IMG/VR virus record: IMGVR_UViG_3300033067_000884 | Span: 5,650-69,649 of that record | Reading direction: 5' to 3' (one strand) | From: a virus | Lineage: Duplodnaviria > Caudoviricetes | Length of the DNA stretch: 64,000 bases | Shown: piece by piece, positions 1 through 64,000 of the stretch | Numbering within the stretch: the stretch's first letter is position 1 | Layout of the letters: each line of letters begins with the position of its first letter | Position numbers and translations under genes: made by a program | Notes under the pieces: generated by a model | What the model was told of the DNA's origin: nothing | The model's input: the letters and a program-made list of their open reading frames with translations, nothing else | The model's database searches: none

Positions 1-32
1 GAATGTATGAATTGCTGTTAGCGTCTACTTCC

Positions 33-188
33 TTACACTACCACTTCTTGCTCATCGGGAAACCAGTACTTGTACATTGTATTATCGGCCCAAACGGCGT
101 TATTATGGAACTCGTCCTCAGCGATCTTGATGTACCATACGCCATCGATGCTAAAAAGCGCGCCGATTACTACATCCCGAAACAACAT
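33..188 (-). CDS. small hypothetical protein (51 aa)
   Basis: Hand translation MLFRDVVIGALFSIDGVWYIKIAEDEFHNNAVWADNTMYKYWFPDEQEVVV*; below the ORF-track cutoff; directly downstream of the promoter at 207-228. Confidence 0.6.
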   Translation of the reverse strand: MLFRDVVIGALFSIDGVWYIKIAEDEFHNNAVWADNTMYKYWFPDEQEVVV

Positions 189-206
189 CACGCCTTACTT
201 TCTATC

Positions 207-228
207 ATTATAACACATGTGGACTACC
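207..228 (-). promoter_or_regulatory. phage-specific promoter GGTWGTCC-N8-(-10), copy 1
   Basis: Minus strand GGTAGTCC ACATGTGT TATAAT. Confidence 0.8.
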
Positions 229-487
229 GGCCTGACCAGATCGTCAACAATGGATCAATCATCACAGTGTTCCCCAGCAGCAGATGTACTTCGTTGTCCA
301 GCTTCGCCACTGCCTCTAGCATAGGTGCCGGTGTGCCGCCCATAACAGAAAACAGGACACTCATCATGAACTGATTCAGCTCATGATTATCGGGAAACCG
401 CTCCCGGAGCCGCTGCGCAGTGATAGCTGCTCCACGCTGTAGAGCATCGACCTTCGCATTGTGAACGTCCTCTGCTGTGTACGCCAT
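224..487 (-). CDS. hypothetical protein
   Basis: 87-aa ORF with SD GAGGAG, co-oriented with neighbours. Confidence 0.65.
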   Translation of the reverse strand: MAYTAEDVHNAKVDALQRGAAITAQRLRERFPDNHELNQFMMSVLFSVMGGTPAPMLEAVAKLDNEVHLLLGNTVMIDPLLTIWSGR

Positions 488-546
488 GTTTAGTCTCCTC
501 TAACACGTAAACGTGTATCGCCTAATTCCGCGCTCCACAGGAAAAA

Positions 547-948
547 TCAGTAATCGATAAAGTCACCGTCGCTATCGTACAATTCAGGGTCAAGGCCATT
601 CGAGTCGCCGCTATGATCCTCAGGCGTGGTATATTCACGCTTGTACCACTTATACAACTCGTTCTGGTCACCCCGCACGTCAAGCTTGTCCTTGGCATTA
701 TTGACGATCTTGTGAAATGTGCCTTTATTCATACCCAACTCAGCCGCGCCATCGCGCAATCCACTGCGTAGATATTGCTCAAACACAATCCGCTCATGCT
801 TGGTCAGGCCCGTAAGTTCATCATAGATATGCGCCGGGTGAGTATTTCTGCCAGTAGCGTGATACCCACGATCTGGTTCATGATCTACTTCCTCATCATC
901 GTCGTCATCATCACGTATACCAAGTAGGTTTTTGAGGAAGTTGCTCAT
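547..948 (-). CDS. HTH protein (sigma70 region-4/LuxR-like) with acidic N-terminus
   Basis: LTKHERIVFEQYLRSGLRDGAAELGMNKGTFHKIVNNAKDKL resembles a region-4 HTH; poly-Asp tract RDDDDDDEE; SD AAGGAG. Confidence 0.6.
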   Translation of the reverse strand: MSNFLKNLLGIRDDDDDDEEVDHEPDRGYHATGRNTHPAHIYDELTGLTKHERIVFEQYLRSGLRDGAAELGMNKGTFHKIVNNAKDKLDVRGDQNELYKWYKREYTTPEDHSGDSNGLDPELYDSDGDFIDY

Positions 949-950
949 GC

Positions 951-1175
951 TTAGCTCCTTAGATGTACGATTGCTACGATGATGAGTCCGATCATACCAA
1001 TTACTAACGCCGCTATGTCAAGACGCACGATCACCGGCGTTGCATTGTATGCACTCACTAGCAAAGGCTGGGCACTGCCGCGTACGAACTCCTGAATCAG
1101 CGCAGTGGCAAGACCAATCGCCCCGGCGAGTACAAGGATAGCGGACGCAATAGCAACATAAATGCGGTCAGGCAT
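951..1175 (-). CDS. small membrane protein
   Basis: Two hydrophobic helices; start moved to MPDRIY (1175) because the upstream ATG lies in the promoter. Confidence 0.65.
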   Translation of the reverse strand: MPDRIYVAIASAILVLAGAIGLATALIQEFVRGSAQPLLVSAYNATPVIVRLDIAALVIGMIGLIIVAIVHLRS

Positions 1176-1198
1176 CACATCTCGCTTTCTATAGACAG

Positions 1199-1227
1199 AG
1201 TATAGCACATATGGACAACCGCGTCAA
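1199..1227 (-). promoter_or_regulatory. GGTWGTCC promoter copy 2, with TTGACG -35
   Basis: TTGACG c GGTTGTCC ATATGTGC TATACT, 17-bp spacer. Confidence 0.85.
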
Positions 1228-1529
1228 GCATTTCTGTCTCTGGCAGAGAATAATTCCCCATCAGACTCATCATCAATCCATGGCTCGTAATCCACTGTAT
1301 AAGTCTTGTTCTCCATGAGGAAACCAGATAGAGTCGCAGCTATGTGACCATACGCAATGAATGTCTTAACTATAGGCATAATAGGGTGTTCTCTGTACAT
1401 TTCCACAATTAACTCATGCGGGCGTCTTTTAAATCGGCTCCCCTTAAAGAATACTATACGCCGAACTGTACCCGTGAACGTTGCTTCTTGTATTGGATTA
1501 TCCTGCGGCATTGTTGACTCTCCCGCCAT
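1224..1529 (-). CDS. hypothetical protein
   Basis: 101-aa ORF in a run of co-oriented genes. Confidence 0.6.
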   Translation of the reverse strand: MAGESTMPQDNPIQEATFTGTVRRIVFFKGSRFKRRPHELIVEMYREHPIMPIVKTFIAYGHIAATLSGFLMENKTYTVDYEPWIDDESDGELFSARDRNA

Positions 1530-1911
1530 GAAACTGGCGTACTAGCACCCATTCTTCACGGGTAGGGTCATCTTCCATATCGCGTATCTCATGATACTGC
1601 AAGAGGTCAAGACGGAAGCAATACGCCCAGCGATTACGATAATGATCCGGTAGCCGATAATCTGGCATACTACGTAGCCGCCCATCTCTGCCCATATAGC
1701 TACACGCCTGTACAGGGACAAATTCGTAGTATTCAATGTCCCGATTCTGCCCGGATAAATCAGGCAGAAACGCATAGTCACTAGGAGCGAATGGGCCGAC
1801 AGTATCAGGTGTTTCAAGCATATTGGAAAATGTCACTTGCCCACGATTCGCTTCAATGATTTCGCGGGTACGTTGGGCAGCTAATTTATGCAGTTCCAAT
1901 GCGGATGGCAT
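1498..1911 (-). CDS. hypothetical protein
   Basis: 137-aa ORF with SD AAAGGA, downstream of promoter copy 3. Confidence 0.7.
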   Translation of the reverse strand: MPSALELHKLAAQRTREIIEANRGQVTFSNMLETPDTVGPFAPSDYAFLPDLSGQNRDIEYYEFVPVQACSYMGRDGRLRSMPDYRLPDHYRNRWAYCFRLDLLQYHEIRDMEDDPTREEWVLVRQFHGGRVNNAAG

Positions 1912-1977
1912 AATGATCCTTTATTTGCTACTAGAACGGCAAGAATGTTTGCACGTCATACTACTATATATGTAGTA

Positions 1978-1999
1978 AGTATAACATATCTGGACAACC
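1978..1999 (-). promoter_or_regulatory. GGTWGTCC promoter copy 3
   Basis: GGTTGTCC AGATATGT TATACT. Confidence 0.8.
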
Positions 2000-2211
2000 T
2001 ACGCCGTAATATCGACGTATGTACTACGCACTTGGGTAATTCTGAGACTATCTAGCTCAGCCCATTGAATGGACTTGATGGCGGCGATATGTAGCCAGAA
2101 ATATACCCGCGCTTCGGCGGAACTGCCGACGGGTATAACACTATAGTCTTGAATGATAACATCCGGCGCGTTCTTATAGAAATACTCGAAAGAAATGATA
2201 TGGATGTGCAT
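1999..2211 (-). CDS. hypothetical protein (70 aa)
   Basis: Start moved to MHIHII with SD GAGGGAG; the longer track ORF begins inside the tRNA. Confidence 0.55.
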   Translation of the reverse strand: MHIHIISFEYFYKNAPDVIIQDYSVIPVGSSAEARVYFWLHIAAIKSIQWAELDSLRITQVRSTYVDITA

Positions 2212-2299
2212 AGCTATTCTCCCTCTATGGATTTCCCCAATATGAGTTCGTTTTATATACCACACATATTGAGTCACAGTTCTTCGCCGCGATGTGATG

Positions 2300-2385
2300 T
2301 GGTGGGCTAGATGGGATTCGAACCCATATGACATTGCTGTCAGCGGTTTTTAAGACCGCCGTGTATGCCGTTCCACCACTAGCCC
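2300..2385 (-). tRNA. trnL: tRNA-Leu (anticodon UAA) with encoded CCA
   Basis: GGGCTAG/CTAGCCC acceptor stem plus ACCA; D-loop AGTGGTGGAACGGCATACAC; anticodon arm GCGGT-CTTAAAA-ACCGC; long variable arm; T-loop GGTTCGAATCC. Confidence 0.95.
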
Positions 2386-2963
2386 TTATAATACATTGCT
2401 ACATACGCAGATGGCCCCAGCGGTATCTTCGAATATAACGCATCCGAAGATATCTGGTCATATAACTGATACGCCCTGATTGCATTGCTTCGATCCATTA
2501 TTGGATGACTATCATACCAATGTGTTGTAGACACGACACTCGATCCCTCTAATAGGTCAGTCGGCGTTGTATCGAAATCAAAATGCTTCGGACTGGATAG
2601 GATGATCCGAGTGAACAAAACAGACCACCATAGCGCCCGGTATACATGAGCAACTGGGCCGCTAACGGTGATATCCAACGTATAGCGACTGAGTACCTGA
2701 TCTTTAACACTCTCGACAACAAACACAGCTTCGCCGGGTATCCACTTTGTTAGATATGCTTGGAGATTGGCAGCGTATTCTTCACTAACAGAAACAGCAA
2801 AACGAAGGTATAATGTAAATGGTGCCTTTGGGTCATTATAGATGGCCCGGCGCTCCGCATCTGCGTATATATACGCGCCCATGTTTGATGCAGCTACTTC
2901 CCGACAAGAAAACGAACCATACATCTTTTGCGTATCCAACTTCATTTTGAATTGTCTAGGCAT
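2379..2963 (-). CDS. hypothetical protein, probable paralog of 12075-12902
   Basis: 194 aa; shares a (S/Y)CR(E/D)V motif and an HVxxA-aromatic-S-x4-R helix with 12075-12902. Confidence 0.7.
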   Translation of the reverse strand: MPRQFKMKLDTQKMYGSFSCREVAASNMGAYIYADAERRAIYNDPKAPFTLYLRFAVSVSEEYAANLQAYLTKWIPGEAVFVVESVKDQVLSRYTLDITVSGPVAHVYRALWWSVLFTRIILSSPKHFDFDTTPTDLLEGSSVVSTTHWYDSHPIMDRSNAIRAYQLYDQISSDALYSKIPLGPSAYVAMYYKG

Positions 2964-3543
2964 CTTCTACTGCTCCAACTAATACTCGTGGCCATTGCCC
3001 TAGTGCAGCAAATGTATAATAATCGTACCGCACAGCAAAGGGCATGATTGTTTTAAGCCACGCGTTCTTCTCTTCCACACTCCGCATTATAGTCATATTC
3101 CACAATCTGTCAATCCCAAGCCAGATCAATGAGTCTAACTTCCCATCTTGACACGTAATGATTGACCCCGTATAATCGCCGCTAAGTAAATACTGGGTGA
3201 CATATAGCATCGCGGAATCGGGCGACAACGTATTGTCCGCAATACACTCGTTATATACGTCAATGTACTGATTGCGATCAGTATGGTCAATGAGCGTACG
3301 CACGCCGGTCTGGGTTATACTGCATTCTGCCATAAAATCCTCGTAGAAGTCGGTCTGCTCACTCAGCGTATAGTCCCGCCGACGCGTAGCCACATACGAT
3401 AACATAGCGGCGCGGATGATTGGGAAGTATGATGGGTTCGCCAAGTGCGAGAGTGAGTGGATTGTTGCATCCGACAGCGTGCGCGTTGTAGCCTGGATTT
3501 GAGCATATGTTAGAATCGCCTGTGCAACCATTATTGCCCCCAA
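2956..3543 (-). CDS. hypothetical protein
   Basis: 195-aa ORF overlapping both neighbours, as in coupled phage genes. Confidence 0.7.
   Translation of the reverse strand: MGAIMVAQAILTYAQIQATTRTLSDATIHSLSHLANPSYFPIIRAAMLSYVATRRRDYTLSEQTDFYEDFMAECSITQTGVRTLIDHTDRNQYIDVYNECIADNTLSPDSAMLYVTQYLLSGDYTGSIITCQDGKLDSLIWLGIDRLWNMTIMRSVEEKNAWLKTIMPFAVRYDYYTFAALGQWPRVLVGAVEDA
3148..3176 (+). promoter_or_regulatory. perfect-consensus sigma70 promoter, antisense to the surrounding genes
   Basis: TTGACA cgtaatgattgaccccg TATAAT, 17-bp spacer. Confidence 0.55.
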
Positions 3544-3953
3544 TTACTCAAATCCAGCTTTGTATACGTCAACGAGTAGTCCCGGTAGAACATCCCTTCT
3601 AGCCGATATTCTTTCTGTAGCGTCTGAGGATGCCGATGTGCCATGTAGTTATAGAGACCGGTGACGTTATCAAAGACGAAGCAATCCTCCCAGTCTTTGG
3701 ACACATAGACATATTTACGCCATGCATAATCCGGCCCGCTTGACGCTGCGGTCATTGACCCCGCCACAACAAGGAACGCGCCGATGTACTCCTGTGTTGC
3801 TGTGTCATGCAATTGCGTAATAATCACAACCCGGCCTAATGCAGCAATGCGACCCTCATCAACCAGTTCCTTTACAAACTGGGTATAATTCGTCACATCA
3901 GTGGGGTCAAGGATTGTGATATCCTGCTCTGTTTCTTGTTTCTTGCGCGCCAT
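3531..3953 (-). CDS. hypothetical protein
   Basis: Start moved to MARKK, TAATG-coupled to the upstream gene. Confidence 0.7.
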   Translation of the reverse strand: MARKKQETEQDITILDPTDVTNYTQFVKELVDEGRIAALGRVVIITQLHDTATQEYIGAFLVVAGSMTAASSGPDYAWRKYVYVSKDWEDCFVFDNVTGLYNYMAHRHPQTLQKEYRLEGMFYRDYSLTYTKLDLSNWGQ

Positions 3954-4246
3954 TATGCCCTCTGTATATTCCGAAGATACTCTCCGTTGAGTAACAGTAC
4001 ATCTACCCAATCATCTGGGCCCACTACGCGTTCAAGATATTCACAGACGCGCCCAAGAGACATTGGTGTTTGCTCCACCTCTATCTGCCCGTTGAGCGCA
4101 TCTGCTGCGATAACTGTACGACTAGTATAACACTGCTGGACAACCTCTCGCACCTTGTACCATGTATTGAAGTAAAAGAACTGCGTAGCAGTACAGACAT
4201 AGATGCTATTGGGAAGGAGCGTTCTCGTAGATGGAGATATTCGCAT
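3953..4246 (-). CDS. hypothetical protein
   Basis: 97-aa ORF; exact start uncertain. Confidence 0.55.
   Translation of the reverse strand: MRISPSTRTLLPNSIYVCTATQFFYFNTWYKVREVVQQCYTSRTVIAADALNGQIEVEQTPMSLGRVCEYLERVVGPDDWVDVLLLNGEYLRNIQRA
4124..4145 (-). promoter_or_regulatory. GGTWGTCC promoter copy 4 (intragenic)
   Basis: GGTTGTCC AGCAGTGT TATACT. Confidence 0.75.
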
Positions 4247-4538
4247 ATGTGCCTATATCATCCGCCGGAATGACGTAGTAGCGTGCAGTGAGCGGAGCCT
4301 GATCCTTCCGCTTCTGGTCATAATCGGCGTATGTTGTATCACCATTGACCAGAACAAACGCAGGTTCAACTGGCGGCTCAAACAAAACCCGGATGCCGAC
4401 AAGCTGATTTGTATCGGTACGCACGATGACCATCACGGCTTCGAGAATGGGCAGATGCTTGGCTATCTGCAACGCAGCGCGGGTGCCATTATACACCGCC
4501 ATATCGATGAACGGCTTGAACTCGTTAGGGAATTCCAT
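4206..4538 (-). CDS. hypothetical protein
   Basis: 110-aa ORF with SD GAGGAAG. Confidence 0.65.
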   Translation of the reverse strand: MEFPNEFKPFIDMAVYNGTRAALQIAKHLPILEAVMVIVRTDTNQLVGIRVLFEPPVEPAFVLVNGDTTYADYDQKRKDQAPLTARYYVIPADDIGTYANISIYENAPSQ

Positions 4539-4721
4539 TTACTTCCTCTCCACAAACAGCGGCAACACCAATAGGATCAGTCCAACAATCAGCGAAAGGA
4601 TGCTGGCGATGTTCAGCGCAATATTCGTAGTACGATACCTTTGTATATAGAGATAGCATACTGCACTGATTGTAAGGAACGTAGCTCCCGCAGCAACGTA
4701 CAACGCAGGTTCCATGAACAC
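4539..4721 (-). CDS. small membrane protein (2 TM)
   Basis: Two hydrophobic segments; SD AAGGGG; GTG start. Confidence 0.65.
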   Translation of the reverse strand: MFMEPALYVAAGATFLTISAVCYLYIQRYRTTNIALNIASILSLIVGLILLVLPLFVERK

Positions 4722-4727
4722 ACCCCC

Positions 4728-5201
4728 TTAATAAAGGTAGAGATACAGCCCCACTTTTGGTAATCTATCAATATCACGCCAATCGCTCTCTCCGACATAT
4801 TGCCATTTATCTACATCCGACGATACTTCAATCGTATTGTATGCCTTTGGCATTCCTTGAGAATCTACCTCAACATGAACCCACAAGCCGCCCTGGTCAA
4901 CTGAACGATAGCTAGCAGAATCCCCGATAGTTCGGCGGCGTTGTAGAGGAGTACGTGGACTCTCCATATAAACAGCCTTTGTGGTAGACGTAAACATGCT
5001 GGGTGTCGTACTCTCCTGCATATAGACCGGCGTACCAGGATCAAGGCGCTCAGCGGCTTCCCCACGACGAACGCGCATTTGTTCCTCAATACGCTCCATC
5101 TGCTCGGCCCGTAGACGACTGGCTTCTACTGCCATTCGGGCGGCTTCAAGTTCTTTAGCCATATCCACAGACTTATTATCACTATATTTTGCGCTTGCCA
5201 T
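4728..5201 (-). CDS. hypothetical protein with N-terminal coiled coil
   Basis: Start moved to MASAKY (SD GGGAG); ELEAARMAVEASRLRAEQMERIEEQMR coiled coil. Confidence 0.65.
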   Translation of the reverse strand: MASAKYSDNKSVDMAKELEAARMAVEASRLRAEQMERIEEQMRVRRGEAAERLDPGTPVYMQESTTPSMFTSTTKAVYMESPRTPLQRRRTIGDSASYRSVDQGGLWVHVEVDSQGMPKAYNTIEVSSDVDKWQYVGESDWRDIDRLPKVGLYLYLY

Positions 5202-5394
5202 TTTTAATCTTCTCTCCCTTAGGTATGCGTATTTCGAAAGTCCCTGTCTCATTGTCAATCTTCCAAACTAACATCTTATTTCCGTCGGTTATCCCTTTTG
5301 CTAGCTGAATCTCTCTAAACGCCTGCCCGATGCCAATAAGAGTGTCACGGGCACGTACCAGCTCAGTGACGTGCCCTTCGATTGTTATGCACAT
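5182..5394 (-). CDS. hypothetical protein
   Basis: Start moved to MCITIEG, immediately after the stop of 5396-5998. Confidence 0.55.
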   Translation of the reverse strand: MCITIEGHVTELVRARDTLIGIGQAFREIQLAKGITDGNKMLVWKIDNETGTFEIRIPKGEKIKNGKRKI

Positions 5395-5395
5395 A

Positions 5396-5998
5396 TTACC
5401 TACGCTGCTGCTGCGCCGAAGCCTTACGCCCGGCGAAGAACGCATTCGTAACCCAGTCCCATGCAATTGATAACGCGATCAGGAATACCCACCAGCCCAG
5501 TGTAGCTGCCGTTAGCGTCCGAATGAATGTAGATACCGTCTCGTATACGCCCGGAGCTGCCCCGAACTGAACACAGAACAGCCAGTAGATACCCACGAAG
5601 TTAATGATTGACTCGATCACGGCTCCAATACGCGCAGCGGTAACATTGTGCCGGAACTGGAAGATCGCAATGCTTAGCCCACCCTGCACGATCAACGCGG
5701 CGACCAGCACAATCATGCCCTCGGTGCTAGATACGATCTGCGGGAGACACGCAACGATCTGCCCACGCTCCCCTAGACACGCTGGCGGAATCTTCATGAA
5801 AATCAGCATTAGCACAATCGCGGTCAGTAACGCTGATAGCACCCAGAAGATTGCACCGTAGATCAGCATCCCAGAAGGGCCTTGCGCTCTGCTCTGCGGT
5901 CTACGCTGGCTATCGCCACCACCACCTCCACCGCGAGGATTGCTACCGCCCTTGTTCTGTTCTGCCCCCTTGTCCTTGTTGTCAGTCTCACCCGCCAT
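5396..5998 (-). CDS. multi-pass membrane protein with Gly/Gln-rich N-terminal tail
   Basis: About 4 hydrophobic helices after GGSNPRGGGGGGDSQRRPQ; SD GAGGTG. Confidence 0.8.
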   Translation of the reverse strand: MAGETDNKDKGAEQNKGGSNPRGGGGGGDSQRRPQSRAQGPSGMLIYGAIFWVLSALLTAIVLMLIFMKIPPACLGERGQIVACLPQIVSSTEGMIVLVAALIVQGGLSIAIFQFRHNVTAARIGAVIESIINFVGIYWLFCVQFGAAPGVYETVSTFIRTLTAATLGWWVFLIALSIAWDWVTNAFFAGRKASAQQQRR

Positions 5999-6010
5999 GA
6001 AAGCACCTCG

Positions 6011-6811
6011 CTATAGTTTAATTAGTTGATCGGTTGTCTCGCTTTGGTGTATATACATTCCCTCGTACGAAGGCGATAGCGCCTGGGGATTGATCGCCTG
6101 CGTAACCAACACCGATGTCCCGGCGCGTACGGTCACCATCTGAAACGCTTTGATCTCAGTAATACGCCCGAACTTGTGCATCCGCCCCCAATAGGTCAGT
6201 GCCCAATCTTTCACAGACAACAACACTGTCGGGGACGTATTGAACAGAAACCCGTTATCATCGATGGATACATAATGCAGCTCCCTATTACCCCGCAGGA
6301 GCGTTACATGCCCATCAAGCTCAAGCGCAAATGCCCACTGGCTATCCGCGCCGAACTGAGCTGTCCATGCGTTCACTAGCTCGGCAGTAATGTCCCCACC
6401 ACGCTCATTCAGCAACGCCACCAGCAACTTGAACGCCTGGTAACTATCTACCTTCGGCTCATTCCCTTGGGCTGCTGGCATGTCCTTGATAAAGCCGTTA
6501 TGGGCTGCCATCAACACGCGCCCATCATCTAGCCGAAAGCGGAACGGATGCGATGCATGTGGCGAAATCTCGGTATTACGCGATGCAGCGCGCACATGCC
6601 CAATCCAGAACCGATCATTCGCCAAGCCTGTGAGCCATCCTGACCCCACATGAAGATAGGGAGAATGTGTCTTAGAGACTACTAGGCCATCGGTGACACC
6701 CACGCCGTCGTGCTGTCCATCAGCGTTACTTGCCAGTAATGCCCGGTCAAAGAATAGTCGCCGCATTGACGGGTCAATACGTACGCAGGTATCTACCGTG
6801 ATTCGACACAT
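6011..6811 (-). CDS. class II (Ntn) glutamine amidotransferase / gamma-glutamyl hydrolase
   Basis: N-terminal MCRI (Cys nucleophile), GHVRAAS, HPF, HNG, DS motifs. Confidence 0.85.
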   Translation of the reverse strand: MCRITVDTCVRIDPSMRRLFFDRALLASNADGQHDGVGVTDGLVVSKTHSPYLHVGSGWLTGLANDRFWIGHVRAASRNTEISPHASHPFRFRLDDGRVLMAAHNGFIKDMPAAQGNEPKVDSYQAFKLLVALLNERGGDITAELVNAWTAQFGADSQWAFALELDGHVTLLRGNRELHYVSIDDNGFLFNTSPTVLLSVKDWALTYWGRMHKFGRITEIKAFQMVTVRAGTSVLVTQAINPQALSPSYEGMYIHQSETTDQLIKL

Positions 6812-7206
6812 TATATCTCTCCTACTGATTGTACGATTGATGCACCCCAGTCAGCGTTCGCTTCGCTGAATACACGCTGGGCCTCTGCTTCTAATCCGGC
6901 TGCTACGAACATAACGCCGCAGTTTGTCTCCACACTGATATCCGTCGGCTTGCCTGTTAGCACACAACTAGATGTGATCTTGTACGTATTCTGTGGCCCG
7001 GCATATCGACACTTCCCGCAGATAAGCAGCATATCCACGCTGGTGACTTCGGTACCCACAGCAATCGTCTGGGTCGCTTTGAGCGGACTGATCGCAACGA
7101 GCTTATTGGTATCGGCGTCAACCTCAACAATGCCCTCTGCGATAAGAACCGGGCCGCGAATACCCAGTTCGGTTAAGGACGCGCTGCACTTTGGACACTG
7201 GATCAT
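6811..7206 (-). CDS. zinc-ribbon hypothetical protein
   Basis: CPKC and CGKC pairs; start moved to MIQCPKC. Confidence 0.7.
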   Translation of the reverse strand: MIQCPKCSASLTELGIRGPVLIAEGIVEVDADTNKLVAISPLKATQTIAVGTEVTSVDMLLICGKCRYAGPQNTYKITSSCVLTGKPTDISVETNCGVMFVAAGLEAEAQRVFSEANADWGASIVQSVGEI

Positions 7207-7874
7207 GTTGTACGACCCTTCGGCGTATAGCCACATACAGTACACGGTACTTGACGCGGCTTGGGTGAATTACACACAAAACACTTCCCGGCAGCCTCTA
7301 AGCTGGCCCGCTTCCGATCAGCACTCGTTGTCGGATTCTGTAGCACATCCTCAACAACTTGCTGGCGTACCGATACAGTAGCGACACCGGTGATCTTCGG
7401 TATACGCCCCTTCTGCTCATCATAGTCCGCCAGCATCGAGCGGAAATCTGCCCGACTGATGATCATGCACGACATGTTCATATGGTACAGATTATAGATG
7501 CTGTTGATGATATGCTCCCGCTCAACACGTACCCATCTACCCGCACCCTCGTTCTGGTAAAACTTACCATACGTGCTAACAAGTTGATTGATACGCGGGT
7601 CAAGCATAAACGGCGCAGATGAACTCTGGACAATATAATCCTGCGCCGCAGCTCGGTCATTCTCGATCAGCTTACACAACAGAATGCGCCCCTGCACCCT
7701 CTCAGACGTAACCCGTGAGCCATTACGCTCGGACAATGCCAGGTACAGACGAACAGCCGCGATCTTAAACCCCGGAGAGTTCGTCGGAGCTGGGTATAGC
7801 CGATTTGACATACGCGCCGAGGATATCACGCTATTGATAAAGTCCTGATCTTTGCGCGTCAAAGGAATTGTCAT
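7203..7874 (-). CDS. hypothetical protein with C-terminal zinc ribbon
   Basis: CFVC...CTVC at the C-terminus; start MTIP overlaps the upstream TGA. Confidence 0.7.
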   Translation of the reverse strand: MTIPLTRKDQDFINSVISSARMSNRLYPAPTNSPGFKIAAVRLYLALSERNGSRVTSERVQGRILLCKLIENDRAAAQDYIVQSSSAPFMLDPRINQLVSTYGKFYQNEGAGRWVRVEREHIINSIYNLYHMNMSCMIISRADFRSMLADYDEQKGRIPKITGVATVSVRQQVVEDVLQNPTTSADRKRASLEAAGKCFVCNSPKPRQVPCTVCGYTPKGRTT

Positions 7875-8878
7875 TTCCACTCCCAATCTAAGTCAAACGA
7901 CTCCGGCAGCACATACGACTGTAGTGCCTGAATAGTTGATGCTATTGTAGCATAGCCGGACAACCTATCACCCACGCGTGCATTCAATTCCCGGCACTCA
8001 TCCATGTTATGCTGATTAATCGCCGGAACAAGTCGGTCAAGCACCTCGCTATATGACCCAAAGATACTCATGAGATACTTCACCGTCGCCGACTGACCCT
8101 CAGCTTCGACAACATCCATGATATGCCCGCACACCGCACTGGCAGCAGTAAACATCAGCCGCGCCACTTGCTCGGTTTGCACCAGTGCCTGAGCGGGCAG
8201 CGTGCGATACTCAAATGTCCACAGGTCAGTGTTCACCCGACACATACCGGCGCTGCCATATAACGCCATTCGCTGTAATGCCTGCGGGCTTGTGCAGAGG
8301 AAGCCCGATGCCGTGCCCAGCACACTATCCATCGCAGCGATGGTGTACGTCAGCAGGGCGTTATCCGAGATGATCTTCTCGCCCACTTGCACATGAATAT
8401 GCCCGCCGCTTGTGCGAAATGGATACTGCTTCGGGTCAGGTCGATCAGGAATCTCAACGCTGTCGTAGACACAGAAGTCCGGCGCACAGCCCAAGATTTG
8501 CAGCGAACACTTCTTCCCAAACTCCGGCGGCAGACGATCAATGTACGCCATATCCGCCGGGAAGTGTGGTTCAACAGTGAGCTTGACACCACGCGCTGCA
8601 AGGAGATTGCGCGTAGCTTGCAAGTTACCGCGAAGGTTCGTCACCATCGTCTCCACGTCGCTGGTCGGGGTCAGCGTAAACTCTACCGCCATACCATCAG
8701 GCGTTAGTGTGCCATGCGGCAGCACAATATCCGGATGATCGACGTTCTGAACGCCCATGGCATAGTACGCCGGGATAGGCAGGCCCAGCAATCGATCTTC
8801 GAGACCGTACTGCCGAAGAATGCTATCCGACTCTGCGACGGCTACCAGCTCCGGGTCACTGCCAAGTGTAGGATACAT
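7871..8878 (-). CDS. phiEco32-like COOH-NH2 ligase type 2
   Basis: LGSDPE, DGMAVEF, GCAPD, RTSGGHIH, YGSAG..R and EYRTL motifs of the PF14395-type family. Confidence 0.9.
   Translation of the reverse strand: MYPTLGSDPELVAVAESDSILRQYGLEDRLLGLPIPAYYAMGVQNVDHPDIVLPHGTLTPDGMAVEFTLTPTSDVETMVTNLRGNLQATRNLLAARGVKLTVEPHFPADMAYIDRLPPEFGKKCSLQILGCAPDFCVYDSVEIPDRPDPKQYPFRTSGGHIHVQVGEKIISDNALLTYTIAAMDSVLGTASGFLCTSPQALQRMALYGSAGMCRVNTDLWTFEYRTLPAQALVQTEQVARLMFTAASAVCGHIMDVVEAEGQSATVKYLMSIFGSYSEVLDRLVPAINQHNMDECRELNARVGDRLSGYATIASTIQALQSYVLPESFDLDWEWK
7944..7965 (-). promoter_or_regulatory. GGTWGTCC promoter copy 5 (intragenic)
   Basis: GGTTGTCC GGCTATGC TACAAT, about 70 nt upstream of the next start. 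Confidence 0.75.
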
Positions 8879-10383
8879 TAGTGTAGTCCTCCTGATAGAA
8901 TCATCTCAGTTGAGATTGAAATCGGTTCTTCCTTCTTTGTTGCGTACAACAATACACTCTCGCCCAGTTTATCCATATCAAAGTGTGAGCGTACAACAGC
9001 CGGGGGCAACTGCCCGATCAAACCCAACATATACGGCACCCACTTTGTCATGACATAGTTCGGATTATTGATGTTACCTTCCGGGTCAAGCATTCGAGTG
9101 AACTTAGGATCGAGAAAAAACATACCCACCGAGAATAATGCGTCATGCGCCGATGCGTCATAGCCCGCCTTAACATGGTGGTTCCACCAGTTGATCATAT
9201 AGGTGCTTACTGGCGTAAACGGCTTGATGTATTTTGTCTCATCCTCAGCACTCGTCGGGCACAACATCTGTGAGAGAATATCAAACTCCTTTAACGTCAC
9301 GCGGCACAGAAACAACGCCGGGCTTGGGCGCTCATACGCGTCCTCATACCCCAGGATTGACGCTGCCCAATACGCCGACAACTCACTGCGTAATGGAGAT
9401 AGCTTCCCCGCAAGATACTGCCATAGCAACCTACGTCGCTTCATTGTCAGTTCTTCGGTATTCGGCTCATTCACCCCCAGTACGACCGGCTTTGTCGGGC
9501 GCGGTGTTGTCACGGGCGGCGCAATAACGAAGCGTTGGTTGCTCTCTCCAAGATCATCGCTTGCGTTTCTTACGCTTACGCTTGTACTGGGGGTTTGGGT
9601 TTTTGGGGCTGTATTGCTCCATACCACGGTAGATGTCTGCGCCTGAACGTGTTTTGGGTCGATGTCCGATACGACCACCTCCCCAGCACCTAGCGGGAAC
9701 CGCAATAGCTTGTTATCAGCAATCGGATAAGGCACGCGATCATTCTCTATGCCATGCACCGCTGCTAGATACGCTTTTGCAAACGCCAGCGCCTTGATAT
9801 TGGTATGAACAAGATACCCATTCCCCACTTCCAACGCCGCCAGTGTACGTGTCTTGCCCCGCAACGCATAAACATGATCGCGCCAGTGCAACATCACCGC
9901 GTAGTGACTGTCATCTTGAAACTGCCCTAGCCACTCGTTGATTAGGTCAGCGTCAATATCATCGGTATGTCGCTCCGCCATCATCGTAGCCAGGATAGAC
10001 AGCGCCCGATACGAATCAGTGTTCGGTGTACCCTGGTTATACACATATTTCGTACCACTGAAATAGCCATTATGCACAGCAATCAGGGTCTCTCCGTTCA
10101 CATCGAAGTGATACGGGTGATTCTCAATACGCGTACGTCCTGTACCGCCACTTGCCTTGCGCAAATGACTGATGATGAATTTGCGCTGGTTTACCCGTCG
10201 TAACCAGATGGGTGTATCCTCGAAATACCAGTCTGACCCGCGCCAGGTGTTCTCGGTGTCCGTCACACCCCAGCCATCTTTCTGCCCAAGCTCATCATGA
10301 CTGGTGCGCAACATCAGTTCATGAACGAGTTGTGCTTTCGGTATGCGGACATCCGTGAATGTCGCAAGGCATAGTCGGCACAT
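8878..10383 (-). CDS. class II glutamine amidotransferase with long C-terminal extension
   Basis: MCRL, SHLRKAS, HPY, HNG, TDS; T/P-rich linker then about 190 aa of unknown domain. Confidence 0.85.
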   Translation of the reverse strand: MCRLCLATFTDVRIPKAQLVHELMLRTSHDELGQKDGWGVTDTENTWRGSDWYFEDTPIWLRRVNQRKFIISHLRKASGGTGRTRIENHPYHFDVNGETLIAVHNGYFSGTKYVYNQGTPNTDSYRALSILATMMAERHTDDIDADLINEWLGQFQDDSHYAVMLHWRDHVYALRGKTRTLAALEVGNGYLVHTNIKALAFAKAYLAAVHGIENDRVPYPIADNKLLRFPLGAGEVVVSDIDPKHVQAQTSTVVWSNTAPKTQTPSTSVSVRNASDDLGESNQRFVIAPPVTTPRPTKPVVLGVNEPNTEELTMKRRRLLWQYLAGKLSPLRSELSAYWAASILGYEDAYERPSPALFLCRVTLKEFDILSQMLCPTSAEDETKYIKPFTPVSTYMINWWNHHVKAGYDASAHDALFSVGMFFLDPKFTRMLDPEGNINNPNYVMTKWVPYMLGLIGQLPPAVVRSHFDMDKLGESVLLYATKKEEPISISTEMILSGGLH

Positions 10384-10386
10384 GCA

Positions 10387-11457
10387 TTAACCCCCTCGTA
10401 TAAGTAACTTGAACGCTTCGGATCGGTCATCGCGTTGATCCCTATTTGAGATCGTCATCACGCCGGTTGATGGAAGATTCAGCACCGGCTGACTTGGATA
10501 ATGGGACAGCAAGTTCTGTTGCGCACAGCCCTTCTGCCAGTTCTCTCCCCAGAGTTGACTCACATCCATGTCAAGTAGGTTATTCACCCAGTCAACATCA
10601 ACCTTGGGCGCACTGCCCAGCACAAAATCAAAGTCCGGCAACTGCCGCTTCGCAGCAAGCTGATGGACATGATACACGAAGTCTACCAATATATCGAAAT
10701 ACTGATACAGCCCGTCAAATACGCGCCACTCAATTGTGCCGGTGCGTAGAATTGACGCAATGTTCAGTCCGTGCAAACGATGCGGCATGTAATGCTCTAG
10801 CCCACTCGACCAATACTGATCGAGTCTGCCCCACGCCGCAACGAACTCGCTGGCACTGGTAGCCGCCACAAGATCGGGCCAACGAACCAGCGGCCCTACT
10901 TTTGACCCCCACTGCACGCCAATCGGCGCCGAGAGAGGACGAGCAAACTTGTGATCATTCGGGCTGCCTTGATATGACCGGCAACCACGATGCAATGCTC
11001 CGCCACACGCCACGCGATAGATGATCGCTTCTAGGGCCTTGAACCAGATGCACAGATGCTGGACATCCTTCCATGACTCATTGTTTGCATCGACATGCAC
11101 ATGGATGCTTGTGCGCGGGTTCTGTGGCGTTGTGCTAAAGAAATACGCCAGCTTCTGGGAGATCGGTCTGAACTCCTCAAACGTATACGGCTCGGTGATA
11201 ATCTCCAAACCATACGGCTGCTGCTGCTTCATGCCCGCGCTCAATATAGGCGCGCCGCGCTCTGTCTCTTGCGGGATGACTGGCAGTGTCCCGGCCAGAT
11301 ATGTATGATCACGCACGCTACCATCATTATGAAGATGGAAACGCAACCAGGGCTTGAGACCATCGGTTGCGTTTGTGCCTAGTCGAAAGAATTCCAGCTC
11401 ACTGCCTACAGTGGTCTGCATGTTAATCGGCATAGTTGCCACCTTGTAGAAAGACAC
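10387..11457 (-). CDS. putative amidoligase (glutamine synthetase-like fold)
   Basis: TVGSELE, DGSV, EIIT, TSIHVHV, GLN and GTIEWR motifs of the PF12224-type family. Confidence 0.88.
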   Translation of the reverse strand: MSFYKVATMPINMQTTVGSELEFFRLGTNATDGLKPWLRFHLHNDGSVRDHTYLAGTLPVIPQETERGAPILSAGMKQQQPYGLEIITEPYTFEEFRPISQKLAYFFSTTPQNPRTSIHVHVDANNESWKDVQHLCIWFKALEAIIYRVACGGALHRGCRSYQGSPNDHKFARPLSAPIGVQWGSKVGPLVRWPDLVAATSASEFVAAWGRLDQYWSSGLEHYMPHRLHGLNIASILRTGTIEWRVFDGLYQYFDILVDFVYHVHQLAAKRQLPDFDFVLGSAPKVDVDWVNNLLDMDVSQLWGENWQKGCAQQNLLSHYPSQPVLNLPSTGVMTISNRDQRDDRSEAFKLLIRGG

Positions 11458-12091
11458 GTTCCATATACGTCAGGAACTGATTATGCCCTAGCACCTCAGG
11501 ATGCCACTGCACCGTCAACGCGTCACTATATAGCACCGCTTCTACCGTCGTATCCTTCGCCCGTGCTAATACAACGCCGCCCTCCGGCATCTGCTTAATC
11601 GCTTGGTGGTGCATAGAGTTCACGTTCACGATATGCTGTGATTGTAACACACGCGGACTACCGTTCGGCGTCGATCTCATCAAGTCCACGAAGCCGCTGG
11701 ACACAGCGTCATCAGTCATATAGATCGGATGCTGCCACGAATGCCCGGCCCCGACTTGGCGACTGATATCCTGATACAGTGTGCCTTTCCGCTTTGCTGC
11801 GATGAACTGATGCCCACGGCAGATACCCAGCATCGGCACATGCAGTTCCAACGCAATGTCATATAGACGGCTTTCCCACTTATCACGCTGCTCAGAGAAG
11901 CTAGAGTATAGGTTCTCCTCGCCGTACATCGCCGGGTTGATGTCGATGCCGCCTTCGAATAGGATAATACAATCCCCACCCGACATCAGCGTGCGCAGCT
12001 CATCATCCGACGCATTACGCCGAGGGAATACATTGGCAATGCCCTCAGCATGAGAAAAGAACATGCCACCGCAGCTATTGATTACCCGCAC
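11423..12091 (-). CDS. peptidase C26 / class I glutamine amidotransferase (PuuD-like gamma-glutamyl hydrolase)
   Basis: EGGIDINP, GICRG nucleophile, NSMHHQ, QWHPE; GTG start after SD AAGGAG. Confidence 0.9.
   Translation of the reverse strand: MRVINSCGGMFFSHAEGIANVFPRRNASDDELRTLMSGGDCIILFEGGIDINPAMYGEENLYSSFSEQRDKWESRLYDIALELHVPMLGICRGHQFIAAKRKGTLYQDISRQVGAGHSWQHPIYMTDDAVSSGFVDLMRSTPNGSPRVLQSQHIVNVNSMHHQAIKQMPEGGVVLARAKDTTVEAVLYSDALTVQWHPEVLGHNQFLTYMERVFLQGGNYAD
11641..11662 (-). promoter_or_regulatory. GGTWGTCC promoter copy 6 (intragenic)
   Basis: GGTAGTCC GCGTGTGT TACAAT. Confidence 0.75.
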
Positions 12092-12902
12092 TTGGCGCTC
12101 CTTGATATTCTGCAAACACCGGCCGTAACGCATCGATGGTTCGATACCGGCTAATACGCGATTCTAGCTCTTCCTGGGTATCGATCCAGTTTATCCAACT
12201 CACACGCCGGAACACAGACAGCGGCCCGACTTTATGCTGCAACATCTTGCTGGCAATAGAGTCGGTGTTGTCGCCAATACGCAGTGCTTCCCACATTGCC
12301 AGATGCTCAGTATCTCCCCGGCGCTTGACCAGCGTATTAGCATCTTTCCAATCATAGCGCTTCTGCGTGGGCGATAGATAGCCGCCCGGACCTTCGGTCA
12401 TTGCAAGGCGCTGTAGGTAGATCGAGAAGTAGAACGCGTACGGGACATGATAATCGCCGCGCATCTTGATCGTGGGCATATCTCGCCCTGTAAGCTCATG
12501 CGGGTACACGCCCTGCGAGAACTCAATCGTCGGGAACTTGCGGACGAGCTTGCTAATGATCAGCGGAACACTATGATCGCGCATCCACTCATACGTCGCA
12601 AACGCACTGCCCACTGGGATGCGAGGTAGTGTAATCGCCTGAACGGACTCGTTCTCGAACCGCAGGTCATTCAGGCGATTATTGATCCAGACATGCCATC
12701 CCCATTGAACAGCCGCACCATAGATTTCGGCAGTAGGGGTCGGCAGACGATCAATCACGGCGTTATAGTCCGTGGCAAGCAACCGCATCATCCCGCCATA
12801 GGACACATCGCGGCAGTAGTTACTAGTCATCGGCACACGACGCTCAGGGATATCCGCGCCGGTAACTTTCCAACTCGAATAAAATGACGCTGGCACATTC
12901 AC
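12075..12902 (-). CDS. hypothetical protein of the amide-ligase cluster
   Basis: 275 aa between the ATP-grasp and C26 genes; SD AAGGAG; YCRDV motif. Confidence 0.75.
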   Translation of the reverse strand: MNVPASFYSSWKVTGADIPERRVPMTSNYCRDVSYGGMMRLLATDYNAVIDRLPTPTAEIYGAAVQWGWHVWINNRLNDLRFENESVQAITLPRIPVGSAFATYEWMRDHSVPLIISKLVRKFPTIEFSQGVYPHELTGRDMPTIKMRGDYHVPYAFYFSIYLQRLAMTEGPGGYLSPTQKRYDWKDANTLVKRRGDTEHLAMWEALRIGDNTDSIASKMLQHKVGPLSVFRRVSWINWIDTQEELESRISRYRTIDALRPVFAEYQGAPSAGNQ

Positions 12903-12905
12903 TCC

Positions 12906-13730
12906 TTACTGTACAAATGTACGAAAATATTCCCTATACGCCTCATACGTTGAGGGCATATCATGTGGTGTTGACCCATCATCATCGCGCCGACTAATTC
13001 CCGGCGCTGAATTGATCTCGAAGATGACCCATTCGCCATTACGCGTCAGGGCCATATCTAGCGCGCCAAAATCGAGTCCACACGCGTTGGTCGCGGCAAT
13101 CGAAATCTCACGCGCCCTCTGCGCAAGCGCATCACCAACAAGCGTTGAGATGGAGCGGGCACTGAATCGCGCTCCATTATCGTAGTTACGTACAAGTACG
13201 CGGCTACCTGTCGGAATGTATTTAATCTGCTCACATATGACCCGGCCCCCGGCGACATGAATGCGAATTTCGTGTGCTTTCGACACAACCTGTGAATAGA
13301 AATCAAATCGCTGATCGGGCCGCGGTAAGACACCGCGATCCATAACCTCAATTCCAGCGCCACCTGTAAGTCCGTCTTGACGTGCAAGATATTTCCCTCG
13401 CTGATAAAATGGCCGCCGATCATCGGGCAGCACAATTGTCGGGTCTGTCACAACACGCGGTATCGGCAGATTCGCAGCGCGCAACGCATCAAAGGTACGC
13501 ATCTTCCGTACGCTTCTGCTAATATCTGCATTTAGTATACGCGATGTGGACAACCGCATACCCGGTGTTCGGCTTAACATCTGCGGCCCACAACCCCAAT
13601 TAACATTCACAGTCATTGTCCCACGTCGCGCCCGATTACGCGTGGGGAAATCAGGGAACATCACCGACTGGCGTAACTCCCGCGCAATCGAACGAGCGAA
13701 CGTGGCGCGGGTGTGATAGATGTAAAACAT
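12906..13730 (-). CDS. ATP-grasp (RimK-like) ligase
   Basis: K(x)R motif with GGAGI, EIRIHV, DFGALD, EINSAPG. Confidence 0.88.
   Translation of the reverse strand: MFYIYHTRATFARSIARELRQSVMFPDFPTRNRARRGTMTVNVNWGCGPQMLSRTPGMRLSTSRILNADISRSVRKMRTFDALRAANLPIPRVVTDPTIVLPDDRRPFYQRGKYLARQDGLTGGAGIEVMDRGVLPRPDQRFDFYSQVVSKAHEIRIHVAGGRVICEQIKYIPTGSRVLVRNYDNGARFSARSISTLVGDALAQRAREISIAATNACGLDFGALDMALTRNGEWVIFEINSAPGISRRDDDGSTPHDMPSTYEAYREYFRTFVQ
13534..13555 (-). promoter_or_regulatory. GGTWGTCC promoter copy 7 (intragenic)
   Basis: GGTTGTCC ACATCGCG TATACT. Confidence 0.7.
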
Positions 13731-13796
13731 TATAACGCCTCTGTGGATACTTCTTCCACGGTAATCCTCAACACAACGATCTCGCAGTTGCGTATC

Positions 13797-13973
13797 TTAT
13801 ACACCGGTCTCCTTCCGACATACAGTACAGCGCCGCTTTGTGCCCTTACCACATAGATTATGCAGCCGCCGATTGGTGCCGTACTGCTTGTCCTGGAACG
13901 CGTGAACACATGTACATGACGCCACGACTGTTCCATACTTCGCTGTAGACTTGCTTGCTTTCCCCTCAGACAT
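13797..13973 (-). CDS. small Cys/His-rich (zinc-binding) protein
   Basis: CTCVH...HNLC...CTVC; start moved to MSEGK. Confidence 0.65.
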   Translation of the reverse strand: MSEGKASKSTAKYGTVVASCTCVHAFQDKQYGTNRRLHNLCGKGTKRRCTVCRKETGV

Positions 13974-14003
13974 TGTGTACTCGCTTTCTATAATTGTGCA
14001 TAG

Positions 14004-14025
14004 AGTATAACACACAAGGACTACC
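14004..14025 (-). promoter_or_regulatory. GGTWGTCC promoter copy 8
   Basis: GGTAGTCC TTGTGTGT TATACT. Confidence 0.8.
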
Positions 14026-14401
14026 GCCTGCGGTCTATTCTACGTTTCTGAAATGGTTTTGTTCTCTTACGAACTCTTGGAGGTCGTGGCGGTGTTTTCG
14101 GGGGTTCTACCTCAAACACTGATTTCATTTTCCACCACCCTATGCTGCTGCACTCAACGTCAGATGGGCCGGATATAAGCCAGTGCATCACCTCATCCTC
14201 AGTCAGAATACGCAACCCACAATGCCACACACTACAATAACCATCCATGCCACCATGTACATATGATTGTATACGTACCGTACCATAGTCCGGCTCATTC
14301 GGCACGTCGTATTTCTCTGTCACGATCCCCGGATGATAGTTACAATCTTCAACATAATCCCCGATTTGTATCTGGTCTAATTCATTGATAGGTGTAGGCA
14401 T
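14021..14401 (-). CDS. hypothetical protein with basic C-terminus
   Basis: Start moved to MPTPIN (SD GAGGA); the upstream ATG lies in a terminator. Confidence 0.7.
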   Translation of the reverse strand: MPTPINELDQIQIGDYVEDCNYHPGIVTEKYDVPNEPDYGTVRIQSYVHGGMDGYCSVWHCGLRILTEDEVMHWLISGPSDVECSSIGWWKMKSVFEVEPPKTPPRPPRVRKRTKPFQKRRIDRRR

Positions 14402-14414
14402 AGTATCCTCAAAC

Positions 14415-14452
14415 AAAAAAAAAGACCCCCGATACATTACTGCATCAGGGGC
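14415..14452 (-). terminator. intrinsic terminator
   Basis: CCCCTGATGCA-GTAA-TGTATCGGGGG stem followed by TC and T9. Confidence 0.85.
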
Positions 14453-14919
14453 GATTGTTCGCGCACATGTGGTAGAGCAAATTCCAGATTTGCTGACTGA
14501 AGGGTACGTATCCTTTCAATCAGCGATAAATCAAACCTCTCGAAGTCATAACTAACCGCGCCGGTTTCTTCGTTCTGAGTAAACTTGAGGCACCAGCGGT
14601 TTGTTACGCCGCGATAGCTCAAATCATCGGTTATCTGTACAACGACAAAGCGGCTATCAGCAATACGAACGCGCACATGTCCCTGCGGGACGTTCATATA
14701 GAGGCACTCATCCTCACCGACATCGTACTTATCGGACAAGCCGCCCAGGTCACCGTAGATAACATACTCGCCGGTCTCAACATTGGTCAAGCGAACACGC
14801 CCCTGAGCAGTGGGCGTATCTACCCAGTATAATGTATTCAGCTCGACGTATGTGCGGACAAGACTGAGATACACAAATGGGTTACGCACATACGCAAACA
14901 CTGGATGATCGTGTGACAT
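14437..14919 (-). CDS. hypothetical protein
   Basis: Start moved to MSHDHP, downstream of promoter copy 9. Confidence 0.7.
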   Translation of the reverse strand: MSHDHPVFAYVRNPFVYLSLVRTYVELNTLYWVDTPTAQGRVRLTNVETGEYVIYGDLGGLSDKYDVGEDECLYMNVPQGHVRVRIADSRFVVVQITDDLSYRGVTNRWCLKFTQNEETGAVSYDFERFDLSLIERIRTLQSANLEFALPHVREQSPLMQ

Positions 14920-14950
14920 ACTGTACTCACTTCTATAAGTATATGTACAC

Positions 14951-14972
14951 ACTATAACATAACTGGACTACC
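14951..14972 (-). promoter_or_regulatory. GGTWGTCC promoter copy 9
   Basis: GGTAGTCC AGTTATGT TATAGT. Confidence 0.75.
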
Positions 14973-15503
14973 GACTCCTGCTAAAGCTGCAATCTTTGCA
15001 GCATGCTCCCGTAGCTGCTCCATTGTCCCATCATTCGTAAATCGGTAATCAAATTCATAGTTATCCAGAGATGTTTCACTGACATGGTTTGGGTCTCTAC
15101 CGCCCGGCCCTGTTCTACTGCCGTCAATACGCACCATAATGCCGCCATATTGTTTGATCATATTAGCTTCATTAGGAAAGCGCACATCGCTAATTGACCA
15201 ATTCTCCACGCCGTCATAATCAGCAAACAACGCCAGCACCCAAGCGTCGGTATGTAGTCCATTGCGTACTGCATCTGTACCTAGACGCTGCTGTAGTTCT
15301 CCTAACGTCATCCCCCAATCAACGAGCATCTCATCCTTCATTACGCGATTATACATCATATTCTCAGGTAAACCTGTAAGTATAGCGGCTACTTTCTTTA
15401 ACTTACCGGCGAATATCTTCGGTTCAAACGCGTAATGTATATATAGCAAACGGGCAAGTTCAGTCTTGCCCGCTCCAATCTTACCGCTGATGCCTATGAT
15501 CAT
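14952..15503 (-). CDS. deoxynucleoside monophosphate kinase
   Basis: IIGISGKIGAGKT P-loop, LQQRLGTD..R, ISDVRFPNE, HVSE. Confidence 0.9.
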   Translation of the reverse strand: MIIGISGKIGAGKTELARLLYIHYAFEPKIFAGKLKKVAAILTGLPENMMYNRVMKDEMLVDWGMTLGELQQRLGTDAVRNGLHTDAWVLALFADYDGVENWSISDVRFPNEANMIKQYGGIMVRIDGSRTGPGGRDPNHVSETSLDNYEFDYRFTNDGTMEQLREHAAKIAALAGVGSPVML

Positions 15504-16030
15504 GTCAGTTCCTTTAATCTCTCCCAAAATAGCTGCCGGGCTGCTTCTGGCTGTAAACACGCAATCGTGACCTTCTCCCTCAAATCCGGCGCACCCTCAA
15601 GCTGTGTCCAATCCCCTATGTCACTCGGCATAAGTCTATCACGCTCTGGTAATAACATTGCCCCATCCACCTGTTTTACATCCAAAGGCATCGTTGCGGG
15701 TAATCCAAATTTGGCAGCGATACACTTCATCAGCGTATCCTCTATTTCATAATATCCAACAAGTAGCGGCTTTATAGGTCTCGGTACATCACATAGATAC
15801 GCTTCTGTTGCATCATGGAGTAAACCATATAACGCGTTCTCTGGCTTTACGAACCTACTGACATAGACGCTATGTTCGGCTACACTATAGAAGTCGGATG
15901 TATGACCATTATATCGACATTGCTGAGCCAGACTCCATACAATATCTTCGATACAAATCGTATCCGGGTCAGGGTCTAGCGGGTTTACTAATACGCCCGA
16001 ATGTGTAAGTATATGTCCTTTAATTATCAT
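15500..16030 (-). CDS. HD-domain 5'-deoxynucleotidase (YfbR/YfdR/DatZ-like)
   Basis: CRYNGH...YSVAEHS...LLHDATEAY..D. Confidence 0.88.
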   Translation of the reverse strand: MIIKGHILTHSGVLVNPLDPDPDTICIEDIVWSLAQQCRYNGHTSDFYSVAEHSVYVSRFVKPENALYGLLHDATEAYLCDVPRPIKPLLVGYYEIEDTLMKCIAAKFGLPATMPLDVKQVDGAMLLPERDRLMPSDIGDWTQLEGAPDLREKVTIACLQPEAARQLFWERLKELT

Positions 16031-16356
16031 TCTGTATCAGCTTCCGTTTCACTGATGTCCCACTTCGCTACCGCCCGACTAATCTTATACGTACCCGGCT
16101 GTGTTGGTCTACTCTCCGGCGCAGCTTCTACTGCGCTATCTTCCCACACCTCAAGCCCTTGTGGGCGAGTCTCAAGATAGTACCGCGTATATCGAACAAC
16201 GATGGCCCCGACGAGAATGATAACCACGACAATAAGAAGATAGTCTAATCCTGTCATTTCTATATCCATCCCATTCTTATTAATACTAATAATGTCACAA
16301 CGCAACCTAGTAAGAAACCAATAATGGCTATGATCATGACTCACCCATATTTGCAT
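16027..16356 (-). CDS. single-pass membrane protein
   Basis: LLIVVVIILVGAIVV helix; true start probably internal. Confidence 0.6.
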   Translation of the reverse strand: MQIWVSHDHSHYWFLTRLRCDIISINKNGMDIEMTGLDYLLIVVVIILVGAIVVRYTRYYLETRPQGLEVWEDSAVEAAPESRPTQPGTYKISRAVAKWDISETEADTE

Positions 16357-16720
16357 ACGTTAAAGACGCCAGATGGTCAATAGCTTCGCGCAGCAGAGAA
16401 AACACCATAGTCGCCTCTACCCTACACATACCCATATATACCGACTTAGCTTCCGAGGATTCATCTACGAAGATAATGTATTTACCCAACGCATATGCAT
16501 ACCCGATTTCATTCGACAATCCGATACCACTAGGATTATCAAACTCCATATACCCAAATACAACATCTGCATCACGTATAGCTGCTAAATCCCACTCAGT
16601 ATATTCCTTTTCAGTTATAAGTCCATGTAATGACGGGTCGCTATACGTATGCGTGGGGACAACGCGTTTAACAACTTCTCTCCACCCATTACGCATACCG
16701 CCTGCTAAATACACTTTCAT
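16334..16720 (-). CDS. nucleoside 2-deoxyribosyltransferase-like protein
   Basis: KVYLAG, WDLAAIRDAD, SGIG..EIGYAYALGK. Confidence 0.85.
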   Translation of the reverse strand: MKVYLAGGMRNGWREVVKRVVPTHTYSDPSLHGLITEKEYTEWDLAAIRDADVVFGYMEFDNPSGIGLSNEIGYAYALGKYIIFVDESSEAKSVYMGMCRVEATMVFSLLREAIDHLASLTYANMGES

Positions 16721-17736
16721 CGCATTACGTGCTTCCAGGGCTTCGCCCCATAATGAATGAATTCTGCTGATACTCTTGTGGTCATCTCATCCACAACGCC
16801 TACATCTACTAACCAGCCGCCGATATCTGCGTGGAGCCGCTTCTTTCTCATGAACGGTGTCTGCCTCTGAAACGTCCCGGTCTGGATGATCCGTACGCCT
16901 CGATAGTTAGGTAAATACTCAGCCTTGTGATAGTGACCCACAAGCAAGATAAAGGGTCTCTCCTCATCATCCCACCCATCTACAATCTTTTGACTGGTAT
17001 GGCTGAGTGCGTATGAACTACCTCCACCGGCATGCATTGTACGCACGATTAATTCTTGCTTATCCGGCAATACCATACGCGTATCGGCTTCCATATAGCC
17101 AAGATACGTTAAATCATTCCGGCCCTCTCTGCGTGACATATCCTGCAAGTGGGCACCGATTTCAATGCCGAAGTTCTGTGTATACCAGCCCTCATGGTCA
17201 TCGCCATCGATAAAGCGCGTTTCAATGCCATCGCGTTGTGGGTAGTTACGAATGAAATAACGGAGCTGCGCGTCCATACCCCGTGTATTAATGTCATTGG
17301 CGTTAAAGCGCGCCTCTCCATCTACCCAGTTACCCGTGTGATATACAACACTCACGCCCTCTTGTGCATATACATCATAGAGGCGGTGCAGTGCTTCTAA
17401 GTCCTCGTAGTTACTGCACAAGTGAGTATCCCCCACAGCGCCGAAGCGAATGCGCGGCACCTTTACTTCTCTTGGGGAATGTGGCGTTAGTGTCAATGGC
17501 GGAATAGTTACAGGAGCAGTTACCGCCTCGACTGATACGCCAAAATGCTCCTGTCTATCTAGTGCTTGCTTTGACCGGGCAACATAGCGGCGGATAGCGC
17601 CGCGTAACTGGTCAGTAGAAATGGGTTCACCTAATTCAGTGCTGAGTTGCTGCGCCATCTCTGTGCGGTTCTTACCAGTCTCGGTCATTTCTGCAACAAT
17701 ACGGGCACACAATTCATCTGTCCAAATCAAAATCAT
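16717..17736 (-). CDS. calcineurin-like metallophosphoesterase with N-terminal HTH-like region
   Basis: GDTH, TGNWVDG, GDDHE, HAGGG and GHYH motifs. Confidence 0.85.
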   Translation of the reverse strand: MILIWTDELCARIVAEMTETGKNRTEMAQQLSTELGEPISTDQLRGAIRRYVARSKQALDRQEHFGVSVEAVTAPVTIPPLTLTPHSPREVKVPRIRFGAVGDTHLCSNYEDLEALHRLYDVYAQEGVSVVYHTGNWVDGEARFNANDINTRGMDAQLRYFIRNYPQRDGIETRFIDGDDHEGWYTQNFGIEIGAHLQDMSRREGRNDLTYLGYMEADTRMVLPDKQELIVRTMHAGGGSSYALSHTSQKIVDGWDDEERPFILLVGHYHKAEYLPNYRGVRIIQTGTFQRQTPFMRKKRLHADIGGWLVDVGVVDEMTTRVSAEFIHYGAKPWKHVMR

Positions 17737-17742
17737 TTATCC

Positions 17743-18171
17743 TTATTCAAATATACGCCCGGCCTCAAATAACTTTGCGGCGTATGCTTCCTTTGTTTTC
17801 TGAAACTTGGGATACTTTCTAACAACGCTCTCTAGATACCGTTCATCTGTATACTTCGTCGCATTTTCCAATAACGCCAGTATAATAATCAGCCGCTCCT
17901 TACAATGCGGAAAATCTACCTCTAGCTCATTTGTGCTAAAGCCGCTTAAAAACTTACTCAGTAAGAGTATATCATACTCGTCAACCTGTAGTGTATAGAC
18001 CATATCTTCTAGAGCTAACTGGACATCACACTGCGCAATACACTGATCTTCCCAGCCAGGTAAATACTCCCACGCCACGCTATGTCCTGAGCGTATAAGT
18101 TTATCTACATCATGATGGACAATCTTATTATCTACAATATCGAAAAGGAGTTCCTTGATAACCGCCGCCAT
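17743..18171 (-). CDS. hypothetical protein
   Basis: 142-aa ORF TAATG-coupled in the operon; weak HTH-like segment. Confidence 0.65.
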   Translation of the reverse strand: MAAVIKELLFDIVDNKIVHHDVDKLIRSGHSVAWEYLPGWEDQCIAQCDVQLALEDMVYTLQVDEYDILLLSKFLSGFSTNELEVDFPHCKERLIIILALLENATKYTDERYLESVVRKYPKFQKTKEAYAAKLFEAGRIFE

Positions 18172-18175
18172 TACT

Positions 18176-18895
18176 TTAATCCTCTCTACCGAGACAGATT
18201 AAACGATGTGGGCAGATTCTACATGCCTCTCCGACACTTCTATCATATACGCCCGTCATGTCACTGTCCAGTATCTTCTCTATAACGCGCACTGCATTGT
18301 CCAGTTTCCCTGTTGTCTCTGCGTATAAATCTTCCCCAGTGCGCAAGTGATGCCATATCTTATTACTGGGTTGATATCCATAAATCTCTGCAAACGCCCA
18401 ATCATACACGATAAACTGTAGGTCATTATCCAATACGCCGCCTAATGGCTTAAACTTATTGGTCTTTAAATCCACGAAGCCCCAATCATATGACTGATCG
18501 ATAAACCCCCGTATCTGACACAATGGGTGTGCTTGATTTGGGAATGGCAGTAGGAACTCTAGCTCCATCTCCTTTGGCGTTCGTCTATCAAATTTGTAAT
18601 TACTTACCATCTTAACGCCATCTCTGAGTAGTTCGGGTTTAATATCACGCCCATCAATACCCGCCAGTTCTAACTCGGCGTTAAATGTGTTTGCAAAGGT
18701 AAGTACCGGGTCAACCTGTTCTTTATATACCAACTCAATCGTCTTATGCACTGCCGTTCCCAATGCGGCTGCCGGATGTTTCTTGGTCTGTTGCTTATCT
18801 ACATACTCGTAATAATATTTGCGATTGCACGCGCTAAAGGTTTTGAGTTTGCTTGCGGAAAGCACCTTGAGACCGGTGATTCCACTATCTTCCAT
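18176..18895 (-). CDS. PD-(D/E)XK exonuclease with Fe-S cysteines (Cas4/AddB-like)
   Basis: LSASKL..C.RKYY, GTAVH, GFID..DLKT, Q..Y, CRICPHRLIC. Confidence 0.85.
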   Translation of the reverse strand: MEDSGITGLKVLSASKLKTFSACNRKYYYEYVDKQQTKKHPAAALGTAVHKTIELVYKEQVDPVLTFANTFNAELELAGIDGRDIKPELLRDGVKMVSNYKFDRRTPKEMELEFLLPFPNQAHPLCQIRGFIDQSYDWGFVDLKTNKFKPLGGVLDNDLQFIVYDWAFAEIYGYQPSNKIWHHLRTGEDLYAETTGKLDNAVRVIEKILDSDMTGVYDRSVGEACRICPHRLICLGRED

Positions 18896-19146
18896 TAAAC
18901 CACCTTTATTCGCTTAAAAATTGCCACATACAACCGGGTCCATCGCTGCACTTCGACACATTCGGGCATTCCTACAAGCTCCCATCCCTCGGCCCCGAAC
19001 TCATTCAATAACCCAGTTAGCGGGTCATTCGACGTAACTGTCGGCGCGGTGTAATATTTAACGGTATATTCCCATGTAGGTCTATATGCGCGTAGTTCTG
19101 TATAATCAGTACCTACTCTACGGTCATCATCATCAAATTCTACCAC
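18895..19146 (-). CDS. DUF4177-like protein
   Basis: WEY...LNEFGAEGWELV...FKR. Confidence 0.7.
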   Translation of the reverse strand: MVEFDDDDRRVGTDYTELRAYRPTWEYTVKYYTAPTVTSNDPLTGLLNEFGAEGWELVGMPECVEVQRWTRLYVAIFKRIKVV

Positions 19147-19210
19147 GAACTTTACCTCTCACTATCTGTACGCCTACAACAATGAGCCACCCAATGAAAA
19201 TGAGTTCCAT

Positions 19211-19531
19211 TTATATCCTCGTCTTATACCCAATCATTTTTGCTGCTTCAAGTCTATACGCGTGGAACTTAACCTCTGCGTCTGCTCTATCCAGATCAGA
19301 TTCTAAATGACGCACCCGATTCATTAAATCTTGTAGTCGCCCGCGAGATGTATCATCAATACCAATCAGCTTTACTGAACTGTCTCTCGGCTTTTCCTTA
19401 GTCAGCTCAGCTTGGTAAATCTCCAAGTCTAATTTAGCAATCTTTAGCTGGGCCTTGATATCTGCTTGGTTAAATAACGCTGACCGAACTTCTGTAATGT
19501 CCGGCAATTCTTCCCAGGAAAAACTAGACAT
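19211..19531 (-). CDS. coiled-coil protein (possible recombination mediator)
   Basis: All-helical heptads two genes downstream of RecA; start moved to MSSFSW. Confidence 0.6.
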   Translation of the reverse strand: MSSFSWEELPDITEVRSALFNQADIKAQLKIAKLDLEIYQAELTKEKPRDSSVKLIGIDDTSRGRLQDLMNRVRHLESDLDRADAEVKFHAYRLEAAKMIGYKTRI

Positions 19532-19742
19532 ACTCTTCCTCCATATAGGCATTGCCGAGACATGCCACTTCCTCAGTAAACGCCAGTGGTTCAACTTCGA
19601 ATCCACGTAGATGTTGACTTAACGCCAGCAACAGTTGATAGGGCGTTACATCCGTATCAGAAAGAATGGGCCGGTCATTAATGTATACATTCGTCTGTAC
19701 ATCCCCACTAGGAAGTCTATTCAAAATCATGTTAATACGCAT
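19524..19742 (-). CDS. hypothetical protein
   Basis: 72-aa ORF overlapping the RecA stop. Confidence 0.6.
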   Translation of the reverse strand: MRINMILNRLPSGDVQTNVYINDRPILSDTDVTPYQLLLALSQHLRGFEVEPLAFTEEVACLGNAYMEEEYV

Positions 19743-20652
19743 TCAATACCAGCTTCTTTATATCTTCAATCGGGAACTCATTAGCCGCCCGCTCTAAGCC
19801 TTGTACCTTTTGACCATTGAATGAAATCCAACTGCCGCTCTTTGTTACAATATCTCTATCTACAGCTAACTGGATAACGTCAAGATTATGATCAATACCT
19901 TGTCCATACTTAATAATAAAGCGCGCAACATGTCTCGGTGCGCCTACTCTATTCTTTTTAATAGTCGCCTGGATTTCTGTCTCCTGTTCAGTATTCTTGA
20001 TATTCACTAACTGAATCATCACGCTAGTAGCGTAATGCAGGGACTTTGCTCCGTATGGTACCTCACGCTCTGGTGACATTGTATTAAAGTTGGCGCGCAA
20101 TTGATTGAGAAGGATTAGCAATACGTCGTTATTATCAATAAGAGGCACCACGCGATTGACAAAGCGACTGATAATACCACTATTGCCGCCCATCTTTTGC
20201 GCGTCATTATAATCCTTATCGTTTTCACTACTGGGCTTTGCAGAAGCCATTGAATCAATCACCACTAACTTAACATCGCCGGTCTTAATTGCCTTCTCTG
20301 CAAAATCTAAACCATCCTCTGTTGAATCTGCCCGCACAACATGTACGAGATCGGTATTTACTCCTACTGCTGCTGCATAATCCTTATCATACGCCCGCTC
20401 AAAGTCAACATAGATAACCGGCAGATTATGTGTGCGTTGATGCTGGGCAATGATATCCAACGCCAATGTACTCTTGCCCGATGAATACTTACCTACAATC
20501 TGTACAATACGCCCCGACTTGACCCCGCGTGCATCTCCAATGGCTAAATTAAGAGAAAGAGGCCCAAGAGAAAACCATGTCTTGGGCCTATCTGCACTGC
20601 CGGGAGCTACTGTACCTTTATACTTTTTAAGTAGCTCGTCTAAGGAACTCAT
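19732..20652 (-). CDS. recA: RecA/UvsX-like recombinase
   Basis: Walker A GKYSSGKST, Walker B VVIDS, NQLR, PYG..SLHY, KNRVGAP. Confidence 0.93.
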   Translation of the reverse strand: MSSLDELLKKYKGTVAPGSADRPKTWFSLGPLSLNLAIGDARGVKSGRIVQIVGKYSSGKSTLALDIIAQHQRTHNLPVIYVDFERAYDKDYAAAVGVNTDLVHVVRADSTEDGLDFAEKAIKTGDVKLVVIDSMASAKPSSENDKDYNDAQKMGGNSGIISRFVNRVVPLIDNNDVLLILLNQLRANFNTMSPEREVPYGAKSLHYATSVMIQLVNIKNTEQETEIQATIKKNRVGAPRHVARFIIKYGQGIDHNLDVIQLAVDRDIVTKSGSWISFNGQKVQGLERAANEFPIEDIKKLVLNAY

Positions 20653-20975
20653 TCTTCTCCTAATGCTCTCTTGAATACATCGGGGATTTCAATCTTCGGC
20701 TTCTGCGCTTCTGTATAACCTAACCAGAAACAAACTTGCGTTACTAACATACCAAGGATCACTTTATCTTGCGAACTCATATAAGGGTTGCCAGCACTAA
20801 ATGATAAAAGGAATTGTAGTCGATTTAAGTTATCTTCCAACTCGCCGCGAACAATGGGCATATACTCCTGCATACTAAAGGAACTTTTGAGATATGCGTC
20901 AAGCCATTCGATACCTTTCGAGTATTTCTCAAATGCCTGGGCAGGAGTTAAATAGTCAAAATTGTTTTCGTTCAT
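20649..20975 (-). CDS. hypothetical protein
   Basis: Start moved to MNENN, just downstream of the promoter. Confidence 0.65.
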   Translation of the reverse strand: MNENNFDYLTPAQAFEKYSKGIEWLDAYLKSSFSMQEYMPIVRGELEDNLNRLQFLLSFSAGNPYMSSQDKVILGMLVTQVCFWLGYTEAQKPKIEIPDVFKRALGEE

Positions 20976-20981
20976 GTGTTT

Positions 20982-21010
20982 ATTATAGCACATCTGTGCT
21001 ACCGTGTCAA
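20982..21010 (-). promoter_or_regulatory. consensus sigma70 promoter of the recA operon, with a palindromic operator
   Basis: TTGACA cggtagcacagatgtgc TATAAT (17 bp, extended -10); palindrome TAGCACA-N2-TGTGCTA at 20986-21001. Confidence 0.9.
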
Positions 21011-21016
21011 TTCTTT

Positions 21017-21877
21017 CTACTTGTCGTAACAGTCGGATACTTTCGGCTCCGCAATGAATAACATCGGGTCAGCATCGGGATACATGCTACGCGCTGCGTT
21101 CTCCATTACTTCTTTAATAATGGGCACTGCCTCTTGTGTATAATCCTTACGTGTCTCTGATAATAACTCGTCATGTACCGGCGCGACTATACGCCCTCTT
21201 GATTTATCCAGTCGTGCATCAAGATGTACCATTGCTGTCTTTAGCATATCAGCACATGTCGCCTGAATGGGTTGATTACTCCCCTCTCGCATTGCTGCTA
21301 ACATACGCCACTTATCAAAGCGGATATCGGCGGGCCAGTATCGTTTTCTTCCTAATGCCGACTCCGTGTAGAAACGTGTAACCGCATACTCACTATTCTT
21401 CTTTAGTAACTGACCAGTGCCGGGGAATAACTCATGTTTCCAACGCTCTACCCACACATCAGCATCAGCTTGTGTGATAGGTATCCCTAATCCTAGTAAC
21501 TCGAAGTATAGCGTGCGATAGAGATTATACCCTGTACTACCGTAAATGATACCATAACTCACTGGCTTGAACAAGTCCCGGATTGCTTTGGCTGTATGGT
21601 TAGATTTCTTATTGGCGGGCGTTATTAAATCACCAAGGACGCGATGTATAGCATCACCACACAATTGATTAGCAACAAAGCTGTGAATATCACCTCTAAT
21701 AATCTGGTATGTAAGCTGTTCATCGTGCGACATAGCAGCCAGAATGCTAAGCTCAATACCTGAATAGTCGCAAATAATAAAATCACATCCCTGAGCTGGG
21801 ATGAACATAGAACGTATGTCATAATCTCCTAGTCCTAACGCCTCTAGCTTTCGCTTATTAACAATATTCTGAAAGTT
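21017..21877 (-). CDS. polA: DNA polymerase family A, exon 2 (polymerase domain)
   Basis: NFQNI, motif A CDYSGIEL, motif B R..FKPVSYGIIYG, motif C VHDEL. Confidence 0.92.
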   Translation of the reverse strand, partial: NFQNIVNKRKLEALGLGDYDIRSMFIPAQGCDFIICDYSGIELSILAAMSHDEQLTYQIIRGDIHSFVANQLCGDAIHRVLGDLITPANKKSNHTAKAIRDLFKPVSYGIIYGSTGYNLYRTLYFELLGLGIPITQADADVWVERWKHELFPGTGQLLKKNSEYAVTRFYTESALGRKRYWPADIRFDKWRMLAAMREGSNQPIQATCADMLKTAMVHLDARLDKSRGRIVAPVHDELLSETRKDYTQEAVPIIKEVMENAARSMYPDADPMLFIAEPKVSDCYDK

Positions 21878-22609
21878 CCTCAATACCTCTTATTACTAAG
21901 AGGAGTAGACTATATCATTATCCGCCCATATTTCAGCGACGGATAGTATGCGCTTCGGAGCTGCTAGCCCCTACTCTCTTTCGAGATAGTCGTTACTCTT
22001 TCCCGACCGTGTAATCTTGCGTGAGCAGAAATGGTTAATAACGCCAGGTTATTAATATTGTTATTGGTCTTGTCTCCATCAACATGGTGTACAACAAAAC
22101 CAGCAGGCATCTCTGTGATGCCCAATGCCTCACACATAACAACATTATGCTCGAATACATATCGCTGACCAACTCTTCCCGTGTACCATTCTGGCCTAAG
22201 GACTTGGTAGTATCCATGACCGTCAGCTACGCGCTCTGTCTTATAGTGATATGCATCTTTGCCTGACTTACCGTACGACGGGTTCAATTCACCTAACTTG
22301 GAATTTCTATACGACTGTCGCTTACGTGCCAATCTAGTTTCCGGTGTATATATCGTAGATATTAATTTCCATATAACGCCATAGGTTAAATCGACATCCG
22401 CGCCTATTTCGTCTAGAGTCATGTCAGTGTTCTCAAACAATTCTTGAACCCTTAATTTCTGCTCATCTGTATATATCACAGGTCTTCCCATTGTGTACTC
22501 CTTTCGAGTAGATAAGGGAATTGGCTTAGATCGGTATTGTCCACTAGGGAGTTCCACCGAGTTCACATACTTTTACATTAGTAATTACTTACTAACGCCC
22601 CAATACTTT
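21878..22609 (-). mobile_element. self-splicing group I intron (IA2-like, 732 nt) in polA
   Basis: 5' site after U in AACCCU; terminal G before AAC; splicing restores TGRMSGVNP-NFQNI; P1 CCCU/GGGG, P10 AAAGU/ACUUU, P3 GUAUGUG/CGCAUAC, P7 GACUA/UAGUC, P7.1 UCUC-GAAA-GAGA, P9 CCUCUUA-GUAA-UAAGAGG. Confidence 0.93.
21964..22491 (-). CDS. intron-encoded HNH homing endonuclease
   Basis: YVFEHNVVM...VVHHVDGDKTNNNINNL...HARLH; start MGRP after SD AAAGGAG, in the P6a loop. Confidence 0.9.
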   Translation of the reverse strand: MGRPVIYTDEQKLRVQELFENTDMTLDEIGADVDLTYGVIWKLISTIYTPETRLARKRQSYRNSKLGELNPSYGKSGKDAYHYKTERVADGHGYYQVLRPEWYTGRVGQRYVFEHNVVMCEALGITEMPAGFVVHHVDGDKTNNNINNLALLTISAHARLHGRERVTTISKESRG

Positions 22610-23710
22610 AGGGTTAACGCCGCTCATTCGTCCAGTAGCTGGCGCACCGCATTGCTTGTACCCTGGATGAATTCGCCGGGTAATAGGATTGATTTTAGGG
22701 ATAAGGCCGCTAATATATGTTCCTTCGAGCTTTGCCGCAGCAGTTCGAATTGCATGTTGTCTAAGCACTGGATGTGCGTATCCAACATCAAACTCGTCGT
22801 CTCCGCCTGATGACGCCGCCAGCTTCTTATGTTTGATTGCCCACTTGGCATCCCAATCACTTAACTCTTTCTTGCTAAGGGATGTTGTATCTACACCAAT
22901 AGCATTTAACGCCTGTAACATTTGCTTCGGGCTGCCGACATTAATTGCACTATATCCATCCCTTGAAAACGTTATCTCGTCAGCCGCGCCGGATGATATG
23001 ATTTCATCCTGTAACTTCTGCGTAGCGTCCTCAATAACGCGCATCACAACCGGCTGGGCAGCGCGTAGACGCTCCTCATTGATCTCTATACCATTATACT
23101 CAAGCTGCGATGTGATAGGAATAAGCTGACATTCAAGATTGATAATCTTGGATAAGTCCTTCTTGATCAGTTCATCCCGTTGCTGCATATAGATAGGCTC
23201 AAGAACAACTGTATCTTCCCCGGCATACGCCAGTTCTTCTTGACTAAATGGGATATTTAAATCCCGCTCGATAAATTGCTCCCGCACGGACTTGTCGAGC
23301 TTACGTCCTAGTCTCCGCTCAGTTACATCAGCAAGACTAAAGCCGCTAAAGAGTAGCCCTGCTTGGACTACTTGCTCGGCAATCATTGTACAATAGACCG
23401 GGGATGTATATACATCGGCGTTATGATACAACCATTTCCAGTCGAATACTGCATTGTGGGCTACTTTAAGAATCGCCGGATTATGGAAGATAGCCTTGAG
23501 TTGGTGTAGTACTTCAACGCCCATGCGTAAGATGTCAAAGACAAATGTAAACTCGTTAATCCCATTATTACCATGAATGGACAGTAATAGTAATGTACCA
23601 GTATGAGGGTCTAGCCCGGTTGTTTCTGTATCGAAATACACAACGGGGCATTCCAGCAAGAAGTCGATAATCCTATCAATATCTGCGTAATCAACCACAG
23701 TTTTGATCAT
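22610..23710 (-). CDS. polA: DNA polymerase family A, exon 1 (3'-5' exonuclease domain)
   Basis: YFDTETTGL, AHNAVFD, YAGED exonuclease motifs; ends ATGRMSGVNP. Confidence 0.92.
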
Positions 23711-24003
23711 GAAAATTCTACCCTCTGCTCTCCCATAATAAATGTCATACCCGACAGCGTTTCTACAATGGAGTCGATATCCTCTAAGATAAAATGAAGC
23801 TTTCCTACATCACACGTAAACGTAACAACTGTGGGCGTATATGCAATGCCGTCTATATTATAACGTTGTTCTGGTTTATTCACAAGATCAGCAAGGCGCG
23901 CCTGGGCAATATCTTCAATGATAATAGGGAACTTATGCTTGCCGAATTTCAGGGTCAATTCCTTGCCGATGTGCGGTGTCATTCGTGTCTTGAGGGCCAG
24001 CAC
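23707..24003 (-). CDS. hypothetical protein
   Basis: 98-aa ORF coupled to polA (ATGA overlap). Confidence 0.65.
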   Translation of the reverse strand: MLALKTRMTPHIGKELTLKFGKHKFPIIIEDIAQARLADLVNKPEQRYNIDGIAYTPTVVTFTCDVGKLHFILEDIDSIVETLSGMTFIMGEQRVEFS

Positions 24004-24277
24004 TTGTTCCTTCGATTGCTTGCGTGGGCTGAGCTTCTGAATAGCTATATCCTTCTATACCGGGGCGCTGGATTGCCCCGGCCATTATCTCATAAAAATC
24101 TAGTAGATTACCGGCATCAAACGGTACAAGATACACCGTGTCGGGTTCGATTAATAACCATTTCGAAACAATAGGGAACGCCAGTTCATTGATATCCTGC
24201 ATACAGAACACATTATACGGTATGCTGTCAACAATATTAAGCAACTCTTCCCGCGTCTGGATCACTTGGGTAGTCAT
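23933..24277 (-). CDS. hypothetical protein
   Basis: 114-aa ORF with SD AAGGAG. Confidence 0.6.
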   Translation of the reverse strand: MTTQVIQTREELLNIVDSIPYNVFCMQDINELAFPIVSKWLLIEPDTVYLVPFDAGNLLDFYEIMAGAIQRPGIEGYSYSEAQPTQAIEGTSAGPQDTNDTAHRQGIDPEIRQA

Positions 24278-24842
24278 GAATAAGCTCCTTAAACTCTTGT
24301 AGTGTGGTCAATACATAATCTCCTCTGCTACAGCGTAGAATAGCCACCGGTAGTTTACGCTCATGTAACGAGAATGCCATATCGATCATTGCTTTGGTCA
24401 TTGTAATTCCACTTTTCATACCGGCGTCAATAATCTCAGCGCCGGTCAGACGTTCTAATGTATCGTATTTCTGTAGAACATCTGTGCTAATTATAACATA
24501 CTTTGCAAACCTTACATCATGATATTGGAATACAAGGGCTGCAAACCGAGCTTTCATCTTTACCGCATCGACGTGCATCTTATCAAACCAGCGGAAATCA
24601 ATACGGATACGTGGACTACCATCTCTATCCATACCGGCGCTGTATTTACATTCAATAAAGATACGCCCGATCTTCTCGGTCTCTACCTCACAGTCGCCTT
24701 TCATTGAACCTGCGCCGGACATGGGAACACGTCTGCCAAGGAGAAACGCTGCGACATTACGCTCCATCTGACCTGATCGTGCCCTGATTCGTTTACTGTT
24801 AGCGCGTAGCGCAGCTAGTCTCTCCTCAGCATACGTTGCCAT
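24237..24842 (-). CDS. Holliday junction resolvase-like PD-(D/E)XK nuclease
   Basis: G..MERNVA, RVPMSGA, KGD...IECK. Confidence 0.75.
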   Translation of the reverse strand: MATYAEERLAALRANSKRIRARSGQMERNVAAFLLGRRVPMSGAGSMKGDCEVETEKIGRIFIECKYSAGMDRDGSPRIRIDFRWFDKMHVDAVKMKARFAALVFQYHDVRFAKYVIISTDVLQKYDTLERLTGAEIIDAGMKSGITMTKAMIDMAFSLHERKLPVAILRCSRGDYVLTTLQEFKELIHDYPSDPDAGRVA

Positions 24843-24845
24843 ACA

Positions 24846-25112
24846 TTAATACTCCTCTTTAATATGATCGATATAATTTCTCACACTGTCTATAAGCTCC
24901 AATAACGCCTCTCTATCATCCTTTGCTAACATATGTCTACCACGTGACCCGTACGCCAGTGCATTTACTAAACAGTCCCCGGCGCAATCCAACTCCTCTA
25001 TCACATCACTATACTCAGAAAGCTGTACCCTGCGTCTGTGTGTTGACCAGTAATCGGGGGATAGTCCTAAAAACGCCAAAGCATCACCTACAAAATCAAT
25101 AAATCTGGACAT
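24846..25112 (-). CDS. hypothetical protein
   Basis: Start moved to MSRFIDF, TAATG-coupled to the helicase. Confidence 0.6.
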   Translation of the reverse strand: MSRFIDFVGDALAFLGLSPDYWSTHRRRVQLSEYSDVIEELDCAGDCLVNALAYGSRGRHMLAKDDREALLELIDSVRNYIDHIKEEY

Positions 25113-26308
25113 TACACATACCTTAATACTTTGGGATAATACATACACGTCACTATCCCTACAGCTCCATCCCTATTCTTATGAAAGTCTAGTGTACACA
25201 TCCTACTGGTATCATTTGTACTCGCGGTATCAAACTTAATCTCAAAGACCACATCGGCAATATGCCCCACGCGCCCGCTGCCGAGAATACTTGCTAGACC
25301 AGTATCCCCTCTATTCTGTTGCGATAAAACAACCGCCGAGATATCTAGGCTTACTGCAATGTTACGTAACTGTTGGGCCAGATAACCATAAGCTTCCGAT
25401 GTGTTCTCAGACGGCGGGCGATCAATGATCTGTAGATAATCCACAAAAAATGCTTGTATATCATAGGTATCCTTATGCACTCTGATATGATGGAGTATAT
25501 CCATAAGACCTAGACCGGGCGTATCTACAATATGGATATACTGTTCCAATGACGCTACTTCTTCCAACGCCATATTGACTTGTTGTTGCTCTTCCTCAGT
25601 AATATCCCCGCGCCGGATACGCATACCGTCAATGCCTGATATATTCGCTACCATACGCCCAATGATACGTTCTCTTGGCATCTCTAGTGAAATGAATAAA
25701 CACGGTGTTTGCTGCCGGGCCATATTCAAGATACTCTGGACAACAATAGCGGTCTTGCCGCCGCCGCCTTGTCCAAGGATAACAGTTAATGCCTGACGCC
25801 CCCATTCACCGCCCATCATCATATCTAAGAAGGGTAATCCTGTACTAACAAATCGATACTGTCCATTAATCTTGCGCGTTAAATCAGAAATAAACGCTGT
25901 GATACCCGGCCCCAGTGAACTATCATCGGCGCTACTTAATGGCTTCAAGACAAGGAGCTGCGCCAATTGATCGCGTGTAAGATGGTTATTCGCCATAGCA
26001 ACCGTGAGATGGTTAATCAAATCTCCCAATTGCCGCCGGGTTGCTAATGATGTAAGTTTATCTACAATAGCGCCGGGCTTAGCTCCGCGTGCAGATTCAA
26101 TCTCTGGTGGAAGCATACGCCCATAGAAATGCTCAACGCCCTCGGTGGATAAGTCTCCATATGCAACGAAGGCGTCTTGCATTGCCTTAAAGATACGCGC
26201 TCTATCTCCTGTAAATAACTCCTGTGTATATCCTAAAACACTTGCTGGTCTATCCACAATAGACGCTAACAGTCTATATTCCCCCGCGTCATCTACAAGA
26301 CCACTCAT
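25112..26308 (-). CDS. dnaB: DnaB-like replicative helicase
   Basis: GQGGGGKT, FISLEM, VDYLQ, LSQ, GSG...AD, KNRDG. Confidence 0.93.
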   Translation of the reverse strand: MSGLVDDAGEYRLLASIVDRPASVLGYTQELFTGDRARIFKAMQDAFVAYGDLSTEGVEHFYGRMLPPEIESARGAKPGAIVDKLTSLATRRQLGDLINHLTVAMANNHLTRDQLAQLLVLKPLSSADDSSLGPGITAFISDLTRKINGQYRFVSTGLPFLDMMMGGEWGRQALTVILGQGGGGKTAIVVQSILNMARQQTPCLFISLEMPRERIIGRMVANISGIDGMRIRRGDITEEEQQQVNMALEEVASLEQYIHIVDTPGLGLMDILHHIRVHKDTYDIQAFFVDYLQIIDRPPSENTSEAYGYLAQQLRNIAVSLDISAVVLSQQNRGDTGLASILGSGRVGHIADVVFEIKFDTASTNDTSRMCTLDFHKNRDGAVGIVTCMYYPKVLRYV

Positions 26309-26309
26309 A

Positions 26310-27293
26310 CTAGAAGCTCCTTAGTCGTCTATACTGCGCATAGTCAATTGCATTATCGATAAAATGTTTGAACCGAGCTTCGTTATTATCCGCCGCTAGT
26401 AAGTAGGTATCAATATCCATCTTATCTCTTCCCAATAGCGGCAATGTCACAACTGAAAAGTTTGGTACGCGTTGAGCTAATCTTGCAATTGCCCTATCTA
26501 CGCGTACCTTATCATCTGGGTCACTGGAATTGTCAAACATAACGACGATCTTTATACCAGGCTGCTGAACTAATGCAGGGCGATATGATAACATTCCCGG
26601 CAATGCCATAATAGCGAAGTTATGACGGTCAGCAACCACTGCTTTAATCTCTCCCTCAGTTACAATAAGGGTCTTAGTCTCGGCTGCCTTTTTCATTGCA
26701 GCATCAAAGTTATATGGATATAACGCTCCTCGTTGTTCAGAACGATGATATAAACTCTTGTACTTCGGGTCCTCACCTGTCATTGTACGCCCACGTAAAT
26801 CAGTAACTTCCCTATCTGCGATATATGGGAATACAATCCTATCAGCTAGCCAGGGACGCCCTCTACCATCAGCTAGTCCGGCTTCTTTAGCGGTCTCAGT
26901 AAGATACATAGGTGACGTACCAGAAGGGCAGAATCCAATCTTGAAGAAGGAGATAGCCTCTTGTGTGATACCGCGTTGCTTCAAAAATTCTTCATGTTCT
27001 TTCGAGATACACGAATGGTAATAATCAGACGCTTCTGCATATGCATGGCGTATAGCGGCGGTATCAAAAGGCTTACCTATATAGGGTTTATACGCTGCTG
27101 TATCTACATCGTCAAGCGAAGCGACAACTTTATATGGTGTGCCACATTCCCAGCAATATCCGCTTGAATTACCGGGCGTTATCCAAAGGTCATTTCCTCT
27201 ACATCCAGGGCAAACAGTTTTATATCCTCTGCTTGCACGTTTAGTTTTATTCTTTTCACAATATTCCAGTGTGATTGGTTCGCGCATAACCAC
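26310..27293 (-). CDS. DNA primase (zinc finger plus Toprim)
   Basis: CPGC...CWEC, PKYKS, TEGEIKA, FDNSSD. Confidence 0.9.
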   Translation of the reverse strand: MVMREPITLEYCEKNKTKRASRGYKTVCPGCRGNDLWITPGNSSGYCWECGTPYKVVASLDDVDTAAYKPYIGKPFDTAAIRHAYAEASDYYHSCISKEHEEFLKQRGITQEAISFFKIGFCPSGTSPMYLTETAKEAGLADGRGRPWLADRIVFPYIADREVTDLRGRTMTGEDPKYKSLYHRSEQRGALYPYNFDAAMKKAAETKTLIVTEGEIKAVVADRHNFAIMALPGMLSYRPALVQQPGIKIVVMFDNSSDPDDKVRVDRAIARLAQRVPNFSVVTLPLLGRDKMDIDTYLLAADNNEARFKHFIDNAIDYAQYRRLRSF

Positions 27294-27300
27294 TCCAAAT

Positions 27301-27343
27301 AGAAAAGAACGCCGCGCCCCTCGATGAAAAGGAAACGCGGCGT
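27301..27343 (-). terminator. intrinsic terminator after SSB
   Basis: ACGCCGCG...CGCGGCGT stem followed by TCTTTTCT. Confidence 0.75.
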
Positions 27344-27360
27344 GGAAGAAGCAGTAATTC

Positions 27361-28023
27361 CTACTGTGGAAGCGTCGGCACGAGTCGCGTCCAGTTCAGC
27401 TCTTTCATTATCTCGATAAAGTCATCTCCTGCAAGGATACGCTGTTGCATCTCATCTGGCATAATACGCGCAGCTTGACTCAAATCAAACTTCGGTAACG
27501 CCGCCAGATCAGCAGCTAACGGTTCCATGTCTGTACCGGGAAATACAGAGCGCTGTACATCCTTCGGTTCTTTCCCTGCCACGCTGATGACGGTGAGATC
27601 GAAATCCCATACATTCATCGGCTCCATTGTTCCTGGACGCCGAACCCGTTGATGCAAAGCAGTAAACTTTGCAAGCAAGTCAGAACCGAAGTCCAGAATC
27701 TTTACACGATTATCCGAGCGATCAAGAACATTCAATAGCATCCGCTTACCGGGCTTACGAAAGCGCCGGTCTGATGTTGAATCAAGTGTAACCATAAACT
27801 GAGCAATGGGTCCATTACGCCCCACTACAATACTTCTATCTTGCTGCTTACCACCTACATTCACGGGCATGTAATAACGCCAGTAGAACGGTACATCCTC
27901 ACTCTTGTCAAGGATACGAATAGTCTGGTCACCCTCTAGCTTCAAGTAATTAGATTCGAATTTGCCCGTTGATGTACTGCCATCAGCGTTTGTCTTAGGG
28001 CGTGCATTATCTCCAAAAGCCAT
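27361..28023 (-). CDS. single-stranded DNA-binding protein (gp32-like)
   Basis: YLKL..D..IRIL, aromatic FYWRYY, LNVLDR, KILDFG; upstream of primase and helicase. Confidence 0.65.
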   Translation of the reverse strand: MAFGDNARPKTNADGSTSTGKFESNYLKLEGDQTIRILDKSEDVPFYWRYYMPVNVGGKQQDRSIVVGRNGPIAQFMVTLDSTSDRRFRKPGKRMLLNVLDRSDNRVKILDFGSDLLAKFTALHQRVRRPGTMEPMNVWDFDLTVISVAGKEPKDVQRSVFPGTDMEPLAADLAALPKFDLSQAARIMPDEMQQRILAGDDFIEIMKELNWTRLVPTLPQ

Positions 28024-28081
28024 AATCGTTTTTGCTCTTTCTTTTTTATTTAACGCCCGCTACATTTGCTGGCGTGATTAC

Positions 28082-28109
28082 ATTATAGCACATTTGTTCT
28101 AGTTGTCAA
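28082..28109 (-). promoter_or_regulatory. consensus sigma70 promoter of the ssb/primase operon
   Basis: TTGACA actagaacaaatgtgc TATAAT (16 bp); near-palindrome TAGAACA-N2-TGTGCTA. Confidence 0.85.
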
Positions 28110-28178
28110 GAGTCAATTTCTACACTTTACATAACGAGAATACATTCTACTCTTTTTGCGTTATTAGGTTACGAACGC

Positions 28179-28331
28179 TCACTGTCCTTTTAATAAACGC
28201 CGAAGTACATATTCATCGAGCGTTATACCACATTTACAACGTAGCTGAAATCCATTAAAGTATGCCCAATCATATTTCTTTGAATCAAATACATGACGCT
28301 GGTCTGTATGGTAAGGACAAATATTAATCAT
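28179..28331 (-). CDS. small Cys/His-containing protein (50 aa)
   Basis: MINICPYH...CKC; start overlaps the stop of the upstream ORF. Confidence 0.55.
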   Translation of the reverse strand: MINICPYHTDQRHVFDSKKYDWAYFNGFQLRCKCGITLDEYVLRRLLKGQ

Positions 28332-28587
28332 ATTTGAGCTTGACGGCGCGGACTTTACTATGTTTTTCCGGTTTAAATACGCCCTGCTTAATTGACCTAT
28401 AAACTTCTTCACCATCAAGTATCCTTTTGCGTACATTCAATACTTCATATATATTGGAACTGGTGTAGTGATATGGAGGTTTATCCTTCTGTCTACCTAC
28501 GCCATTAGCACAGTATAACCTATCTTTGCGTATGGATACCCATTTCCCATTCTCTAACTGGATACCATATCTTTCGGATTCTCCCAC
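28324..28587 (-). CDS. hypothetical basic protein
   Basis: 87 aa, GTG start after SD GAGGG. Confidence 0.55.
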   Translation of the reverse strand: MGESERYGIQLENGKWVSIRKDRLYCANGVGRQKDKPPYHYTSSNIYEVLNVRKRILDGEEVYRSIKQGVFKPEKHSKVRAVKLKYD

Positions 28588-28673
28588 GCGTTCCCTCTCT
28601 CCATTCTATTACTATTGAATCTGTATCTATCTCTTATTCTCTATTCCTCTTTATAGTATAACAGGTAACTAAA

Positions 28674-28721
28674 TTTCTTTCTCTCGCTCTCGCTCTTTCT
28701 TTCTCTTTCTCTCTCTCCCTT
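28674..28721. repeat. 48-nt polypyrimidine/polypurine (CT/AG) tract
   Basis: tttctttctctcgctctcgctctttctttctctttctctctctccctt contains only two purines. Confidence 0.9.
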
Positions 28722-28736
28722 GAAAGAATCCGTGTA

Positions 28737-28765
28737 ATTATAGCATGCCCTGTCAAGTTTGTCAA
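28737..28765 (-). promoter_or_regulatory. consensus sigma70 promoter with tandem TTGACA
   Basis: TTGACA aacTTGACAgggcatgc TATAAT (17 bp, extended -10). Confidence 0.85.
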
Positions 28766-28856
28766 ATGTTGTATTTAGCGCGTACCAAAGAGGAATAGTG
28801 AAATATCATGAGTTCAGCGTTAAAGCAATTTAGATTACAGAATGATTACACGGGCG

Positions 28857-29009
28857 TTATTTACTACCAGATTTACCACCCCTACTGCCTTGTTTACTAC
28901 CGTGCATGACCTGTTTATTCATACCCATACTAGGATGCTCATGCCCGGCCATATCTCCCTGACTAGGACGAGCAGGAGGCGTAACTTTATTAGGAGTCTT
29001 AGTAGCCAT
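28857..29009 (-). CDS. small basic disordered peptide (50 aa)
   Basis: MATKTPNKV...KQGSRGGKSGSK with SD AGAAAGG. Confidence 0.65.
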   Translation of the reverse strand: MATKTPNKVTPPARPSQGDMAGHEHPSMGMNKQVMHGSKQGSRGGKSGSK

Positions 29010-29116
29010 TATATGAAACCTTTCTATGGGAGGCGTTTTGAGCAACGAGCCATATCATTATACTACTTTCTAGCTATCGTCGCTCTACGAGCTTCCCAAG
29101 TGCCTTCACGGGCACG

Positions 29117-32100
29117 CTATATATCTATAAAATATAATTCTCGCCCAGATAACGCGTACATTACCGGGCCTTCTCTAAATGTTTCACCACTATCTACGCT
29201 ATAGAAACAATGATGTACTGTAGTCAATGAACCGGGGCCGACATTAGGATACCCATTCACGATAATACAAAGGTAATCCTGGGTACTATCCTTACTACCA
29301 GTCACTGTTAAACTAACAATAGCGCCAGATGGATTAACATTGGCAACATTGAAAAGTAAATCCTGAGTACCTTGTCCATATGCATCTGCTCTGTAGATAC
29401 CAGCAGCAGTGGCGTAATAACTCATGGATTGATGTACATAGGAACTATATAGCTGCTCATCACCGGTGCCCCAACCTAATACATCATCACCGGGAATATT
29501 CGTAGGTTCATAGACAAATGTTCCACCAGGGCCACCAGTGAAACCGGTACATAATTCTAACGCCCCGGCATGATTAACCAAGCCTTTGAATGGAGCAGCG
29601 TTCTTTTGATATGGTAAGTAGCTATGCGCAATGACCGTTGTAGGGTCGCGTTGTGTATTGGTAATATCGGCAGTACCATCAGGAAGGAAGATAGGGTTCG
29701 TAAACGCTGATGGATTAAAGTTACTGTAGTTATAGACGTAGACCTGATCACCGATAAACGATGTTGTTTGCTGGGCATGACTCTGGCGTAAGTTCGCTGG
29801 GCCATCGATTGTCGTTATAATGGGTGACCCCGATGGCGTAGTAACAAAATGTAGGAATCCTTCTGTTTGGATTGTTTGATTACCACCTGGACCTCCCGCT
29901 GATATAACGCAAAGCATATCGCGTGAGTCTGCCCGTTTATTAAATGCAAACCCCTTCACATCTCCATCTGATTGAGTCCAGTTAGCGTTAAGGATAAGCT
30001 GTGATATGCCATTCACTACCGTACCGCTTGCGGGTACCGCTTGAACAAACGCGATGTTTGTTGTATTCACTTGGGCTATAGCAATACCACCAGTAGTTAC
30101 AGCACTTAGTCCTGGCACATCAGCGCAGCCATAAACCCATCCACTTGTTGTACCTATATGCCAACCATTTGTAGGTAAATCACCTGTTGTTGGACTTAAC
30201 GCCCCTCTATGGACTAATTGACCTGGAATAACAATACCTACTAGCGGCCCGTATGCTACTTTCTGTCCCCATCCGCCAGTCGGCATTGTTGTAGTAGGGT
30301 AGTATAGCTCGGCTATTGTGGTATTTCTATCAATTGATTTACTAATGCCTGATGCAGTGGCGTAATAGACAATATCTGCCATCTCCCCATCACGGATCAT
30401 ATGGCGTGTGAGATTGGTGGAATTATTCTGTGTTGCGTAGAATATACCAGAGGCTGCTGTCCAATGCTGCCCGGTACTATCTACGATCATAACGCCATCA
30501 TCACGGTCAATCATAACAGTAGCTGCCGGGACTATATAATTACCCCCGCCAGAGAATGTCACTGCGGCTGTACCTGCTGGGCCAGAACCTAAGACACCGT
30601 GCGTATGAGCAAAGTAATTCGTTGCTGAACCATCAGTTGCCCATAAGACATCATATGCTCCAACGCCGAGATAATTCCATGTGCCACCAGTGTCTGATGT
30701 AATGAATACATTGTTATTTCCACTACCGACTACCACAAGCTCTTTGAAATTGGTGTAGTTCATCTTTACTTCCCGTAATGGAAAGCCGAATGAACCAATC
30801 TGCCGCCAGTTATCACCAGCGTCATCTGAATAGAATACTTTGCCTGTAGAAGTAACTGCGGCAGCTTTTGTACTATCCAATTCAGGTATATGAATATCAG
30901 TCACATGCCCGCCAGTAGTCTTTACAGGCGTCATTGTAATACATGTATCAATCGTTTTATAGATAATACCGTCACTTGTACCAAATAATGCATGACCCGA
31001 TGTTACGTATACACCACCGGGGCCGAAGTTTGATGCAGCAACAGATATCGCCGGTATACCATTGGTGTACCATGTCTGTCCTCCATCGACACTACCTACT
31101 GCTTCGGTTGTTAATGCTCCATATAATGCCCGGTATTTAGGAGATATTAACGCCGTGAGTCCACTCGTTGTAATGGGATTAGTAACTGATGCTGTATTAC
31201 CCATTGTGTCAAAGACCTGTAGCGTTACATCTTGACTATTCCCATTACTAATTGCTGCTTCATCAAATACATAGGTAGCCGCGCTGCTTTCTCCGTCAGT
31301 CACTGAGGAGTCAGGCCATGTCCACCGATAGCGATTGATAAGGCCGCGACTTGAATAGGAGCTTGCTCCATCGAATTCTACAATCCACTTCGGGTCACCC
31401 AATACTGAGACGAATGTAGGAACAAACGCCGCTACAATATCTGCTGTTGGGTCCTCTTCAAACTTGGTATCCCCAAGATACTGCGCGGCAGCTATTGATC
31501 CCTTATAGCCGCCATCGGCACTCATGTTTGTTTGGTATTGCTCTACTAGATACTTACCAGTGGTTATACGCGAACTAATGTCTACTGTACTACCGGGCGT
31601 TAGTAATGGATTACCATCAACTTCTAACGCCACAGTGACTTTTAATCTATTCAAATCTTGTAGTACACGGGTACAAATGAAATCAGCAATGCCGGGCGTA
31701 TCAATCAACTCCTCAGAGATAAGGACACCACGATAGGGTGTATTACCAATGAATGGCGATGTTGCGCGCTTTACTACTCTGATACCACTAGCCCCGCGAA
31801 CTTCAACATAGTTACGTAAGTCAATATTTGTGGATGTTTTTGTTAGCTTATCAATATTATAGGGGTTACCCTTATCAGTATATTTCCAATAAGTATAGCC
31901 GCCCGGTTGTCTCGGCTTGCGTTTGAATCGTGCGACACCACCGGCATCTGCATAAATACGCCAACCAATAAGATTAGCAATCTGCATAGCAGCGTCATAG
32001 ACTGATGTTAAATGAAACTTGGCCGGGTTAAGATCACCAATCCAGAAGTTTGTATCATCAACTTGAATCTCAGAGCCTTCTGCTAACCCGGACATATGGA

Positions 32101-32614
32101 GTAACCATTGAACAACAGCATGGGCTTTAACGCCCTGACTTGAGTAATTACCCGTAGTCTCTGGATGAGCGGCGTTAAGAGCCGCTATTGAATCATATTG
32201 ATGGATTGTAAATGTACCGCCATCATTGCTGGTATATGTTGAGTAAAAATACATACCGGCGGTTATGTCTTGCCCAAACTGTACTTCTTGAATGAGAAAG
32301 GTATCCATTGCCTTTTTGAGTACATCTCGGCAGCTAATAGTGTATGATTGGGTAGCTTCATCGGGTTCAATCGTATCAGCGTATCCAGTAAACGTGAGCT
32401 GTGCCTGACCATCATACCCCTGGCGTATTTGCACTTTTGCTTCTGGGCTAATACCGGGATTAGACGCTGTACGCACTGATGCTGTACTAATGCCCCCATC
32501 GAGGGTTTGATTAACGCTGATACTGAGTAAGTCTCTTGTCGGGGCACCGTTGAATGATACCTTAGCATACGGCTGTTTGAACTTTGCGTCAATGAGTGAA
32601 TTAAGTGAGGGCAT
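29117..32614 (-). CDS. tail tip / baseplate hub protein with PKD-like and BNR beta-propeller domains
   Basis: N-terminal hub-like region; YRWTWPD...VTLQVFD PKD-like motif; Asp-boxes SVDGGQTW, SDDAGDNW, SDTGGTW, SVDSGETF; position after the TMP. Confidence 0.8.
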   Translation of the reverse strand: MPSLNSLIDAKFKQPYAKVSFNGAPTRDLLSISVNQTLDGGISTASVRTASNPGISPEAKVQIRQGYDGQAQLTFTGYADTIEPDEATQSYTISCRDVLKKAMDTFLIQEVQFGQDITAGMYFYSTYTSNDGGTFTIHQYDSIAALNAAHPETTGNYSSQGVKAHAVVQWLLHMSGLAEGSEIQVDDTNFWIGDLNPAKFHLTSVYDAAMQIANLIGWRIYADAGGVARFKRKPRQPGGYTYWKYTDKGNPYNIDKLTKTSTNIDLRNYVEVRGASGIRVVKRATSPFIGNTPYRGVLISEELIDTPGIADFICTRVLQDLNRLKVTVALEVDGNPLLTPGSTVDISSRITTGKYLVEQYQTNMSADGGYKGSIAAAQYLGDTKFEEDPTADIVAAFVPTFVSVLGDPKWIVEFDGASSYSSRGLINRYRWTWPDSSVTDGESSAATYVFDEAAISNGNSQDVTLQVFDTMGNTASVTNPITTSGLTALISPKYRALYGALTTEAVGSVDGGQTWYTNGIPAISVAASNFGPGGVYVTSGHALFGTSDGIIYKTIDTCITMTPVKTTGGHVTDIHIPELDSTKAAAVTSTGKVFYSDDAGDNWRQIGSFGFPLREVKMNYTNFKELVVVGSGNNNVFITSDTGGTWNYLGVGAYDVLWATDGSATNYFAHTHGVLGSGPAGTAAVTFSGGGNYIVPAATVMIDRDDGVMIVDSTGQHWTAASGIFYATQNNSTNLTRHMIRDGEMADIVYYATASGISKSIDRNTTIAELYYPTTTMPTGGWGQKVAYGPLVGIVIPGQLVHRGALSPTTGDLPTNGWHIGTTSGWVYGCADVPGLSAVTTGGIAIAQVNTTNIAFVQAVPASGTVVNGISQLILNANWTQSDGDVKGFAFNKRADSRDMLCVISAGGPGGNQTIQTEGFLHFVTTPSGSPIITTIDGPANLRQSHAQQTTSFIGDQVYVYNYSNFNPSAFTNPIFLPDGTADITNTQRDPTTVIAHSYLPYQKNAAPFKGLVNHAGALELCTGFTGGPGGTFVYEPTNIPGDDVLGWGTGDEQLYSSYVHQSMSYYATAAGIYRADAYGQGTQDLLFNVANVNPSGAIVSLTVTGSKDSTQDYLCIIVNGYPNVGPGSLTTVHHCFYSVDSGETFREGPVMYALSGRELYFIDI

Positions 32615-32617
32615 TCT

Positions 32618-32989
32618 TTACTCCTCCGTAAACTCGGCGTTGTATCTCCATGTTGCTCTCCCTAATTTCCACTCAGTATTACTTTGTACTGCTTCTGCCT
32701 CGAATTTGGATAGCCGCGCCGTTGTTGAATTACCGAGATGATCGACCAGCGTTGCTTTGATTCTACTTGCCTTCCATCCGCGCATACGATTATACTGATC
32801 GAGGGCACTATCGCCGTATAACCATCCACTGATTTGTCTACGCCCTGACTTTGTGCCGCCGTATTGAAATGTAGAACGTGGGGCACCAATACCTACGCTC
32901 TCTGGCATAACATCCTCGTAAACCCACGACCCGTCTTTTTCGGGGTTCACCGCCCACTCGTAATCTCCGAATTTCCATGGGACCCTCAT
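32618..32989 (-). CDS. distal tail (Dit)-like protein
   Basis: 123 aa between the TMP and tail tip; beta-rich; ends YNAEFTEE. Confidence 0.55.
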   Translation of the reverse strand: MRVPWKFGDYEWAVNPEKDGSWVYEDVMPESVGIGAPRSTFQYGGTKSGRRQISGWLYGDSALDQYNRMRGWKASRIKATLVDHLGNSTTARLSKFEAEAVQSNTEWKLGRATWRYNAEFTEE

Positions 32990-33600
32990 AGCTGTCTCCT
33001 ATATCCATTACATATTGAGCGGGTCCCGTTAAGCATACCGTGTAAATTACCTACGCTCAGATTGTGTTCTCTCGCAAATCTACTTATATTGATTATATCT
33101 TCGTATACCGTACCGTCTGGTCCGACAATAGTATAGGATTTCCCATCAGTGTGTGCTATAGCAAGCTTATCTTTCATTGCAGTAGTTCTTTCACCGGGCC
33201 ACCCCAATGATTTACCTTTTAGACTTGCACTTATTTTTCTCTTGGTGCTTTCTAGTTGAGGTTTGCTGCTAGCTATTCTCAATTTTTCTATAGTTTCCTG
33301 ACTATGTCTAAAACAGTCCCCGCCGGTTGTCATATTGTAAAGTTTAGCGCCGATGTATTTAAAATACTGTATCCAGAATACTTCAGCATCATTTAGTTCG
33401 CACTCGTTACATTCTTGTAGTATATCCCACTCAAATGCGCTGGTACCGTATCTGCGAATTGCTCGGTGAAAATGACATTTTAAATTAGTTTTAAACGCAT
33501 CGTATAAATGCTGCGATTTCCTTGTACTAAGTGATGCTTTACTTTGTCCTATATATACAACGTTTGTAACAATGTTCGTTGCTATATAAATAATCGCCAT
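32986..33600 (-). CDS. freestanding GIY-YIG homing endonuclease with NUMOD3-like repeats
   Basis: AIIY...VYIGQS, E..WI, YNMTTGG, HSQETIEKLR; start moved to MAIIY. Confidence 0.88.
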   Translation of the reverse strand: MAIIYIATNIVTNVVYIGQSKASLSTRKSQHLYDAFKTNLKCHFHRAIRRYGTSAFEWDILQECNECELNDAEVFWIQYFKYIGAKLYNMTTGGDCFRHSQETIEKLRIASSKPQLESTKRKISASLKGKSLGWPGERTTAMKDKLAIAHTDGKSYTIVGPDGTVYEDIINISRFAREHNLSVGNLHGMLNGTRSICNGYRRQL

Positions 33601-33647
33601 ATCTACCTCTAATAGAGGGAGACCATTGCTGATCTCCCTCACTATGC

Positions 33648-36600
33648 TTATTGTCTATTGCCGCCTAATTTGCTGCCCGTTTTTGCAGCTACCCCAGCAC
33701 TGAGCGTATTCGGCCCCACTGCCGTGCCTGAGTTAATTGTGACCTGCGCCGGTTGAGTGACTTGTCCATTCACTGTTACCTGGATATTCACATTAGCGTT
33801 CTTTAACGCCTGTGCTAAGTCAAAGTTCTGGACTTTCTGAATCAACGCCGTTACTGCACCATTGAATGCTGATGCACTCGTTATTAACGATGCTGCCCCT
33901 ACACCCGCCGCTGGTAATGCTGTTGCAATCGTACCAATCGCTGTGCCTGTCTTAGCTGCGTTTGTACCTAATATCGCTAAGTCATCTTTTGTCTTACCAG
34001 AAGATTGCGCCAGCGTTGATAGACTGGTCTTTGTCTTTTCAGCTCCGTCCACTACTGGCCCACTTAAATCCCTGTCCCTATCAGTATTGCCTGGGTTCGT
34101 TGTAGGTTTACCAGGAGGCAATTGTGGCGGTAATGTCCCTGTAGGAGCTAAGACTGTTGTGCCCTGTATGACATCAGCAGGCTTCGGCGCGCCAAAGAAT
34201 GGTTGGTTAGGATTAACAAGCTGATTATACGCCGCTTGTACGCCAGCATCCTTTGGTGGAATGGGCTTGTTTCTCTCAGCATTACGCAGCCGGATATCTT
34301 CTATACCCGTATCTGGCGGTAACTTATCCTTTGAGCTGGCGTCATTGAGATCATCGATCTGCTTCTGCTTAAAGTCTAGGAACCGTTGAACAGCCGCCGA
34401 TATCTTCTGATCCGATTTAATCGTATCGGGTATAATTTGCGGCTCTACTTCGCTGTATACTGCCGCTGTACCAGGATTTGGATAGAATAAAGGCCGTGCC
34501 CCTTTTTGATTTGTTCCCTTGACATCGCTAAGGCTTGCGCCCTTATCACCATTGTCCCCATTGATGAGCTGTTGGGCGAGTTGCTGTGCAAATGCTAATG
34601 GTACAAGACCCTGCCCGGCGAGAGTTGGGAAGTTCTTATCGCCCTTCTCTTTGCCGCCGCTATCGTAATAATCAAAGATCGTCGGCTGCTTATAGTTACT
34701 TGGTAGATTATAGTGACCACGCAGCGTATCATTGCTCTTGGTATTGGCGTCAATAGCCGCCTTTAAGAACTCTTGCCCGATACCGGTCTGAGACAGTAAC
34801 TCATTATTCTTCTTGAGAATAAGGATACGCTCGTTCTCATATTTACCGGCCCGATTGGGGTCAAGCTTCTCGGCTTGTCCTTGTAAGCTACGCGCCTGCT
34901 CAAGTATCTTCTGAATTTGCTGGTCAGAGTATTGACTTAAATCCTGTAGCGGCGCTTCTTTCTTCTGTTGCTGTTGTTGCAGGTATTCCTGTACAAAGCC
35001 CTGATTAACGCCGGTCACTCCCTTGAAGTCTGTTCCTGACTGTAGTAAGAATTGATCCTTTGCAAACTCTTTCTTATACTCTGGGTTTAATGCCTCTAGC
35101 TTGGATTGCTTCCTTAGCGCGAAGTCGATGGCGTTATTTAGTTCAGTAGCAGTTGTACCCTTTGTATCAAAGATACTAGCGGGCGTAAACTGAGCAGGTG
35201 TACCAGCACTAATAAGCTGCCGGGTTTTCTGCTGTGCTTCTACCTGAGCAGTTTGATCCAGTAATGCGCCGGATTGACTCTTGAGTAGTTCAAGGAATGC
35301 TTTGTTAATGTCATAGCGCGCCTTGTCAGTAGCTAACGCCTTCTGTAACGCCTCTACCTCTTTAACAATCTCCGGCTGCTTTGCCTTGAATTGATCCGTT
35401 GACTGTAAACTGCGTAGTCTTGATTGCTGTAGTTCATACAGTTGTACAGAACGGTCAGCTTCGATAGCAGGCTGGAACCGTTGAGCTATTTGTGATTGCC
35501 CCTGAGAACCAACATTATAGAGTCGCTGCTCTAAACCACCAGTATTTAGCCCTAGCGACTGAGCAAGTGGTACGAGCTGCTGTAATGTTTGTGGTAATGC
35601 CGCTAATGACTCTTGTGACCGAGCTAGTCTATCCAATGCGCCCTGAGCATCTTGCCCCTTCAATGCGCCGCTATTGATCTTATTCAGATCAGGCTGAAAC
35701 GATTGATTGATGCTCTGTGCTAATGGACTAAACGCGTTGTACTTATCCAGCCCATATGGCGTTTGATAATTATTCTGTAGCTTAGCTTCCAAGTCAGCTT
35801 GCTGCTGTTGGCCCTTTTGTATAATGTCCTGCGCGCTTTCGTATTGGGCGCGTTTGACATCATTATCCGTAACTGCTTGCGATGCAACTGCTTGCTGTCG
35901 AGTCTCAACACTGAGTTTGGAGAAGTCCTCAGCTAATGGCCCTAAGCCCTTTGATGCTTGATCTAGTAACTGCAAGAACTCCTGTACGTTACTAACGCCA
36001 GAATCAGCAAAGAGATTTAGTAATTGCTTATTGCCGCCGAAGGCTCCAACGAGTTGTTCAGTCGGCGCGTTATTCTTGAAGTTATCGAGGAAATTACCTT
36101 GTGTCTTACCACTCTGAATATCAAGATACCGGCGCACACTAGCTGAGCTAATCTGCGTGGATATATCAACAAAAGGATTGGTATTCGCTTTAAGTAGATT
36201 ACTCTGTAAGTCACCTATCCCTAGTGTCTTACTTAGCCCATTAAGTTTTGTGGCTGCGGCAGCTTTATCCGCTGGCGTAACATCAACCGATTCATTCGGC
36301 GGCTTTTTGTTATATACCGCCTCTGCTAACTTCTCGGCAAATGTCTTGGACTCTTGCTCACTTGTCCCTAGTTTACCTGATACATCGAGATTCTCAGATA
36401 TCGTCTTTGCAATGCTGTACCCAATAATAGCCCCATAGGGCCCGCCAACCATACCGCCAGCTATACCGGCTGCAATACCGACGCCCACATTCGTGAGATT
36501 ATCTTTGCCTAAGCCACCAGAGATAAGATCGAATGCAACCGGCGCTGCAATAGCTCCCGCTGCTGCTCCTGGCTTCTGTAGACTTTGACGTAATTGAGAT

Positions 36601-39600
36601 AACCGACTTGGCTGACTTGCAGTAGCAATTAGGTCATCTGCATTGCTACGCAGGAATGATGGCTCAATCGCTTGCCCGCGTATCTGCGCAAGATCAGTTT
36701 CGGTAATACCGCTCGTATTGAGTGTCTTGTTACCAAGTCGAGCGTTAAGTGGAGTTTCTTTCTCTACTAACGCCCCGGCCTGTGTTAATGCAAATGCCGG
36801 TGCTGCTCCTGCGGCTGCATCAGTCGCTACTGCGTTCTTAGCAACTGTTGCGGTTTCTGCAATCTTCGCAAACGCAGCACTACCTGTATTACCTGTTTTA
36901 AGTAACGCCCCATCCAACTCTTCTAGGGCTACGCCGAGTAGATTAAGAACCTTTTGCAGCCGTGTTGTGCTTGACTCACCAACTCGACCGAAATCAGTTA
37001 GTTTCGATAGCGTACCAGAGAAACGGGTCTCTAAGCCCTGAATACCCTTCGCCAATGGCGAGAAGATATTCAAATCTTTCGATGCAAAGCCCACGGTAAA
37101 GAACTTGATAAATGGCGCTAACGCCGCCACCACTTTCTTTATCGATCCTTCATTATCATTTAAGAAGCCAGTGAGCTTAACCGCTGATGCCGATAGTGTA
37201 TCAAACAGTTTAGCCGCACTATCAAATCCGCCCGTGCCCACTAAGAAACTACCTAAGAACTGTGTACCAGTCGCTTGTAGTTTATTTAGCGAACCTGCGA
37301 ATGTTTGCGATTTCTGTGCAACTAGTTGCTGTGCAACTCCCTTCGGCGTCTGGTCAAGACTCGATTCCACGTTCGCATAGTTATTCCCAAAGCCCTGTAT
37401 AACCTTTGATATATCTGGCGATAGTTTCGGCCCGGCAATTGATTGAATTAATTGGTTATAGTCAATACTCTTTGATTTATCCTGGCTTAACTTATACAAG
37501 TCTTTCAGGATATCCTCAAAGCTACGATTCTCTAGTTGGTTCGTATTCTGATTAAACTGCTGGGTTGCAATGCCATTCTTAGCAAAGCTAGATTGGTTCG
37601 CTGAACTATATGTGCCCTCTAAGAATGAACGCAGAATATTTGAAGTTTCGTCCGATCCCTTGCCGATGGCTACAGACGACGTAGCAGTGATGCCGAGAAG
37701 TTGCTTGCTATTTAGGCCGTATTCTTTTGCTGATGCGGATAGACGCGAGTAGACTGTTAGCAGTTCGTCTCCCTGCGCGCCAGTAGTACGCTGCGCAATG
37801 ACCACTTGATCCATCACATCGCGTAAATCTTCGATTGAACGCGTAACCTTTTGTGCCGGGTCATCAATGCCTTCCATACCATCTTTGATTGTTGCAAGGA
37901 TAGCAGGGATAGACTCAAGACTTTGCTCTAGTGAAATACCAAACGCCGTTTGGGCACCTAATTGGACCTCAGATACCTGATTTGCTAGTTCGGCGCGCTG
38001 TGTTGGGTCTTTAACTGATCCAAGAATCTTGAAGTTCTTCAGATTTGTCTGAATAGCTTCATCAAATCCCTGTCCAGTTTTTACTGCAACGCCAACACTT
38101 TGGAATAGGAACTTCGACTTCGCTTGTGTAGCTTTATCGCCCACAACACCGAGCAAATTCGCTACTTCACCGAGTTCATCTTGTACACCAACAAGCTGCC
38201 GGAACATTTCCTGGAATGAATTGACAATACCGTATGTGAAGTTATCGCCGATTTGACGTAGACCACCAATTGTTACTTGATGTAATGCCGCGCCGAATCG
38301 ACTAACCGCCTTTTCCGGCTCGTCCAGTTTCTTATGCCCGAACTCATCAACATGCCCGTTGAGTGAGATCATTGCCCCAGTAGCAGTGCGTGCAGACAGC
38401 GTAAAGCGTTCTATGCCTGTTGCCGGGTCGATTGAGGATTGTTGTTGGAATGACCCTTCTCTTAGATTACGCCCGGTGAGTTTTTGAATCTTTTCATTAG
38501 CTATATCACGGAAGTTATTCTCGTCGGGGTAATACTGATTGAGGATAATACCCGCTATCTTACCGGGGCTTACCCCCTTCGTTGGAACAAGCTTTAGAAT
38601 ATCCTCATTTATATTCAGCGTTTCGGCTATATATTTACCTAACGCCTTCTGTATGATCTGAGGAGACCCCTTAACTTGTGCTAGTAGCGCGCTGACATTC
38701 TCTTGATTTGGTTCCTGTAATGTGCTGAACGCCTGTTTCGCAATATCAGCACCACCGGCCTGCCCGATTGCACTGATTGCTCGTCCTCTAAAACTGTCAG
38801 CGTTATACAATAATGGCTGAGCCGCTTGAGCGAGACGCTTCAATGATTCGGGATTTGATGCTACATCAGCAACACCGGGAACAATGGCTTGTAATTTATC
38901 CCCTAAACCCTTACCAAATGCTGGCCCAATATTTAGACCACTAAATATCTGATCAATCGCCTTACTGAGGTCAGTTTTAGCTTGCGTAACATCCGGCCCA
39001 GTATTCTTAAAGATTGTCTCTATCTCAAGACTGAACTGGGCAAACTTCGCTTGCAGACCAGCAAGATACTGCGGAGCGAATGTATCTGGTAGTGTTGCCT
39101 CAAGTGTTTTTACAACATCGTTATATAGGTCATCCCCATATACCTTGCGTAATTCCTCTTCGAGTTTAGCACTGCCTGATATTAACGCCTCACCTACATG
39201 AGCAAACGCTTCGCGGGGATCAAGTAGATACTCACTCTTCTGATCTAAATTACCGCCCTGGGCAAGATCAGCGTATCGTTGCTTACGCTTTGTCTCTAAT
39301 CCTTGATCTGCGAATGCTAAATCAGCGGCGTTAGTACCAGTATAGAGTGCTTTCCCTTTACGTCCCTGGTCATCTACTAGTTCATGAGTTGCTTCGTGAA
39401 CGAGTATGCCTGCCCTTGAGCGTCCAGCGCCCACATCCCCCGTCGTTGTAAGGATGAGAGAACTAACACGTTTACCAAGTTCATCTAAGATAGGCGCGGA
39501 TAAGCCCTGGATTTGATTGTTTTTAACATTACCGATAGCTTGATCAGAGAAGAATTGTCTCGTTGCCGCTAGTGCATTTTTCTGGTCAACAACGACAACG

Positions 39601-42600
39601 CCACCACCTATACCTTGCTGGAGTCCACTGCCTGCTGAGAACCGATTCAACGACTCATTAGCTTGGCGCGTTAGTAAAGACTCACGCTCTCCGACAAACG
39701 GCTTGACTTTACCGTATGCATCGAGCGTTGATTCGTGTATATCACGCGAGAACTCAGGCGTAGTCTCTGTAGAAGAAGCTATCTTGGTGAATTCTGCATC
39801 AAATACCGCGAATCTACTTCTCAGAATTGCTAGTGCTTCTTCTCCAAATGTATCAGGTATTGCTGTTTGTAAGTCTTTGACGAGTTGATTATATAAATCC
39901 TCGCCGTATATGTGGCGTAATGTTTTCTCTAAATCTTTGTTGCCTGTTATAAGAGACTGTCCTACATATGCATACTGCTCTGATGGATTCTCATAATATT
40001 TTTGGCTAAATTTATCGAATGGACTATATTGCCTAAGTATGCGCTTGCTTGTGGGGTCATCTACTTCCCCACGAAGTTTTATTCGCTCATCAATATCTGC
40101 CGGGTCTCTATACTGTAAATCCTGCGTAGCAAGATTTGCATGAACCCCGCCCGAATGTAGCTTACCGTACTCTTCTACAATTTGATGTGTACCTTCGTGT
40201 GCTAGGAGCTGTGCATCTCTGACTTTTGAAACGATACCTAGACCAGGAAGACGCGTTCCACCTATCTGATCGGGGCGTAATCTTGTATTTGGTGCTCTAT
40301 CTCCTTGCCAAGCTGCTTTCAGTATTTCATTTACAGTAGCATCGCTTGCGACAGTTACACCGTTTGCGCTAGCTCTGGAAAACCCTGTATTCTCTCCGAA
40401 TTTATCAAGAGATGCGCGGGCTTGTTCTGACAGTTGTTTATCGTTGTCAGATAGGAATCTAGCAAGATGCTGGTTTGCTCCAAGTGCAAATTCCGGCGTG
40501 GCTTCGTCCGGGTCAAGTTGTTTACCGGTTGATGGCCCGCCCTTACGCCGTGACTCTTCTTCTTCTTCTCGCGCAAGTACAATTCTATATGCTGTTATTT
40601 GGCTACGGAGTTGCTTGAGTTCTTCGGTATCCTTAGCAAGTTCTTGACGAAGTGCTAAGATAACTTCATCAGAGGCACCGGCATCTTGCGCTTTTTGTAA
40701 ATCTTCTTTACGTGTATTAACTCGTTCTGATAGCTGTGCCTCATCTGCACGAAGTCTGCGCGCTGTTCTATCAATGGGAGAACGTCTATACCCGGTACCT
40801 ACGCCTACTGCTGTTTCTGCAATATCGAGTAGTGTTTCAGACCGTCGTTGGTTGAATAACTCTCCTACGCCTTTAGGTAATAATTTAAGCCCGAAGAACG
40901 CGTTGGAATTAGATATAGTATGTAGGAACTTAATGATACCGCCAATGATGTCTAACGCTCCGCCGGGTCCACCCTCTTTAAATCCATTTGATATCTCACG
41001 TACAGAGTTAAGACCCGCGCCGAATTGACTGACGCCGAATGAGAATGGTCTGTACACATTCTTAGAAAATTTATTTGTTGCATCCCCAATATTATCAGTA
41101 AGGGCAAATGCAGGCGCAGCTTCCCCCTGCTGGGGTCCTCTGAAATAGCTCTTTACCTTCTCGGCTATGTCTCCGAAGGATATCTTGCCAATAGAACTAA
41201 ACAGATCGCTGAATGTTTCTCCAACGCGAGAGAATATATCCTTAAATGATGCCACAAATTGCTGTACATACTCTTTTATACGCGTACGTGCGGATGTTAC
41301 ATCATTCTTTATTACATCAACTCTACCGAGAGTATTACCGACAAACTTAGCAAAATCTTCTTCCGCCGCTACTGATGTTGTAGGGCGCGTATTTTGTAAT
41401 AGGACTTTATCCTGTTGGGCAAGTAGTGTCGCTTGCTTCTTTGCCCGCTCTATATCTAGCAAGTCAGCGGTATTAGCGCGCTTGTCTGATACAGGCTGTA
41501 ATGTGGTATCGCCGACTCCCTTATCCTCATAGAAATCAGTAATACCTAACGCACTGGCATAATATGCAGCAGCCCCATGTCCCTTTATACTCTTGGAATT
41601 ATAGTTAGCCCGCGATACCTGGTCTACAAAGCCGGGGATATCTTTTATCTGCCCCTGTTCATGCAGGTCATTCAAGTCAGCTTTAAGATTCTCATCCTTA
41701 GCGATGATCTCTTCCAGAAGCTGTCTACGCGTAGATACAATCTTTTGGTATTCATCATCGAGCGATGTGAATTCCTTGCTAAGATGTTCTATATTCTGGT
41801 CTATCTCAGCTACATCGGGGGTCTTATCTACCCCACCGGCACGCCGATATTCCTCATTCTTCGCGGCAAATACCTTTAGCAATGACGAGGGTTGTAGTGT
41901 ATTCTCTCCGACGGCATTTGCTAGACCATAATCTTTGGATAGGATACCTGCGTCTCGGCCTGACTTAGCAATAGCCGTGGCACACGACTCGCCAATTAGC
42001 TTACCTGATGCTTCATCAATAGTCTTAGTTAGACCGTATGCAGCGCCCTCTTGTGTATTTGCTACAAGGTTTGTCTTAAATTGCTCTGCTTGTTCAGATG
42101 TTACGCCATTGAGTGGTACTGCTTGAACTCTATCCCATGTACGTAATATATCTTCAAAAGAGTCAGCACCCGGATGCAGACCCAGCGGGGCCTCTTTGCC
42201 AGTTACAGTTTTGCCGGTGAACCCAGTCCCGCCATTATTAAGTAACTCAGCTACTTTAATAACGCCGTTTTCAAGAAACACTGCCAATGCATGATCAGCC
42301 GATGCCTTAGGGTCAAGAGCGTCATAGTTACTGGCACTCTTGCCTCCACTACTCCTACCGCTAACTCCTACAATTGCTACACCATGTTCACTGGCGGCTA
42401 TGGCAGAAAGCAAAGCTAGTCTATTTGCAGAAGCATCCGATTCACTTGTTCCAACTACCTTATCCCCGTGTGTATTATACTGCTGAGTGAATGGATTTCG
42501 GTCGATCTTACCAATAGCAGCAGTGTTATTGAACTCTCCTTCAAATGCGCCCTGCGCATAGCCCCTACCCGCATTAGCTGCGTACTGGGCCGATATACCA

Positions 42601-44750
42601 TAACCTGGTAATGCCAATAGCGCTTGTTGCTTTAGCAGCCCTAATTTGCTACCGCCAGCAAGCGTGCCCTGAGCCGCAGAGACCTGCTCTAGGACTTCAT
42701 CTGGGGTTAGTAAGTTCTTACCCGCAGTGCCGGGAACTTTGTTAAATTTGGCTGCCTGCTCAATCGTCTCTATGATACCGGAGCGTTTAAATGCCTCTGC
42801 CGTAGCAGTAGCGCACGTATCCCCAATATCTAGTAGGTCGCTTTTATTTAACTCGTTGGCAAATGAATAAACTGCCTTACCCGGCTCTGTCAACGCAGCT
42901 TGATGCTGTAGAAGTCCTTGCGCCTGTTCAGGCGTACCTGCTACTAATGATAGCGCCTTAACACTATCAGCTTGCGCTAGTATTTCCTCAGGTGTTCTAC
43001 GCTCTGGCGCATACGCTCCAAACGCCACACTACCTGTCTTGTTGCCTGGAGTGAGGTTATTCTTATCGCCTAGGTGTTCAAGAGCTTGTAGCTTGCCTTC
43101 TAAATCCCTAAAGAATAAGAGGACATGATCAGCAACGCCAGCTCCTGGTATAAGACTTGCACCACCCCCAGTTGAACCTAGCGTAGTAACAACGGCAATC
43201 TTATGAGGACTTTCATCAACAGCTTTAGATACCGCAGCTAAATTTGCATTTGCCTCCTCAACGCTGCCGCCTACAAGTCCATTGCCTTTTGTTACATATG
43301 CCCCAGTACGCGTATCAAGACGAACTCTATTTTCAGCTTCGGGAGTAATTTGTATCTGAGAGGGGTCAGGAGTATCTTTTCGTTTCCTTAGTGCATTGAA
43401 TGTATGAGAAAGTGCGAAGCTTGGACCCTGTTCTATTTCCTTACTTAGTCTTTCAGCTTCTTTAGCGGCAGATTCCCTAAGCTGTTTAATCGTATTAATG
43501 AGCTTGGTATCGTTAGCCTTGAATTCACTCAGGTCACCGGGCAAATTTGTAGCTACCGGTATATCACGTAACTGCCTCTGAAATCCTGTCTCAAGGTCAT
43601 CGAACGTCTTATTCTTACGTATCTGCTCAAAGTCCAGCTTCCTATCACGCTGTTCGTTGGGGCTTATATTTGGGTCATTACCGAATAATAGATAGTTACG
43701 AGCGATAGCCCTTTGAGAAGATGTTTTAGCTACACCATGTTCACGTACAGCAGCTTGGAATGCCTTATCGCGTGCGGTCTCTACGGCAGCAAGTGCGTCA
43801 TCCAGCTTACTTATTAATGCTACGCGCTTCTCTAATGCACCGCGCAATTCATCAACTTTAGCAGCCGCAGCAGCCGGGTCAGTAGTAGGTACAGTATTCT
43901 TGAGGTGTGCAAGGATATCATCTTTTGTAACTTTACCCCGTGCACCTGTACCAGTTACTTGAGAGATATCAACGCCGCGCTCTTCTGCAAATTGGATAGT
44001 ACGCGCCGCTGCCTGTGGGGGTTTCGTTACTCTTGCGGCGACAGTAGCAGCGGGTAATTCAATTGTAGGGGCTTGGACAACTGGTTGAATAGGGCGTTTT
44101 GCCAATTTCTGCCCCTCAGTAGCCGCGCTAACATCGATTGATATATTGACAGATTTAAGTGCTTGTAGCGTTTTTAGCACTCTATCCAACGCATCAGCAG
44201 CATCAGTGTATTTTTTCGGGTCGAGTTGATTGAGTGCAGTGACCCCTGCACCCAAGTTGGTAAGTCCGTTAATTTTCTCTAATGACGCAGATATACGGTC
44301 TACCGCTTCATCTAGTCCCTTACCACTACGACTAGACTGAGATTCAAGCTGTTCGAGATCGGTACGTATAACACTGATAGCAGTTGATGCAGCTTCGAGG
44401 TTTTTATTTGTATTAGCCTGGGCGCGACTAATAGCAGCCATCGCTTTAGCGTTTGCTTCTAATGCAGTGGTAGCTACCTGTAGCTGTCCGACGTTAAGTT
44501 TACCGAGTTCTGTGTTAATGGTCTTAACGCGATCTCGTATTTCATCTAGGAAGGGAGACTTGTTGCTATCCAGAAATTTACCTAACTTCTGGATAGCGCT
44601 AGTCAGTGTGGAAATATCTTTAGCATTCGACGCGAGATCAGCGAAGCTCTCTGTTGCTTGGTGCAGCTCGGTCTCTACGTTCCTAATTGTCCCAAGCAGT
44701 GCATCGAGGTCCTCTCGAATGGTGGATATTTTTGCGTTAAAATCGGCCAT
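33648..44750 (-). CDS. giant tape measure protein (3700 aa) with inserted enzyme domains
   Basis: Follows the frameshifted chaperone; helical TMP core from about aa 2160; Gly-rich TM segment; PSBD-like domain at aa 243-284, H..C domains at aa 542/646 and 820/923, HExxH at aa 1518 and 1785. Confidence 0.88.
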   Translation of the reverse strand: MADFNAKISTIREDLDALLGTIRNVETELHQATESFADLASNAKDISTLTSAIQKLGKFLDSNKSPFLDEIRDRVKTINTELGKLNVGQLQVATTALEANAKAMAAISRAQANTNKNLEAASTAISVIRTDLEQLESQSSRSGKGLDEAVDRISASLEKINGLTNLGAGVTALNQLDPKKYTDAADALDRVLKTLQALKSVNISIDVSAATEGQKLAKRPIQPVVQAPTIELPAATVAARVTKPPQAAARTIQFAEERGVDISQVTGTGARGKVTKDDILAHLKNTVPTTDPAAAAAKVDELRGALEKRVALISKLDDALAAVETARDKAFQAAVREHGVAKTSSQRAIARNYLLFGNDPNISPNEQRDRKLDFEQIRKNKTFDDLETGFQRQLRDIPVATNLPGDLSEFKANDTKLINTIKQLRESAAKEAERLSKEIEQGPSFALSHTFNALRKRKDTPDPSQIQITPEAENRVRLDTRTGAYVTKGNGLVGGSVEEANANLAAVSKAVDESPHKIAVVTTLGSTGGGASLIPGAGVADHVLLFFRDLEGKLQALEHLGDKNNLTPGNKTGSVAFGAYAPERRTPEEILAQADSVKALSLVAGTPEQAQGLLQHQAALTEPGKAVYSFANELNKSDLLDIGDTCATATAEAFKRSGIIETIEQAAKFNKVPGTAGKNLLTPDEVLEQVSAAQGTLAGGSKLGLLKQQALLALPGYGISAQYAANAGRGYAQGAFEGEFNNTAAIGKIDRNPFTQQYNTHGDKVVGTSESDASANRLALLSAIAASEHGVAIVGVSGRSSGGKSASNYDALDPKASADHALAVFLENGVIKVAELLNNGGTGFTGKTVTGKEAPLGLHPGADSFEDILRTWDRVQAVPLNGVTSEQAEQFKTNLVANTQEGAAYGLTKTIDEASGKLIGESCATAIAKSGRDAGILSKDYGLANAVGENTLQPSSLLKVFAAKNEEYRRAGGVDKTPDVAEIDQNIEHLSKEFTSLDDEYQKIVSTRRQLLEEIIAKDENLKADLNDLHEQGQIKDIPGFVDQVSRANYNSKSIKGHGAAAYYASALGITDFYEDKGVGDTTLQPVSDKRANTADLLDIERAKKQATLLAQQDKVLLQNTRPTTSVAAEEDFAKFVGNTLGRVDVIKNDVTSARTRIKEYVQQFVASFKDIFSRVGETFSDLFSSIGKISFGDIAEKVKSYFRGPQQGEAAPAFALTDNIGDATNKFSKNVYRPFSFGVSQFGAGLNSVREISNGFKEGGPGGALDIIGGIIKFLHTISNSNAFFGLKLLPKGVGELFNQRRSETLLDIAETAVGVGTGYRRSPIDRTARRLRADEAQLSERVNTRKEDLQKAQDAGASDEVILALRQELAKDTEELKQLRSQITAYRIVLAREEEEESRRKGGPSTGKQLDPDEATPEFALGANQHLARFLSDNDKQLSEQARASLDKFGENTGFSRASANGVTVASDATVNEILKAAWQGDRAPNTRLRPDQIGGTRLPGLGIVSKVRDAQLLAHEGTHQIVEEYGKLHSGGVHANLATQDLQYRDPADIDERIKLRGEVDDPTSKRILRQYSPFDKFSQKYYENPSEQYAYVGQSLITGNKDLEKTLRHIYGEDLYNQLVKDLQTAIPDTFGEEALAILRSRFAVFDAEFTKIASSTETTPEFSRDIHESTLDAYGKVKPFVGERESLLTRQANESLNRFSAGSGLQQGIGGGVVVVDQKNALAATRQFFSDQAIGNVKNNQIQGLSAPILDELGKRVSSLILTTTGDVGAGRSRAGILVHEATHELVDDQGRKGKALYTGTNAADLAFADQGLETKRKQRYADLAQGGNLDQKSEYLLDPREAFAHVGEALISGSAKLEEELRKVYGDDLYNDVVKTLEATLPDTFAPQYLAGLQAKFAQFSLEIETIFKNTGPDVTQAKTDLSKAIDQIFSGLNIGPAFGKGLGDKLQAIVPGVADVASNPESLKRLAQAAQPLLYNADSFRGRAISAIGQAGGADIAKQAFSTLQEPNQENVSALLAQVKGSPQIIQKALGKYIAETLNINEDILKLVPTKGVSPGKIAGIILNQYYPDENNFRDIANEKIQKLTGRNLREGSFQQQSSIDPATGIERFTLSARTATGAMISLNGHVDEFGHKKLDEPEKAVSRFGAALHQVTIGGLRQIGDNFTYGIVNSFQEMFRQLVGVQDELGEVANLLGVVGDKATQAKSKFLFQSVGVAVKTGQGFDEAIQTNLKNFKILGSVKDPTQRAELANQVSEVQLGAQTAFGISLEQSLESIPAILATIKDGMEGIDDPAQKVTRSIEDLRDVMDQVVIAQRTTGAQGDELLTVYSRLSASAKEYGLNSKQLLGITATSSVAIGKGSDETSNILRSFLEGTYSSANQSSFAKNGIATQQFNQNTNQLENRSFEDILKDLYKLSQDKSKSIDYNQLIQSIAGPKLSPDISKVIQGFGNNYANVESSLDQTPKGVAQQLVAQKSQTFAGSLNKLQATGTQFLGSFLVGTGGFDSAAKLFDTLSASAVKLTGFLNDNEGSIKKVVAALAPFIKFFTVGFASKDLNIFSPLAKGIQGLETRFSGTLSKLTDFGRVGESSTTRLQKVLNLLGVALEELDGALLKTGNTGSAAFAKIAETATVAKNAVATDAAAGAAPAFALTQAGALVEKETPLNARLGNKTLNTSGITETDLAQIRGQAIEPSFLRSNADDLIATASQPSRLSQLRQSLQKPGAAAGAIAAPVAFDLISGGLGKDNLTNVGVGIAAGIAGGMVGGPYGAIIGYSIAKTISENLDVSGKLGTSEQESKTFAEKLAEAVYNKKPPNESVDVTPADKAAAATKLNGLSKTLGIGDLQSNLLKANTNPFVDISTQISSASVRRYLDIQSGKTQGNFLDNFKNNAPTEQLVGAFGGNKQLLNLFADSGVSNVQEFLQLLDQASKGLGPLAEDFSKLSVETRQQAVASQAVTDNDVKRAQYESAQDIIQKGQQQQADLEAKLQNNYQTPYGLDKYNAFSPLAQSINQSFQPDLNKINSGALKGQDAQGALDRLARSQESLAALPQTLQQLVPLAQSLGLNTGGLEQRLYNVGSQGQSQIAQRFQPAIEADRSVQLYELQQSRLRSLQSTDQFKAKQPEIVKEVEALQKALATDKARYDINKAFLELLKSQSGALLDQTAQVEAQQKTRQLISAGTPAQFTPASIFDTKGTTATELNNAIDFALRKQSKLEALNPEYKKEFAKDQFLLQSGTDFKGVTGVNQGFVQEYLQQQQQKKEAPLQDLSQYSDQQIQKILEQARSLQGQAEKLDPNRAGKYENERILILKKNNELLSQTGIGQEFLKAAIDANTKSNDTLRGHYNLPSNYKQPTIFDYYDSGGKEKGDKNFPTLAGQGLVPLAFAQQLAQQLINGDNGDKGASLSDVKGTNQKGARPLFYPNPGTAAVYSEVEPQIIPDTIKSDQKISAAVQRFLDFKQKQIDDLNDASSKDKLPPDTGIEDIRLRNAERNKPIPPKDAGVQAAYNQLVNPNQPFFGAPKPADVIQGTTVLAPTGTLPPQLPPGKPTTNPGNTDRDRDLSGPVVDGAEKTKTSLSTLAQSSGKTKDDLAILGTNAAKTGTAIGTIATALPAAGVGAASLITSASAFNGAVTALIQKVQNFDLAQALKNANVNIQVTVNGQVTQPAQVTINSGTAVGPNTLSAGVAAKTGSKLGGNRQ

Positions 44751-44762
44751 GATACCTCTACA

Positions 44763-45038
44763 TTAGAATTCAACATCATCTGTTGAAACGTCTGCGCTGC
44801 TCTTATTCATTCCCGGATATAAGTTCTCTATGTGACGCCTTATTAGTGCAGGATAATCCCAATACTCCTCTGGCGGAACATCTGACAGTTCCATCAAAGA
44901 ATCATACCGCTGGCGTAATGCCACAAGCGTTGTGATTGTATTCGGCCAATCCCACGTATCTAATAAGTCTGTATGTAGAGGTCTTCCTGTATTCTTTACA
45001 ATACTCCACAGAAGCGCAACCTGTGGAGTTTTTGCTAG
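44763..45038 (-). CDS. tail assembly chaperone, -1 frameshift extension (GT-like, 91 aa)
   Basis: Open -1 frame LAKTPQVALLW...DDVEF* with no start of its own, entered at A AAA AAC. Confidence 0.88.
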   Translation of the reverse strand, partial: LAKTPQVALLWSIVKNTGRPLHTDLLDTWDWPNTITTLVALRQRYDSLMELSDVPPEEYWDYPALIRRHIENLYPGMNKSSADVSTDDVEF

Positions 45039-45044
45039 TTTTTT
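45003..45044 (-). other. programmed -1 ribosomal frameshift signal
   Basis: Slippery heptamer A AAA AAC (45044-45038), 8-nt spacer, perfect 9-bp hairpin ACTCCACAG/CTGTGGAGT. Confidence 0.88.
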
Positions 45045-45721
45045 ATATCGTCAGGAGCGATGCTCATATTGTTATAAGCATCGCGTAACTGCTGCCTGAC
45101 TTCAGTAGGTAGTTCCCGATACTGCTCAATGGTGAACATACGCGTCTTGTACTTATCATCCGTGTAAATACTCGCCGCTACTACTTGCTCTTCGAACACT
45201 TCGGTAAACTTATCTTCACAAATCTGGTCGGTACGTAGTTTCTGTGCCGCCGAGAACAAGATAGGACGATCGCGCTTCTCTAGATTAGCAACGAACTCCT
45301 TCTGCCAGTTCTCTACATACGCTGTCATATCCGCAAGATACTCAGCCTCTCTTGCCTCTTTCGAAGCTTCCCACTCTTCCTGCTCTTCCTGTGTGGGGTT
45401 ATCCCCAAGCGGTGTAATAATCGGGCGCGGCGTTGTATTGAGGTACTCCCGCATAATCTCACGCATAGAAACGGTAGTAATAAGTGTACGCAACTGGTCA
45501 TCATCAAGATCATTTAGCGGGTCAATATAAATAAGGTAGTCATCGGTTGAACTATCGCGCACAGATCGGCGTAGCTTACGGGATTCAAGCAGTGCTGTTC
45601 GGCGGGCGTCATCAACAACCTGGTCACTTACAACACGGATATAAAACTTCGTACCACTAATCTCAACCGTTGTACGCCAGCGAAAGAGTTTAGCCATGAG
45701 AGCTTCGGTATTAATAGACAT
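45035..45721 (-). CDS. tail assembly chaperone (G-like)
   Basis: Between the tail tube and TMP genes; acidic and helical; ends at the slippery site. Confidence 0.85.
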   Translation of the reverse strand: MSINTEALMAKLFRWRTTVEISGTKFYIRVVSDQVVDDARRTALLESRKLRRSVRDSSTDDYLIYIDPLNDLDDDQLRTLITTVSMREIMREYLNTTPRPIITPLGDNPTQEEQEEWEASKEAREAEYLADMTAYVENWQKEFVANLEKRDRPILFSAAQKLRTDQICEDKFTEVFEEQVVAASIYTDDKYKTRMFTIEQYRELPTEVRQQLRDAYNNMSIAPDDIKN

Positions 45722-45733
45722 GTATACTTCCTT

Positions 45734-45781
45734 AAACTAAAAATAAAGGGGGCCAACTCTGTTTGAATAGAGTCAGCCCCC
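45734..45781 (-). terminator. intrinsic terminator after the tail tube genes
   Basis: GGGGGCTGACTCT/AGAGTTGGCCCCC stem followed by TTTATTTTT. Confidence 0.85.
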
Positions 45782-45797
45782 GTGTTCCTTATCCATA

Positions 45798-46016
45798 TCA
45801 ATTCACGGGGAACTGATCCTTTATGTTTGCACTATTACGCGCAATCTCTTCTTCCAGTAACTTCACTAACTTTGCAATCAGAACAAACTGCCCATGCCCC
45901 GGAATACCAGCATGCGTAAAGTGTTCTGCATACATCACTGCATGGTCAAGTTGACCTAACTCGCGTCTATCAAACTGATCGCGCCAGATATGTATTGCTA
46001 ACGGTTCATCAGACAT
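45798..46016 (-). CDS. hypothetical protein
   Basis: 72-aa ORF after the tail tube gene. Confidence 0.6.
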   Translation of the reverse strand: MSDEPLAIHIWRDQFDRRELGQLDHAVMYAEHFTHAGIPGHGQFVLIAKLVKLLEEEIARNSANIKDQFPVN

Positions 46017-46038
46017 AGATTGTTTCTCTCTATGTTAC

Positions 46039-47289
46039 TTACGGAACGAGTACACCGCCAGTCGGGGCACCCTTATAAATATAGCACTGGTTCGTGCGGC
46101 TTGAGAAGTTAAACGTCACACGGCTATCCTGGCCAACCTGCGCCTGATTCTGCTCCTGCGTGATGTCAAGCTTCGGCAACCACAGCGTCTTTTCTGGGTC
46201 CTTCGTGCGGTCAGCACCGCGCCGATAGACCTTCACAAGCAGACCCCAATCACCGGTACCCAGCTCATTCGGGTCCCAGTTATCACCGCTACCGGCGAGG
46301 TCATTCGATAGAATCTCCTGCACACGGAAGTCACTCTGAATCAAGTCCAGCGTGCCCGTGATATCGGGGATGTCATCGATGTAGCCGACGATCTGCTCAT
46401 TGCCAAGCTCCTGAATCTTTGTGTTCGGGAACTGACCCTGAATAGTACACGTCTGACCACGATACACGCGCTGATTAGCAACGCCGCTCTGCACAAGATA
46501 GACCTCGACGCCCCAACCACGAACGCCCACAGGCTGATCGGGCACTGGCGTATAGCCAGGAGCGACATTCGGGAACTCATATGTATAGTCCCACTGGTCA
46601 GTCAGGTCAGTATGATACGTAATCAGTACAGGCGTACTCGCTGGAACCGACGTAGTATCAAGCTGCACTGATGTAGCACTCTGCGACAGAATGTTATCGT
46701 GCGTAATGTAGCCAAGACCCGAAGCGAAGATAGACAGAATGTACGTGCCATCCTTCAGTACACGCGCAGCGGGCGAGAATGTCATTGTGCCGCTCGAACT
46801 CAGCGTCCCAGTGGCAGTAGCAACATCGTACTTCAACCAGCGCCGGTCAACAGCACTGAACGAGTACTCTTCGGTGGCATCACCGCCAACCGAGTAGTTA
46901 TACGAGAACCGCTCAAGCTTCGCGCCAGGGACGTACAGTGTACGCGCAATATCATTGCTGCTCCCCGCACCCTTGAAGCTCTGAGCCAAACAAACATACT
47001 TAATATCCTGGGCCTCGATGCGTGTGCCCGAAGCCGCCGAAGCCCAGTCAACACCAGCAAGCGTAAACGCAGTGCGGGCACCGACATCGAATGCATTCAC
47101 CGTTGCAGTGACCTCTGGCAAGTCGAAGATACGACCTACAAGCTTATCACTACCCAACTCTTTCACGGGCGTATTTGGCAGGTTCGCACCCACATCAGCA
47201 CGCTGTACGCGACCGAGCCGGAAACGACCAGCAAAGCTGATCGCATCGATGGCTGTCTCTTTATAGTTAATGGAAACTCTTGAAGCCAT
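46039..47289 (-). CDS. major tail tube protein
   Basis: 416 aa, beta-rich, C-ending codon bias typical of highly expressed genes; upstream of chaperone and TMP. Confidence 0.8.
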   Translation of the reverse strand: MASRVSINYKETAIDAISFAGRFRLGRVQRADVGANLPNTPVKELGSDKLVGRIFDLPEVTATVNAFDVGARTAFTLAGVDWASAASGTRIEAQDIKYVCLAQSFKGAGSSNDIARTLYVPGAKLERFSYNYSVGGDATEEYSFSAVDRRWLKYDVATATGTLSSSGTMTFSPAARVLKDGTYILSIFASGLGYITHDNILSQSATSVQLDTTSVPASTPVLITYHTDLTDQWDYTYEFPNVAPGYTPVPDQPVGVRGWGVEVYLVQSGVANQRVYRGQTCTIQGQFPNTKIQELGNEQIVGYIDDIPDITGTLDLIQSDFRVQEILSNDLAGSGDNWDPNELGTGDWGLLVKVYRRGADRTKDPEKTLWLPKLDITQEQNQAQVGQDSRVTFNFSSRTNQCYIYKGAPTGGVLVP

Positions 47290-47305
47290 TTTTATACTAT
47301 CTCCA

Positions 47306-47857
47306 CTATGAATTATTTAATCGGGCATGTATCTTATCTACCAATATTTTGAAGTCAGATAAAGATAAATCTGCTTTGGCTCGGTTGCACAATCGGCAGC
47401 AAGTTACGCAGTTAGATAACTCATACCCGTGAGAATTATCTATTCTATCGATCCCGTTATAGATGTAGTCACCATTTTCATACCCTGATTTCTTAGTATT
47501 CTGAGGTGGCGCACCGCAGTAAAAACATTCATCAGTGGTTAATGACTTGAATTCCTGATCAGCTAGCGAGAACGCAAGACCTTTCCGCTCCGCCCTACAC
47601 TTGTAAGAGTTGTAAACGTTTCTAAATGCTGCCTCGCCAGTGTCCTTCTTTGCCCGCTCTGCTACTGCATCTTTTTGCAGACATCCGCAGCTCAGAGAGT
47701 TGCCGGACGTGAGGGAGTTAGAACGTATAGTGACTGTATTGCCGCAATCGCACATACATTCCCACATAGCAGCGCCAAATCTGTCGCGCATTACAAATCT
47801 TTGTACAAGTAATCGGCCGAATCGCTTGCCTTCTAACAAAAGCCTACGACTAGCCAT
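47306..47857 (-). CDS. freestanding HNH homing endonuclease
   Basis: GKRFGRL...WECMCDCG...SCGC; CFYCG...GIDRIDNSHGYELSNCVTCCRLCNRAK. Confidence 0.88.
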   Translation of the reverse strand: MASRRLLLEGKRFGRLLVQRFVMRDRFGAAMWECMCDCGNTVTIRSNSLTSGNSLSCGCLQKDAVAERAKKDTGEAAFRNVYNSYKCRAERKGLAFSLADQEFKSLTTDECFYCGAPPQNTKKSGYENGDYIYNGIDRIDNSHGYELSNCVTCCRLCNRAKADLSLSDFKILVDKIHARLNNS

Positions 47858-47875
47858 TGAGAAACTCCTATAATG

Positions 47876-48343
47876 TTATAAGCCAAACACATTCACAACA
47901 ACCGTAACTACGCTATTCCAGAAGAACTTCTCCCGGTCTGAGTCGAAATTCGGCATGTCGCGTGCTTGAAAATAGTCACCAAGTTCAGCGTATTGCTCAA
48001 TGAGCGCCCCGCTAGCTGGTATGAATTGAGAAAAGTCAGAGTATATCGGTATCACATTATTATAGACACCGCTACGAAGTATATCTTTCAGCGCATCGCG
48101 CTGTAAACGGGAACGTGCATTGACAACAAATGTGACCGGATATTCAGTGGCGTATGACCCTAGCTCTAACGTTGCATTTGATATATCGCCCATTGTAACT
48201 GCGACACTTGGGTACGCTGCAACTGGGTCATCGACGCGTATACCATATTCTTGCCCATCTATTATCTCAACGCCTGAAGGAACTATCTGGGTAGCGAAGT
48301 ACAGTAAACTTCGATATACTTTTTCGGAAGAATATAGTGACAT
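47876..48343 (-). CDS. tail terminator / tail completion protein
   Basis: 155 aa, YPSVAV motif, position before the tail tube gene. Confidence 0.65.
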   Translation of the reverse strand: MSLYSSEKVYRSLLYFATQIVPSGVEIIDGQEYGIRVDDPVAAYPSVAVTMGDISNATLELGSYATEYPVTFVVNARSRLQRDALKDILRSGVYNNVIPIYSDFSQFIPASGALIEQYAELGDYFQARDMPNFDSDREKFFWNSVVTVVVNVFGL

Positions 48344-49200
48344 TAGAATGGTACTCCAAATGAAAGTATACGAGCAAGGTCAAATGCAGAAATATATTGA
48401 GTACCGATTTTTATGTTTGCATACGCCCATTGTTCCACAGTCAAAATATCATCGGTCGTTATTGTGTCCCTATCAAATACATCATTGATGAACTGCTCAA
48501 AATGCTGCTCATATTCATGTATCAGCGCCGGGACATGGCGTTCGGCATCTTCAATAAAATGAAGCCCAGGAGATATAGGATACCCTTTACCCCCAGTACC
48601 GTAGTTCAATACTGCCCACCAGGGAACTATCTGTACTGTCTCACCATAACGTGTATTACGCGCAAGTATCACATCCTCATACGTTACAATCTCACCCGAC
48701 TTCTTATGTGCTCGGCCTACTATCTTCCCCTTTGGGGAGATAAAAGATGATTGATATGTACGCTGTGTATCGAATAACTTACCCGGTGTATCTACGCGTT
48801 GTTGGAAGGCAACCGGCGCATTGTCATATAACGCCTTCCAATAATTCAGCCGCTTCTCATAGTTACTTGTACTACGCCGAGCGTGGTATCCTGCCTCTTG
48901 CCAGTCGCGTAATGAGCGTGGTGTACCGAGTAGTGAATCATTAAAGATTGTGCCGGTCTGGACATTGATATGTTTATCGGCGTTAAGTATCAGATGGTCA
49001 ATTAGTATCGTGCGTAGTTCAGGTGCCCGTCGTACTTCTACATGTTCTTGTGTCCGAGTATCAACTAGTTCGATTAGGTGATTATACGCTACAGCAAGGG
49101 CAAGCCCAATGAAATAGTTGCCGCCGGAGATCGAGATACGTTTCACGCCTTCTATATGGGTCTTTAGTTCATCGACAACGGCGGCTACTTCTTCAAACAT
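48343..49200 (-). CDS. neck / tail completion protein (HK97 gp10-like)
   Basis: LNYGT...HFIEDA motif and neck position. Confidence 0.55.
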   Translation of the reverse strand: MFEEVAAVVDELKTHIEGVKRISISGGNYFIGLALAVAYNHLIELVDTRTQEHVEVRRAPELRTILIDHLILNADKHINVQTGTIFNDSLLGTPRSLRDWQEAGYHARRSTSNYEKRLNYWKALYDNAPVAFQQRVDTPGKLFDTQRTYQSSFISPKGKIVGRAHKKSGEIVTYEDVILARNTRYGETVQIVPWWAVLNYGTGGKGYPISPGLHFIEDAERHVPALIHEYEQHFEQFINDVFDRDTITTDDILTVEQWAYANIKIGTQYISAFDLARILSFGVPF

Positions 49201-49403
49201 TACTCTTCTACCTTATAGTCTAGTAATCGAAGAATCTGTCTATTGAAATTGTTAAATCCATCAAGAATAATCTTACGGGTTACAGGATCAAGCTTATTCG
49301 CCGCTTCAAGCTGCACAAGTGTGGCCTTGACATGCTTCCCCTTATGATGTTCAATGCTACGCACCAACGCAACATAGTCTTGAATTTCAAGGTTATTGCT
49401 CAT
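49200..49403 (-). CDS. hypothetical protein
   Basis: 67-aa coupled ORF. Confidence 0.6.
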   Translation of the reverse strand: MSNNLEIQDYVALVRSIEHHKGKHVKATLVQLEAANKLDPVTRKIILDGFNNFNRQILRLLDYKVEE

Positions 49404-49410
49404 TGTGTCC

Positions 49411-49869
49411 CTATCCTATTCGCTGCCCTCCTACTGACTCATCTTGTTTCAATACAAGATATACTCTATTTATCGGGGAGCCTTTAAAATACCAGTTATG
49501 TACAACACAGACTCTATTATCAACTATGACAGTTGTTACCTTCTTGAGCAAAGTATCAAGGTCTGCATACATCCCCGGAGAATCAACGGTAAAATTAACA
49601 AGGCAATCACCATCCATGAATTGCCCTTCGGGCCGGTATATCTTTGCGTCACTTCCCTTCCAACGGATATTTGCCACAACATCTTGCGTTAGCGTTGTAT
49701 CAACAGTGCCATTACCACTACACGTTGGACAAAAGGGGTCATTACCTGCACATACCGGACATGTCACGCGCACACTTGCATACTTCAATGTAATTGTACG
49801 CCCGACTGTTTGGATAATAGAATTGATGATATCAAGTTCTACGCTAGGAGATAATGTTGGAAGGTTCAT
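49411..49869 (-). CDS. head closure (stopper) protein with CxxC insert
   Basis: CPVC..D..CPTC.G.G; neck position; start moved to MNLPT. Confidence 0.65.
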   Translation of the reverse strand: MNLPTLSPSVELDIINSIIQTVGRTITLKYASVRVTCPVCAGNDPFCPTCSGNGTVDTTLTQDVVANIRWKGSDAKIYRPEGQFMDGDCLVNFTVDSPGMYADLDTLLKKVTTVIVDNRVCVVHNWYFKGSPINRVYLVLKQDESVGGQRIG

Positions 49870-51076
49870 TATTACTTGACAATACTTTCTTGAATACAGT
49901 ATCAAACTGCTTTGCTACAGCCGCCCAAGAAAAGCGCGGGTCTTTGGCAACTTCTAACGCCTTCTGCCCCATTACCTTACGGTAGTTAGCGTCATAGTAC
50001 ATTCTATTCAGTCCGGCGACAAATGCATCTTTATCAGCAATGCCGCCGATTGTATTTAGCCCGCCGCTATTTGCCTGTTCGCCAGTACACGGTATCAGTA
50101 GTGCCCCGTCTTTAGCCCACTCAGCAAGAGCTGACCAATCAGGAGCAATCTGTGGGACACCACACGCCATGCCCTCATGCTGCGTTAGTCCCCAGCCTTC
50201 ACCGAGCGTTGTTGTGACTTGCACATCAAACGCGTTATATATGAACTTCAACATATTGCGTGGAATACCCACAGCAGTAGTCATGTTCGGGTCAGTAATA
50301 ATCATACGCTCACCGATACCATAGTAATCAGCAAGCTGTAGAATATTCCAACCCACATCTTGTAGCGCGCCGTGATAATAGAACTTAACCGTCTCAGGCT
50401 TGTCTTTCGCAAACTCAGCAAAGTATTGCAATGCTAGGTCTAATCGCTTTCGCGGCTGATTTCTATTAACGCACCCAACAACAAACCAATCCGGCTGAAT
50501 AATACTAAGTTTATCACGGGCCGCTTTACTAGTCATCGGCGTAAAATCTCTGAGATCAACACCGTGAGGAATGATAGATGTATTACTAATCGTTAGCCCA
50601 CTCTTGCGTGCTTCATCAAGACCGAACTGGGTATAAAAGATTGCATGTTCAAGGTCATTCAGCTTATACATAAAGTCCGGCTGAATGTTCTTCCCATCAA
50701 TCGGCATATACGCAACTCTGTGCGTGAACGCATCAATGCCGTTAATCGTAGCAACCGGCGTTCGTAGTGGGTCCATATAATCACGTACAAGCCACGGGTC
50801 ATTCACAATACATGTGATATGCGGCTTAATTCTCCTCAATAAATCGGGGATACGCTTGATACCAAATACATCGCCACCAATAGGTGCCGGATAGATAGGG
50901 TACTTATACGGATGTGGGTCACCGAAGTAATTAACGCCCAGTACACTTACATCATATGAATCTTGCAGATGGTCTAATACGCTATGGCAAACTGTCGCAA
51001 ATCCAGTATGAGCAACAGCATCGCCAATCCAAAGAAGTCTCGGCTTCTCTTTTACGACTCTTCCCTTACTTGGCAT
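49844..51076 (-). CDS. glycosyltransferase family 4 (GT-B)
   Basis: HGVD, VGCVNRNQPRKRLD, EGWGLTQHEGMACGVP. Confidence 0.92.
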   Translation of the reverse strand: MPSKGRVVKEKPRLLWIGDAVAHTGFATVCHSVLDHLQDSYDVSVLGVNYFGDPHPYKYPIYPAPIGGDVFGIKRIPDLLRRIKPHITCIVNDPWLVRDYMDPLRTPVATINGIDAFTHRVAYMPIDGKNIQPDFMYKLNDLEHAIFYTQFGLDEARKSGLTISNTSIIPHGVDLRDFTPMTSKAARDKLSIIQPDWFVVGCVNRNQPRKRLDLALQYFAEFAKDKPETVKFYYHGALQDVGWNILQLADYYGIGERMIITDPNMTTAVGIPRNMLKFIYNAFDVQVTTTLGEGWGLTQHEGMACGVPQIAPDWSALAEWAKDGALLIPCTGEQANSGGLNTIGGIADKDAFVAGLNRMYYDANYRKVMGQKALEVAKDPRFSWAAVAKQFDTVFKKVLSSNNEPSNIIS

Positions 51077-51091
51077 AGTTAGTGCCTCCCT

Positions 51092-51661
51092 TTATATTAA
51101 GAAGTTTGTAAAATCTCCACGTACAACCGGCGCTCTACGTACTTTGAAGTAGGCGTTTAATTCAGCCCACGCATTACTACTCAAATCGGACATTATCTTA
51201 GACGATGCTACATTACTATAGCTATATTCCCCATCAGACCAATTCACAAATGTTTGCTGAGAACTAGATAAACTAGAATCACGTAGGAATATCATAGCTG
51301 CCAAGATAATTGGATATTCATCAGGCTGCGATATAACCGATGTACTTGGGTCAGTAAACGTTTGAAAAGGATTACGAAAGACATCATTCGCGGCTAAACC
51401 GGATGGGATAACATTGTACCCGTCAGGTAATGCGACATAGACATAGCCCGCCGGTACGCCATCTGGCTGTGGGGTGACAAGCATCGAATCAGTATAGACT
51501 TGATACCGACGCTGCCATTTACTTTGTAAGAATTTAATACCCGATATCAACGCTGTGCGTACAAGTGTATCGCTAAAGACCACACTATTTAAATCGCCTA
51601 TCCGTAGACGTACATCAGGTATAAGATAATCAATATTACCGGAGGCTGTCACTAGACTCAT
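51092..51661 (-). CDS. head-tail adaptor protein
   Basis: VRLRIGD...FSD, WSDGEYSYS; position after the capsid genes. Confidence 0.7.
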   Translation of the reverse strand: MSLVTASGNIDYLIPDVRLRIGDLNSVVFSDTLVRTALISGIKFLQSKWQRRYQVYTDSMLVTPQPDGVPAGYVYVALPDGYNVIPSGLAANDVFRNPFQTFTDPSTSVISQPDEYPIILAAMIFLRDSSLSSSQQTFVNWSDGEYSYSNVASSKIMSDLSSNAWAELNAYFKVRRAPVVRGDFTNFLI

Positions 51662-51668
51662 TCTGTTC

Positions 51669-52142
51669 CTACTTTACTGTTTCGAGTCGTTGTCTAATAA
51701 GTTCAAGTGTCTTAGCAGGTCTGCCAATCTCTTCCGCAGATTTCAGGATACGCTGAACAGTTACAGCACTGGTGAAATCCAGAAGCCGTGTCTTGAGTGA
51801 GTTAATGTTTGAGATACGGGCTACTTCCTCAATCTCAGCATCAGTCAACATATTCGTTGTATCGAGTGCAGGAGCCTCTTCAAGATATTCCTTGAGGAAG
51901 CCTTGCTCAAAGAGCTTACGATTAAGCTGGCGTAATGCACGATCTTCGCGGGACGTATATACCTCTAGTACTTCATCGTCATAAACGAACTTCGTTTGGT
52001 CGCTGGTTTCTAAGATGAATCCTACCTCATGTTCCCCACGCGAATCAAATCGAATGCCGCCGACTTTTGACGGAATCGTTTTTACATATTTCTTAACCGG
52101 GGGTTCAATATTGACGAGGTAAATATTATTAACGCTTGACAT
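51669..52142 (-). CDS. hypothetical protein
   Basis: 157 aa after the major capsid gene; SD AAAGGA. Confidence 0.7.
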   Translation of the reverse strand: MSSVNNIYLVNIEPPVKKYVKTIPSKVGGIRFDSRGEHEVGFILETSDQTKFVYDDEVLEVYTSREDRALRQLNRKLFEQGFLKEYLEEAPALDTTNMLTDAEIEEVARISNINSLKTRLLDFTSAVTVQRILKSAEEIGRPAKTLELIRQRLETVK

Positions 52143-52159
52143 CGTTATATATCCTTTAT

Positions 52160-52199
52160 AAAAAGAAGAGGCGAGTAGAGCATCACTACCCTACTCGCC
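52160..52199 (-). terminator. intrinsic terminator after the major capsid gene
   Basis: GGCGAGTAGGGTA-GTGA-TGCTCTACTCGCC followed by TCTTCTTTTT. Confidence 0.88.
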
Positions 52200-52208
52200 A
52201 AATCAATA

Positions 52209-53159
52209 CTACTGAATCTTGATGATACCGACGCTCTCAGGCTGGTCAATGACCATACCAAAGCCGCGCCACATCGACATTGCAAACTCCGGTGGTTCAG
52301 TCTTGTCGTCGGTGTACTCCTGAGTCGTAACATCGCCGTACTGAATAATCTCACCAGCATTCGCGCCAATAACATGAATCTCATTCGAGGGCAGCAGCGG
52401 CGTATTATAGCCATCCGCTGTTCGCTTGAAAATCTGCGGCAGCTCAACCAGAGGAATACCACGGAAATCAGTCAATCGACCAGTCCGCTTCCACTGCTCA
52501 AGGATCGAGTTGACAGCAAACGCATTCGGGTTCGAAGTCGTGCCATCAGCAAGAGTCTTATGCTCGAAGATACCGTTGAACTTGTAGATCGGCAGCAGGG
52601 CAGCGCGAGTACCGATAATGGCACGCACATCGCCAGCCTTCAGCAGAACCTGCTCAACCATATTCTCAAGCGCGGTCTCAGTAATCGCTGAGGTACTCAG
52701 GTAGTTGCTCGGCGTATTACTCGCCGTCCATGTCGTACCAATCAGCGTAAAGACGCGAGTTACCAGCTCGTCAATAAGAGCCGACGCCATCTCCCGGCGC
52801 AGGTCATCTACCGACCAAAGCTCAGCCCGCTGAAGCTCCCACATACTATACCGAACCTTAGCAATAAGGTAATCGATCTGATACGTATAGGTTTCCTTCG
52901 GGAAGGTCATCTGATCGGCAAGGTGGTTTGTACCCGGCACCATCGTGCGGGCCTTAATGCCACCGTACGTATTCAGCTTCTTAACAAGGACATCACCAAC
53001 CTGAAGCTGGCGAGTCGGCAAGAAGGTGTTAAAGACATCCAGCGTCAGGCGGTTCGGCGTAACAGTCTCATAAATCAACTGTGCCAAAGCCTTTGTACCG
53101 GCAGGCGTATGAACTTCACGCAGAATAGAAGCCAGAGCCTTCTGTTGTTCCTGATTCAT
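52209..53159 (-). CDS. major capsid protein (HK97 fold)
   Basis: 316 aa after protease and decoration genes; highly-expressed codon bias; strong terminator follows. Confidence 0.82.
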   Translation of the reverse strand: MNQEQQKALASILREVHTPAGTKALAQLIYETVTPNRLTLDVFNTFLPTRQLQVGDVLVKKLNTYGGIKARTMVPGTNHLADQMTFPKETYTYQIDYLIAKVRYSMWELQRAELWSVDDLRREMASALIDELVTRVFTLIGTTWTASNTPSNYLSTSAITETALENMVEQVLLKAGDVRAIIGTRAALLPIYKFNGIFEHKTLADGTTSNPNAFAVNSILEQWKRTGRLTDFRGIPLVELPQIFKRTADGYNTPLLPSNEIHVIGANAGEIIQYGDVTTQEYTDDKTEPPEFAMSMWRGFGMVIDQPESVGIIKIQ

Positions 53160-53173
53160 CTATCTAGCTCCTA

Positions 53174-53734
53174 TTATACCGTGCGCTGATCAAGCACAAT
53201 AGTCAGGTGACCATTATCTGCTCGATACTCACGAACCCACCCGACAACGTTGGAACTTGACGCCTGGAACTTACCGTTTGCACCAACTTGCACCTTCTGA
53301 CCCACATTGTGAATAGCCGCGCTATCAACAAAGTTACCAGCGGTAAGTGTATACGCGCCTCCCTGATGCAGTTGAACCATCCAACCACTATACAGAGTAG
53401 GCTCATCCAGAAGCGACGGGCCGACAAGATATGCCGGGCCGCGCTGACCACTCTCGATCAGATACGGCTGTAGACCAGTGGTGTACAGTGCCGTATTGTC
53501 GCTGAATGTAGTCTGGGAATTGCGATTGAAGAACCCCTTCCATGTGGGTCGCGGGAACTGGTCAGGAGTCGCCAGCGCAACGAACACGTTCGTAGCACCC
53601 GACGCAGCCAATAGAACTGTCGGGAGATCGTAATGCAAACCAGACGCGCTGATTGACACTGCACACCCTTCAGTAATATCCTGCCCAAGCACACCGCCAG
53701 TCACAAAGGGTCCACCCATTGCTACAAAGGCCAT
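53174..53734 (-). CDS. capsid decoration / cement protein
   Basis: 186 aa between protease and major capsid genes; VGQKVQVGANGK...VGWV beta-tulip-like pattern. Confidence 0.7.
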   Translation of the reverse strand: MAFVAMGGPFVTGGVLGQDITEGCAVSISASGLHYDLPTVLLAASGATNVFVALATPDQFPRPTWKGFFNRNSQTTFSDNTALYTTGLQPYLIESGQRGPAYLVGPSLLDEPTLYSGWMVQLHQGGAYTLTAGNFVDSAAIHNVGQKVQVGANGKFQASSSNVVGWVREYRADNGHLTIVLDQRTV

Positions 53735-53755
53735 GTTTGATACCTCTTAAAATTG

Positions 53756-54772
53756 TTACTTATTACCACGCAGAGCCTTCGCAAGCCCTGAGATATCGGT
53801 AGAAAAATCGTTACCGCTGACAATCGGGTCAGGGAAACCGCCAAAACGGGTACTCGCTGTCTGCTTGCTCTTTGACGCCACAGCAACGAGCGATTCGGAA
53901 TATGTCTTAAATTGGTCGTCGCTAAGACCGGCGATGAAATCAGCTTTCGCGTCAAACTCCTCGCCAGCCAACACAGACTTCAAGGTCTCGCGCCGGGTTG
54001 TCAGCACCGCTGCACGCGCCTGCTCTGCCTCATAATCGCTCTTAAACTTACGCAGTTCATCAAGCTCAGATGTCAGAGCAGCTACGTCTGGGCTAATCTC
54101 AGGCTCGGTAACCGGCTCAACCGGCTTGGCAAGCGCATCGACCCGCTCAGTCAGTGCAGCAACCTGCTGCTTTAGCTCTTCCACTGGGTCCATAGGTTCA
54201 ATACCCCCATCATGCGAAAGCTGATCAGTTAGTGATGCAACCTGTCGCTCAAGTTCTTTGATTCGTTCTGTTGTATCTTCTGCTGCCATAGCGAGAAGAG
54301 GAGTTCTACCACCATACGCTGGATTAGCGACGATAGTAGTTGCCGCGACTACACAGCCTGTAAACCATGTAGTACCGGCGTCATCTACATAATGGTCATC
54401 ATGATAAAGTTCCCATGAAAAGTGAACGCCACCATCACTTGCACTGGCCTTTTCTAAATGCCCGGCAAGTTCAGGAAACTCATCTTTGTAAAGAACCGCA
54501 CGTCCTATGACCTGATCGCCACGCGATTCCATATCAGTGATATGCCCGACAGGAAGTGAGAAGGAGTGGTCGCCTAATTTGCCTCGGCGGAAATCAGCCT
54601 TGACAGGTTGATCAATGCCGGTGCGGATTAGATTCTCTACCTCAGTCGGGGGGACGCCTTGCTTGTTCTTATTAGGGAGGAAATCCGTGAAAACAAATTC
54701 GAGATTTGTCTGCAAAGGGTTCTTTTCGCTTGCAATAGCTTTTAGACGACCTTCAAGTGTGGTTTTTTCCAT
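53756..54772 (-). CDS. prohead protease fused to scaffold
   Basis: NKNKQG, GDH..PVGHI, FSWEL; C-terminal coiled coil. Confidence 0.8.
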   Translation of the reverse strand: MEKTTLEGRLKAIASEKNPLQTNLEFVFTDFLPNKNKQGVPPTEVENLIRTGIDQPVKADFRRGKLGDHSFSLPVGHITDMESRGDQVIGRAVLYKDEFPELAGHLEKASASDGGVHFSWELYHDDHYVDDAGTTWFTGCVVAATTIVANPAYGGRTPLLAMAAEDTTERIKELERQVASLTDQLSHDGGIEPMDPVEELKQQVAALTERVDALAKPVEPVTEPEISPDVAALTSELDELRKFKSDYEAEQARAAVLTTRRETLKSVLAGEEFDAKADFIAGLSDDQFKTYSESLVAVASKSKQTASTRFGGFPDPIVSGNDFSTDISGLAKALRGNK

Positions 54773-54776
54773 GTAC

Positions 54777-55019
54777 TTACACTCGCGTACTTTTCCACGA
54801 ACTACCCGTCCAATCAGGTAGTGCAGCTCGTTGGGAAAGAATGTTATCTTCGATATATTTCCGCATATCTTCTTGTGTCAACAGTTCTTTGCTATCGGCC
54901 ACGACAATATATGTATGTGCGTCATTTTCAGGGTCATCAGATGTGAATACATCTACAGTTAAAATGCAACGTTGTATCATTGGTTGAAAAACAGAATCGA
55001 TAATTCTAATGACAGCCAT
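54777..55019 (-). CDS. hypothetical protein
   Basis: 80-aa ORF. Confidence 0.6.
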   Translation of the reverse strand: MAVIRIIDSVFQPMIQRCILTVDVFTSDDPENDAHTYIVVADSKELLTQEDMRKYIEDNILSQRAALPDWTGSSWKSTRV

Positions 55020-55036
55020 AATAGCAATTGCTCCTT

Positions 55037-55243
55037 TTACGCTAATCCTTCAACTTGCGTTGGACGCCGCCGACGTTTACTCTTATCTCGCAGCTTTGAT
55101 TCCATATTCCGCTCATTGTGATGCTTGATAAGTACCGGCGATTTGATTTTACCAATACGCACAACTGAACAATCTGAACAGAATGTTTCGTGGCGGCTAA
55201 TGAATAGTTCACCACATCCCTCACATACTTGCGTGAGTACCAT
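55037..55243 (-). CDS. small zinc-ribbon protein
   Basis: CEGC...CSDC; SD TAGGAG. Confidence 0.65.
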   Translation of the reverse strand: MVLTQVCEGCGELFISRHETFCSDCSVVRIGKIKSPVLIKHHNERNMESKLRDKSKRRRRPTQVEGLA

Positions 55244-55264
55244 ATATACTAATGCTCCTATGAT

Positions 55265-55293
55265 TTGACAAAGCTTGACACATCTGGTATAAT
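55265..55293 (+). promoter_or_regulatory. consensus sigma70 promoter with tandem TTGACA
   Basis: TTGACA aagcTTGACAcatctgg TATAAT (17 bp). Confidence 0.85.
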
Positions 55294-55419
55294 GTTACGG
55301 ATCACTTCAAGAATAAAGGAGTGATCTCGATAACGTGTATTCATATTAAATGTTAATAAGACTTAATTCCGCATTGGTAAGTCCTATTAACATTATAGAT
55401 AGAGAGTCAAAATAAATTT

Positions 55420-56001
55420 ATGGGTATACTTGAGCCTGAGTTTAGTAAGCTCCATTGGCCCCCTTTGGTGCGTGAGGTTGTACAAACCGTGCAGTATCCG
55501 GGATATAGGTATGAGTTTTTCAAGAGTTTTAGAGAACTTGATAGTTACTTCGCAGAACATGTGAGTCCTGATTGGAAACATGAAGCTTGGGCTGAGTATT
55601 GGATCAATCAACATCTTGAGACAAAAAACAATGATCGCAGGGAACTGGAATCAAAGTTGCAGCCTGCGCTGAACAAAGCATATAGAACCGGCGCCCGTGA
55701 CATGCAACAAATAAGCAAATTGACATTCGCGTATCTAAATGAGAACCCCAAGACATCTAGTTACAAGATATCAATGTGGCTAAAATCGCACGGTATAGAG
55801 GTGAGCCAAAAATCTGCTTGGCGAATGTTACGTAAATGGAAATCTGACCCGGATAGATTGGTATATAACACTGCAACGCATAAATATGTAAGCAACGCCT
55901 ATCTACATAATGTTATTACGCCATTAGGTACTCCCATACCAGAGGGATATACAAAAATACAGTGGCGTAAGGATTGGAACCAAAAGTACGGACTATGCTA
56001 A
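55420..56001 (+). CDS. hypothetical protein with winged-HTH-like segment
   Basis: SSYKISMWLKSHGIEVSQKSAWRMLRKW. Confidence 0.65.
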   Translation: MGILEPEFSKLHWPPLVREVVQTVQYPGYRYEFFKSFRELDSYFAEHVSPDWKHEAWAEYWINQHLETKNNDRRELESKLQPALNKAYRTGARDMQQISKLTFAYLNENPKTSSYKISMWLKSHGIEVSQKSAWRMLRKWKSDPDRLVYNTATHKYVSNAYLHNVITPLGTPIPEGYTKIQWRKDWNQKYGLC

Positions 56002-56447
56002 AAGGTAAGATTTATGTCATTCAACACAGCAACTCACACTATTATAAGATCGGTATAACAAGTGATACGGTATTTAGGCGTGTTGCAGAGTTACAAACCG
56101 GCAATCCTTATACACTCATACCACGCCTTGAAAAGTCTGTCGAGTATGCTAGTCTTGCAGAAAGTATGCTACACGAACGATACTGGTATCAACGTGGGCT
56201 TGGTGAATGGTTCTATTTTGACCCGGAGGATGAGAAGCATTCCGAAAATATTGATAATGTTATTGCATATATAAAGAATGACCTGGACAAAGACATATCC
56301 ACGCGTTTGGGACTTATTGGGGAGTACTTGAATTGTCCCTACTGTAACAATACGCTGCCTAATCAGACACTATACAATAAGGTTGTCGCTAAGGGATTTT
56401 GTTCTCGGTGTAATCCTAGAAATAAAATGTTTAAAGGAACTAAATGA
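55995..56447 (+). CDS. T5orf172/MUG113-like GIY-YIG domain protein
   Basis: KIYVIQ...YKIGIT...RVAELQTGNP...ESMLH...GEWF; start moved to MLKGK. Confidence 0.85.
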   Translation: MLKGKIYVIQHSNSHYYKIGITSDTVFRRVAELQTGNPYTLIPRLEKSVEYASLAESMLHERYWYQRGLGEWFYFDPEDEKHSENIDNVIAYIKNDLDKDISTRLGLIGEYLNCPYCNNTLPNQTLYNKVVAKGFCSRCNPRNKMFKGTK

Positions 56448-57307
56448 AAGCACCATTTAGCTGGTTCGGAGGAAAGACATTCATGATTAAGAAAATGCTG
56501 CCCTACATTCCGGAACATATTGTCTATGTAGAAGGCTTTGGGGGCAGCGGCGCGTTGCTATTCGGTAAGCCCCCAGCTAAGGTCGAAGTGTACAATGACC
56601 TTAATTCTGGGCTTGTGCATTTCTATCGTACATTACGTGATCCGGAACTAGCCCCGCGCTTACAAGAACAACTTTTCTTAACGCCATATAGCCGCGAGGA
56701 ATTCTTCCACTCGCGGGAGGCGTGGAAAGATCAGCAAGACCCAGTAGAGAAAGCACGAATGTGGTTTGTTGTAGCGCGTAATTGCTTTGCCAGTTCTTTT
56801 GAGACTGGTGGATGGAGACGATCAACCGGCGCTAATTCACGCGGCATGGCTCACGTAGTCTCTGCGTACTGGTCATCTATCGAAGCTTTCCCAGAGCTGC
56901 ATAATCGACTACTGGGCGTCCAGATAGAGAACCTAAGCTATGAGAAGCTTATCCCTAACTATGACTCAAAGGACACCTTCTTCTACTTCGACCCGCCATA
57001 TGTATTAGAAACACGCACTGGTGGCAAGCAGTATGAGAAAGAGATGACTAGCGATGATCATTTTGCTTTTATCAGCAATATGCTTACCATTCGCGGTAAG
57101 GTTATGATTAGCGGCTATGAGCATCCTATCTATACGCAGCTCGTAGATAATGGGTGGACGCGTGTAGATATCGATGTAGCTACTACTGCTGGGCTATCTA
57201 AGAAGCGCGCCCTTGAGCAAAGACTAACTGGTGAGTCAGTATATGGCGCAAGAGAGCGTCGGACTGAATGTTTATGGATGAATTATACTCCTCCGGAGGT
57301 CACGTGA
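56444..57307 (+). CDS. DNA adenine methyltransferase (Dam/D12 class)
   Basis: WFGGK, EGFGGSGA (motif I), YNDLN, FDPPY (motif IV). Confidence 0.93.
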   Translation: MKAPFSWFGGKTFMIKKMLPYIPEHIVYVEGFGGSGALLFGKPPAKVEVYNDLNSGLVHFYRTLRDPELAPRLQEQLFLTPYSREEFFHSREAWKDQQDPVEKARMWFVVARNCFASSFETGGWRRSTGANSRGMAHVVSAYWSSIEAFPELHNRLLGVQIENLSYEKLIPNYDSKDTFFYFDPPYVLETRTGGKQYEKEMTSDDHFAFISNMLTIRGKVMISGYEHPIYTQLVDNGWTRVDIDVATTAGLSKKRALEQRLTGESVYGARERRTECLWMNYTPPEVT

Positions 57308-58059
57308 CAATAACAAATATCTTTGATACTGGGTATACAAACCATATCGACGCTGATGTACACCCAAACGGTAAGTCTATCTACTTGGCGATTAATAAGA
57401 CCGAGAGTAAGAATCGGGTAAATTACTATAATCTAAAGATTGTAGAAGTAGATAGAGCAACTCGTAAGGTTGTACGTATCATACGCGAATATAATCAAGG
57501 TGTCCAGACCCCCGGCCCTGTTGGGTATTGCACAGTGAAGTGCTTACCTGACGGGGCTTTATTTGTCGGTCTTGCGATTACATCCACAAAAGATAGCAGC
57601 CAGGTGGTAGCGGCGATTGATATCATTGAGAATATTATTCCTGTATTTACGCCGGGGTCTACAAATACGACGAATCCAACGCCAACTAGTACAGTTGATC
57701 AGACAGCGCGTGATTCTGCATATCAGGCTTTAGCAGCAGCAGCGGGCGTTAAAGGCGACGTTAAGGTACTCAATACTACATTAACTCAATCGGTCAATAC
57801 GCTGAACGCCAAGATAGCTGCACTGCCCACAAAGGATTATGTATGGCAGAATATTGCCGACCGCATAGCATTAGAGATACAGAATACTGCGGTAGATGCA
57901 TCGTCCGTCTTTGAGTCGCCACTCTTTATAGGGTTTGTAAAAGCGCGGGCGCAGGAAGTATTACTTGATGCTATTCAATACGCCAAGGCTAACCCTACAA
58001 AGTCGGCGTTATATGGACTAATCCAGTCGGCTATCCAAACAGAATTGAGTAAGAAATAA
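57304..58059 (+). CDS. hypothetical protein (beta domain, S/T/P linker, coiled coil)
   Basis: GTG start after GGAGG, overlapping the methylase TGA. Confidence 0.7.
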   Translation: MTITNIFDTGYTNHIDADVHPNGKSIYLAINKTESKNRVNYYNLKIVEVDRATRKVVRIIREYNQGVQTPGPVGYCTVKCLPDGALFVGLAITSTKDSSQVVAAIDIIENIIPVFTPGSTNTTNPTPTSTVDQTARDSAYQALAAAAGVKGDVKVLNTTLTQSVNTLNAKIAALPTKDYVWQNIADRIALEIQNTAVDASSVFESPLFIGFVKARAQEVLLDAIQYAKANPTKSALYGLIQSAIQTELSKK

Positions 58060-58787
58060 TGTCTCGCAATCTTCTCTTGTTACTTCCTCACCAAGCTGCC
58101 GCAACGCCACCCAGCGGGCCGAGTGACGCATATATCAACAATATGATCACACTCAGCCCCGAAGCATACTACCCGCTGAATGAGAATAGCGGCACTACTG
58201 ATCTAAGTGGCAATGGCTTTGATGTAGTAGCACATAATGTCACATTTAACACTGACACGGGTATCGGCGATGGGTATAAAGCGGCGACATTTGATGGGGC
58301 AAGTAGCTATATCGATTTAGCCAACATGCTCACGGCGTTTAATGGTAACTCCGGTACATTAGTATTCTGGGCTAAGACAGCAGCATGGGCCGATGCAGTA
58401 CAGCGATTTGCTGTGCGATTTGCTGTGACTGGTAATAGCTTAAATGTAAATAAATCGATTCCTACAAACCAACTACAGTTCACGCGTATTGCTAATACAT
58501 CATCAACCAAATCAGTAGTAGATACATCACTGGCTGGGACGGGCGATTACTTCTTTTGTGCATTTACATGGAGTACAGTGAATGCCCAGATCAAAGCATT
58601 TATTAATGGTAGTCAGGTAGGTAGTACACTAGCACCAGTTGTAGGGTTCACTGCAAGTCCCACGACCGCTGCAATTGGTGCATCTGCCCCTGGGGGTAGT
58701 GGATTCTGGGTAGGCAATATCGCCCACTTAGCCGTATTTAATATAGTATTAGACCCAACAGTGATTGCTAGTCTAGCCACTGTTTAA
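58059..58787 (+). CDS. LamG/concanavalin A-like domain protein (putative virion accessory)
   Basis: AYYPLNE...D..GNG, FDG..SYI, FFCAFTW, FINGSQVG, GNIAHLAVFN..L. Confidence 0.8.
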   Translation: MSRNLLLLLPHQAAATPPSGPSDAYINNMITLSPEAYYPLNENSGTTDLSGNGFDVVAHNVTFNTDTGIGDGYKAATFDGASSYIDLANMLTAFNGNSGTLVFWAKTAAWADAVQRFAVRFAVTGNSLNVNKSIPTNQLQFTRIANTSSTKSVVDTSLAGTGDYFFCAFTWSTVNAQIKAFINGSQVGSTLAPVVGFTASPTTAAIGASAPGGSGFWVGNIAHLAVFNIVLDPTVIASLATV

Positions 58788-58805
58788 TGATAGGTAGAAA
58801 ATATA

Positions 58806-59141
58806 ATGAGTTCATTTGCAAGTAACGCGCTGACAGCAACGATACCGAGTGGCGGGTCACTAAGCGGTCGAATACGCATCGGGGATAATGCTGTCGTAGC
58901 GATTGTTGTATCCGCCGCTATTGATGTCACATTCCTTGGAAGTCTCGACGGCGTTACATTTTATGATATTTATGACGGGGCTTCTGTCTATACCCTTGCA
59001 GTAACAGCGGGCGTATTAACAACGCTCGACTTGAATCAGTTCCTGGCCCCGCTTTGGATTAAAGTACAGTCAGGCACTACGGGTTCTCCTGTAACTGTTG
59101 GGTCAGACACAAGTATTATAGTGGTATCTAAAGAAATATAA
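58806..59141 (+). CDS. small beta-rich putative virion protein
   Basis: 111 aa between two LamG genes. Confidence 0.6.
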   Translation: MSSFASNALTATIPSGGSLSGRIRIGDNAVVAIVVSAAIDVTFLGSLDGVTFYDIYDGASVYTLAVTAGVLTTLDLNQFLAPLWIKVQSGTTGSPVTVGSDTSIIVVSKEI

Positions 59142-60160
59142 TGTCACGCGAATTACTGCTATTACTTCGCCCATCTCATTCATCAGCTCCTGCTCCTGAC
59201 CCGTGGACGAGCGTATCACTACAGCCAGATGAGACATGGGTTGCATCCGATCACGGGTTCTCTGACGGAAACATGTTAGGCTATGAACTAGAATATGTCT
59301 CCGGCACGGTTGATTTAATCGTTGTGCAAAAGCAAGTCAGTGCATTTGTGTGGACAAACATAGCATTCCTGAGCCCACTGGCATCGTATACAATTCCAGT
59401 AACAGACCCAATCAGAGTATACAATGACATCGACGGTGACCCGGCAGTATTCAGATACAGAGCGCCGGGGACGAGTTCACCATTACTAACCAATCTAGTG
59501 GCGTATTATAAACTTGGGGAGGCTTCTGATATACGCTTTGATGCAACGAACCGGGGTAATGACCTTACTCCAATAAACGCCCCGGCGAATGCTGTCGGTA
59601 AGCAGGGCAATGCATTAGAGATTATACAAGCCAGCGACCAGGAAGTAAGCACATCGACTACGACTGATTTAGCAATGGGTGATATTGACTTTACATTAGC
59701 CTTATGGGTGTATGCAAACGACCCTGCTGGTGCAACTGAATATCCATCGCCGCTCGGTAAATGGGTGCCTGATAAAGAATACATACTTTACTATGAACAG
59801 TCGAGCGGGTCATTTGGCTTTGAGATAAGTGCTGATGGTACAACGAGTACGACTGTACGGGTAGCTAGTCCACTTGTACAGGGCGATTGGTATTTTATCG
59901 TTGCGCGGCATAAAGCCAGTACAGACACGATCGATATATCAGTAAATGCTGGTACGCCAGAGTCAACAACCCATTCAGGCGGCTGTTATAACGGTGGTTC
60001 GCCATTTGAGCTGGGATATGGCTATGGTAACATTGCATATGGCTGGGGGCATTGGGATGGGCGTATTGATGAAGTAGGCGTTTGGAAGCGATACTTATCA
60101 GACGCCGAGGTGACGAGTTTATACGCAGGAGGTAATGGGGTAACATATCCTTTTAGTTAA
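59141..60160 (+). CDS. LamG/concanavalin A-like domain protein
   Basis: LVAYYKLGE, FTLALWV, WYFIV, GRIDEVGVWKRYLSDAEVTSLY. Confidence 0.85.
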   Translation: MSRELLLLLRPSHSSAPAPDPWTSVSLQPDETWVASDHGFSDGNMLGYELEYVSGTVDLIVVQKQVSAFVWTNIAFLSPLASYTIPVTDPIRVYNDIDGDPAVFRYRAPGTSSPLLTNLVAYYKLGEASDIRFDATNRGNDLTPINAPANAVGKQGNALEIIQASDQEVSTSTTTDLAMGDIDFTLALWVYANDPAGATEYPSPLGKWVPDKEYILYYEQSSGSFGFEISADGTTSTTVRVASPLVQGDWYFIVARHKASTDTIDISVNAGTPESTTHSGGCYNGGSPFELGYGYGNIAYGWGHWDGRIDEVGVWKRYLSDAEVTSLYAGGNGVTYPFS

Positions 60161-60165
60161 GGGTG

Positions 60166-60253
60166 ACGCCAATCAACGCATACCATGCTTGTATGCAAAC
60201 ACCGCCAGCATATTGTTTGTTGATTTTATCTTTACGAAGATAGGCGGGGGCGT
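60166..60253 (+). ncRNA. unassigned pseudoknotted multi-junction RNA structure
   Basis: Five Watson-Crick stems plus a 5-bp loop-to-3' pseudoknot filling an intergenic gap (see findings). Confidence 0.7.
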
Positions 60254-60267
60254 AGTTAGAGGTATAC

Positions 60268-61299
60268 ATGAGACGGTATATTTTACTGGCGTTAGTATTT
60301 ATGGGACTCTTAGTGATTCCCGCATCTGCTGCTACAGTATCACCTGGCATTTGGATTTCTCGGACGGAAATTATGTCATTACCCATGACTGGATCAGCGT
60401 GGCTTAATGTAAAAAAGCAAGCTGACTCAAACTGGGGAAGCCCAAATCTCAGCGACCTAAATAGTAAGCACGACGTTTACACACTTGCAGGGGCACTCGT
60501 TTACGCACGTACAGGTCAGCAATCATATCGCGTAAAGACCGCCAATGCCATTATGAGTGCTATTGGGACAGAGAAAGATAGTCGCGGCCTTGAGGTAAGT
60601 AGAAATATTGTATCTTACGTCATAGCGGCGGATATCATCGATTTTCGTTCGTATGACCCTGTGCGAGAGAGTACATTTCGCTCATGGCTCACTACGCTTA
60701 GAACGCAGAAAATGACTGATGGTAAAACAATCATCTCGACACATGAAGGACGACCAAATAACTGGGGCACCCACGCCGGTGCCGCTCGTATCGCTATCGA
60801 TCTATATATCAACGACCGAACTGACCTCGATAGAGCTGCGAAAGTGTTTAAAGGGTGGTTGGGAGATCGCTCTGCATATGCAGGCTTTAAATATGGTGAC
60901 CTAAGTTGGCAAGCAAATAAGTCAGCTCCTGTTGGTATCAATCCACTAGGTTCTCAAATCCAAGGCAAGAATGTCGATGGCGTACTGCCCGATGATCAAC
61001 GTCGATCTGGCGGCTTTACATGGCCTGCGCCGAAAGAGAACTATGTATGGGAAGCACTTCAAGGAGCTAGCGTACAAGCACATATGCTAAATAGAGCCGG
61101 GTATGATAGTTGGAACTGGTCGAATAAAGCGCTATTGCGCGCAACGATGTGGCTATATTCAGTCGATAATTATCCAGCAGAGGGTGATGATACATTCATT
61201 CCCTGGATAATCAATAACGCGTATGGCACATCATTCACTACGAAGCCAGCAGCTATCGGTAAGAATATGAGCTATACTGACTGGACATTGGGGCATTAA
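60268..61299 (+). CDS. secreted alginate-lyase-like polysaccharide lyase
   Basis: Sec signal peptide MRRYILLALVFMGLLVIPASAA; helical domain with PNNWGTH, DDQRR, YVWEALQ. Confidence 0.65.
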   Translation: MRRYILLALVFMGLLVIPASAATVSPGIWISRTEIMSLPMTGSAWLNVKKQADSNWGSPNLSDLNSKHDVYTLAGALVYARTGQQSYRVKTANAIMSAIGTEKDSRGLEVSRNIVSYVIAADIIDFRSYDPVRESTFRSWLTTLRTQKMTDGKTIISTHEGRPNNWGTHAGAARIAIDLYINDRTDLDRAAKVFKGWLGDRSAYAGFKYGDLSWQANKSAPVGINPLGSQIQGKNVDGVLPDDQRRSGGFTWPAPKENYVWEALQGASVQAHMLNRAGYDSWNWSNKALLRATMWLYSVDNYPAEGDDTFIPWIINNAYGTSFTTKPAAIGKNMSYTDWTLGH

Positions 61300-61308
61300 A
61301 TAAAGCGG

Positions 61309-61330
61309 GGGAGTACAACGGCGTACTCCC
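61309..61330 (+). terminator. stem-loop, possible weak terminator or processing site
   Basis: GGGAGTAC-AACGGC-GTACTCCC with a poor U-tract. Confidence 0.45.
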
Positions 61331-61347
61331 TCATTAAAGGATAGATA

Positions 61348-61572
61348 ATGGATAGAGAGAATGTAGACTTGCAGTGGTTTATTGTTACTACTGTTGAGGG
61401 TGTTCGTGAGTTTATCCCATCATATACAAAGGACGGGGATGGGCCGTATCTTGTAGTTGCCGTAGGAAACAAAGGTAGTATGGTATGGTCATACGAGGTT
61501 ATGAGCGATATTTATAACGCGTATAAATCTGTACTAGACACATTGGGAACGCCTACTGCAATGGCAGCATAA
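61348..61572 (+). CDS. hypothetical protein
   Basis: 74 aa, SD AAAGGA. Confidence 0.65.
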   Translation: MDRENVDLQWFIVTTVEGVREFIPSYTKDGDGPYLVVAVGNKGSMVWSYEVMSDIYNAYKSVLDTLGTPTAMAA

Positions 61573-61580
61573 GAGGATAT

Positions 61581-62543
61581 ATGAAAATACTTGTTACGGG
61601 CGGCAATGGGTTTGTAGGTTCAGCAGTTGTAAAGCAACTGAAAGAAGAAGCTAACCACGATATTGCTGTATTAGATAATCTTATGTCCGGGGCAAATATA
61701 CACCCGGACGTTTATTTATATCACGAAGATATCCGGGATGAATTTCGAATGTCTCAGATTATCCCAGAGTTCGATCTTGTTATTCATCTAGCAGGTATCG
61801 TTGGCGTACCAGCATGTAGCGTAGATGAACAATTCGCGTTTGATGTAAATGTTGTAGGTACGCAGAATATCGTACGCAATCTTAAACCCGGAGCGAAGAT
61901 TATCTTTACATCGTCTACTTCTTCATATGGTAATAAGGTAAACCAGCTCGTTACTGAAGAAACGTCACTGACGCCGCTGACAAATTACGGGCTACATAAA
62001 CTATATAACGAGACAGAGATTACCCGGCATACGAATGATTATATTATTGTACGCCCGGCTACTGCTTTTGGTATGTCACTACGTACGCGACTAGATGTAT
62101 TACCGAATACACTTATCTATGATTCATTGACTCTACCGCATTTGAAAATCTTTGAACCACATGTCATTCGGCCCTTTATTCATGTCTATGACTTTGCACG
62201 CGTACTTGTATACGCAGCCAATGGGAATATGCCGTGGACTGAAATCTATAATATTGGCGACCCAAATCTCACAATGCAGAAGGGTGAGTTAGCTACTGAA
62301 ATAGCATCATATGCAAGAACCTCGATAGAGTACGTAACCGGCAATGACCCCGACCAGCGTAATTATAATGTGTCATTTGATAAGCTGCTAGCAACGGGGT
62401 TCACGTTTGGTAACTTCGCGCTGCGGCACGCATTTACTCAGGTCGAGGATAACTTTGATGTTATCCGGAAGAATTATGATCAGTATAATACACCATATAA
62501 TGTAAGGAAGTATATAAAGGAATATGGTACACGATATGCTTAA
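61581..62543 (+). CDS. NAD-dependent nucleotide-sugar epimerase/dehydratase (extended SDR)
   Basis: TGGNGFVG, HLAGIVG, TSSTSSYG, YGLHK (YxxxK). Confidence 0.92.
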   Translation: MKILVTGGNGFVGSAVVKQLKEEANHDIAVLDNLMSGANIHPDVYLYHEDIRDEFRMSQIIPEFDLVIHLAGIVGVPACSVDEQFAFDVNVVGTQNIVRNLKPGAKIIFTSSTSSYGNKVNQLVTEETSLTPLTNYGLHKLYNETEITRHTNDYIIVRPATAFGMSLRTRLDVLPNTLIYDSLTLPHLKIFEPHVIRPFIHVYDFARVLVYAANGNMPWTEIYNIGDPNLTMQKGELATEIASYARTSIEYVTGNDPDQRNYNVSFDKLLATGFTFGNFALRHAFTQVEDNFDVIRKNYDQYNTPYNVRKYIKEYGTRYA

Positions 62544-63801
62544 TACACATACAACGCGCACGACTTGTAGATTATGCAATGGCGATCTCAAGGACGTATT
62601 GAGTCTTGGTTCTATCTACGTCTCTTCATTCGTCTCGGATGGGGAAGAGCTGCCGCCGACTATTCCCATTGACTTGGTTGAGTGTACACAATGCGGCGTT
62701 ATGCAATTACGCGACACGGTTAACGGTGATGTAATGTATCGTAAGTATTGGTATCAGAGCGGTCTAAATAAGTCAATGATAGCCGCCCTCAAGAATGTAG
62801 TTGACGAAACACTCAAGCGTGTGGAAATTGTACAAGGCGATGTTATTGTTGATATCGGCGCTAATGATGGTACACTCCTACGCCATTATAGTGATGATGT
62901 ACAGAGTAAGTCATGGTTAGTGGCGTATGAACCATCAAACCTATCATCGATGATCGGTGACGCCGCCCATTTTGTAATCAATGATTACTTTAACGCTGCT
63001 GCATATGCTCGGTTATTCAGAGTCCCTGCCAAGATTGTTACATCGATTGCAATGTTCTATGACCTTGAGGACCCGCATACATTTGTAGAAGATGTCAAGA
63101 ACATTCTTCATGCCGATGGCGTATGGACAATACAGCTAATGGACTTATTGTCGATGGTACGCACTAGCGATTTCCCTAATCTCTGCCACGAACATCTTGA
63201 ATACTACAAGCTTTCTGACATTGAGCGATTAATGCAGGAGCATGGTCTTGAAGTATTTGATGTTGAGTACAATGACGTAAACGGGGCCAGTCTCAGAGTA
63301 TATGTCGGGCATAAGGGTGCCCATACAATTACGCCAGAGACAATGCGCGCTGATTACGATGAGAAAGACTTCTTTGAGAGACTAGGTGATGTTGGTACAT
63401 ATTTCAAGCAGGCAGTGGAGAATGTACGCAACGGCGTTGTATCGTTCATAAAGTATCAGCGCTCAAACGGTAAAACAGTTGCAGTAATGGGCGCGAGTAC
63501 GAAGGGAAATACAATCCTTCAGTACTTTGGTCTCGGCCCTGATGAGATTTGTCATGCAGCAGAGGTAAATTCAGATAAGTTCGGCAAGTATACTGTTGGT
63601 ACAAATATCCCCATTATCTCTGAGACAGATTCACTGGCACAAAAGCCTGATTATTACTTGATTCTACCGTGGGGGTTCTTGAATAATTTCATTAACCGCA
63701 ACGTTGAGTATCTTGAGAACGGCGGGGCTTTTATAACGCCATTACCTGAGCCTGCTGTTATTACACTGACTAAAGGAGTTATCGGTATATGGCCGATTTA
63801 A
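62524..63801 (+). CDS. NDP-hexose 3-C-methyltransferase
   Basis: CRLC...CTQC zinc site, DIGANDG SAM motif, CHEHLEYY, MGASTKGNT, KPDYYLILPW. Confidence 0.9.
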   Translation: MVHDMLNTHTTRTTCRLCNGDLKDVLSLGSIYVSSFVSDGEELPPTIPIDLVECTQCGVMQLRDTVNGDVMYRKYWYQSGLNKSMIAALKNVVDETLKRVEIVQGDVIVDIGANDGTLLRHYSDDVQSKSWLVAYEPSNLSSMIGDAAHFVINDYFNAAAYARLFRVPAKIVTSIAMFYDLEDPHTFVEDVKNILHADGVWTIQLMDLLSMVRTSDFPNLCHEHLEYYKLSDIERLMQEHGLEVFDVEYNDVNGASLRVYVGHKGAHTITPETMRADYDEKDFFERLGDVGTYFKQAVENVRNGVVSFIKYQRSNGKTVAVMGASTKGNTILQYFGLGPDEICHAAEVNSDKFGKYTVGTNIPIISETDSLAQKPDYYLILPWGFLNNFINRNVEYLENGGAFITPLPEPAVITLTKGVIGIWPI

Positions 63802-64000
63802 AGCCAATCGTCCTTTGCGTTAATCATCGAGATAAAGAGTGTGGGGTGCATCAATTCTTCAAACGATTGACCGCGCCCCTTATTCAATCAAAGAAGCTTG
63901 ATGTCTATTATATCGACCCCGCCGAGGAGTCTGAATTCGAGTATTGGGTACAACAGCTCAAACCAGATATTGTGCTGTATAACTTCTATACGGCGGCTAC
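63789..64000 (+). CDS. partial ORF at the window edge, possibly a glycosyltransferase N-terminus
   Basis: Hand translation MADLKPIVLCVNHRDKECGVHQF...KPDIVLYNFY stays open to the end of the window; overlaps the methyltransferase stop. Confidence 0.55.
   Translation, partial: MADLKPIVLCVNHRDKECGVHQFFKRLTAPLIQSKKLDVYYIDPAEESEFEYWVQQLKPDIVLYNFYTAA

Follow-up and report, generated by a model that had tools for sequence, protein, structure and literature searches.

To our knowledge, few phage-specific promoter classes have been worked out, the T4 MotA/AsiA class among them, and each shows how a phage can re-programme the host polymerase. Host-type signals may serve without a −35 element: in many bacteria a TG and a near-consensus hexamer suffice to start transcription independently of any −35. 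This extended −10 class keeps working after −35 recognition has been lost, and it includes the −35-less middle and late promoters of phages that disable sigma region 4. Other short phage sites act differently. The stoperators of cluster A mycobacteriophages (the L5 gp71 sites) are asymmetric, multicopy, set in one orientation and found at gene junctions. Among proteins that could read such sites, those of the GerE/LuxR type usually bind paired half-sites as dimers. In T4 middle promoters a sigma70-type −10, which carries TGn in about half of cases, is paired with the MotA box (a/t)(a/t)(a/t)TGCTTtA; the centre of this box is at −30, with a gap of 12 ± 1 bp to the −10 (PMC2988021).

An invariant box at a fixed distance from an extended −10 element

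We scanned for GGTWGTCC-N8-TAnnnT in the 64,000-nt window (the whole stretch of DNA analysed) and in the complete 69.6-kb contig, which CheckV rates as 37% complete. The window holds nine copies, compared with 0.05 ± 0.22 expected from 100 dinucleotide shuffles, and all lie at the minus-strand coordinates listed by a sequence-only reading of this DNA. Two more precede the window (contig positions 584 and 2402), bringing the contig to eleven. The bare box occurs ten times in the window (1.96 expected); the tenth match, at 24613–24620, is without a −10, as had been reported. A one-mismatch scan returned no further copy against 1.8 expected. All eleven copies are on the gene strand and confined to the last 20.6 kb of the contig. 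The spacing between box and −10 does not vary, with exactly 8 bp between them in every one of the eleven. Extending the scan to relatives, a check that the sequence-only reading had itself proposed, gave two exact copies in L023, a metagenome contig, so that the box is invariant in 13 of 13 sites. We found no near-identical phage record, and a literature search for the 8-mers matched only primers; the class is apparently without a name so far.

Aligned on the predicted start, the eleven copies place the box, a non-palindromic and asymmetric 8-mer, at −28 to −21, with no second conserved half-site seen upstream of it. Five variable bases follow the box, and a TGTGT stretch is also conserved. 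TG stands at −15/−14 in nine copies, often as TGTG, ahead of a TAYAMT hexamer that is less strictly conserved than the box. An A lies 7 nt past the hexamer in all eleven copies, preceded by a pyrimidine (C or T) in ten. The sequence around the sites is uninformative, so they stand as separate sites, not as repeats of one duplicated segment. Judged by these signals, the aligned sites are complete predicted sigma70-type promoters, down to the start nucleotide.

Only the copy at 1199 has a −35 (TTGACG, 17-nt spacer), as previously noted, and the remaining copies reach at most 4 of 6 −35 matches at any permitted spacing. A TTGACA-like −35 at 16–18 bp from the −10, the mark of canonical sigma70/sigmaA promoters, is thus not a property of the class. 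The marks of an extended −10 promoter are all present, namely TG, a near-consensus hexamer and a predicted start 6–8 nt downstream. The earlier count of TG in eight of the nine window copies held, the exception being 13534. The phage has canonical promoters elsewhere: TTGACA-N16/17-TATAAT occurs on the minus strand at 28765, 28109, 21010 and 3113 and on the plus strand at 55265, and perfect promoters of the host type stand before the replication genes as well as the rightward operon. Since these perfect TTGACA promoters imply that the host polymerase uses a normal −35, the loss of the −35 is specific to the box class. A general class of tandem TTGACA elements acting as a ‘proximal −35’ was also considered and down-weighted, because two of its three examples are paralogous promoter cassettes.

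The sequence-only reading had compared these sites with T4 middle promoters. The working logic of that analogy is fair: both join a host −10, often with TGn, to a non-palindromic phage box standing where the −35 would be, one that MotA reads singly and that a factor of this phage would read likewise, and both occur in multiple copies serving pre-replicative or accessory genes (PMC2988021). The −10 of the phage class (TAYAMT, with TG in nine of eleven) is indeed of the T4 middle kind. Membership of the T4 class is nevertheless excluded, because box sequence and spacing differ: every copy reads GGTWGTCC with no TGCTT, and its gap is 8 bp instead of 12 ± 1. Nor were motA and asiA found in the partial contig. 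Moreover, the T4 box tolerates many changes, whereas the phage box is invariant and centred at about −24.5. Extended −10 promoters share with it the TG at −15/−14 (TGn/TRTGn, here often TGTG), the near-consensus hexamer and the missing −35, but need no further upstream element, while here an additional 8-mer is conserved more strictly than the hexamer itself. Stoperators resemble the box in being short, asymmetric, multicopy, co-oriented and placed at gene junctions; they differ in acting on elongation and in not being tied to a −10 or start nucleotide, whereas each box copy forms a complete predicted promoter.

Gene context of the promoter copies

Over its distal 20 kb, the leftward array of genes carries an amidoligase/ATP-grasp/amidotransferase cluster together with six tRNA genes and numerous small unknown ORFs. 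All copies described here are on the minus strand. Box promoter 1 (14951–14972, GGTAGTCC-N8-TATAGT) precedes a 160-aa ORF (14437–14919), which terminates at a strong terminator-like hairpin (14452–14425); the stop codon of a dNMP-kinase-like ORF sits within its hexamer. Box promoter 2 (14004–14025, GGTAGTCC-N8-TATACT) contains in its box the TAG that stops ORF 14021–14437, and an ATG 30 nt past its hexamer opens a 58-aa ORF followed by the ATP-grasp gene. The 5′ part of that ATP-grasp (R2K-like) ORF (12906–13730) holds box promoter 3 (13534–13555), the one window copy without TG. Box promoter 4 (11641–11662) is within a Peptidase_C26/GATase ORF (11423–12133), about 185 nt before an Amidoligase_2 gene, and box promoter 5 (7944–7965) is in the 3′ end of a COOH-NH2 ligase gene (7871–8878), where the codons AGG TTG TCC encode R L S.

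Box promoter 6 (4124–4145) lies in a 192-nt stretch (4011–4202) and is probably intergenic, because the 97-aa ORF overlying it is doubtful. Four copies had been placed inside ORFs; three of these (13534, 11641 and 7944) are firm, whereas the fourth, at 4124, is in doubt for this reason. Box promoter 7 (1978–1999) stands before a 137-aa ORF (1498–1911), and the first G of its box overlaps the TAG stop of ORF 1999–2334. Box promoter 8 (1199–1227) includes the −35 TTGACG at 1227–1222, with the box inside the 17-nt spacer and an ATG 23 nt past the hexamer. Box promoter 9 (207–228, GGTAGTCC-N8-TATAAT) likewise contains in its box the TAG stop of an ORF (224–487); downstream of it, past the window edge, are a small ORF, tRNA genes and more ORFs.

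Across the set, 15–70 nt separate hexamer and start codon in most copies. The box commonly shares bases with the stop codon of the upstream ORF, and the remaining window copies, that at 4124 apart, extend into the final codons of that ORF or into its stop codon. Re-initiation through the ligase cluster, the role first proposed, describes one part of this arrangement: the cluster is included, but the class reaches beyond it, since small unknown ORFs and tRNA genes are what seven of the eleven copies serve.

Conservation of the motif in relatives

Both copies outside the contig are on L023 (1.9 kb; 1926 nt), whose ligase is about 58–59% identical to the phage ligase in protein and 60% in DNA. 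One of them is at the orthologous site within the ligase gene, matching box promoter 5 at 7944. The orthologous 8-codon stretch ranks second of 326 in DNA conservation, with matching residues at five of eight positions, which supports conservation of the motif at the DNA level beyond what the protein would require. In ten further ligase homologues, each residue variant at the site could still encode box, TG and TAnnnT. Promoters may thus be kept inside coding sequence through constraint on codons and residues.

Elsewhere in IMG/VR, the exact motif was found in five other contigs, as a single copy in four; the fifth (L012) has one more match, to the relaxed pattern. None of the sites in these five contigs is promoter-like. 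The motif is absent from the dNMP phosphatase relatives (L036–L038). We found no IMG/VR relatives of the 501-aa neighbour or of the capsid-like protein, and no ligase relative in the genome collection. In G001, a distant relative with a complete genome, promoters are laid out in a similar way, but the box at the same position is looser and different, AGTTWGRY; no GerE-like gene was found in it.

Candidate factors encoded by the phage

Two adjacent, translationally coupled genes at contig positions 2402–2903, inside the regulon and just outside the window, encode stand-alone HTH proteins of the GerE/LuxR type, which is sigma-region-4-like (P0046 and P0047). Their Pfam matches to GerE and Sigma70_r4 are weak, with GerE scores of 18.6 and 14.4 bits against a cut-off of 23.5. 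In a full-library search with P0046, all ten matches tested were GerE in Pfam, nine of them above the cut-off. AlphaFold models of the two proteins (pLDDT 74 and 79) match the DNA-binding domains of GerE, NarL, DosR and LiaR with an rmsd of 0.8–2.4 Å and a target-normalised TM of about 0.8–0.9; VraR is matched as well, at a match probability of 1.00 for the five-member set. GerE (1fse) is the best structural match of P0046. As modelled, both proteins would form the four-helix HTH of the LuxR/FixJ/NarL type. They share 24% identity and read as divergent tandem paralogues with acidic tails. Single chains with two HTHs, for example P0054 and P0056, match both. P0056 comes from a 28,032-bp JGI contig, and the contig of a ligase homologue (P0009) has the same source and is also 28,032 bp long; a fused two-HTH form is therefore apparently present on a ligase relative’s contig, a link that depends on equal size, the DNA being unseen. 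Close homologues of P0046 and P0047 were not detectable.

Like Bacillus subtilis GerE, P0046 and P0047 are small, with little beyond a four-helix HTH whose fold is related to sigma70 region 4. They differ from GerE in falling below the Pfam family cut-off, in being two divergent tandem paralogues and in being fused elsewhere. Their putative target also departs from those of GerE, LuxR and NarL: a single asymmetric site in the spacer, instead of a dyad that lies close to the −35 or further upstream. The fold would set them apart from T4 MotA too, which is a double-wing protein. The pair is our best candidate for the putative reader of the box. Lying inside its own putative regulon, it would need basal or read-through expression first.

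Searches of the 37%-complete contig found no other recognisable regulator, and no match to MotA_activ or AsiA (PF09114, PF09010) or to the Q family (PF03589, PF06530). Sigma70_r2 (PF04542) had no match in G000–G003, which are the partial contig (G000) and three ligase-sharing records. PF00940 (T7-type polymerase) had none in the contig, although the control genomes gave no match either. Because the contig is 37% complete, a sigma factor or other regulator may lie in the missing part. An early 87-aa ORF (28324–28587), considered as an AsiA-sized candidate, and an early 220-aa ORF (27361–28023), considered as MotA-sized, were both rejected, each without a family match; the latter may be a single-strand DNA-binding protein, an impression from its sequence and its primase/helicase neighbours.

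Possible modes of action

The explanation we favour, with moderate confidence, is that host polymerase reads the extended −10 while a phage factor reads the box at the eleven promoters. A polymerase with the host primary sigma (sigma70/sigmaA type) would recognise TG at −15/−14 and the TAYAMT hexamer, and transcription would begin at the invariant A 7 nt downstream. The phage-encoded factor would bind the box as a single site, setting specificity and timing, and would most likely be positive, standing in for the contact between sigma region 4 and the −35. So organised, the class would drive the distal 20 kb of the leftward array. That this is a phage-specific class with a box at −28 to −21 in place of the −35, as the sequence-only reading held, is our best reading too, and architecture, co-orientation, placement and conservation in a relative all argue for it on sequence grounds. 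The need for an activator or phage sigma, the identity of the factor and the sign of its action are presumptive, and the box need not activate, because an extended −10 whose hexamer matches at 5/6 positions can function with no upstream contact. If the box is an activator site, it would represent a new mode of −35 replacement and a compact orthogonal promoter/factor pair, whose candidate reader, with a sigma-4-like fold, is concrete and synthesisable. The motif is at least usable as a transcription-unit marker in this uncultured phage lineage.

A more specific form of the idea, which we regard as tentative, is that the split pair P0046/P0047 acts in place of sigma region 4, docked on a host polymerase in which region 4 of sigma itself is idle or displaced. 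The box would then be −35-like (TWGTCC versus TTGACA) and about 8 bp nearer the −10 than sigma70 geometry allows. We know of no sigma70-family contact that gives sequence specificity in the spacer 8 bp from the −10. If true, sigma appropriation would have a second solution, unrelated in structure to the first and based on a sigma-4-like fold.

Alternatively, the promoters might be constitutive extended −10 promoters served by host polymerase alone, with the box as operator for a phage repressor, possibly P0046/P0047. A protein at −28 to −21, and perhaps up to the TG region, would block polymerase and so shut off or delay the class. The TG in nine of eleven copies fits this, as does the location of the box within the spacer, since anything bound there would collide with polymerase. 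A factor with two HTHs, spanning about 18–20 bp, could cover both the box and the TGTGT stretch, and at SigK promoters GerE has positive as well as negative effects (PMC4750369). Operators, however, are usually dyads that tolerate variation, whereas the box is a single asymmetric 8-mer, invariant in all 13 sites and stricter than the −10 hexamer. The −35, absent in ten of eleven copies, is perfect in the phage’s other promoters, which a replacement contact explains better. We think a repressor possible but unlikely.

Still less probable is a phage sigma, or another polymerase specificity subunit from the missing part of the genome, that reads box and hexamer jointly. All-or-none fidelity to an 8-mer is typical of promoters for phage-specific sigmas and polymerases, and the contig is incomplete; the COOH-NH2 ligase family takes its name from phiEco32, which has its own sigma factor (PMC12276001). 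On the other hand, neither the contig nor the three ligase-sharing records yielded Sigma70_r2, and no T7-type polymerase was found, by a search whose control was uninformative. The 8-bp gap is about 9 bp below any sigma70-family geometry with region 4 on the beta-flap, and TG, TAYAMT and the A 7 nt downstream are the signals of a host primary sigma. A single-subunit polymerase fits poorly with the variable bases that follow the box, as about 20 contiguous conserved bases through +1 would be needed.

Equally doubtful is an element for the host's own polymerase, or for a host factor, acting with no phage protein. T-W-G recurs at −26 to −24 in the spacers of the phage’s canonical promoters, as TTGACA at 28756, 24231 and 55275, as GGTAGCAC at 21010 and as GATTGTGG at 3113, and the loose box of the distant phage shares the position. 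That pattern was picked post hoc, however, and two of the canonical promoters are mutually paralogous; host promoter elements are degenerate, whereas the 8-mer is invariant and restricted to one strand of one 20-kb block, and its few other IMG/VR occurrences are not promoter-like.

It is highly improbable that the motif is no promoter but an RNA processing or structure signal, a stoperator-like block to elongation, a Q-type antiterminator loading site or a nicking/packaging repeat: it is asymmetric, orientation-locked and junction-bound like mycobacteriophage stoperators, and the Q-binding element of lambda is likewise found between −35 and −10, but none of these roles needs the exact 8-nt link to TG-TAYAMT with an A 7 nt on. 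The RNA-structure reading was rejected, six sites having no common fold (z-scores +0.5 to −2.6) and Rfam matching only a tRNA and nothing at the motif, as was a lambdoid Q-binding element, there being no Q-family gene found in the partial contig and eleven promoters instead of one.

Separately, a leader, ATAGAAAGYGAG, lies at a fixed distance from the ATG and 1–13 nt from the hexamer. We considered it as part of a T7/SP6-like promoter but rejected this reading, since it keeps its place relative to the ATG and not relative to the hexamer.

Box promoters in the phage contig

A scan of the window for GGTWGTCC-N8-TAnnnT returned nine copies, all on the minus strand and exactly where the sequence-only reading had put them (207, 1199, 1978, 4124, 7944, 11641, 13534, 14004 and 14951), against 0.05 ± 0.22 in shuffled sequence. 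The bare 8-mer occurs ten times in the window (1.96 expected), and the tenth box (24613–24620) indeed has no hexamer behind it, as that reading had noted. The window covers bases 5650–69649 of the IMG/VR phage contig, which is 69,649 bp long. Extended to the whole contig, the scan found 11 copies, two of them (contig positions 584 and 2402) in the 5.6 kb preceding the window; all 11 are on the minus strand, between contig positions 563 and 20621. Allowing one mismatch added no site (1.8 expected by chance), so the box element is all-or-none.

We aligned all 11 contig sites. The box is fixed except at W (A in six, T in five), the five bases after it are free, and nine copies have TG at -15/-14, in many cases as TGTG. 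Six hexamers read TATACT, two each TATAAT and TACAAT, and one TATAGT. The seventh base after the hexamer is A in every site, preceded by C or T in 10 of the 11. With the predicted start nucleotide included, this layout has everything expected of a promoter for bacterial polymerase with a primary sigma factor. Information content upstream of the box is close to zero, which argues that each copy is a site in its own right rather than part of a duplicated segment. Only the 1199 copy has a -35 hexamer at a spacing of 16–18 nt (TTGACG, 17 nt), again as first read. Judged by sequence, the box promoters are complete, conserved and co-oriented extended -10 promoters that carry one additional invariant element, at -28 to -21.

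Host-type promoters and the proposed role of the box

Elsewhere the phage carries promoters with perfect hexamers, which stand at the head of the replication genes and of the rightward operon: TTGACA-17-TATAAT at 28765 and 21010 (minus) and at 55265 (plus), and TTGACA-16-TATAAT at 28109 and 3113 (minus). Because these textbook promoters are present, the polymerase that transcribes this phage uses a normal -35, and the lack of one in 10 of the 11 box promoters characterises the class itself.

The best explanation is that host polymerase reads the extended -10 while a phage factor reads the box. A phage protein would bind the -28 to -21 element and provide an upstream contact in place of the absent -35, and this contact may set the class apart from host-type promoters in time or strength. 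The box itself resembles a -35 hexamer (TWGTCC versus TTGACA). The chief competing explanation takes the promoters as constitutive and the box as a site for a repressor; activation seems the likelier of the two because the site is single and asymmetric, the box is invariant and the -35 has been systematically lost.

Gene context

Leftward from about 55.2 kb, every gene is on the minus strand. The phage has a virion module with a 3700-aa tape measure protein, and a replication module with a DnaB-like helicase, primase, split family-A polymerase, UvsX/RecA-like protein, exonuclease and T5-Dmp-like dNMP phosphatase, next after which comes a dNMP-kinase-like gene. The family-A DNA polymerase occupies two ORFs (22592–23710 and 21017–21883) with an HNH endonuclease ORF (21964–22566) between them, all within 21017–23710 on the minus strand.

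Every motif copy falls within the block running leftward from 14972, whose enzymes are an ATP-grasp protein, Peptidase_C26/GATase, Amidoligase_2, a phiEco32-type COOH-NH2 ligase and GATase_6. Six minus-strand tRNA genes (Leu, Gln, Val, Thr, Met and Arg) lie among the small ORFs of the block, at 2300–2385 and in contig locus L009 (1737–5217); some thirty of these ORFs matched no family. In eight copies a start codon follows 15–70 nt after the hexamer, and in seven the promoter overlaps the upstream stop codon, which in two cases is the TAG inside GGTAGTCC. Four copies had been read as lying inside ORFs: three do sit in well-supported genes (ATP-grasp, GATase and ligase), whereas the 4124 copy is probably intergenic. 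Directly after the first box-promoter gene is a strong terminator-like hairpin (12 pairs, then a T run; 14425–14452, minus), and this gene is probably a monocistronic unit.

Conservation in relatives

No close cultured phage was found (best tblastn identities 25–29%), and uncultured ligase homologues are 44–67% identical. A 1926-nt soil metagenome contig, L023, encodes a ligase of 59% identity and, on the gene strand, carries the entire motif twice without a mismatch, both times with TG and with C-A at the predicted start. One of these copies is at the orthologous site inside the ligase 3' end, where the two phages have identical codons, AGG TTG TCC (R L S). The two ligase genes are 60% identical in DNA and share the codon for just 42% of identical residues; over the eight codons that cover the motif, DNA identity is 83% with five of eight residues identical. 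Among 326 eight-codon stretches compared for DNA identity it comes second, equal with the catalytic TSGGHIH motif. Ten further ligase homologues read R-L-S-x-[YHCF]-[AVS]-[TIN]-[ILV] in this segment; every residue combination observed among them could encode the box and TAnnnT, and all but one could encode the TG. These protein sequences suggest that the embedded ligase promoter is kept across the clade.

In more distant ligase-bearing phages the motif is absent. One such record, G001 (IMGVR_UViG_3300011102_000283; complete, 105.9 kb, 38% G+C), has six to eight putative extended -10 promoters in the equivalent region (plus strand, loci L033–L035, positions 80–100 kb), with a loose box, AGTTWGRY, at -28 to -21 and an ACA start; searches of the record turned up neither a GerE-like nor a sigma gene. 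G001 hints, weakly, that the layout predates the GGTWGTCC box.

A candidate reader of the box

Searches of the partial contig returned no match to sigma70 region 2, MotA, AsiA or Q antiterminators, nor to T7-type polymerase, for which the control genomes gave no signal either. The only recognisable regulators in it are two small proteins encoded by adjacent, overlapping minus-strand genes inside the motif block, 2.7–3.2 kb before the window (contig positions 2402–2903): P0046 (90 aa, 2631–2903) and P0047 (81 aa, 2402–2647), the stop codon of the latter touching the box of the contig-2402 promoter copy. Both gave sub-threshold matches to GerE/LuxR and sigma70 region 4. P0046 had 20 hits in a library of 1.8 billion proteins, and all ten tested match GerE in Pfam, nine above the cut-off. 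Single-sequence AlphaFold models of P0046 and P0047 are four-helix bundles (pLDDT 74 and 79) whose best PDB matches are the DNA-binding domains of GerE, DosR, NarL, LiaR, VraR and StyR (rmsd 0.8–2.4 Å over about 60 residues), and both proteins end in acidic tails. We predict that they are stand-alone GerE/LuxR-type four-helix HTH proteins.

Several library hits of 139–182 aa, including P0054 and P0056, are single chains with two GerE-like domains. The N-terminal domain of P0054 best matches P0047 and its C-terminal domain P0046; since such fused chains pair both domains, P0046 and P0047 are probably one two-HTH unit. P0056 lies on a 28,032-bp JGI contig. The ligase homologue P0009 comes from a contig of identical source and length, so one relative appears to encode the ligase as well as the candidate factor. 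We tentatively propose that the phage factor reading the box is the P0046/P0047 pair, with its predicted fold of sigma region 4. Another possible reader is a phage sigma factor encoded in the missing part of the genome, and it is also possible that the box is a host-specific element. Readings in which the motif is not a promoter are unlikely, as the six sites compared share no RNA fold and the motif matches no Rfam family.

Comparison with T4 middle promoters

That a phage box can take the place of the -35 is an established principle. What is unusual here is the geometry, together with a candidate sigma-4-like reader, and both lend themselves to in vitro tests using synthetic components. T4 middle promoters follow the same logic as that proposed here (PMC2988021). 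The analogy drawn in the sequence-only reading thus stands for the proposed way of working but not for membership: the T4 MotA box differs in sequence from GGTWGTCC and tolerates change, whereas the present box is invariant; the gap to the -10 is 12 ± 1 bp in T4 and exactly 8 bp here; and neither MotA nor AsiA was found in the partial contig. A literature search for the box found no described promoter class with GGTWGTCC.

Leader motif and further promoter elements

ATAGAAAGYGAG lies downstream of five box promoters, and one further copy has no promoter; all six are on the gene strand (minus; window 14935, 13991, 1192 and 205, contig positions 4697 and 2374). It lies at a near-constant 5–7 nt from the ATG but anywhere from 1 to 13 nt from the hexamer, and this, with the promoterless copy, assigns it to translation initiation rather than to the promoter. 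It recalls the start-associated sequences that some mycobacteriophages have.

Among the host-type promoters, the minus-strand region 28588–28856 holds a perfect TTGACA-17-TATAAT promoter, a GA-rich leader of about 60 nt made up of purines only, a second TGT-TATACT element and then an 87-aa ORF. A paralogue of this promoter is the one at 55265 on the plus strand, which shares its tandem TTGACA hexamers and its ACGGAT...TTCAAG start region. A second exact TTGACA lies 7–8 nt from the -10 at 28756 and 24231 (minus) and 55275 (plus), with TTGACT at 55410 (minus); this second hexamer sits where the box class has GGTWGTCC. GGTAGCAC occurs in the spacer of the 21010 promoter and GATTGTGG in that of the 3113 promoter, and T-W-G at -26 to -24 is common to all strong promoters of the phage.

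Follow-up and report, generated by a model that had tools for sequence, protein, structure and literature searches.

Our analysis leads us to propose that nine consecutive genes, A-B-C-D-E-F-G-H-I, on the minus strand at 6011-13730 of the window (the 64,000-nucleotide stretch of DNA analysed here, from an uncultured phage) constitute a clade-specific re-assortment of the phage amidoligase cassette predicted in 2009. We think it most likely that this cassette assembles an amide-bonded compound of the gamma-glutamyl type and trims it in the cytoplasm of the infected cell, a reading that we put at a probability of about 0.6 as a whole, including the roles given below to B and to G and H. The genes are tightly packed and translationally coupled: neighbours meet in TAATG or ATGA overlaps or are separated by 3-12 nt gaps with Shine-Dalgarno sequences. 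Stop/start overlaps of this kind are predicted to couple A through I, and these junctions uphold the coupled operon of the original prediction. Six further metagenomic phage contigs, the distant L011 among them, carry the nine-gene core. Five preserve the order A-B-C-D-E-F-G-H-I, with amino-acid identities of 20-65% (for B, 20-30%), and the sixth, more distant, preserves the order from B through I with A moved to the end. The recurrence of this coupled core bears out the earlier claim of a single multi-enzyme system, and the gene set appears to be more than a chance association.

Three of the genes are predicted to encode ATP-dependent carboxylate-amine ligases with intact catalytic motifs. 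A (12906..13730, minus strand; 274 aa) is a RimK-like ATP-grasp ligase that matches phrog_2599 at 2.5e-24 and RimK, R2K and Ddl_C only weakly; its Lys and Asp...Glu-x-Asn Mg/ATP motifs are intact in the alignment, and its homologues include CVT22 gp50 (1.5e-17) and ECBP2_0079. D (10387..11433, minus strand) belongs to Amidoligase_2, a glutamine-synthetase-fold carboxylate-amine ligase family, scoring 28.8 bits against PF12224 (cut-off 22) and matching the ECBP2 amidoligase at 2.5e-4; GxELE, HxHxD and ExR motifs are invariant in its alignment. F (7871..8878, minus strand), a COOH-NH2 ligase type 2 with homologues in 217 phage records, matches phrog_3815 at 4.1e-22 and, by HMM, CVT22 gp61 at 2.7e-22. 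Its score against PF14395 (COOH-NH2_lig) falls just below the cut-off of 25 (24.7 bits, 1.6e-5), and GxDPE, GGHIH and EYR motifs are conserved in its alignment.

C, E and I appear to be three Cys-nucleophile amidohydrolases that retain their catalytic residues. C (11423..12091, minus strand), which starts at a GTG with AAGGAG, is a class I amidohydrolase matching Peptidase_C26 (Pfam) at 1.8e-35; its triad, Cys105-His211-Glu213 (GxCxG and HPE motifs), is invariant in seven sequences, and it is predicted to work like a C26 hydrolase. Among named families it scores best against stand-alone gamma-glutamyl hydrolases, with PuuD at the top (2.2e-15); the score of 56.8 bits, set against the NCBIfam equivalog cut-off of 266, led us to reject C as PuuD itself. 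E (8878..10383, minus strand; 501 aa) and I (6011..6811, minus strand; 266 aa) are class II Ntn amidohydrolases, and both begin Met-Cys. Invariant residues in the alignments are Cys2, Arg75, Asn105-Gly106 and Asp123 in E and Cys2, Arg74, Asn105-Gly106 and Asp122 in I; we take the Arg, Asn-Gly and Asp set to be the GlmS-type residues that hold the glutamyl alpha-amino and alpha-carboxylate groups. I matches GATase_6 at 1.1e-5 and is paralogous to the N-terminal domain of E (33% identity, E value 5e-25). In E, the Ntn domain (roughly residues 1-240) is joined by a Pro/Thr-rich linker to a helical, conserved C-terminal domain of some 190 aa for which family searches returned no match; the nearest solved structure to E is PDB 1te5 (YafJ-like), at 0.007. 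Both E and I look like stand-alone YafJ/EgtC-type Ntn enzymes, and all three hydrolases seem to be of the stand-alone type that cleaves glutamine or gamma-glutamyl amides. The ATP-grasp ligase, amidoligase, COOH-NH2 ligase type 2, C26 protein and two Ntn enzymes thus all lie on the minus strand where the original prediction had placed them and, as it had claimed, their catalytic motifs are intact, with key residues invariant among 5-11 relatives in the alignment of every enzyme.

Sequence alone cannot tell gamma-glutamyl hydrolysis from ammonia delivery. In a glutamine-dependent amidation system, C, E and I would be glutaminase subunits passing ammonia to partner ligases A, D and F, which would convert carboxylates to carboxamides. 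Three ligases against three glutamine-type hydrolases, and the conserved adjacency of C with D and of D with E (in all loci C overlaps D and E follows D), would also fit glutaminase-ligase pairs; a long Ntn protein likewise comes after the amidoligase in ECBP2 and PaP3-like phages, the extra C-terminal domain of E could dock onto a ligase, and E and I both keep the full set of putative glutamine-binding residues. We nevertheless consider amidation unlikely, since C is more closely related to C26 gamma-glutamyl hydrolases that stand alone than to subunits coupled to a synthase, E and I look like YafJ/EgtC-type proteins of the stand-alone kind, and the gamma-glutamyl cyclotransferase of canonical cassettes points to gamma-glutamyl bonds. 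Moreover, we know of no glutamine-synthetase-fold ligase that uses a glutaminase subunit. Gamma-glutamyl protection and deprotection, the analogy originally drawn, fits the relationships of C, E and I better: in PuuA/PuuD and EgtA/EgtC, as here, a gamma-glutamyl hydrolase of the stand-alone C26 or Ntn type accompanies a ligase with the glutamine-synthetase or glutamate-cysteine-ligase (GCL) fold, although the polyamine and ergothioneine pathway genes of those systems are absent from this locus.

The original prediction did not include the conserved genes B, G and H inside the block, a 58-aa zinc protein at its head or the gene J after I. B (12075..12896, minus strand; 273 aa) belongs to no sequence family and is described here from a predicted model (AF2 pLDDT 72.6, pTM 0.74). 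The top VIA-align matches of this model are GshAB, GCL, PafA, Dop, GS-III and YbdK (Z 5.7-7.7, with PafA and Dop at 6.6-6.7), and 13 of the 20 top matches fall in the GS/GCL/PafA superfamily, at middling Z scores of 4.9-7.7 over about 155-205 residues; Foldseek gave no match at E <= 0.001. The family is small, with only 41 clusters among 1.84 billion representatives. Its 41 members share Cys-Arg, Gly, Ala..Trp, Arg, Trp and Gly-Pro residues and have no conserved acidic or His motif, and the metal- and ATP-binding Glu/His/Arg motifs of the D and F type are absent. B is therefore probably non-catalytic, and its fold may be of the glutamine-synthetase/glutamate-cysteine-ligase/PafA kind. Its gene adjoins the C26 gene in every locus read; the gene just upstream of it encodes an ATP-grasp protein in six loci and a second B paralogue in L011.

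G (7203..7874, minus strand; 223 aa) ends in a zinc ribbon, G-K-C-x2-C-x2-PKPR-x3-C-x2-CGY in the alignment. It has no relatives outside the clade, to which L011 adds a distant copy, and it gave no match in atlas, PDB or PADLOC searches. H (6811..7206, minus strand; 131 aa) is beta-rich, with an invariant GPVLIA motif and two CxxC pairs; the alignment places its true start at Met14, in an ATGA overlap with G. Its acidic and aromatic tail appears disordered, and its AF2 model (pLDDT 49) is too poor to use. Neither G nor H could be assigned to a fold. The first gene of the operon (13797..13973, minus strand) encodes the 58-aa protein, which is basic and carries a CxC...H...C...CxxC zinc-binding pattern; homologues occur in two relatives, L004 and L007, the 61-aa one in L004 at 55% identity and an E value of 1e-16 (tblastn). 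A 68-aa open reading frame in a different frame at 13730-13936 is probably spurious.

Small zinc-ribbon proteins beside a RimK/LysX-like ligase raise the question of whether the ligases instead add amino acids to a carboxylate of a host protein, or of H or G serving as a carrier or tag in the manner of RimK-S6, LysX-LysW and PafA/Dop-Pup. H and G stay in the cassette even in L011, the tail of H looks flexible, and PafA and Dop are among the fold matches of B. Iyer and co-workers reportedly proposed such enzymes for peptide modification of proteins. However, no candidate carrier or tag here ends in a conserved Glu or Gln. The C-terminal residues of H vary among relatives (I, Y, Y, F, V), the end of G carries basic residues, and B lacks catalytic residues. 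The zinc-binding pairs of H lie about 55 residues apart, whereas those of LysW are much closer together; H as a LysW-type amino-group carrier was rejected on its variable C-terminal residues, its length of 131 aa and its lack of a conserved terminal Glu. Furthermore, G and H cannot be a general substrate because canonical cassettes do not have them. We regard protein ligation as rather improbable, and favor a model in which the cassette makes a small gamma-glutamyl-type product with G and H in accessory or substrate roles.

Directly upstream of the cassette lies a nucleotide module encoding a dNMP kinase, an HD dNMP phosphatase, a nucleoside 2-deoxyribosyltransferase-like protein and a metallophosphoesterase. 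A strong terminator (14425-14452) has just downstream of it the operon promoter (14004..14025, minus strand), a motif match reading GGTAGTCC, 5 nt and TGTTATACT (extended -10). The motif, GGTWGTCC-N5-TGnTAYAMT, was counted 10 times where 1.96 matches would be expected, and every copy is on the minus strand; besides the one upstream of the operon, matches lie inside A (13534-13555), inside C (11641-11662) and inside F, ahead of G (7944-7965). Relatives carry the motif at matching positions, including upstream of the cassette. This overrepresentation and shared placement sustain the claim of internal promoters, which appear to be real, phage-specific and kept in position in related phages. The adjoining nucleotide module could suggest that the ligases modify bases or nucleotide precursors. 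To such DNA or nucleotide hypermodification we give very little credence: module and cassette are set apart by the strong terminator and a new promoter, a hydroxymethylase of the thymidylate-synthase type was not found in the contig, and Pfam, PHROGs and NCBIfam named no base-modification enzyme among the genes searched at positions 1-32,600 of the window.

Modification of the cell envelope at the level of peptidoglycan precursors, which would block superinfection or alter lysis, also has to be weighed. The chemistry of peptidoglycan stem peptides often involves amide ligases and glutamine amidation. J (5396..5998, minus strand; 200 aa), a putative membrane protein whose N-terminus is rich in Gly and Arg and in which four hydrophobic stretches were taken by eye as transmembrane, starts 12 nt after I and is kept in four close relatives, following I in 5/6 close loci. 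However, an HMM search did not detect J in L011, which leaves the association of J with the cassette in doubt. The genes searched included none with a Mur-ligase, lipid II or export function, reading the enzyme N-termini by eye revealed no signal peptide, and the promoters are of the type that serves the replication genes. Envelope modification was suggested for phiEco32 in 2009, as cited in PMC10580990; for the present cassette we judge it highly unlikely. Of the roles put forward in the original prediction (envelope modification, an anti-defence metabolite or a protein tag), none is singled out by the present results.

How the locus relates to known phage cassettes bears on what is new about it. 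The cassette is said to have been predicted from phage genomes by Iyer, Abhiman, Burroughs and Aravind in 2009 (Mol Biosyst 5:1636); no experimental product appears in the literature searched, where its role is still given as that prediction. CVT22, the phiEco32-like phage ECBP2 and LUZ24/PaP3-like phages encode ATP-grasp, Amidoligase_2, COOH-NH2 ligase and class II Ntn proteins, which together with a C26 protein or gamma-glutamyl cyclotransferase and several uncharacterised proteins make cassettes of 7-10 genes, and the same enzyme classes are described for the LUZ24-like cassette (PMC3890496). The supposedly smaller known neighbourhood is thus not smaller, as cultured phages already have all three ligases and an Ntn enzyme. 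The locus was also called expanded, which holds for its gain of I, B, G and H and fails for the cyclotransferase and canonical helper proteins that it lacks. It is better described as a re-assorted variant than simply as an expansion, because CVT22, ECBP2 and LUZ24/PaP3-like phages already encode these enzymes.

A close parallel is with CVT22, CW02 and a Vibrio podophage (Zobellviridae-type), which likewise encode ATP-grasp, Amidoligase_2, COOH-NH2 ligase, Ntn and C26-type amidotransferase proteins amid their early and replication genes. CVT22 has direct homologues of A, C and F (E values 1e-14 to 5e-20). There, however, the genes are uncoupled and interspersed with many small ORFs, only one Ntn protein is encoded where the present locus has two, and B, G and H have no homologue. 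In ECBP2 the enzyme classes stand side by side as here, with homologues of A, D and F, and in ECBP2 and LUZ24/PaP3-like phages the three ligase classes and a long class II Ntn protein form one co-directional block adjoining primase/helicase. Unlike the present locus, the phiEco32/LUZ24/PaP3-like cassettes have a different gene order, a cyclotransferase and two uncharacterised proteins (annotated at 282-407 aa) upstream of the COOH-NH2 ligase, Ntn C-terminal regions unrelated to that of E, and no detected C26 protein (0 Escherichia phages among 47 C homologues). CVT22 also has a protein of about 190 aa after its COOH-NH2 ligase gene, directly or past small ORFs; this helper family (about 190-220 aa) aligns across ECBP2, PaP3-like phages, Slicky01 and CVT22 and is absent here. 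Comparison with G or H found no relation (hhalign probability 0.1), in profiles so shallow that the proteins may still be distant homologues.

Gamma-glutamyl cyclotransferase is a frequent though not universal member of such cassettes. Its lack, noted originally in the window, extends to the whole 69.6-kb contig, in which PF06094 and PF13772 have no match; the gene calls for the relatives' loci record none either. This contig is itself a genome fragment (CheckV 37%; relatives 99-112 kb), so the missing part of the genome could encode a cyclotransferase.

We envision a scenario in which the cassette is transcribed from phage-specific promoters together with replication and nucleotide-salvage genes, and its enzymes act in the cytoplasm of the infected cell. 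The ligases would activate carboxylates as acyl-phosphates and then couple glutamate, or other amino acids, with an amine acceptor; as many as three amide bonds would form in this way, of which one or more would be gamma-glutamyl. B may serve as a non-catalytic ligase-fold subunit partnering A and C, and G and the zinc-ribbon protein H as adaptors or substrates. The hydrolases would afterwards strip the gamma-glutamyl group or groups, or deamidate, by analogy with PuuD and EgtC; C, E and I could in this way replace the trimming performed by gamma-glutamyl cyclotransferase in canonical cassettes. The product of this phage clade's cassette would then most likely be a small gamma-glutamyl-type peptide or amide.

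The locus is a variant form of a phage cassette that is already known. It comprises nine minus-strand genes, A to I, and the originally predicted coordinates of 6011-13730 run exactly from the start of the ATP-grasp gene to the end of an Ntn hydrolase gene. Three of the genes encode ligases: A (12906-13730), a RimK-like ATP-grasp protein (phrog_2599, 2.5e-24, with weak RimK, R2K and Ddl_C matches); D (10387-11433), which scores 28.8 bits for Amidoligase_2 (cut-off 22); and F (7871-8878), a COOH-NH2 ligase type 2 (phrog_3815, 4.1e-22). Three others encode hydrolases: C (11423-12091; Peptidase_C26, 1.8e-35), whose best named match is PuuD (2.2e-15) at a score far under the equivalog cut-off, and the Ntn proteins E (8878-10383) and I (6011-6811), the latter a class II enzyme with a GATase_6 match at 1.1e-5. 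E and I both begin with Met-Cys and are paralogues, sharing 33% identity across ~206 residues (E-value 5e-25). B (12075-12896), G (7203-7874) and H (6811-7206) belong to no recognized family. The Ntn domain of E is followed by a Pro/Thr-rich linker and a conserved C-terminal domain of ~190 residues without a known family; a profile search of this domain against PDB sequences returned only noise, and residues 305-501 had no usable ESM Atlas match. A tblastn search with E matched nothing in cultured phages, a pattern scan of IMG/VR gave no relative of it, and the F and D profiles found no solved relative by sequence.

The catalytic motifs had been described as intact, correctly so, because the catalytic residues of A, C, D, E, F and I are invariant in alignments with 4-10 relatives. 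The invariant residues are Cys2, Arg75, Asn105-Gly106 and Asp123 in E and Cys2, Arg74, Asn105-Gly106 and Asp122 in I, a set that we take to be the nucleophile, the oxyanion hole and the grip on the alpha-carboxylate and alpha-amino groups of glutamine in GlmS-type enzymes. C retains Cys105, His211 and Glu213, and A retains a Lys and an Asp...Glu-x-Asn motif. The motifs Gly-x-Glu-Leu-Glu, His-x-His-x-Asp and Glu-x-Arg of D have equivalents in F (Gly-x-Asp-Pro-Glu, Gly-Gly-His-Ile-His and Glu-Tyr-Arg). By these sequence criteria A, D and F are intact ATP-dependent carboxylate-amine ligases, and C, E and I intact Cys-nucleophile amidohydrolases. C is nearest to PuuD-type enzymes and the nearest solved relative of E is a YafJ-like protein; we infer that C, E and I act as stand-alone gamma-glutamyl- or glutamine-specific hydrolases. 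PADLOC gave no defence-family match, and Rfam found no known RNA family in window positions 4000-15000.

The original prediction considered the known phage neighbourhood to be smaller than this one. That view is not supported: cultured phages already possess three ligases together with class I and class II enzymes. In CVT22, an amidoligase, a COOH-NH2 ligase and an ATP-grasp protein occur alongside a class I amidotransferase and a class II Ntn protein. The phiEco32-like phage ECBP2 combines the three ligases with a gamma-glutamyl cyclotransferase and an Ntn protein of 667 aa, and the same set is described for the LUZ24-like phage UFV-P2 (PMC3890496). Homologues of F occur in 217 phage records, and those of C in CVT22-, CW02- and Vibrio-type phages and a few Pseudomonas phages, with none in Escherichia phages. 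Compared with the cultured cassettes, the present clade gains a second Ntn protein (I) and B, G and H, and it lacks the cyclotransferase and helper proteins of the canonical cassettes; a profile search found no gamma-glutamyl cyclotransferase in the 69.6-kb contig (~37% of the genome). HMMs of B, E, G, H and I, of the downstream gene J and of X, an extra gene in some relatives, had no counterpart in CVT22 or ECBP2, and no relation was found between G or H and the canonical ~190-aa protein that follows the COOH-NH2 ligase. Where the cassette is mentioned in the literature, its function is still given as the 2009 prediction (PMC10580990, PMC3890496), and our literature search found no experimentally shown product. 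What had been observed at this locus stands, and its interpretation stands in part. Since a gamma-glutamyl cyclotransferase is part of the canonical cassettes, the chemistry shared by all of these cassettes is most likely the formation and subsequent removal of gamma-glutamyl amides. Gamma-glutamyl amide bonds would be formed on an amine acceptor, the gamma-glutamyl group would later be removed, and C and/or I would stand in for the cyclotransferase here.

Relatives of E (n=11, 36-47% identity) led to five related contigs that we read, L004-L008. All five have the gene order A-B-C-D-E-(X)-F-G-H-I, followed by J, a putative membrane-protein gene, where the contig extends that far, and all share the upstream flank found here (RecA, a PD-(D/E)xK nuclease and dNMP kinase). 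In L004 (11521-12384), L005 (11472-12215), L006 (11433-12161) and L007 (11518-12471), E and F are separated by X, which encodes 242-317 aa without a known family and has a promoter copy within its 3' end; X is missing from the window and from L008. In a more distant contig, L011, the order of B to I is unchanged; B is present as two tandem paralogues, the amidoligase (545 aa) is extended at its C-terminus, and the ATP-grasp gene has been relocated to the far end (variant regions 2675-4266 and 12216-12971). Because the order is kept in L004-L008 and, with A moved, in L011, A to I are, as judged from gene order, one conserved unit. The conserved adjacency of C and D and of D and E, together with the 3:3 ratio of ligases to amidohydrolases, would also fit glutamine-dependent amidation by ligase-glutaminase pairs, the main, though in our view unlikely, rival to gamma-glutamyl formation and removal. 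J was not detected in L011, and its membership of the cassette is doubtful. A membrane protein beside the cassette would suit envelope modification, but J is not universal, and we give this idea very little credence.

Individual contigs depart from the common arrangement. L007 carries a LAGLIDADG homing-endonuclease gene (6338-6754) just upstream of the ATP-grasp gene, and in L008 the ATP-grasp ORF (1086-1787) diverges and ends early, at 233 aa, without the Glu-x-Asn motif, which could reflect a frameshift or an assembly error. The region 5396-13730 forms a compositional island (GC 0.53 versus 0.455 in the rest), with GC3 of 0.50-0.64 against ~0.35-0.45 in replication and structural genes; a GC excess of 4-7 points recurs in all five of L004-L008 despite protein identities down to 20-65%.

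Sequence features at the gene junctions indicate that the cassette genes are co-transcribed and translationally coupled: TAATG overlaps join E/F and H/I, ATGA overlaps join F/G and G/H, B/C and C/D overlap by 11-17 nt, and the other junctions are gaps of 3-12 nt bearing Shine-Dalgarno sequences. A phage-specific motif, GGTWGTCC-N5-TGnTAYAMT, occurs 10 times against 1.96 expected, always on the minus (transcribed) strand, with octamers at 221-228, 1213-1220, 1992-1999, 4138-4145, 7958-7965, 11655-11662, 13548-13555, 14018-14025 and 14965-14972 and a tenth, at 24613-24620, that lacks a -10 element. Genes A, C and F each contain a copy, the one in C preceding D and the one in F preceding G. The motif is present in L004-L008, often at matching positions (within C in L006 and L007; within the 3' end of F and before G in L004, L007 and L008), and absent from L011. 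The internal promoters of the original prediction are accordingly borne out, and we regard these predicted elements as real and conserved because the same motif recurs at matching positions. A sigma-70 consensus scan was uninformative (23 sites versus 15.3 +/- 3.7 expected).

The operon begins at the motif copy at 14004-25, just past a strong intrinsic terminator (14425-14452, minus strand; a 12-bp stem then nine T) at the end of a 171-aa gene. Its first gene encodes a 58-aa zinc-binding protein (13797-13973) with homologues in L004 and L007; a 68-aa ORF called there in another frame is probably spurious. The terminator separates the cassette transcription unit from a nucleotide-salvage module (14952-17736) encoding a dNMP kinase (phrog_139), an HD-type dNMP phosphatase (phrog_318), a nucleoside 2-deoxyribosyltransferase-like protein (PF15891) and a 339-aa metallophosphoesterase-like protein. 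DNA modification by the cassette is unlikely, given that this terminator and a fresh promoter divide it from the nucleotide module and that the contig contains no hydroxymethylase.

The source is a linear 69.6-kb IMG/VR virus contig, mostly covered by the window, with a CheckV completeness of 37% and relatives of 99-112 kb. Nucleotide searches against near and distant cultured phages gave no match, hence no close cultured phage, and the helicase shares only ~25% identity with its best phage matches. Nearly all genes from window position 1 to ~55 kb are on the minus strand. The DNA polymerase is encoded by two ORFs within 21017-23710, one for the exonuclease and N-terminal part (22592-23710) and one for the C-terminal part (21017-21883), with a 200-aa ORF in between; split polymerases are reported in phiEco32- and LUZ24-type phages (PMC3517423). 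The early genes include a tRNA-Leu (anticodon TAA; 2300-2385, minus strand), and positions 547-948 hold a weak sigma-factor-like ORF.

The structural model of B is of fair quality (pLDDT 72.6, pTM 0.74). An exhaustive structural comparison placed carboxylate-amine ligases at the top (Z 5.7-7.7; 13 of the 20 top matches), among them bifunctional glutathione synthetase, glutamate-cysteine ligases, PafA, Dop, type III glutamine synthetase and YbdK. We grade this fold as probable, not proven, because Foldseek against the PDB and viral libraries returned nothing at E <= 0.001. B is probably non-catalytic, since the acidic and His motifs seen in D and F are missing from its sequence. An HMM search covering all 1.84 billion representatives retrieved only 41 clusters of its family, and the members examined lie between C26 and either an ATP-grasp gene or a B paralogue; the 41-member HMM found no counterpart in the CVT22, ECBP2, PaP3-like or Slicky01 cassettes. 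B and G profiles gave only noise against PDB sequences. G ends in a zinc ribbon and has no relatives outside the clade and no usable ESM Atlas match; H has two CxxC pairs and an invariant GPVLIA motif, and its structure model (pLDDT 49) is too poor for structural search. Comparison by hhalign related none of B, X, G, F and D, and these shallow profiles lack power, because the two known ligases, F and D, were not linked to each other either. It is conceivable, if improbable, that H and/or G is a carrier or tag on which the three ligases build an amino-acid chain, that C, E or I releases or edits it, and that B is a non-catalytic ligase-fold adaptor presenting the carrier to the ATP-grasp enzyme. 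If so, this would be a phage-encoded LysW- or Pup-like protein-templated pathway.

The locus is no easier to test than the cultured models, because its phage is uncultured. The variant described here separates the core of the cassette from its interchangeable parts. The comparison shows that the core consists of the ATP-grasp protein, two glutamine-synthetase-fold ligases and the long Ntn protein, and that C26 and a second Ntn protein here take the place held by the cyclotransferase in other phages. This pattern argues for gamma-glutamyl trimming as the shared chemistry, and B, G and H are added candidate protein partners for binding or modification.

Follow-up and report, generated by a model that had tools for sequence, protein, structure and literature searches.

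A peripheral subunit-binding domain of the E2 type in a tape-measure-type phage tail protein, with a rebuilt helix-1 face and a possibly changed binding specificity

The window analyzed here, i.e., the whole 64,000-nucleotide stretch from the record of an uncultured Caudoviricetes phage (IMG/VR IMGVR_UViG_3300033067_000884), carries a 3700-aa protein, termed P0002, that is encoded by a single minus-strand ORF. A first-pass annotation had read positions 43899-44024 as an E3-binding or peripheral subunit-binding domain (PSBD) of 2-oxoacid dehydrogenases embedded in a tape measure protein, and these positions do encode aa 243-284 of the ORF on the minus strand. The features of the locus are compiled in Table 1.

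Table 1. Features of the PSBD-carrying tail locus (window coordinates).
Feature	Coordinates	Strand	Basis
1165-aa tail protein 3' of the tape measure gene	29117..32614	-	phrog_1887, E 5.6e-9
P0002, 3700-aa tape-measure-type tail protein, PSBD carrier	33648..44750	-	single ORF, profiles, gene order
Tape-measure core match, PF20155 (TMP_3), aa 2289-2373	37632..37886	-	profile, below cut-off
Beginning of the next long helix, aa 292-329	43764..43877	-	AF2, model residues 88-125, pLDDT 93-98
Folded PSBD, aa 245-289	43884..44018	-	PF02817 above cut-off, AF2, Foldseek, conservation, dN/dS
Pro/Ala/Val-rich flexible linker 5' of the PSBD, aa 216-244	44019..44105	-	AF2
N-terminal region, aa 1-215, putative helical/coiled coil (sequence alone)	44106..44750	-	12-protein alignment
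Short ORF between the 228-aa ORF and the tape measure gene	44763-44924		
228-aa ORF directly 5' of the tape measure gene, putative tail assembly chaperone	45035..45721	-	position only

The match of P0002 to the tape-measure core profile amounts to 30 bits, which is below the cut-off of 41. Its orthologues P0007 and P0010 match PF10145 (PhageMin_Tail) above its cut-off of 33.2 bits, with 36.2 and 47.5 bits, respectively, and the matching core of these two proteins aligns with P0002 at 44-47% identity. Five contigs exhibit the same gene order, consisting of a 416-aa ORF, the 228-aa ORF, a short ORF, the tape measure gene, an ORF of ~124 aa and a tail protein gene of ~1160 aa (phrog_1887). The last of these, corresponding to the 1165-aa protein, is retained downstream in all homologous loci, while a pair of 228-aa and ~84-aa ORFs precedes the tape measure gene in the L002, L004, P0003 and P0006 contigs. 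Profile searches returned no family match for the 228-aa ORF, which may act as a tail assembly chaperone judging by its place in the gene order; the placement of P0002 between tube/chaperone and distal tail genes likewise takes the roles of the upstream genes from their positions. The orthologue matches and the conserved gene order support the proposed tape-measure context. P0002 matches neither PF00364 nor PF00198, so that the PSBD is found outside of a lipoyl/acyltransferase context.

In textbooks, the PSBD is specific to 2-oxoacid dehydrogenase complexes and normally holds complexes of the pyruvate dehydrogenase type together. The Pfam profile PF02817 (E3_binding), which had been named as a check on the domain call, matches aa 253-280 of the whole protein with 31.9 bits (E 1.5e-7), above the gathering score of 23.7 bits that served as cut-off. 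The score rises to 39 bits for an excised 117-aa piece and to 40.2 bits in a six-frame search of the genome, and the homologue P0006 reaches 43.4 bits over the full profile (positions 1-35). A phmmer search of the PDB sequences returned PSBDs nearly exclusively (top match 1w4i, E 1.1e-5). An AF2 model of aa 205-330, whose folding alignment contained PSBDs, exhibits a pLDDT of 84-90 across aa 245-289 and the defining PSBD architecture of ~35 residues with two parallel helices and a structured loop with a 3-10 turn: helix 1 comprises aa 249-257 and helix 2 aa 276-286, with the GTGxxG loop at aa 267-272 between them. With this model, Foldseek found PSBDs at every rank from 1 to 30, with target-normalized TM values of up to 0.92; the leading match, 1w85_I, showed a target-normalized TM of 0.90, an rmsd of 0.5 Å and 46% identity. 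All positions of the core motif A-x-E-x-G-[VI]-D-[LI]-x-x-V-x-G-[TS]-G-x-x-G-x-[IV]-x-x-x-D-[VI] are present in P0002-P0006. The aa 243-284 segment is therefore a true homologue of the PSBD of 2-oxoacid dehydrogenase E2 chains, as the first-pass annotation had proposed. However, the PF02817 match in P0002 begins only at profile position 9, and helix 1 is therefore atypical.

The domain is situated close to the N-terminus of P0002. The upstream linker has a pLDDT of about 49-52, lacks secondary structure in the AF2 model and varies across homologues, apart from K(R/K)PIQPVV, which is conserved, whereas the downstream side offers only ~7 residues before the next long helix starts at aa 292. Consequently, of the Ala/Pro-rich linkers that had been described on both flanks, only the upstream one could be retained. 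The N-terminal aa 1-215 region is common to 10 of the 11 other family proteins, P0011 being the one without a BLAST match to this module.

A PSBD is found at the same position in four of the ten distinct homologues of P0002 (carriers overall P0002-P0006). In two near-identical homologues, P0010 and P0013, the copy is degenerate, and the remaining five homologues have none; among the ingroup family proteins, the domain is decayed or absent in 6 of 11 (five clusters). A misassembly that fused a host E2 fragment to the phage sequence was considered and ruled out, as the insertion point is common to five independent assemblies; the same site in four homologues from independent assemblies likewise speaks against chance. 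In a tree calculated from the C-terminal 1740 aa, in which every fork is strongly supported, the basal split of the ingroup has PSBD carriers on either side. This distribution indicates one gain, presumably an ancient capture of an E2-type PSBD by the ancestor of the tail-protein family, after which the domain would have decayed in P0010/P0013 and disappeared from P0007-P0009 and P0011. With decay or loss in 6 of 11 ingroup proteins, the PSBD could be dispensable. An accessory role fits because half of the family let the domain decay while the rest of the module was kept.

Relatives beyond this family were searched for in several collections. Searches of 50,697 phage records for a cultured relative, by blastn and tblastn with the region, P0007 and the 416-aa tail protein, gave no match, pattern scans of IMG/VR and GTDB genomes yielded no relatives, and no PHROGs family matched the PSBD segment. 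A tblastn search of phage records with the PSBD hit four entries only, all from Listeria and Staphylococcus and without annotation; two of these are just 2-3 kb in length. A region-restricted search for other giant PSBD proteins, with a region too short for the database used, returned the query alone. A DnaB search yielded matches at only about 25% identity that were spread over many hosts. Among sequencing runs, the window was found in one, with small shares in others, and no RNA run was listed.

Where retained, the PSBD exceeds every other part of the N-terminal 440 residues in conservation, with a mean pairwise identity of 65% in its core versus 36-55% in neighboring segments and a dN/dS of 0.10-0.27 (dS saturated). 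Judging from these comparisons, the domain is under selection in the closest relatives. In helix 1, where E2 PSBDs have R/K, all five carriers invariably contain R250, T251, Q253 and F/Y254. One explanation for the domain would be that it serves as a tiny, very stable and fast-folding bead, i.e., as a hinge or spacer between helical segments that passes the tail tube and refolds without any specific ligand. Solved PSBDs indeed serve as models of ultrafast folding (titles of 1w4e and 2wxc), and the loss or truncation of the domain in several lineages left the tail module visibly unaltered. However, a spacer should tolerate surface drift, and the phage domain is conserved above the level of its flanking helices, with an R250, T251 and Q253 surface that is invariant among proteins only 42-70% identical overall. 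A role as a mere structural passenger is thus considered unlikely, though helix-1 conservation could reflect the needs of folding instead of binding.

The residues by which PSBDs contact E1 and E3 were compared with confirmed E2 chains. Basic PSBD positions form an “electrostatic zipper” with E3 (PMC9974300). In the phage clade, the equivalents of the Bacillus stearothermophilus residues R135, K136 and R156 are I/V, Q and K/L/V/I, and all three basic residues are missing in four of five phage copies. By comparison, none of 45 PSBDs from confirmed E2 chains lacks all three and 42 retain at least two, which confirms and quantifies the earlier caveat that basic residues of helix 1 are partly replaced. 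The net charge of the domain was discarded as a discriminator, as it is about 0 both in the phage PSBD and on average in the comparison set.

These replacements bear on the proposal that the ejected PSBD is a decoy or tether for host enzymes, docking on dihydrolipoamide dehydrogenase or E1 and thereby either holding the peptidase-like domains of the tape measure protein at 2-oxoacid dehydrogenase complexes or displacing E3/E1 from these complexes. The domain is 46% identical to the E1/E3-binding domain of B. stearothermophilus, with a near-identical modeled backbone, and is predicted to sit on a flexible tether as in E2. In addition, R250, as well as R271, which is present in four of five carriers, lies two residues ahead of a canonical Arg site, and the two residues might rebuild a basic patch that allows a canonical partner. 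The human E3BP protein grips E3 via a partly hydrophobic interface, and its loop presumably contains the same Arg-Gly-Ile as the phage clade. The loss of the zipper residues and the atypical helix 1, however, argue against such a capture, which moreover presupposes entry of the tape measure N-terminus into the cytoplasm. Furthermore, E1, E3 or lipoyl families are absent among the families listed (25 of 35) for 60 window ORFs. A complex prediction for aa 240-294 with a Geobacillus E3 dimer as stand-in scored 0.00, which, being without controls, speaks neither for nor against binding. Capture of host E3 or E1 therefore appears improbable. The other option of the first-pass annotation, repurposing of the PSBD for a different ligand, is the better fit, given that the same helix-1 face is now filled by a distinct and conserved residue set (R250, T251, Q253, F/Y254).

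A further possibility is offered by the topology of the virion, as the N-terminus of tape measure proteins marks the head-proximal end of the tail. There, the PSBD might bind a phage chaperone, terminator or connector, or the DNA end. However, relatives that lost the domain have kept the neighboring tail genes, and a net charge of about 0 is poorly suited for DNA binding, which makes a contact of this kind very unlikely.

The closest known counterpart is the PSBD of the Geobacillus (Bacillus) stearothermophilus pyruvate dehydrogenase E2 chain (1W85, 1EBD, 2PDD). It shares the ~35-residue fold of two parallel helices, the GTGxxG loop and the flexible linker in front, in addition to the identity and rmsd given above. 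In contrast, the phage carrier has no lipoyl or acyltransferase domain, the contact Arg/Lys residues are replaced and the downstream linker is very short. The E3-binding domain of human E3BP (2F5Z, 1ZY8) is a PSBD variant with narrowed specificity that gives only weak sequence matches (E 0.1-0.15); unlike the phage carrier, E3BP is a PDH core subunit. PSBDs have also been reused outside of E2 chains as tethered modules, for example in a Ser/Thr kinase with three PSBDs (P0017) and in the PSBD-only arrays P0016, P0020 and P0021. These differ from the phage proteins in that most retain the basic residues (at least one contact residue in 89 of 90 non-E2 instances, at least two in 74) and in that none is a virion protein by Pfam. 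The tape measure protein of mycobacteriophage TM4 provides a precedent for embedded functional motifs (PMC1796659). It is a long, tail-length-determining protein with an extra module that works during infection and is not required for assembling the tail, and the same may hold for P0002 and its PSBD. However, the known embedded modules are cell-wall hydrolase motifs, whereas that of P0002 is a docking domain from central metabolism. A literature search found no description of a PSBD combined with a tape measure protein, in line with the earlier statement that no such case had been described.

Taken together, the PSBD of P0002 may represent a linker-tethered, self-folding docking module of changed specificity, probably binding a partner other than E1 or E3 in the canonical manner, with a host protein as the likeliest candidate; this reading is preferred, albeit tentatively and with less than even confidence. 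The domain captured by the ancestral tail protein now lies near the tape measure N-terminus, behind a disordered linker of ~30 residues and ahead of a short linker to the next helix. The clade has kept its fold-determining residues, while the helix-1/loop face has been rebuilt with a different set of conserved residues. According to this model, contact with a host protein would occur during infection, upon expulsion of the tape measure protein; protein binding, the host origin of the partner and the timing are what we infer. In a bolder version, the PSBD, expelled ahead of the DNA and then refolded, would anchor the peptidase-bearing N-terminal half of the tape measure protein to one particular host protein, for example dihydrolipoamide dehydrogenase or a 2-oxoacid dehydrogenase complex, in a non-canonical manner. 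This is quite unlikely; if true, a virion protein would manipulate central metabolism, or a metabolic enzyme would serve as an entry cofactor, within the first seconds of infection. The ~50-residue and easily expressed PSBD could serve as bait for the host contacts of the ejected tape measure protein. The presence of a PSBD with a rebuilt face in a selected and, as it appears, anciently acquired phage tail module suggests that this domain of central metabolism may be a reusable docking unit.

The first-pass annotation had placed a segment resembling the peripheral subunit-binding domain (PSBD), which normally tethers E1 and E3 to the E2 chain of 2-oxoacid dehydrogenase complexes, in a tape measure protein of the window. 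This segment, which makes sense on the minus strand only and lies within the single long ORF of the protein P0002, is a true PSBD. Residues 253-280 match the Pfam model E3_binding (PF02817; cut-off 23.7 bits) with 31.9 bits (E 1.5e-7), a 117-aa piece excised from P0002 scores 39 bits, and a six-frame search of the 69.6-kb viral record found this PF02817 site and no other (40.2 bits). In a phmmer search of the segment against all PDB sequences, nearly all matches were PSBDs from E2 and E3BP chains (best match 1w4i, E 1.1e-5). When aa 205-330 were modelled with AlphaFold2, the upstream linker came out disordered (pLDDT ~50) and aa 245-289 confidently formed a PSBD-shaped unit (pLDDT 84-90; helices 249-257 and 276-286), which ~7 linker residues separate from a long helix starting at aa 292. 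When this model was compared with the PDB using Foldseek, PSBDs occupied all ranks 1-30; the closest fold was 1w85_I, the B. stearothermophilus PSBD in an E1-bound structure (target-normalised TM 0.90, rmsd 0.5 Å, 46% identity).

The window covers the greater part of a viral contig from IMG/VR (estimated completeness 37%) and codes for DnaB, primase, DNA polymerase A, a UvsX/RecA-like recombinase and homing endonucleases. The P0002 gene is preceded by a 416-aa gene, a 228-aa gene and a short ORF and followed by a ~123-aa gene and a 1165-aa phrog_1887 tail protein, an order repeated in all homologous contigs recovered. P0002 itself reaches 30 bits against TMP_3, below the cut-off of 41; its orthologues P0007 and P0010 match PhageMin_Tail (PF10145) above the cut-off in a region aligning with P0002 aa 1961-2500. 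On this sequence evidence we accept P0002 as a probable tape measure protein, with the roles of neighboring genes inferred from position only. Searches by blastn and tblastn of 50,697 phage records, using the region, P0007 and the 416-aa tail protein as queries, found no cultured relatives.

Coordinates of the PSBD, its carrier gene and further features of the window and its relatives
Feature	Coordinates (strand)	Protein or residues	Remarks
PSBD	window:43899-44024 (-)	P0002 aa 243-284	
Tape measure gene	window:33648-44750 (-)	P0002, 3700 aa	
Two His/Cys domains	window:41700-43350 (-)	P0002 aa 470-1010	restricted to P0002-P0005 and, distantly, P0012
Two HExxH domains	window:38500-40450 (-)	P0002 aa 1441-1960	HEGTH at aa 1518, HEATH at aa 1785
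228-aa ORF and short ORF	window:44763-45721 (-)		candidate frameshifted tail assembly chaperones, by position; second ORF 82-87 aa in relatives
GIY-YIG/NUMOD3 endonuclease gene	window:32986-33642 (-)		directly after the tape measure gene
HNH endonuclease gene	window:47306-47857 (-)		two genes upstream of the 416-aa tail gene
GT4 glycosyltransferase gene	window:49844-51076 (-)		within the virion module; position kept in L002, L003, L004 and the P0006 contig
DnaB helicase gene of the P0005 phage	L004:26188-28569 (+)	793 aa (398 aa in the window)	intein bearing a LAGLIDADG endonuclease
Truncated PSBD		P0010/P0013 aa 219-264	helix 1 AIAFAQEQGIDLSQF, helix 2 VTKADLQRYLK

No call was made for either endonuclease gene at the corresponding positions of the homologous loci L002 or L004, and both look like homing endonuclease insertions on either side of the tail module.

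A search of 5.8 billion proteins yielded ten homologues of P0002 (2646-3484 aa), and a cluster look-up added an eleventh of near-identical sequence, P0013. The PSBD occupies the same position in P0003, P0004, P0005 and P0006; P0010 and P0013 retain both helices without the GTGxxG loop, P0007, P0008 and P0009 keep only a helix-1-like remnant, and P0011 and P0012 lack the domain. The truncated form could represent either an intermediate stage of domain decay or a minimal variant with two helices. The C-terminal 1740 aa gave a maximum-likelihood tree in which all forks are strongly supported and carriers fall on either side of the basal ingroup split; the simplest history would be a single gain before ingroup diversification, followed by decay in one subclade.

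Every relative has one HExxH domain and P0002 has two, the second being the orthologue (50-63% identity to relatives) and the first, at ~30% identity to the second, apparently a lineage-specific duplicate. In P0006-P0011 the second coiled coil runs directly into a conserved "FSxNVYRP" segment, without the His/Cys domains, whose limited distribution indicates that swappable modules make up the N-terminal half of the family. Presence of the PSBD is not correlated with either module.

The PSBD was lost in relatives that otherwise keep a conserved tail module and therefore appears to be accessory, which points away from a core assembly contact and towards a role facing the host while, or after, the tape measure protein is expelled. 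That it contacts a phage component or a DNA end is the least probable reading considered. No other part of the N-terminal 440 residues is as well conserved among the five carriers as the PSBD core (mean pairwise identity 65%, against 36-55% in adjoining segments). With dN/dS at roughly 0.10-0.27, dS being saturated, the retained domain is, judging from these comparisons, under purifying selection. A structural bead without a ligand seems an unlikely explanation.

In B. stearothermophilus complexes, established structural work identifies R135, R139 and R156 as the key PSBD contact residues. E3 recruitment depends on charged helix 1 side chains forming an "electrostatic zipper" (PMC9974300). From 1.84 billion proteins we took the 150 most similar to the P0002 domain and aligned their 321 PSBD instances. 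R or K occupies the equivalent of R135 (aa 252) in 45% of instances (33% alignment gaps), of K136 (aa 253) in 69% and of R156 (aa 273) in 78%, where the phage clade has I or V, Q, and K, L, V or I, respectively. At least two of the three basic residues occur in 116 of 135 complete instances and in 42 of the 45 PSBDs from chains with the acyltransferase motif DHRxxDG, none of which (0/45) lacks all three. Of the five phage copies, four have none and that of the window has one, a conservative contrast as the comparison set was picked for similarity to the query. The replacement of helix 1 basic residues, initially described as partial, is thus borne out, and the sequence speaks against the canonical E1/E3 binding mode. 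Capture of host E3 or E1, canonically or in the manner of E3BP, which the first-pass annotation had favored as a decoy or tether, therefore appears doubtful. The phage clade has invariant helix-1 residues of its own (R250, T251, Q253, F/Y254), and R271 is present in four of five copies, R250 and R271 each lying two positions ahead of a canonical Arg. The clade has thus kept its binding face constant, though with other residues, which argues for a changed partner or binding mode rather than simple decay.

Reuse of PSBDs outside E2 chains is evident from other proteins. About half of 105 PSBD matches without the DHRxxDG motif have no E2 domain, although many of the matches are gene fragments. 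Among the nearest PSBD-bearing proteins is a Ser/Thr protein kinase (P0017, 472 aa) with three PSBDs after the kinase, and P0016, P0020 and P0021 carry three or four PSBDs and no E2 domains; no description of either architecture was found in the papers searched. Literature searches combining PSBD or PF02817 with phage or tape measure returned nothing relevant.

Our tentative preference, at somewhat less than even odds, is for a docking module that is tethered and has changed its specificity. PSBDs rank with the smallest domains known and with the fastest to fold (PDB entry titles), properties that would suit passage through the tail tube and unaided refolding. The occurrence of the PSBD in this tape measure protein is genuine and maintained by selection, and puts a familiar domain in a setting that the papers searched do not describe.

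Follow-up and report, generated by a model that had tools for sequence, protein, structure and literature searches.

The 88-nt segment at positions 60166 to 60253 of the window, by which we mean the whole 64,000-nt stretch of viral DNA analyzed here, is on comparative sequence evidence a genuine, conserved and pseudoknotted RNA of the + strand. Four further copies were found on independent metagenomic phage contigs, each lying 5' of a lyase gene. The element probably controls expression of the lyase, and we see about an even chance that it does so as a cis-acting RNA at lyase translation initiation or at the 5' edge of the mRNA, most likely by binding a ligand or a protein.

The window covers most of a 69.6-kb IMG/VR viral contig, estimated to be 37% complete, whose genes encode a 3700-aa tail protein, a capsid-like protein, RecA, DnaB and a PolA fragment; few of its genes have PHROG matches. 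No host could be assigned, with the closest cultured-phage DNA polymerase being only 30% identical and PHROG and Pfam matches being sparse. In the 372-aa ORF at 22592-23710, a 3'-5' exonuclease domain is accompanied by no more than the beginning of a family A DNA polymerase domain, and the polymerase may be split across neighbouring ORFs.

Structure and conservation of the element

A sequence-only reading of this DNA had described six stems, P1 to P5 and a pseudoknot helix (PK), amounting to 34 Watson-Crick pairs in 88 nt and starting 5 nt past the stop codon of the upstream gene. Letter-by-letter checking of the window from 59800 to 60600 recovered every stem at its assigned position, the perfect-stem packing of the element is 34-39 pairs, and the stop codon at 60158-60 leaves the expected 5-nt gap. 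The segments of the element are as follows, with their state in the homologous copies:

60166..60253, + strand: whole conserved RNA element, 88 nt (86-90 nt in homologs); CM R1 scores of 103-110 bits in all five copies
60166..60170, + strand: 5' strand of P1, the outer closing helix, paired with 60249-60253; 100% paired and invariant in 5/5 copies
60171..60177, + strand: 5' strand of P2, 7 bp with 60219-60225, crossing the PK helix; 100% paired
60178..60196, + strand: P3 hairpin, 6 bp (60178-83/60191-96) with a 7-nt loop (60184-60190); 100% paired
60197..60201, + strand: A-rich joining strand AAAYA, nearly invariant; the 5' strand of P4 in the sequence-only reading
60202..60206, + strand: 5' strand of the pseudoknot helix, partner 60243-60247; 100% paired, two pairs changed on both sides
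60207..60218, + strand: variable linker, 10-14 nt in homologs, with a U-rich 3' end
60219..60225, + strand: 3' strand of P2, partner 60171-60177
60227..60242, + strand: P5 hairpin, 6 bp (60227-32/60237-42) with a UAYG loop; 100% paired
60243..60247, + strand: 3' strand of the pseudoknot helix, abutting the P5 3' strand without a gap
60249..60253, + strand: 3' strand of P1, partner 60166-60170

Because the stems had been selected in the first place for being perfect Watson-Crick helices, we measured their density with a statistic of the same kind, the largest non-overlapping set of perfect Watson-Crick stems of at least 5 bp. In 1000 dinucleotide shuffles this packing averaged 10.6 pairs (sd 4.9, maximum 24), against 34-39 in the element. 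The element also ranks first among the 7989 overlapping 88-nt windows of the 64 kb, where the runner-up reaches 28 pairs and the tRNA 26. A chance origin of the stem cluster is excluded, because its packing is far above that of the shuffles and of all other windows and because of the substitution simulation given below.

Thermodynamic stability was uninformative as support, and the packing statistic was used in its place: the minimum free energy (MFE) is ordinary on both strands (-25.7 kcal/mol, z = -0.40, on the + strand; z = -1.29 on the - strand). The nested fold of the sequence-only reading has an energy of -19.4 kcal/mol versus -24.6 for the MFE structure of the 88-mer, which is thus the more stable of the two; that structure contains CCGCC/GGCGG in nested form and neither P2 nor P4. 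A first reading of the raw sequence can therefore find real structured RNA that thermodynamic z-scores miss.

The homolog search and covariation analysis that the sequence-only reading had suggested yielded compensatory changes in P3, P5 and the pseudoknot among five sequences (alignment A1: the window, L008, L009, L011 and L059). P1, P2, P3, P5 and PK are 100% paired in all five copies, with none of their 29 pairs broken. Four pairs have changed on both sides, two of them in PK, one in P3 and one in P5. The PK changes form the series CCGCC/GGCGG, CCGUC/GACGG and CCAUC/GAUGG. In P3, the second pair changes from C-G to U-A, L059 having the intermediate U·G, the first pair is G-C or G·U, and the loop sequence varies. 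L008 has C-G as the closing pair of P5, where the other four copies have U-A. P2 shows a single change, U-A to U·G in L011, and is otherwise invariant; P1 and P2 are, in this alignment, supported by conserved complementarity rather than by covariation. The single-sided changes number three, and all of them give G·U or U·G on the + strand. Since the same three changes would be A·C mismatches on the opposite strand, the functional strand is the + strand, and the orientation originally taken from the direction of the operon is borne out.

Two controls address the specificity of this pattern. When the 3' partners were slid by 1-3 columns, pairing fell to 35-48% and no compensation remained. When the same ten substitution events were placed randomly in the paired columns, four or more compensatory pairs arose with P = 1.5e-5 and zero broken pairs with P = 1.3e-3. 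RNAalifold, which was blind to the earlier model, returned P1, P3, P5 and the CCGCC/GGCGG helix; P2 is absent from its output solely because it crosses that helix.

P4 was rejected as a helix, as only 65% of it is paired across the homologs and the region is a 10-14 nt linker variable in both sequence and length. The proposed linker-free junction of P2, P3 and P4 is therefore confined to the window copy, and with it falls the suggested topology of an exonuclease-resistant RNA (xrRNA), a junction combined with a pseudoknot from a loop to the 3' side. The strands of P2 and PK interleave and both are 100% paired in 5/5 copies, a predicted pseudoknot of the H type. The architecture supported by the alignment is one in which P1 would enclose this pseudoknot (P2 crossed with PK), with hairpins P3 and P5 occupying loops 1 and 3 and the variable linker making up loop 2. 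On the 5' side the strands of P1, P2 and P3 are contiguous, as are those of P5 and PK on the 3' side, which suggests a model of two coaxial stacks lying side by side. Unpaired columns (for example, L3 with the linker) showed no convincing tertiary covariation. The two nested sub-folds differ by 1.4-5.4 kcal/mol, with the one containing PK favoured in all homologs; both retain P1, and thus they do not resemble an on/off pair.

Variation is concentrated outside the helices: 10 of the 58 paired columns (17%) vary, versus 19 of the 32 unpaired columns (59%). Pairwise identity of the element is 81-88%, compared with 82-90% at codon positions 1 and 2 of the adjacent lyase gene and 47-64% at position 3, indicating purifying selection as strong as that at amino-acid-determining positions. 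Judged by these rates, the invariant positions of the helices reflect constraint and not recent ancestry. A coding or recoding signal was considered and rejected: the LamG stop codon is followed directly by an in-frame stop, a TAG within the element interrupts the lyase frame, and the linker differs by indels of 2 nt in either direction, which break the frame.

Homologs, gene context and boundaries

The copies came from a search with the lyase. In a large protein collection, five lyase clusters are 81-86% identical to the window lyase, and their contigs gave the four homologous copies, which derive from different samples and sources (Logan, ENA twice and JGI). The lyases behind these copies are 76-86% identical in protein. 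The homologous elements are located at:

L008: 2061-2148
L009: 3870-3957
L011: 91-180
L059: 3000-3085

No other copies were identified. The element is absent from L010, where the lyase homolog is 82% identical, and from more distant lyase homologs (<=71% identity). Among the IMG/VR lyase homologs of at most 68% identity (L002-L007), the upstream DNA is unrelated to the element, and a 12.9-bit CM match within this group was rejected as AU-rich hairpins overlapping the Shine-Dalgarno sequence (SD) rather than homology. Running CM R1 over all fetched loci produced no extra copies, none of the short N-terminal lyase fragments searched was close, and the matches of a pattern scan (46 metagenome, 2 viral (L012, L061) and 9 genome) were all attributed to chance. 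Nor did the upstream LamG protein offer a route to homologs, its best relative being 43% identical. The element is single-copy in the genome of the window. Thus, the family at present consists of five sequences in one narrow lyase clade.

At the 68% identical lyase homologs L002 (2780-2875), L003 and L004, the place of the pseudoknotted RNA is taken by a separate promoter of the TTGACA/TATTAT type and two simple hairpins. The lyases of these three loci have no signal peptide and carry an additional N-terminal domain of about 45 aa.

The features flanking the element in the window are as follows:

55265..55293, + strand: consensus sigma-70 promoter, 12/12 matches, TG-extended (TTGACA, 17 nt, TATAAT)
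60158..60160, + strand: stop codon of the upstream LamG-domain gene (59141-60160), 5 nt before P1; 0-6 nt in the four homologs
60259..60263, + strand: Shine-Dalgarno sequence GAGGT of the lyase cistron, 5 nt past P1; 3-5 nt in homologs
60268..61299, + strand: alginate-lyase-family gene (Pfam PF05426) with an N-terminal signal peptide, starting at ATG 60268

From the promoter, the + strand block runs through two small ORFs, a Dam methylase, a 263-aa ORF, a LamG protein, a 111-aa ORF and a second LamG protein to the element, and continues after it with the alginate-lyase-family gene, a 74-aa ORF, an SDR epimerase/dehydratase and a sugar C-methyltransferase. The element had been taken for the leader of this operon. 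With the operon promoter lying about 4.9 kb upstream, it is instead intercistronic, and what it leads is the lyase cistron. Its link to the methyltransferase, which had prompted the suggestion of a riboswitch for SAM or a nucleotide sugar, is weak, because in L009 the RNA and the lyase sit in another neighbourhood with no methyltransferase. The promoter at 55265-55293 points away from the - strand structural genes ending near 54772, and in L009 a strong promoter at 214-242 (11/12 matches, TG) heads the corresponding block.

The element precedes the lyase gene in every copy. The lyase start codon is ATG in two copies and TTG in three. Public annotations seem to start these lyases at the wrong codon (L008 2164, L009 3974 and L059 3102; proteins P0056-P0059 and P0177): three begin at an AUG inside the 3' strand of P3 and read through the RNA ('MQTP...'), and two begin at an internal ATG. 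Alignment to the ATG of the window and the spacing from GAGGT point to TTG starts, which would restore the full signal peptide. When 120 lyase N-termini were screened for the read-through 'MQTP' sequence, it was present only in the known copies. Directly after the lyase stop codon of the window, at 61309-61330, is a 9-bp GC-rich hairpin with a 4-nt loop; it lacks a U-tract on the + strand, was flagged as terminator-like solely on the - strand, and is missing from L008, whose lyase is directly adjoined by the next ORF.

Homology between the contigs has a sharp 5' edge. Across the 40 nt preceding P1, the copies share 15-42% identity, which places the start of homology exactly at P1 (60166). The gene directly upstream varies as well, being a LamG gene, a gene for a 204-aa product of no assigned kind, a 111-aa gene or a class II ribonucleotide reductase (RNR). 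The 263-aa and 111-aa genes are common to the window, L008 and L059, which represent related phages, yet the immediate upstream gene differs in each; L009, where the class II RNR is upstream of the element, has a different gene neighbourhood. Across these contigs, the inherited unit is the RNA together with the lyase, whatever the upstream gene, plus a small downstream ORF in three copies.

This small ORF, of 76-82 aa, lies directly 3' of the lyase (L009 5005-5253, L008 3199-3435 and L059 4135-4365). It is 70-71% identical between contigs, including the non-syntenic L009, and is absent from the window; it may be part of the same mobile module. A second small ORF, the 74-aa ORF of the window, matches a 75-aa ORF in L008. 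In L059 and in the contig of P0057, the 111-aa gene (a homolog of window 58806-59141) is directly upstream of the RNA, and in L008 the same slot is occupied by the unrelated 204-aa gene. The 339-aa LamG-domain gene of the window (59141-60160) looks inserted when the gene orders are compared.

Proposed function and alternative explanations

We searched for known families with Rfam 15, whose 4227 models include the SAM riboswitches, twister, hammerhead, HDV, pistol, hatchet, epsC, wcaG, manA and the xrRNAs. At the gathering score, the only match in the whole window was a tRNA at 2303-2385. In scans of 601 nt and 121 nt at E<=10, the only match was to the snoRNA sR4, a noise match of 8.4 bits for a model whose gathering score is 50. 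The opinion of the sequence-only reading that the cores of the hammerhead, HDV, twister and SAM riboswitch families are absent thus holds even at E<=10. Its broader proposal of a new structured RNA outside the known families agrees both with the negative Rfam result and with the five copies bearing compensatory changes. The article on an IMG/VR survey of candidate structured RNAs (PMC10690425) does not describe the element. The pipeline of that survey required at least three IMG/VR regions per candidate, and, because our scans found no other IMG/VR copy, the element is unlikely to be in its set. On the sequence evidence, the element is a new family within the cis-acting structured mRNA leaders and orphan phage RNA motifs.

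No consensus promoter or intrinsic terminator, and nothing conserved of either kind, is present inside the element or just upstream. Conserved anti-SD or alternative pairing is absent, and the predicted partners of the SD differ in each homolog; there is therefore no classical SD-sequestering platform. Neither of the usual expression platforms of a riboswitch was seen, that is, a conserved pairing hiding the SD or start codon, or a terminator with a U-tract. Downstream on the + strand (window, L008, L009 and L059), a scan for consensus terminators, which was crude, gave weak terminator-like matches and none that was strong or conserved. The three-way junction expected of an xrRNA is not conserved, and the 5' end of the element is the outer strand of P1. 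What is constant is the position relative to the ribosome binding site (RBS): P1 ends 3-5 nt before GAGGT in 5/5 copies, and the gene that follows is always the lyase.

From this arrangement we propose the following mechanism. The element would be the immediate 5' leader of the cistron for a secreted lyase of the alginate-lyase family, within a polycistronic phage mRNA. A rigid, sequence-constrained domain located 3-5 nt 5' of the SD would be placed on the platform of the 30S subunit whenever the SD is engaged, and this domain could be an aptamer or an operator, in which case the bound ligand or protein would gate ribosome loading. The start codon of three of the five lyase genes is a weak TTG. 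A bolder reading, which makes the element an aptamer or a catalytic core belonging to an undescribed phage-borne class of riboswitch or self-cleaving ribozyme that serves a secreted polysaccharide lyase, seems to us unlikely. In that event a sugar or oligouronate signal, for example, might be sensed to time release of the enzyme, and the sequence-invariant helices would mirror dense tertiary or ligand contacts.

Gating at the RBS has to be weighed against a role in processing or insulating the message. Here the element would be an undescribed self-cleaving ribozyme or an RNase target, and cleavage would free the lyase cistron and leave it with a protective structured 5' end. In all five contexts the element fills the gap from 0-6 nt past the upstream stop codon to 3-5 nt before the SD, its stem sequences are constrained beyond the needs of pairing, as they are in ribozyme cores, and its compact pseudoknot is of ribozyme-like size; the failure to find a switch-like alternative structure also fits. 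However, hammerhead, twister, twister-sister, pistol, hatchet and HDV all lack an Rfam match at E<=10, and, reasoning from the alignment and RNAalifold, the strand order is unlike the HDV double pseudoknot and the pairing unlike twister. Moreover, the outer helix P1 holds the 5' end, whereas in xrRNAs the 5' end passes through a ring. We hold this explanation to be unlikely, in which the structured 5' end would act as a stabiliser or insulator and so provide a mobile lyase cassette with context-independent expression. It is quite improbable that the element is a processive antitermination RNA of the put or EAR type, whose nascent fold would bind RNA polymerase and carry it past terminators downstream in the polysaccharide and sugar block. 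The EAR element (epsC motif) is likewise intercistronic and pseudoknotted and belongs to an exopolysaccharide operon (PMC7858274, PMC2864571), and our element is inside a long + strand operon with sugar-modifying genes after it and with the SD outside the fold. Against this, Rfam gives no epsC match, the crude scan found no strong or conserved + strand intrinsic terminators downstream (window, L008, L009 and L059), and antitermination would not account for the strict distance of 3-5 nt that the element keeps from the lyase SD.

The constant position and orientation of the element, 3-5 nt from the SD of one gene, also weigh against a small RNA that is processed from the operon transcript and acts in trans, for instance as a decoy or regulator of host or phage targets, with its lyase linkage a matter of hitch-hiking. 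Such an RNA would be a discrete domain with sharp boundaries of homology, as the element is, and the very high sequence conservation of the helices could reflect pairing in trans or protein binding; but the element has no promoter or terminator of its own and is single-copy, and we think this account very improbable. Finally, the segment might function as DNA, with nested inverted repeats bound by protein, a recombination site or a cassette boundary, or might consist of chance palindromes, so that no RNA structure would be involved. That the window copy is entirely Watson-Crick, that its MFE z-score is ordinary and that homology between phages breaks exactly at its 5' edge are all compatible with a DNA-level role. 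The homologs argue the other way: the three single-sided changes are G·U on the + strand but A·C mismatches on the other strand or as half-sites in a duplex, and the covarying PK strands are about 36 nt apart and interleaved with another helix, unlike the half-sites of dimeric proteins. With chance excluded by the shuffles, the ranking of windows and the substitution simulation, we judge an explanation without RNA structure to be extremely improbable.

Host range and biofilm interactions are shaped by the auxiliary genes with which phages degrade polysaccharides and modify sugars, and almost nothing is known of how these genes are regulated. The element is a compact pseudoknotted RNA tightly linked to one of them, and it moves with that gene between unrelated contexts. 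If it is true that the element binds a ligand or cleaves itself, it would represent a new class of functional RNA; as a constitutive insulator or operator, it would instead be a portable part of natural origin for the control of expression. At 88 nt, it is of a tractable size for probing, ligand screening, cleavage assays and structure determination.

Comparison with known structured RNAs

In function, the nearest analogues are EAR/epsC, the phage motifs wcaG and manA, and pseudoknot operators at the RBS, and the element belongs to none of these. The closest parallel in setting is EAR/epsC (RF01735) of the eps operons of Bacillales, including B. subtilis, a cis-acting, intercistronic and pseudoknotted RNA of about 100 nt with the SD outside its fold (PMC7858274, PMC2864571). 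Both are intercistronic pseudoknotted RNAs in an operon of polysaccharide-related enzymes, and in neither is the SD part of the fold. The element differs in having no Rfam match and no downstream terminators that we could find, in being tied to the RBS of one cistron, and in occurring in phages rather than in Bacillales chromosomes. The cyanophage RNAs wcaG (RF01761) and manA (RF01745) are orphan 5' UTR structures of auxiliary sugar and exopolysaccharide genes, and are riboswitch candidates without a known ligand (PMC2864571). As with the element, these are orphan structured RNAs that are phage-borne and lie 5' of auxiliary sugar or exopolysaccharide genes. The folds are unrelated, however, with no Rfam match, and wcaG and manA are widespread in marine metagenomes, whereas the element is known from five contigs and one gene family.

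The flavivirus-type xrRNAs are similar to the element in size and in combining several helices with a long-range pseudoknot, but the element has no conserved three-way junction, its 5' end is not encircled by a ring, and no Rfam xrRNA model matches it. The small ribozymes of phages (twister, pistol, hatchet, HDV-like and hammerhead) are compact, pseudoknotted, 50-90 nt long and often intercistronic, with conserved cores, and in these respects the element is like them; it differs in that no Rfam model matches it and in an order of helix strands unlike that of the HDV double pseudoknot. We considered a likeness to twister in the C-rich and G-rich segments and rejected it, as the pairing pattern differs and Rfam gives no match. 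In twister, the superficially similar segments pair with a terminal loop and not with each other.

Pseudoknot operators at the RBS offer a further model. One, the rpsO/S15 operator of E. coli, is a pseudoknotted translational operator next to the RBS. Another is the leader of T4 gene 32, which the IMG/VR survey gives as a phage pseudoknot operator at the RBS (PMC10690425). The element shares with these systems a pseudoknot directly 5' of or around the RBS, and they control initiation through a bound protein. In both of them the regulated product itself binds the RNA, whereas the product here is a secreted lyase, so that any binding factor would be a different molecule. The fold of the element is also larger than theirs, with a closing helix and two embedded hairpins.
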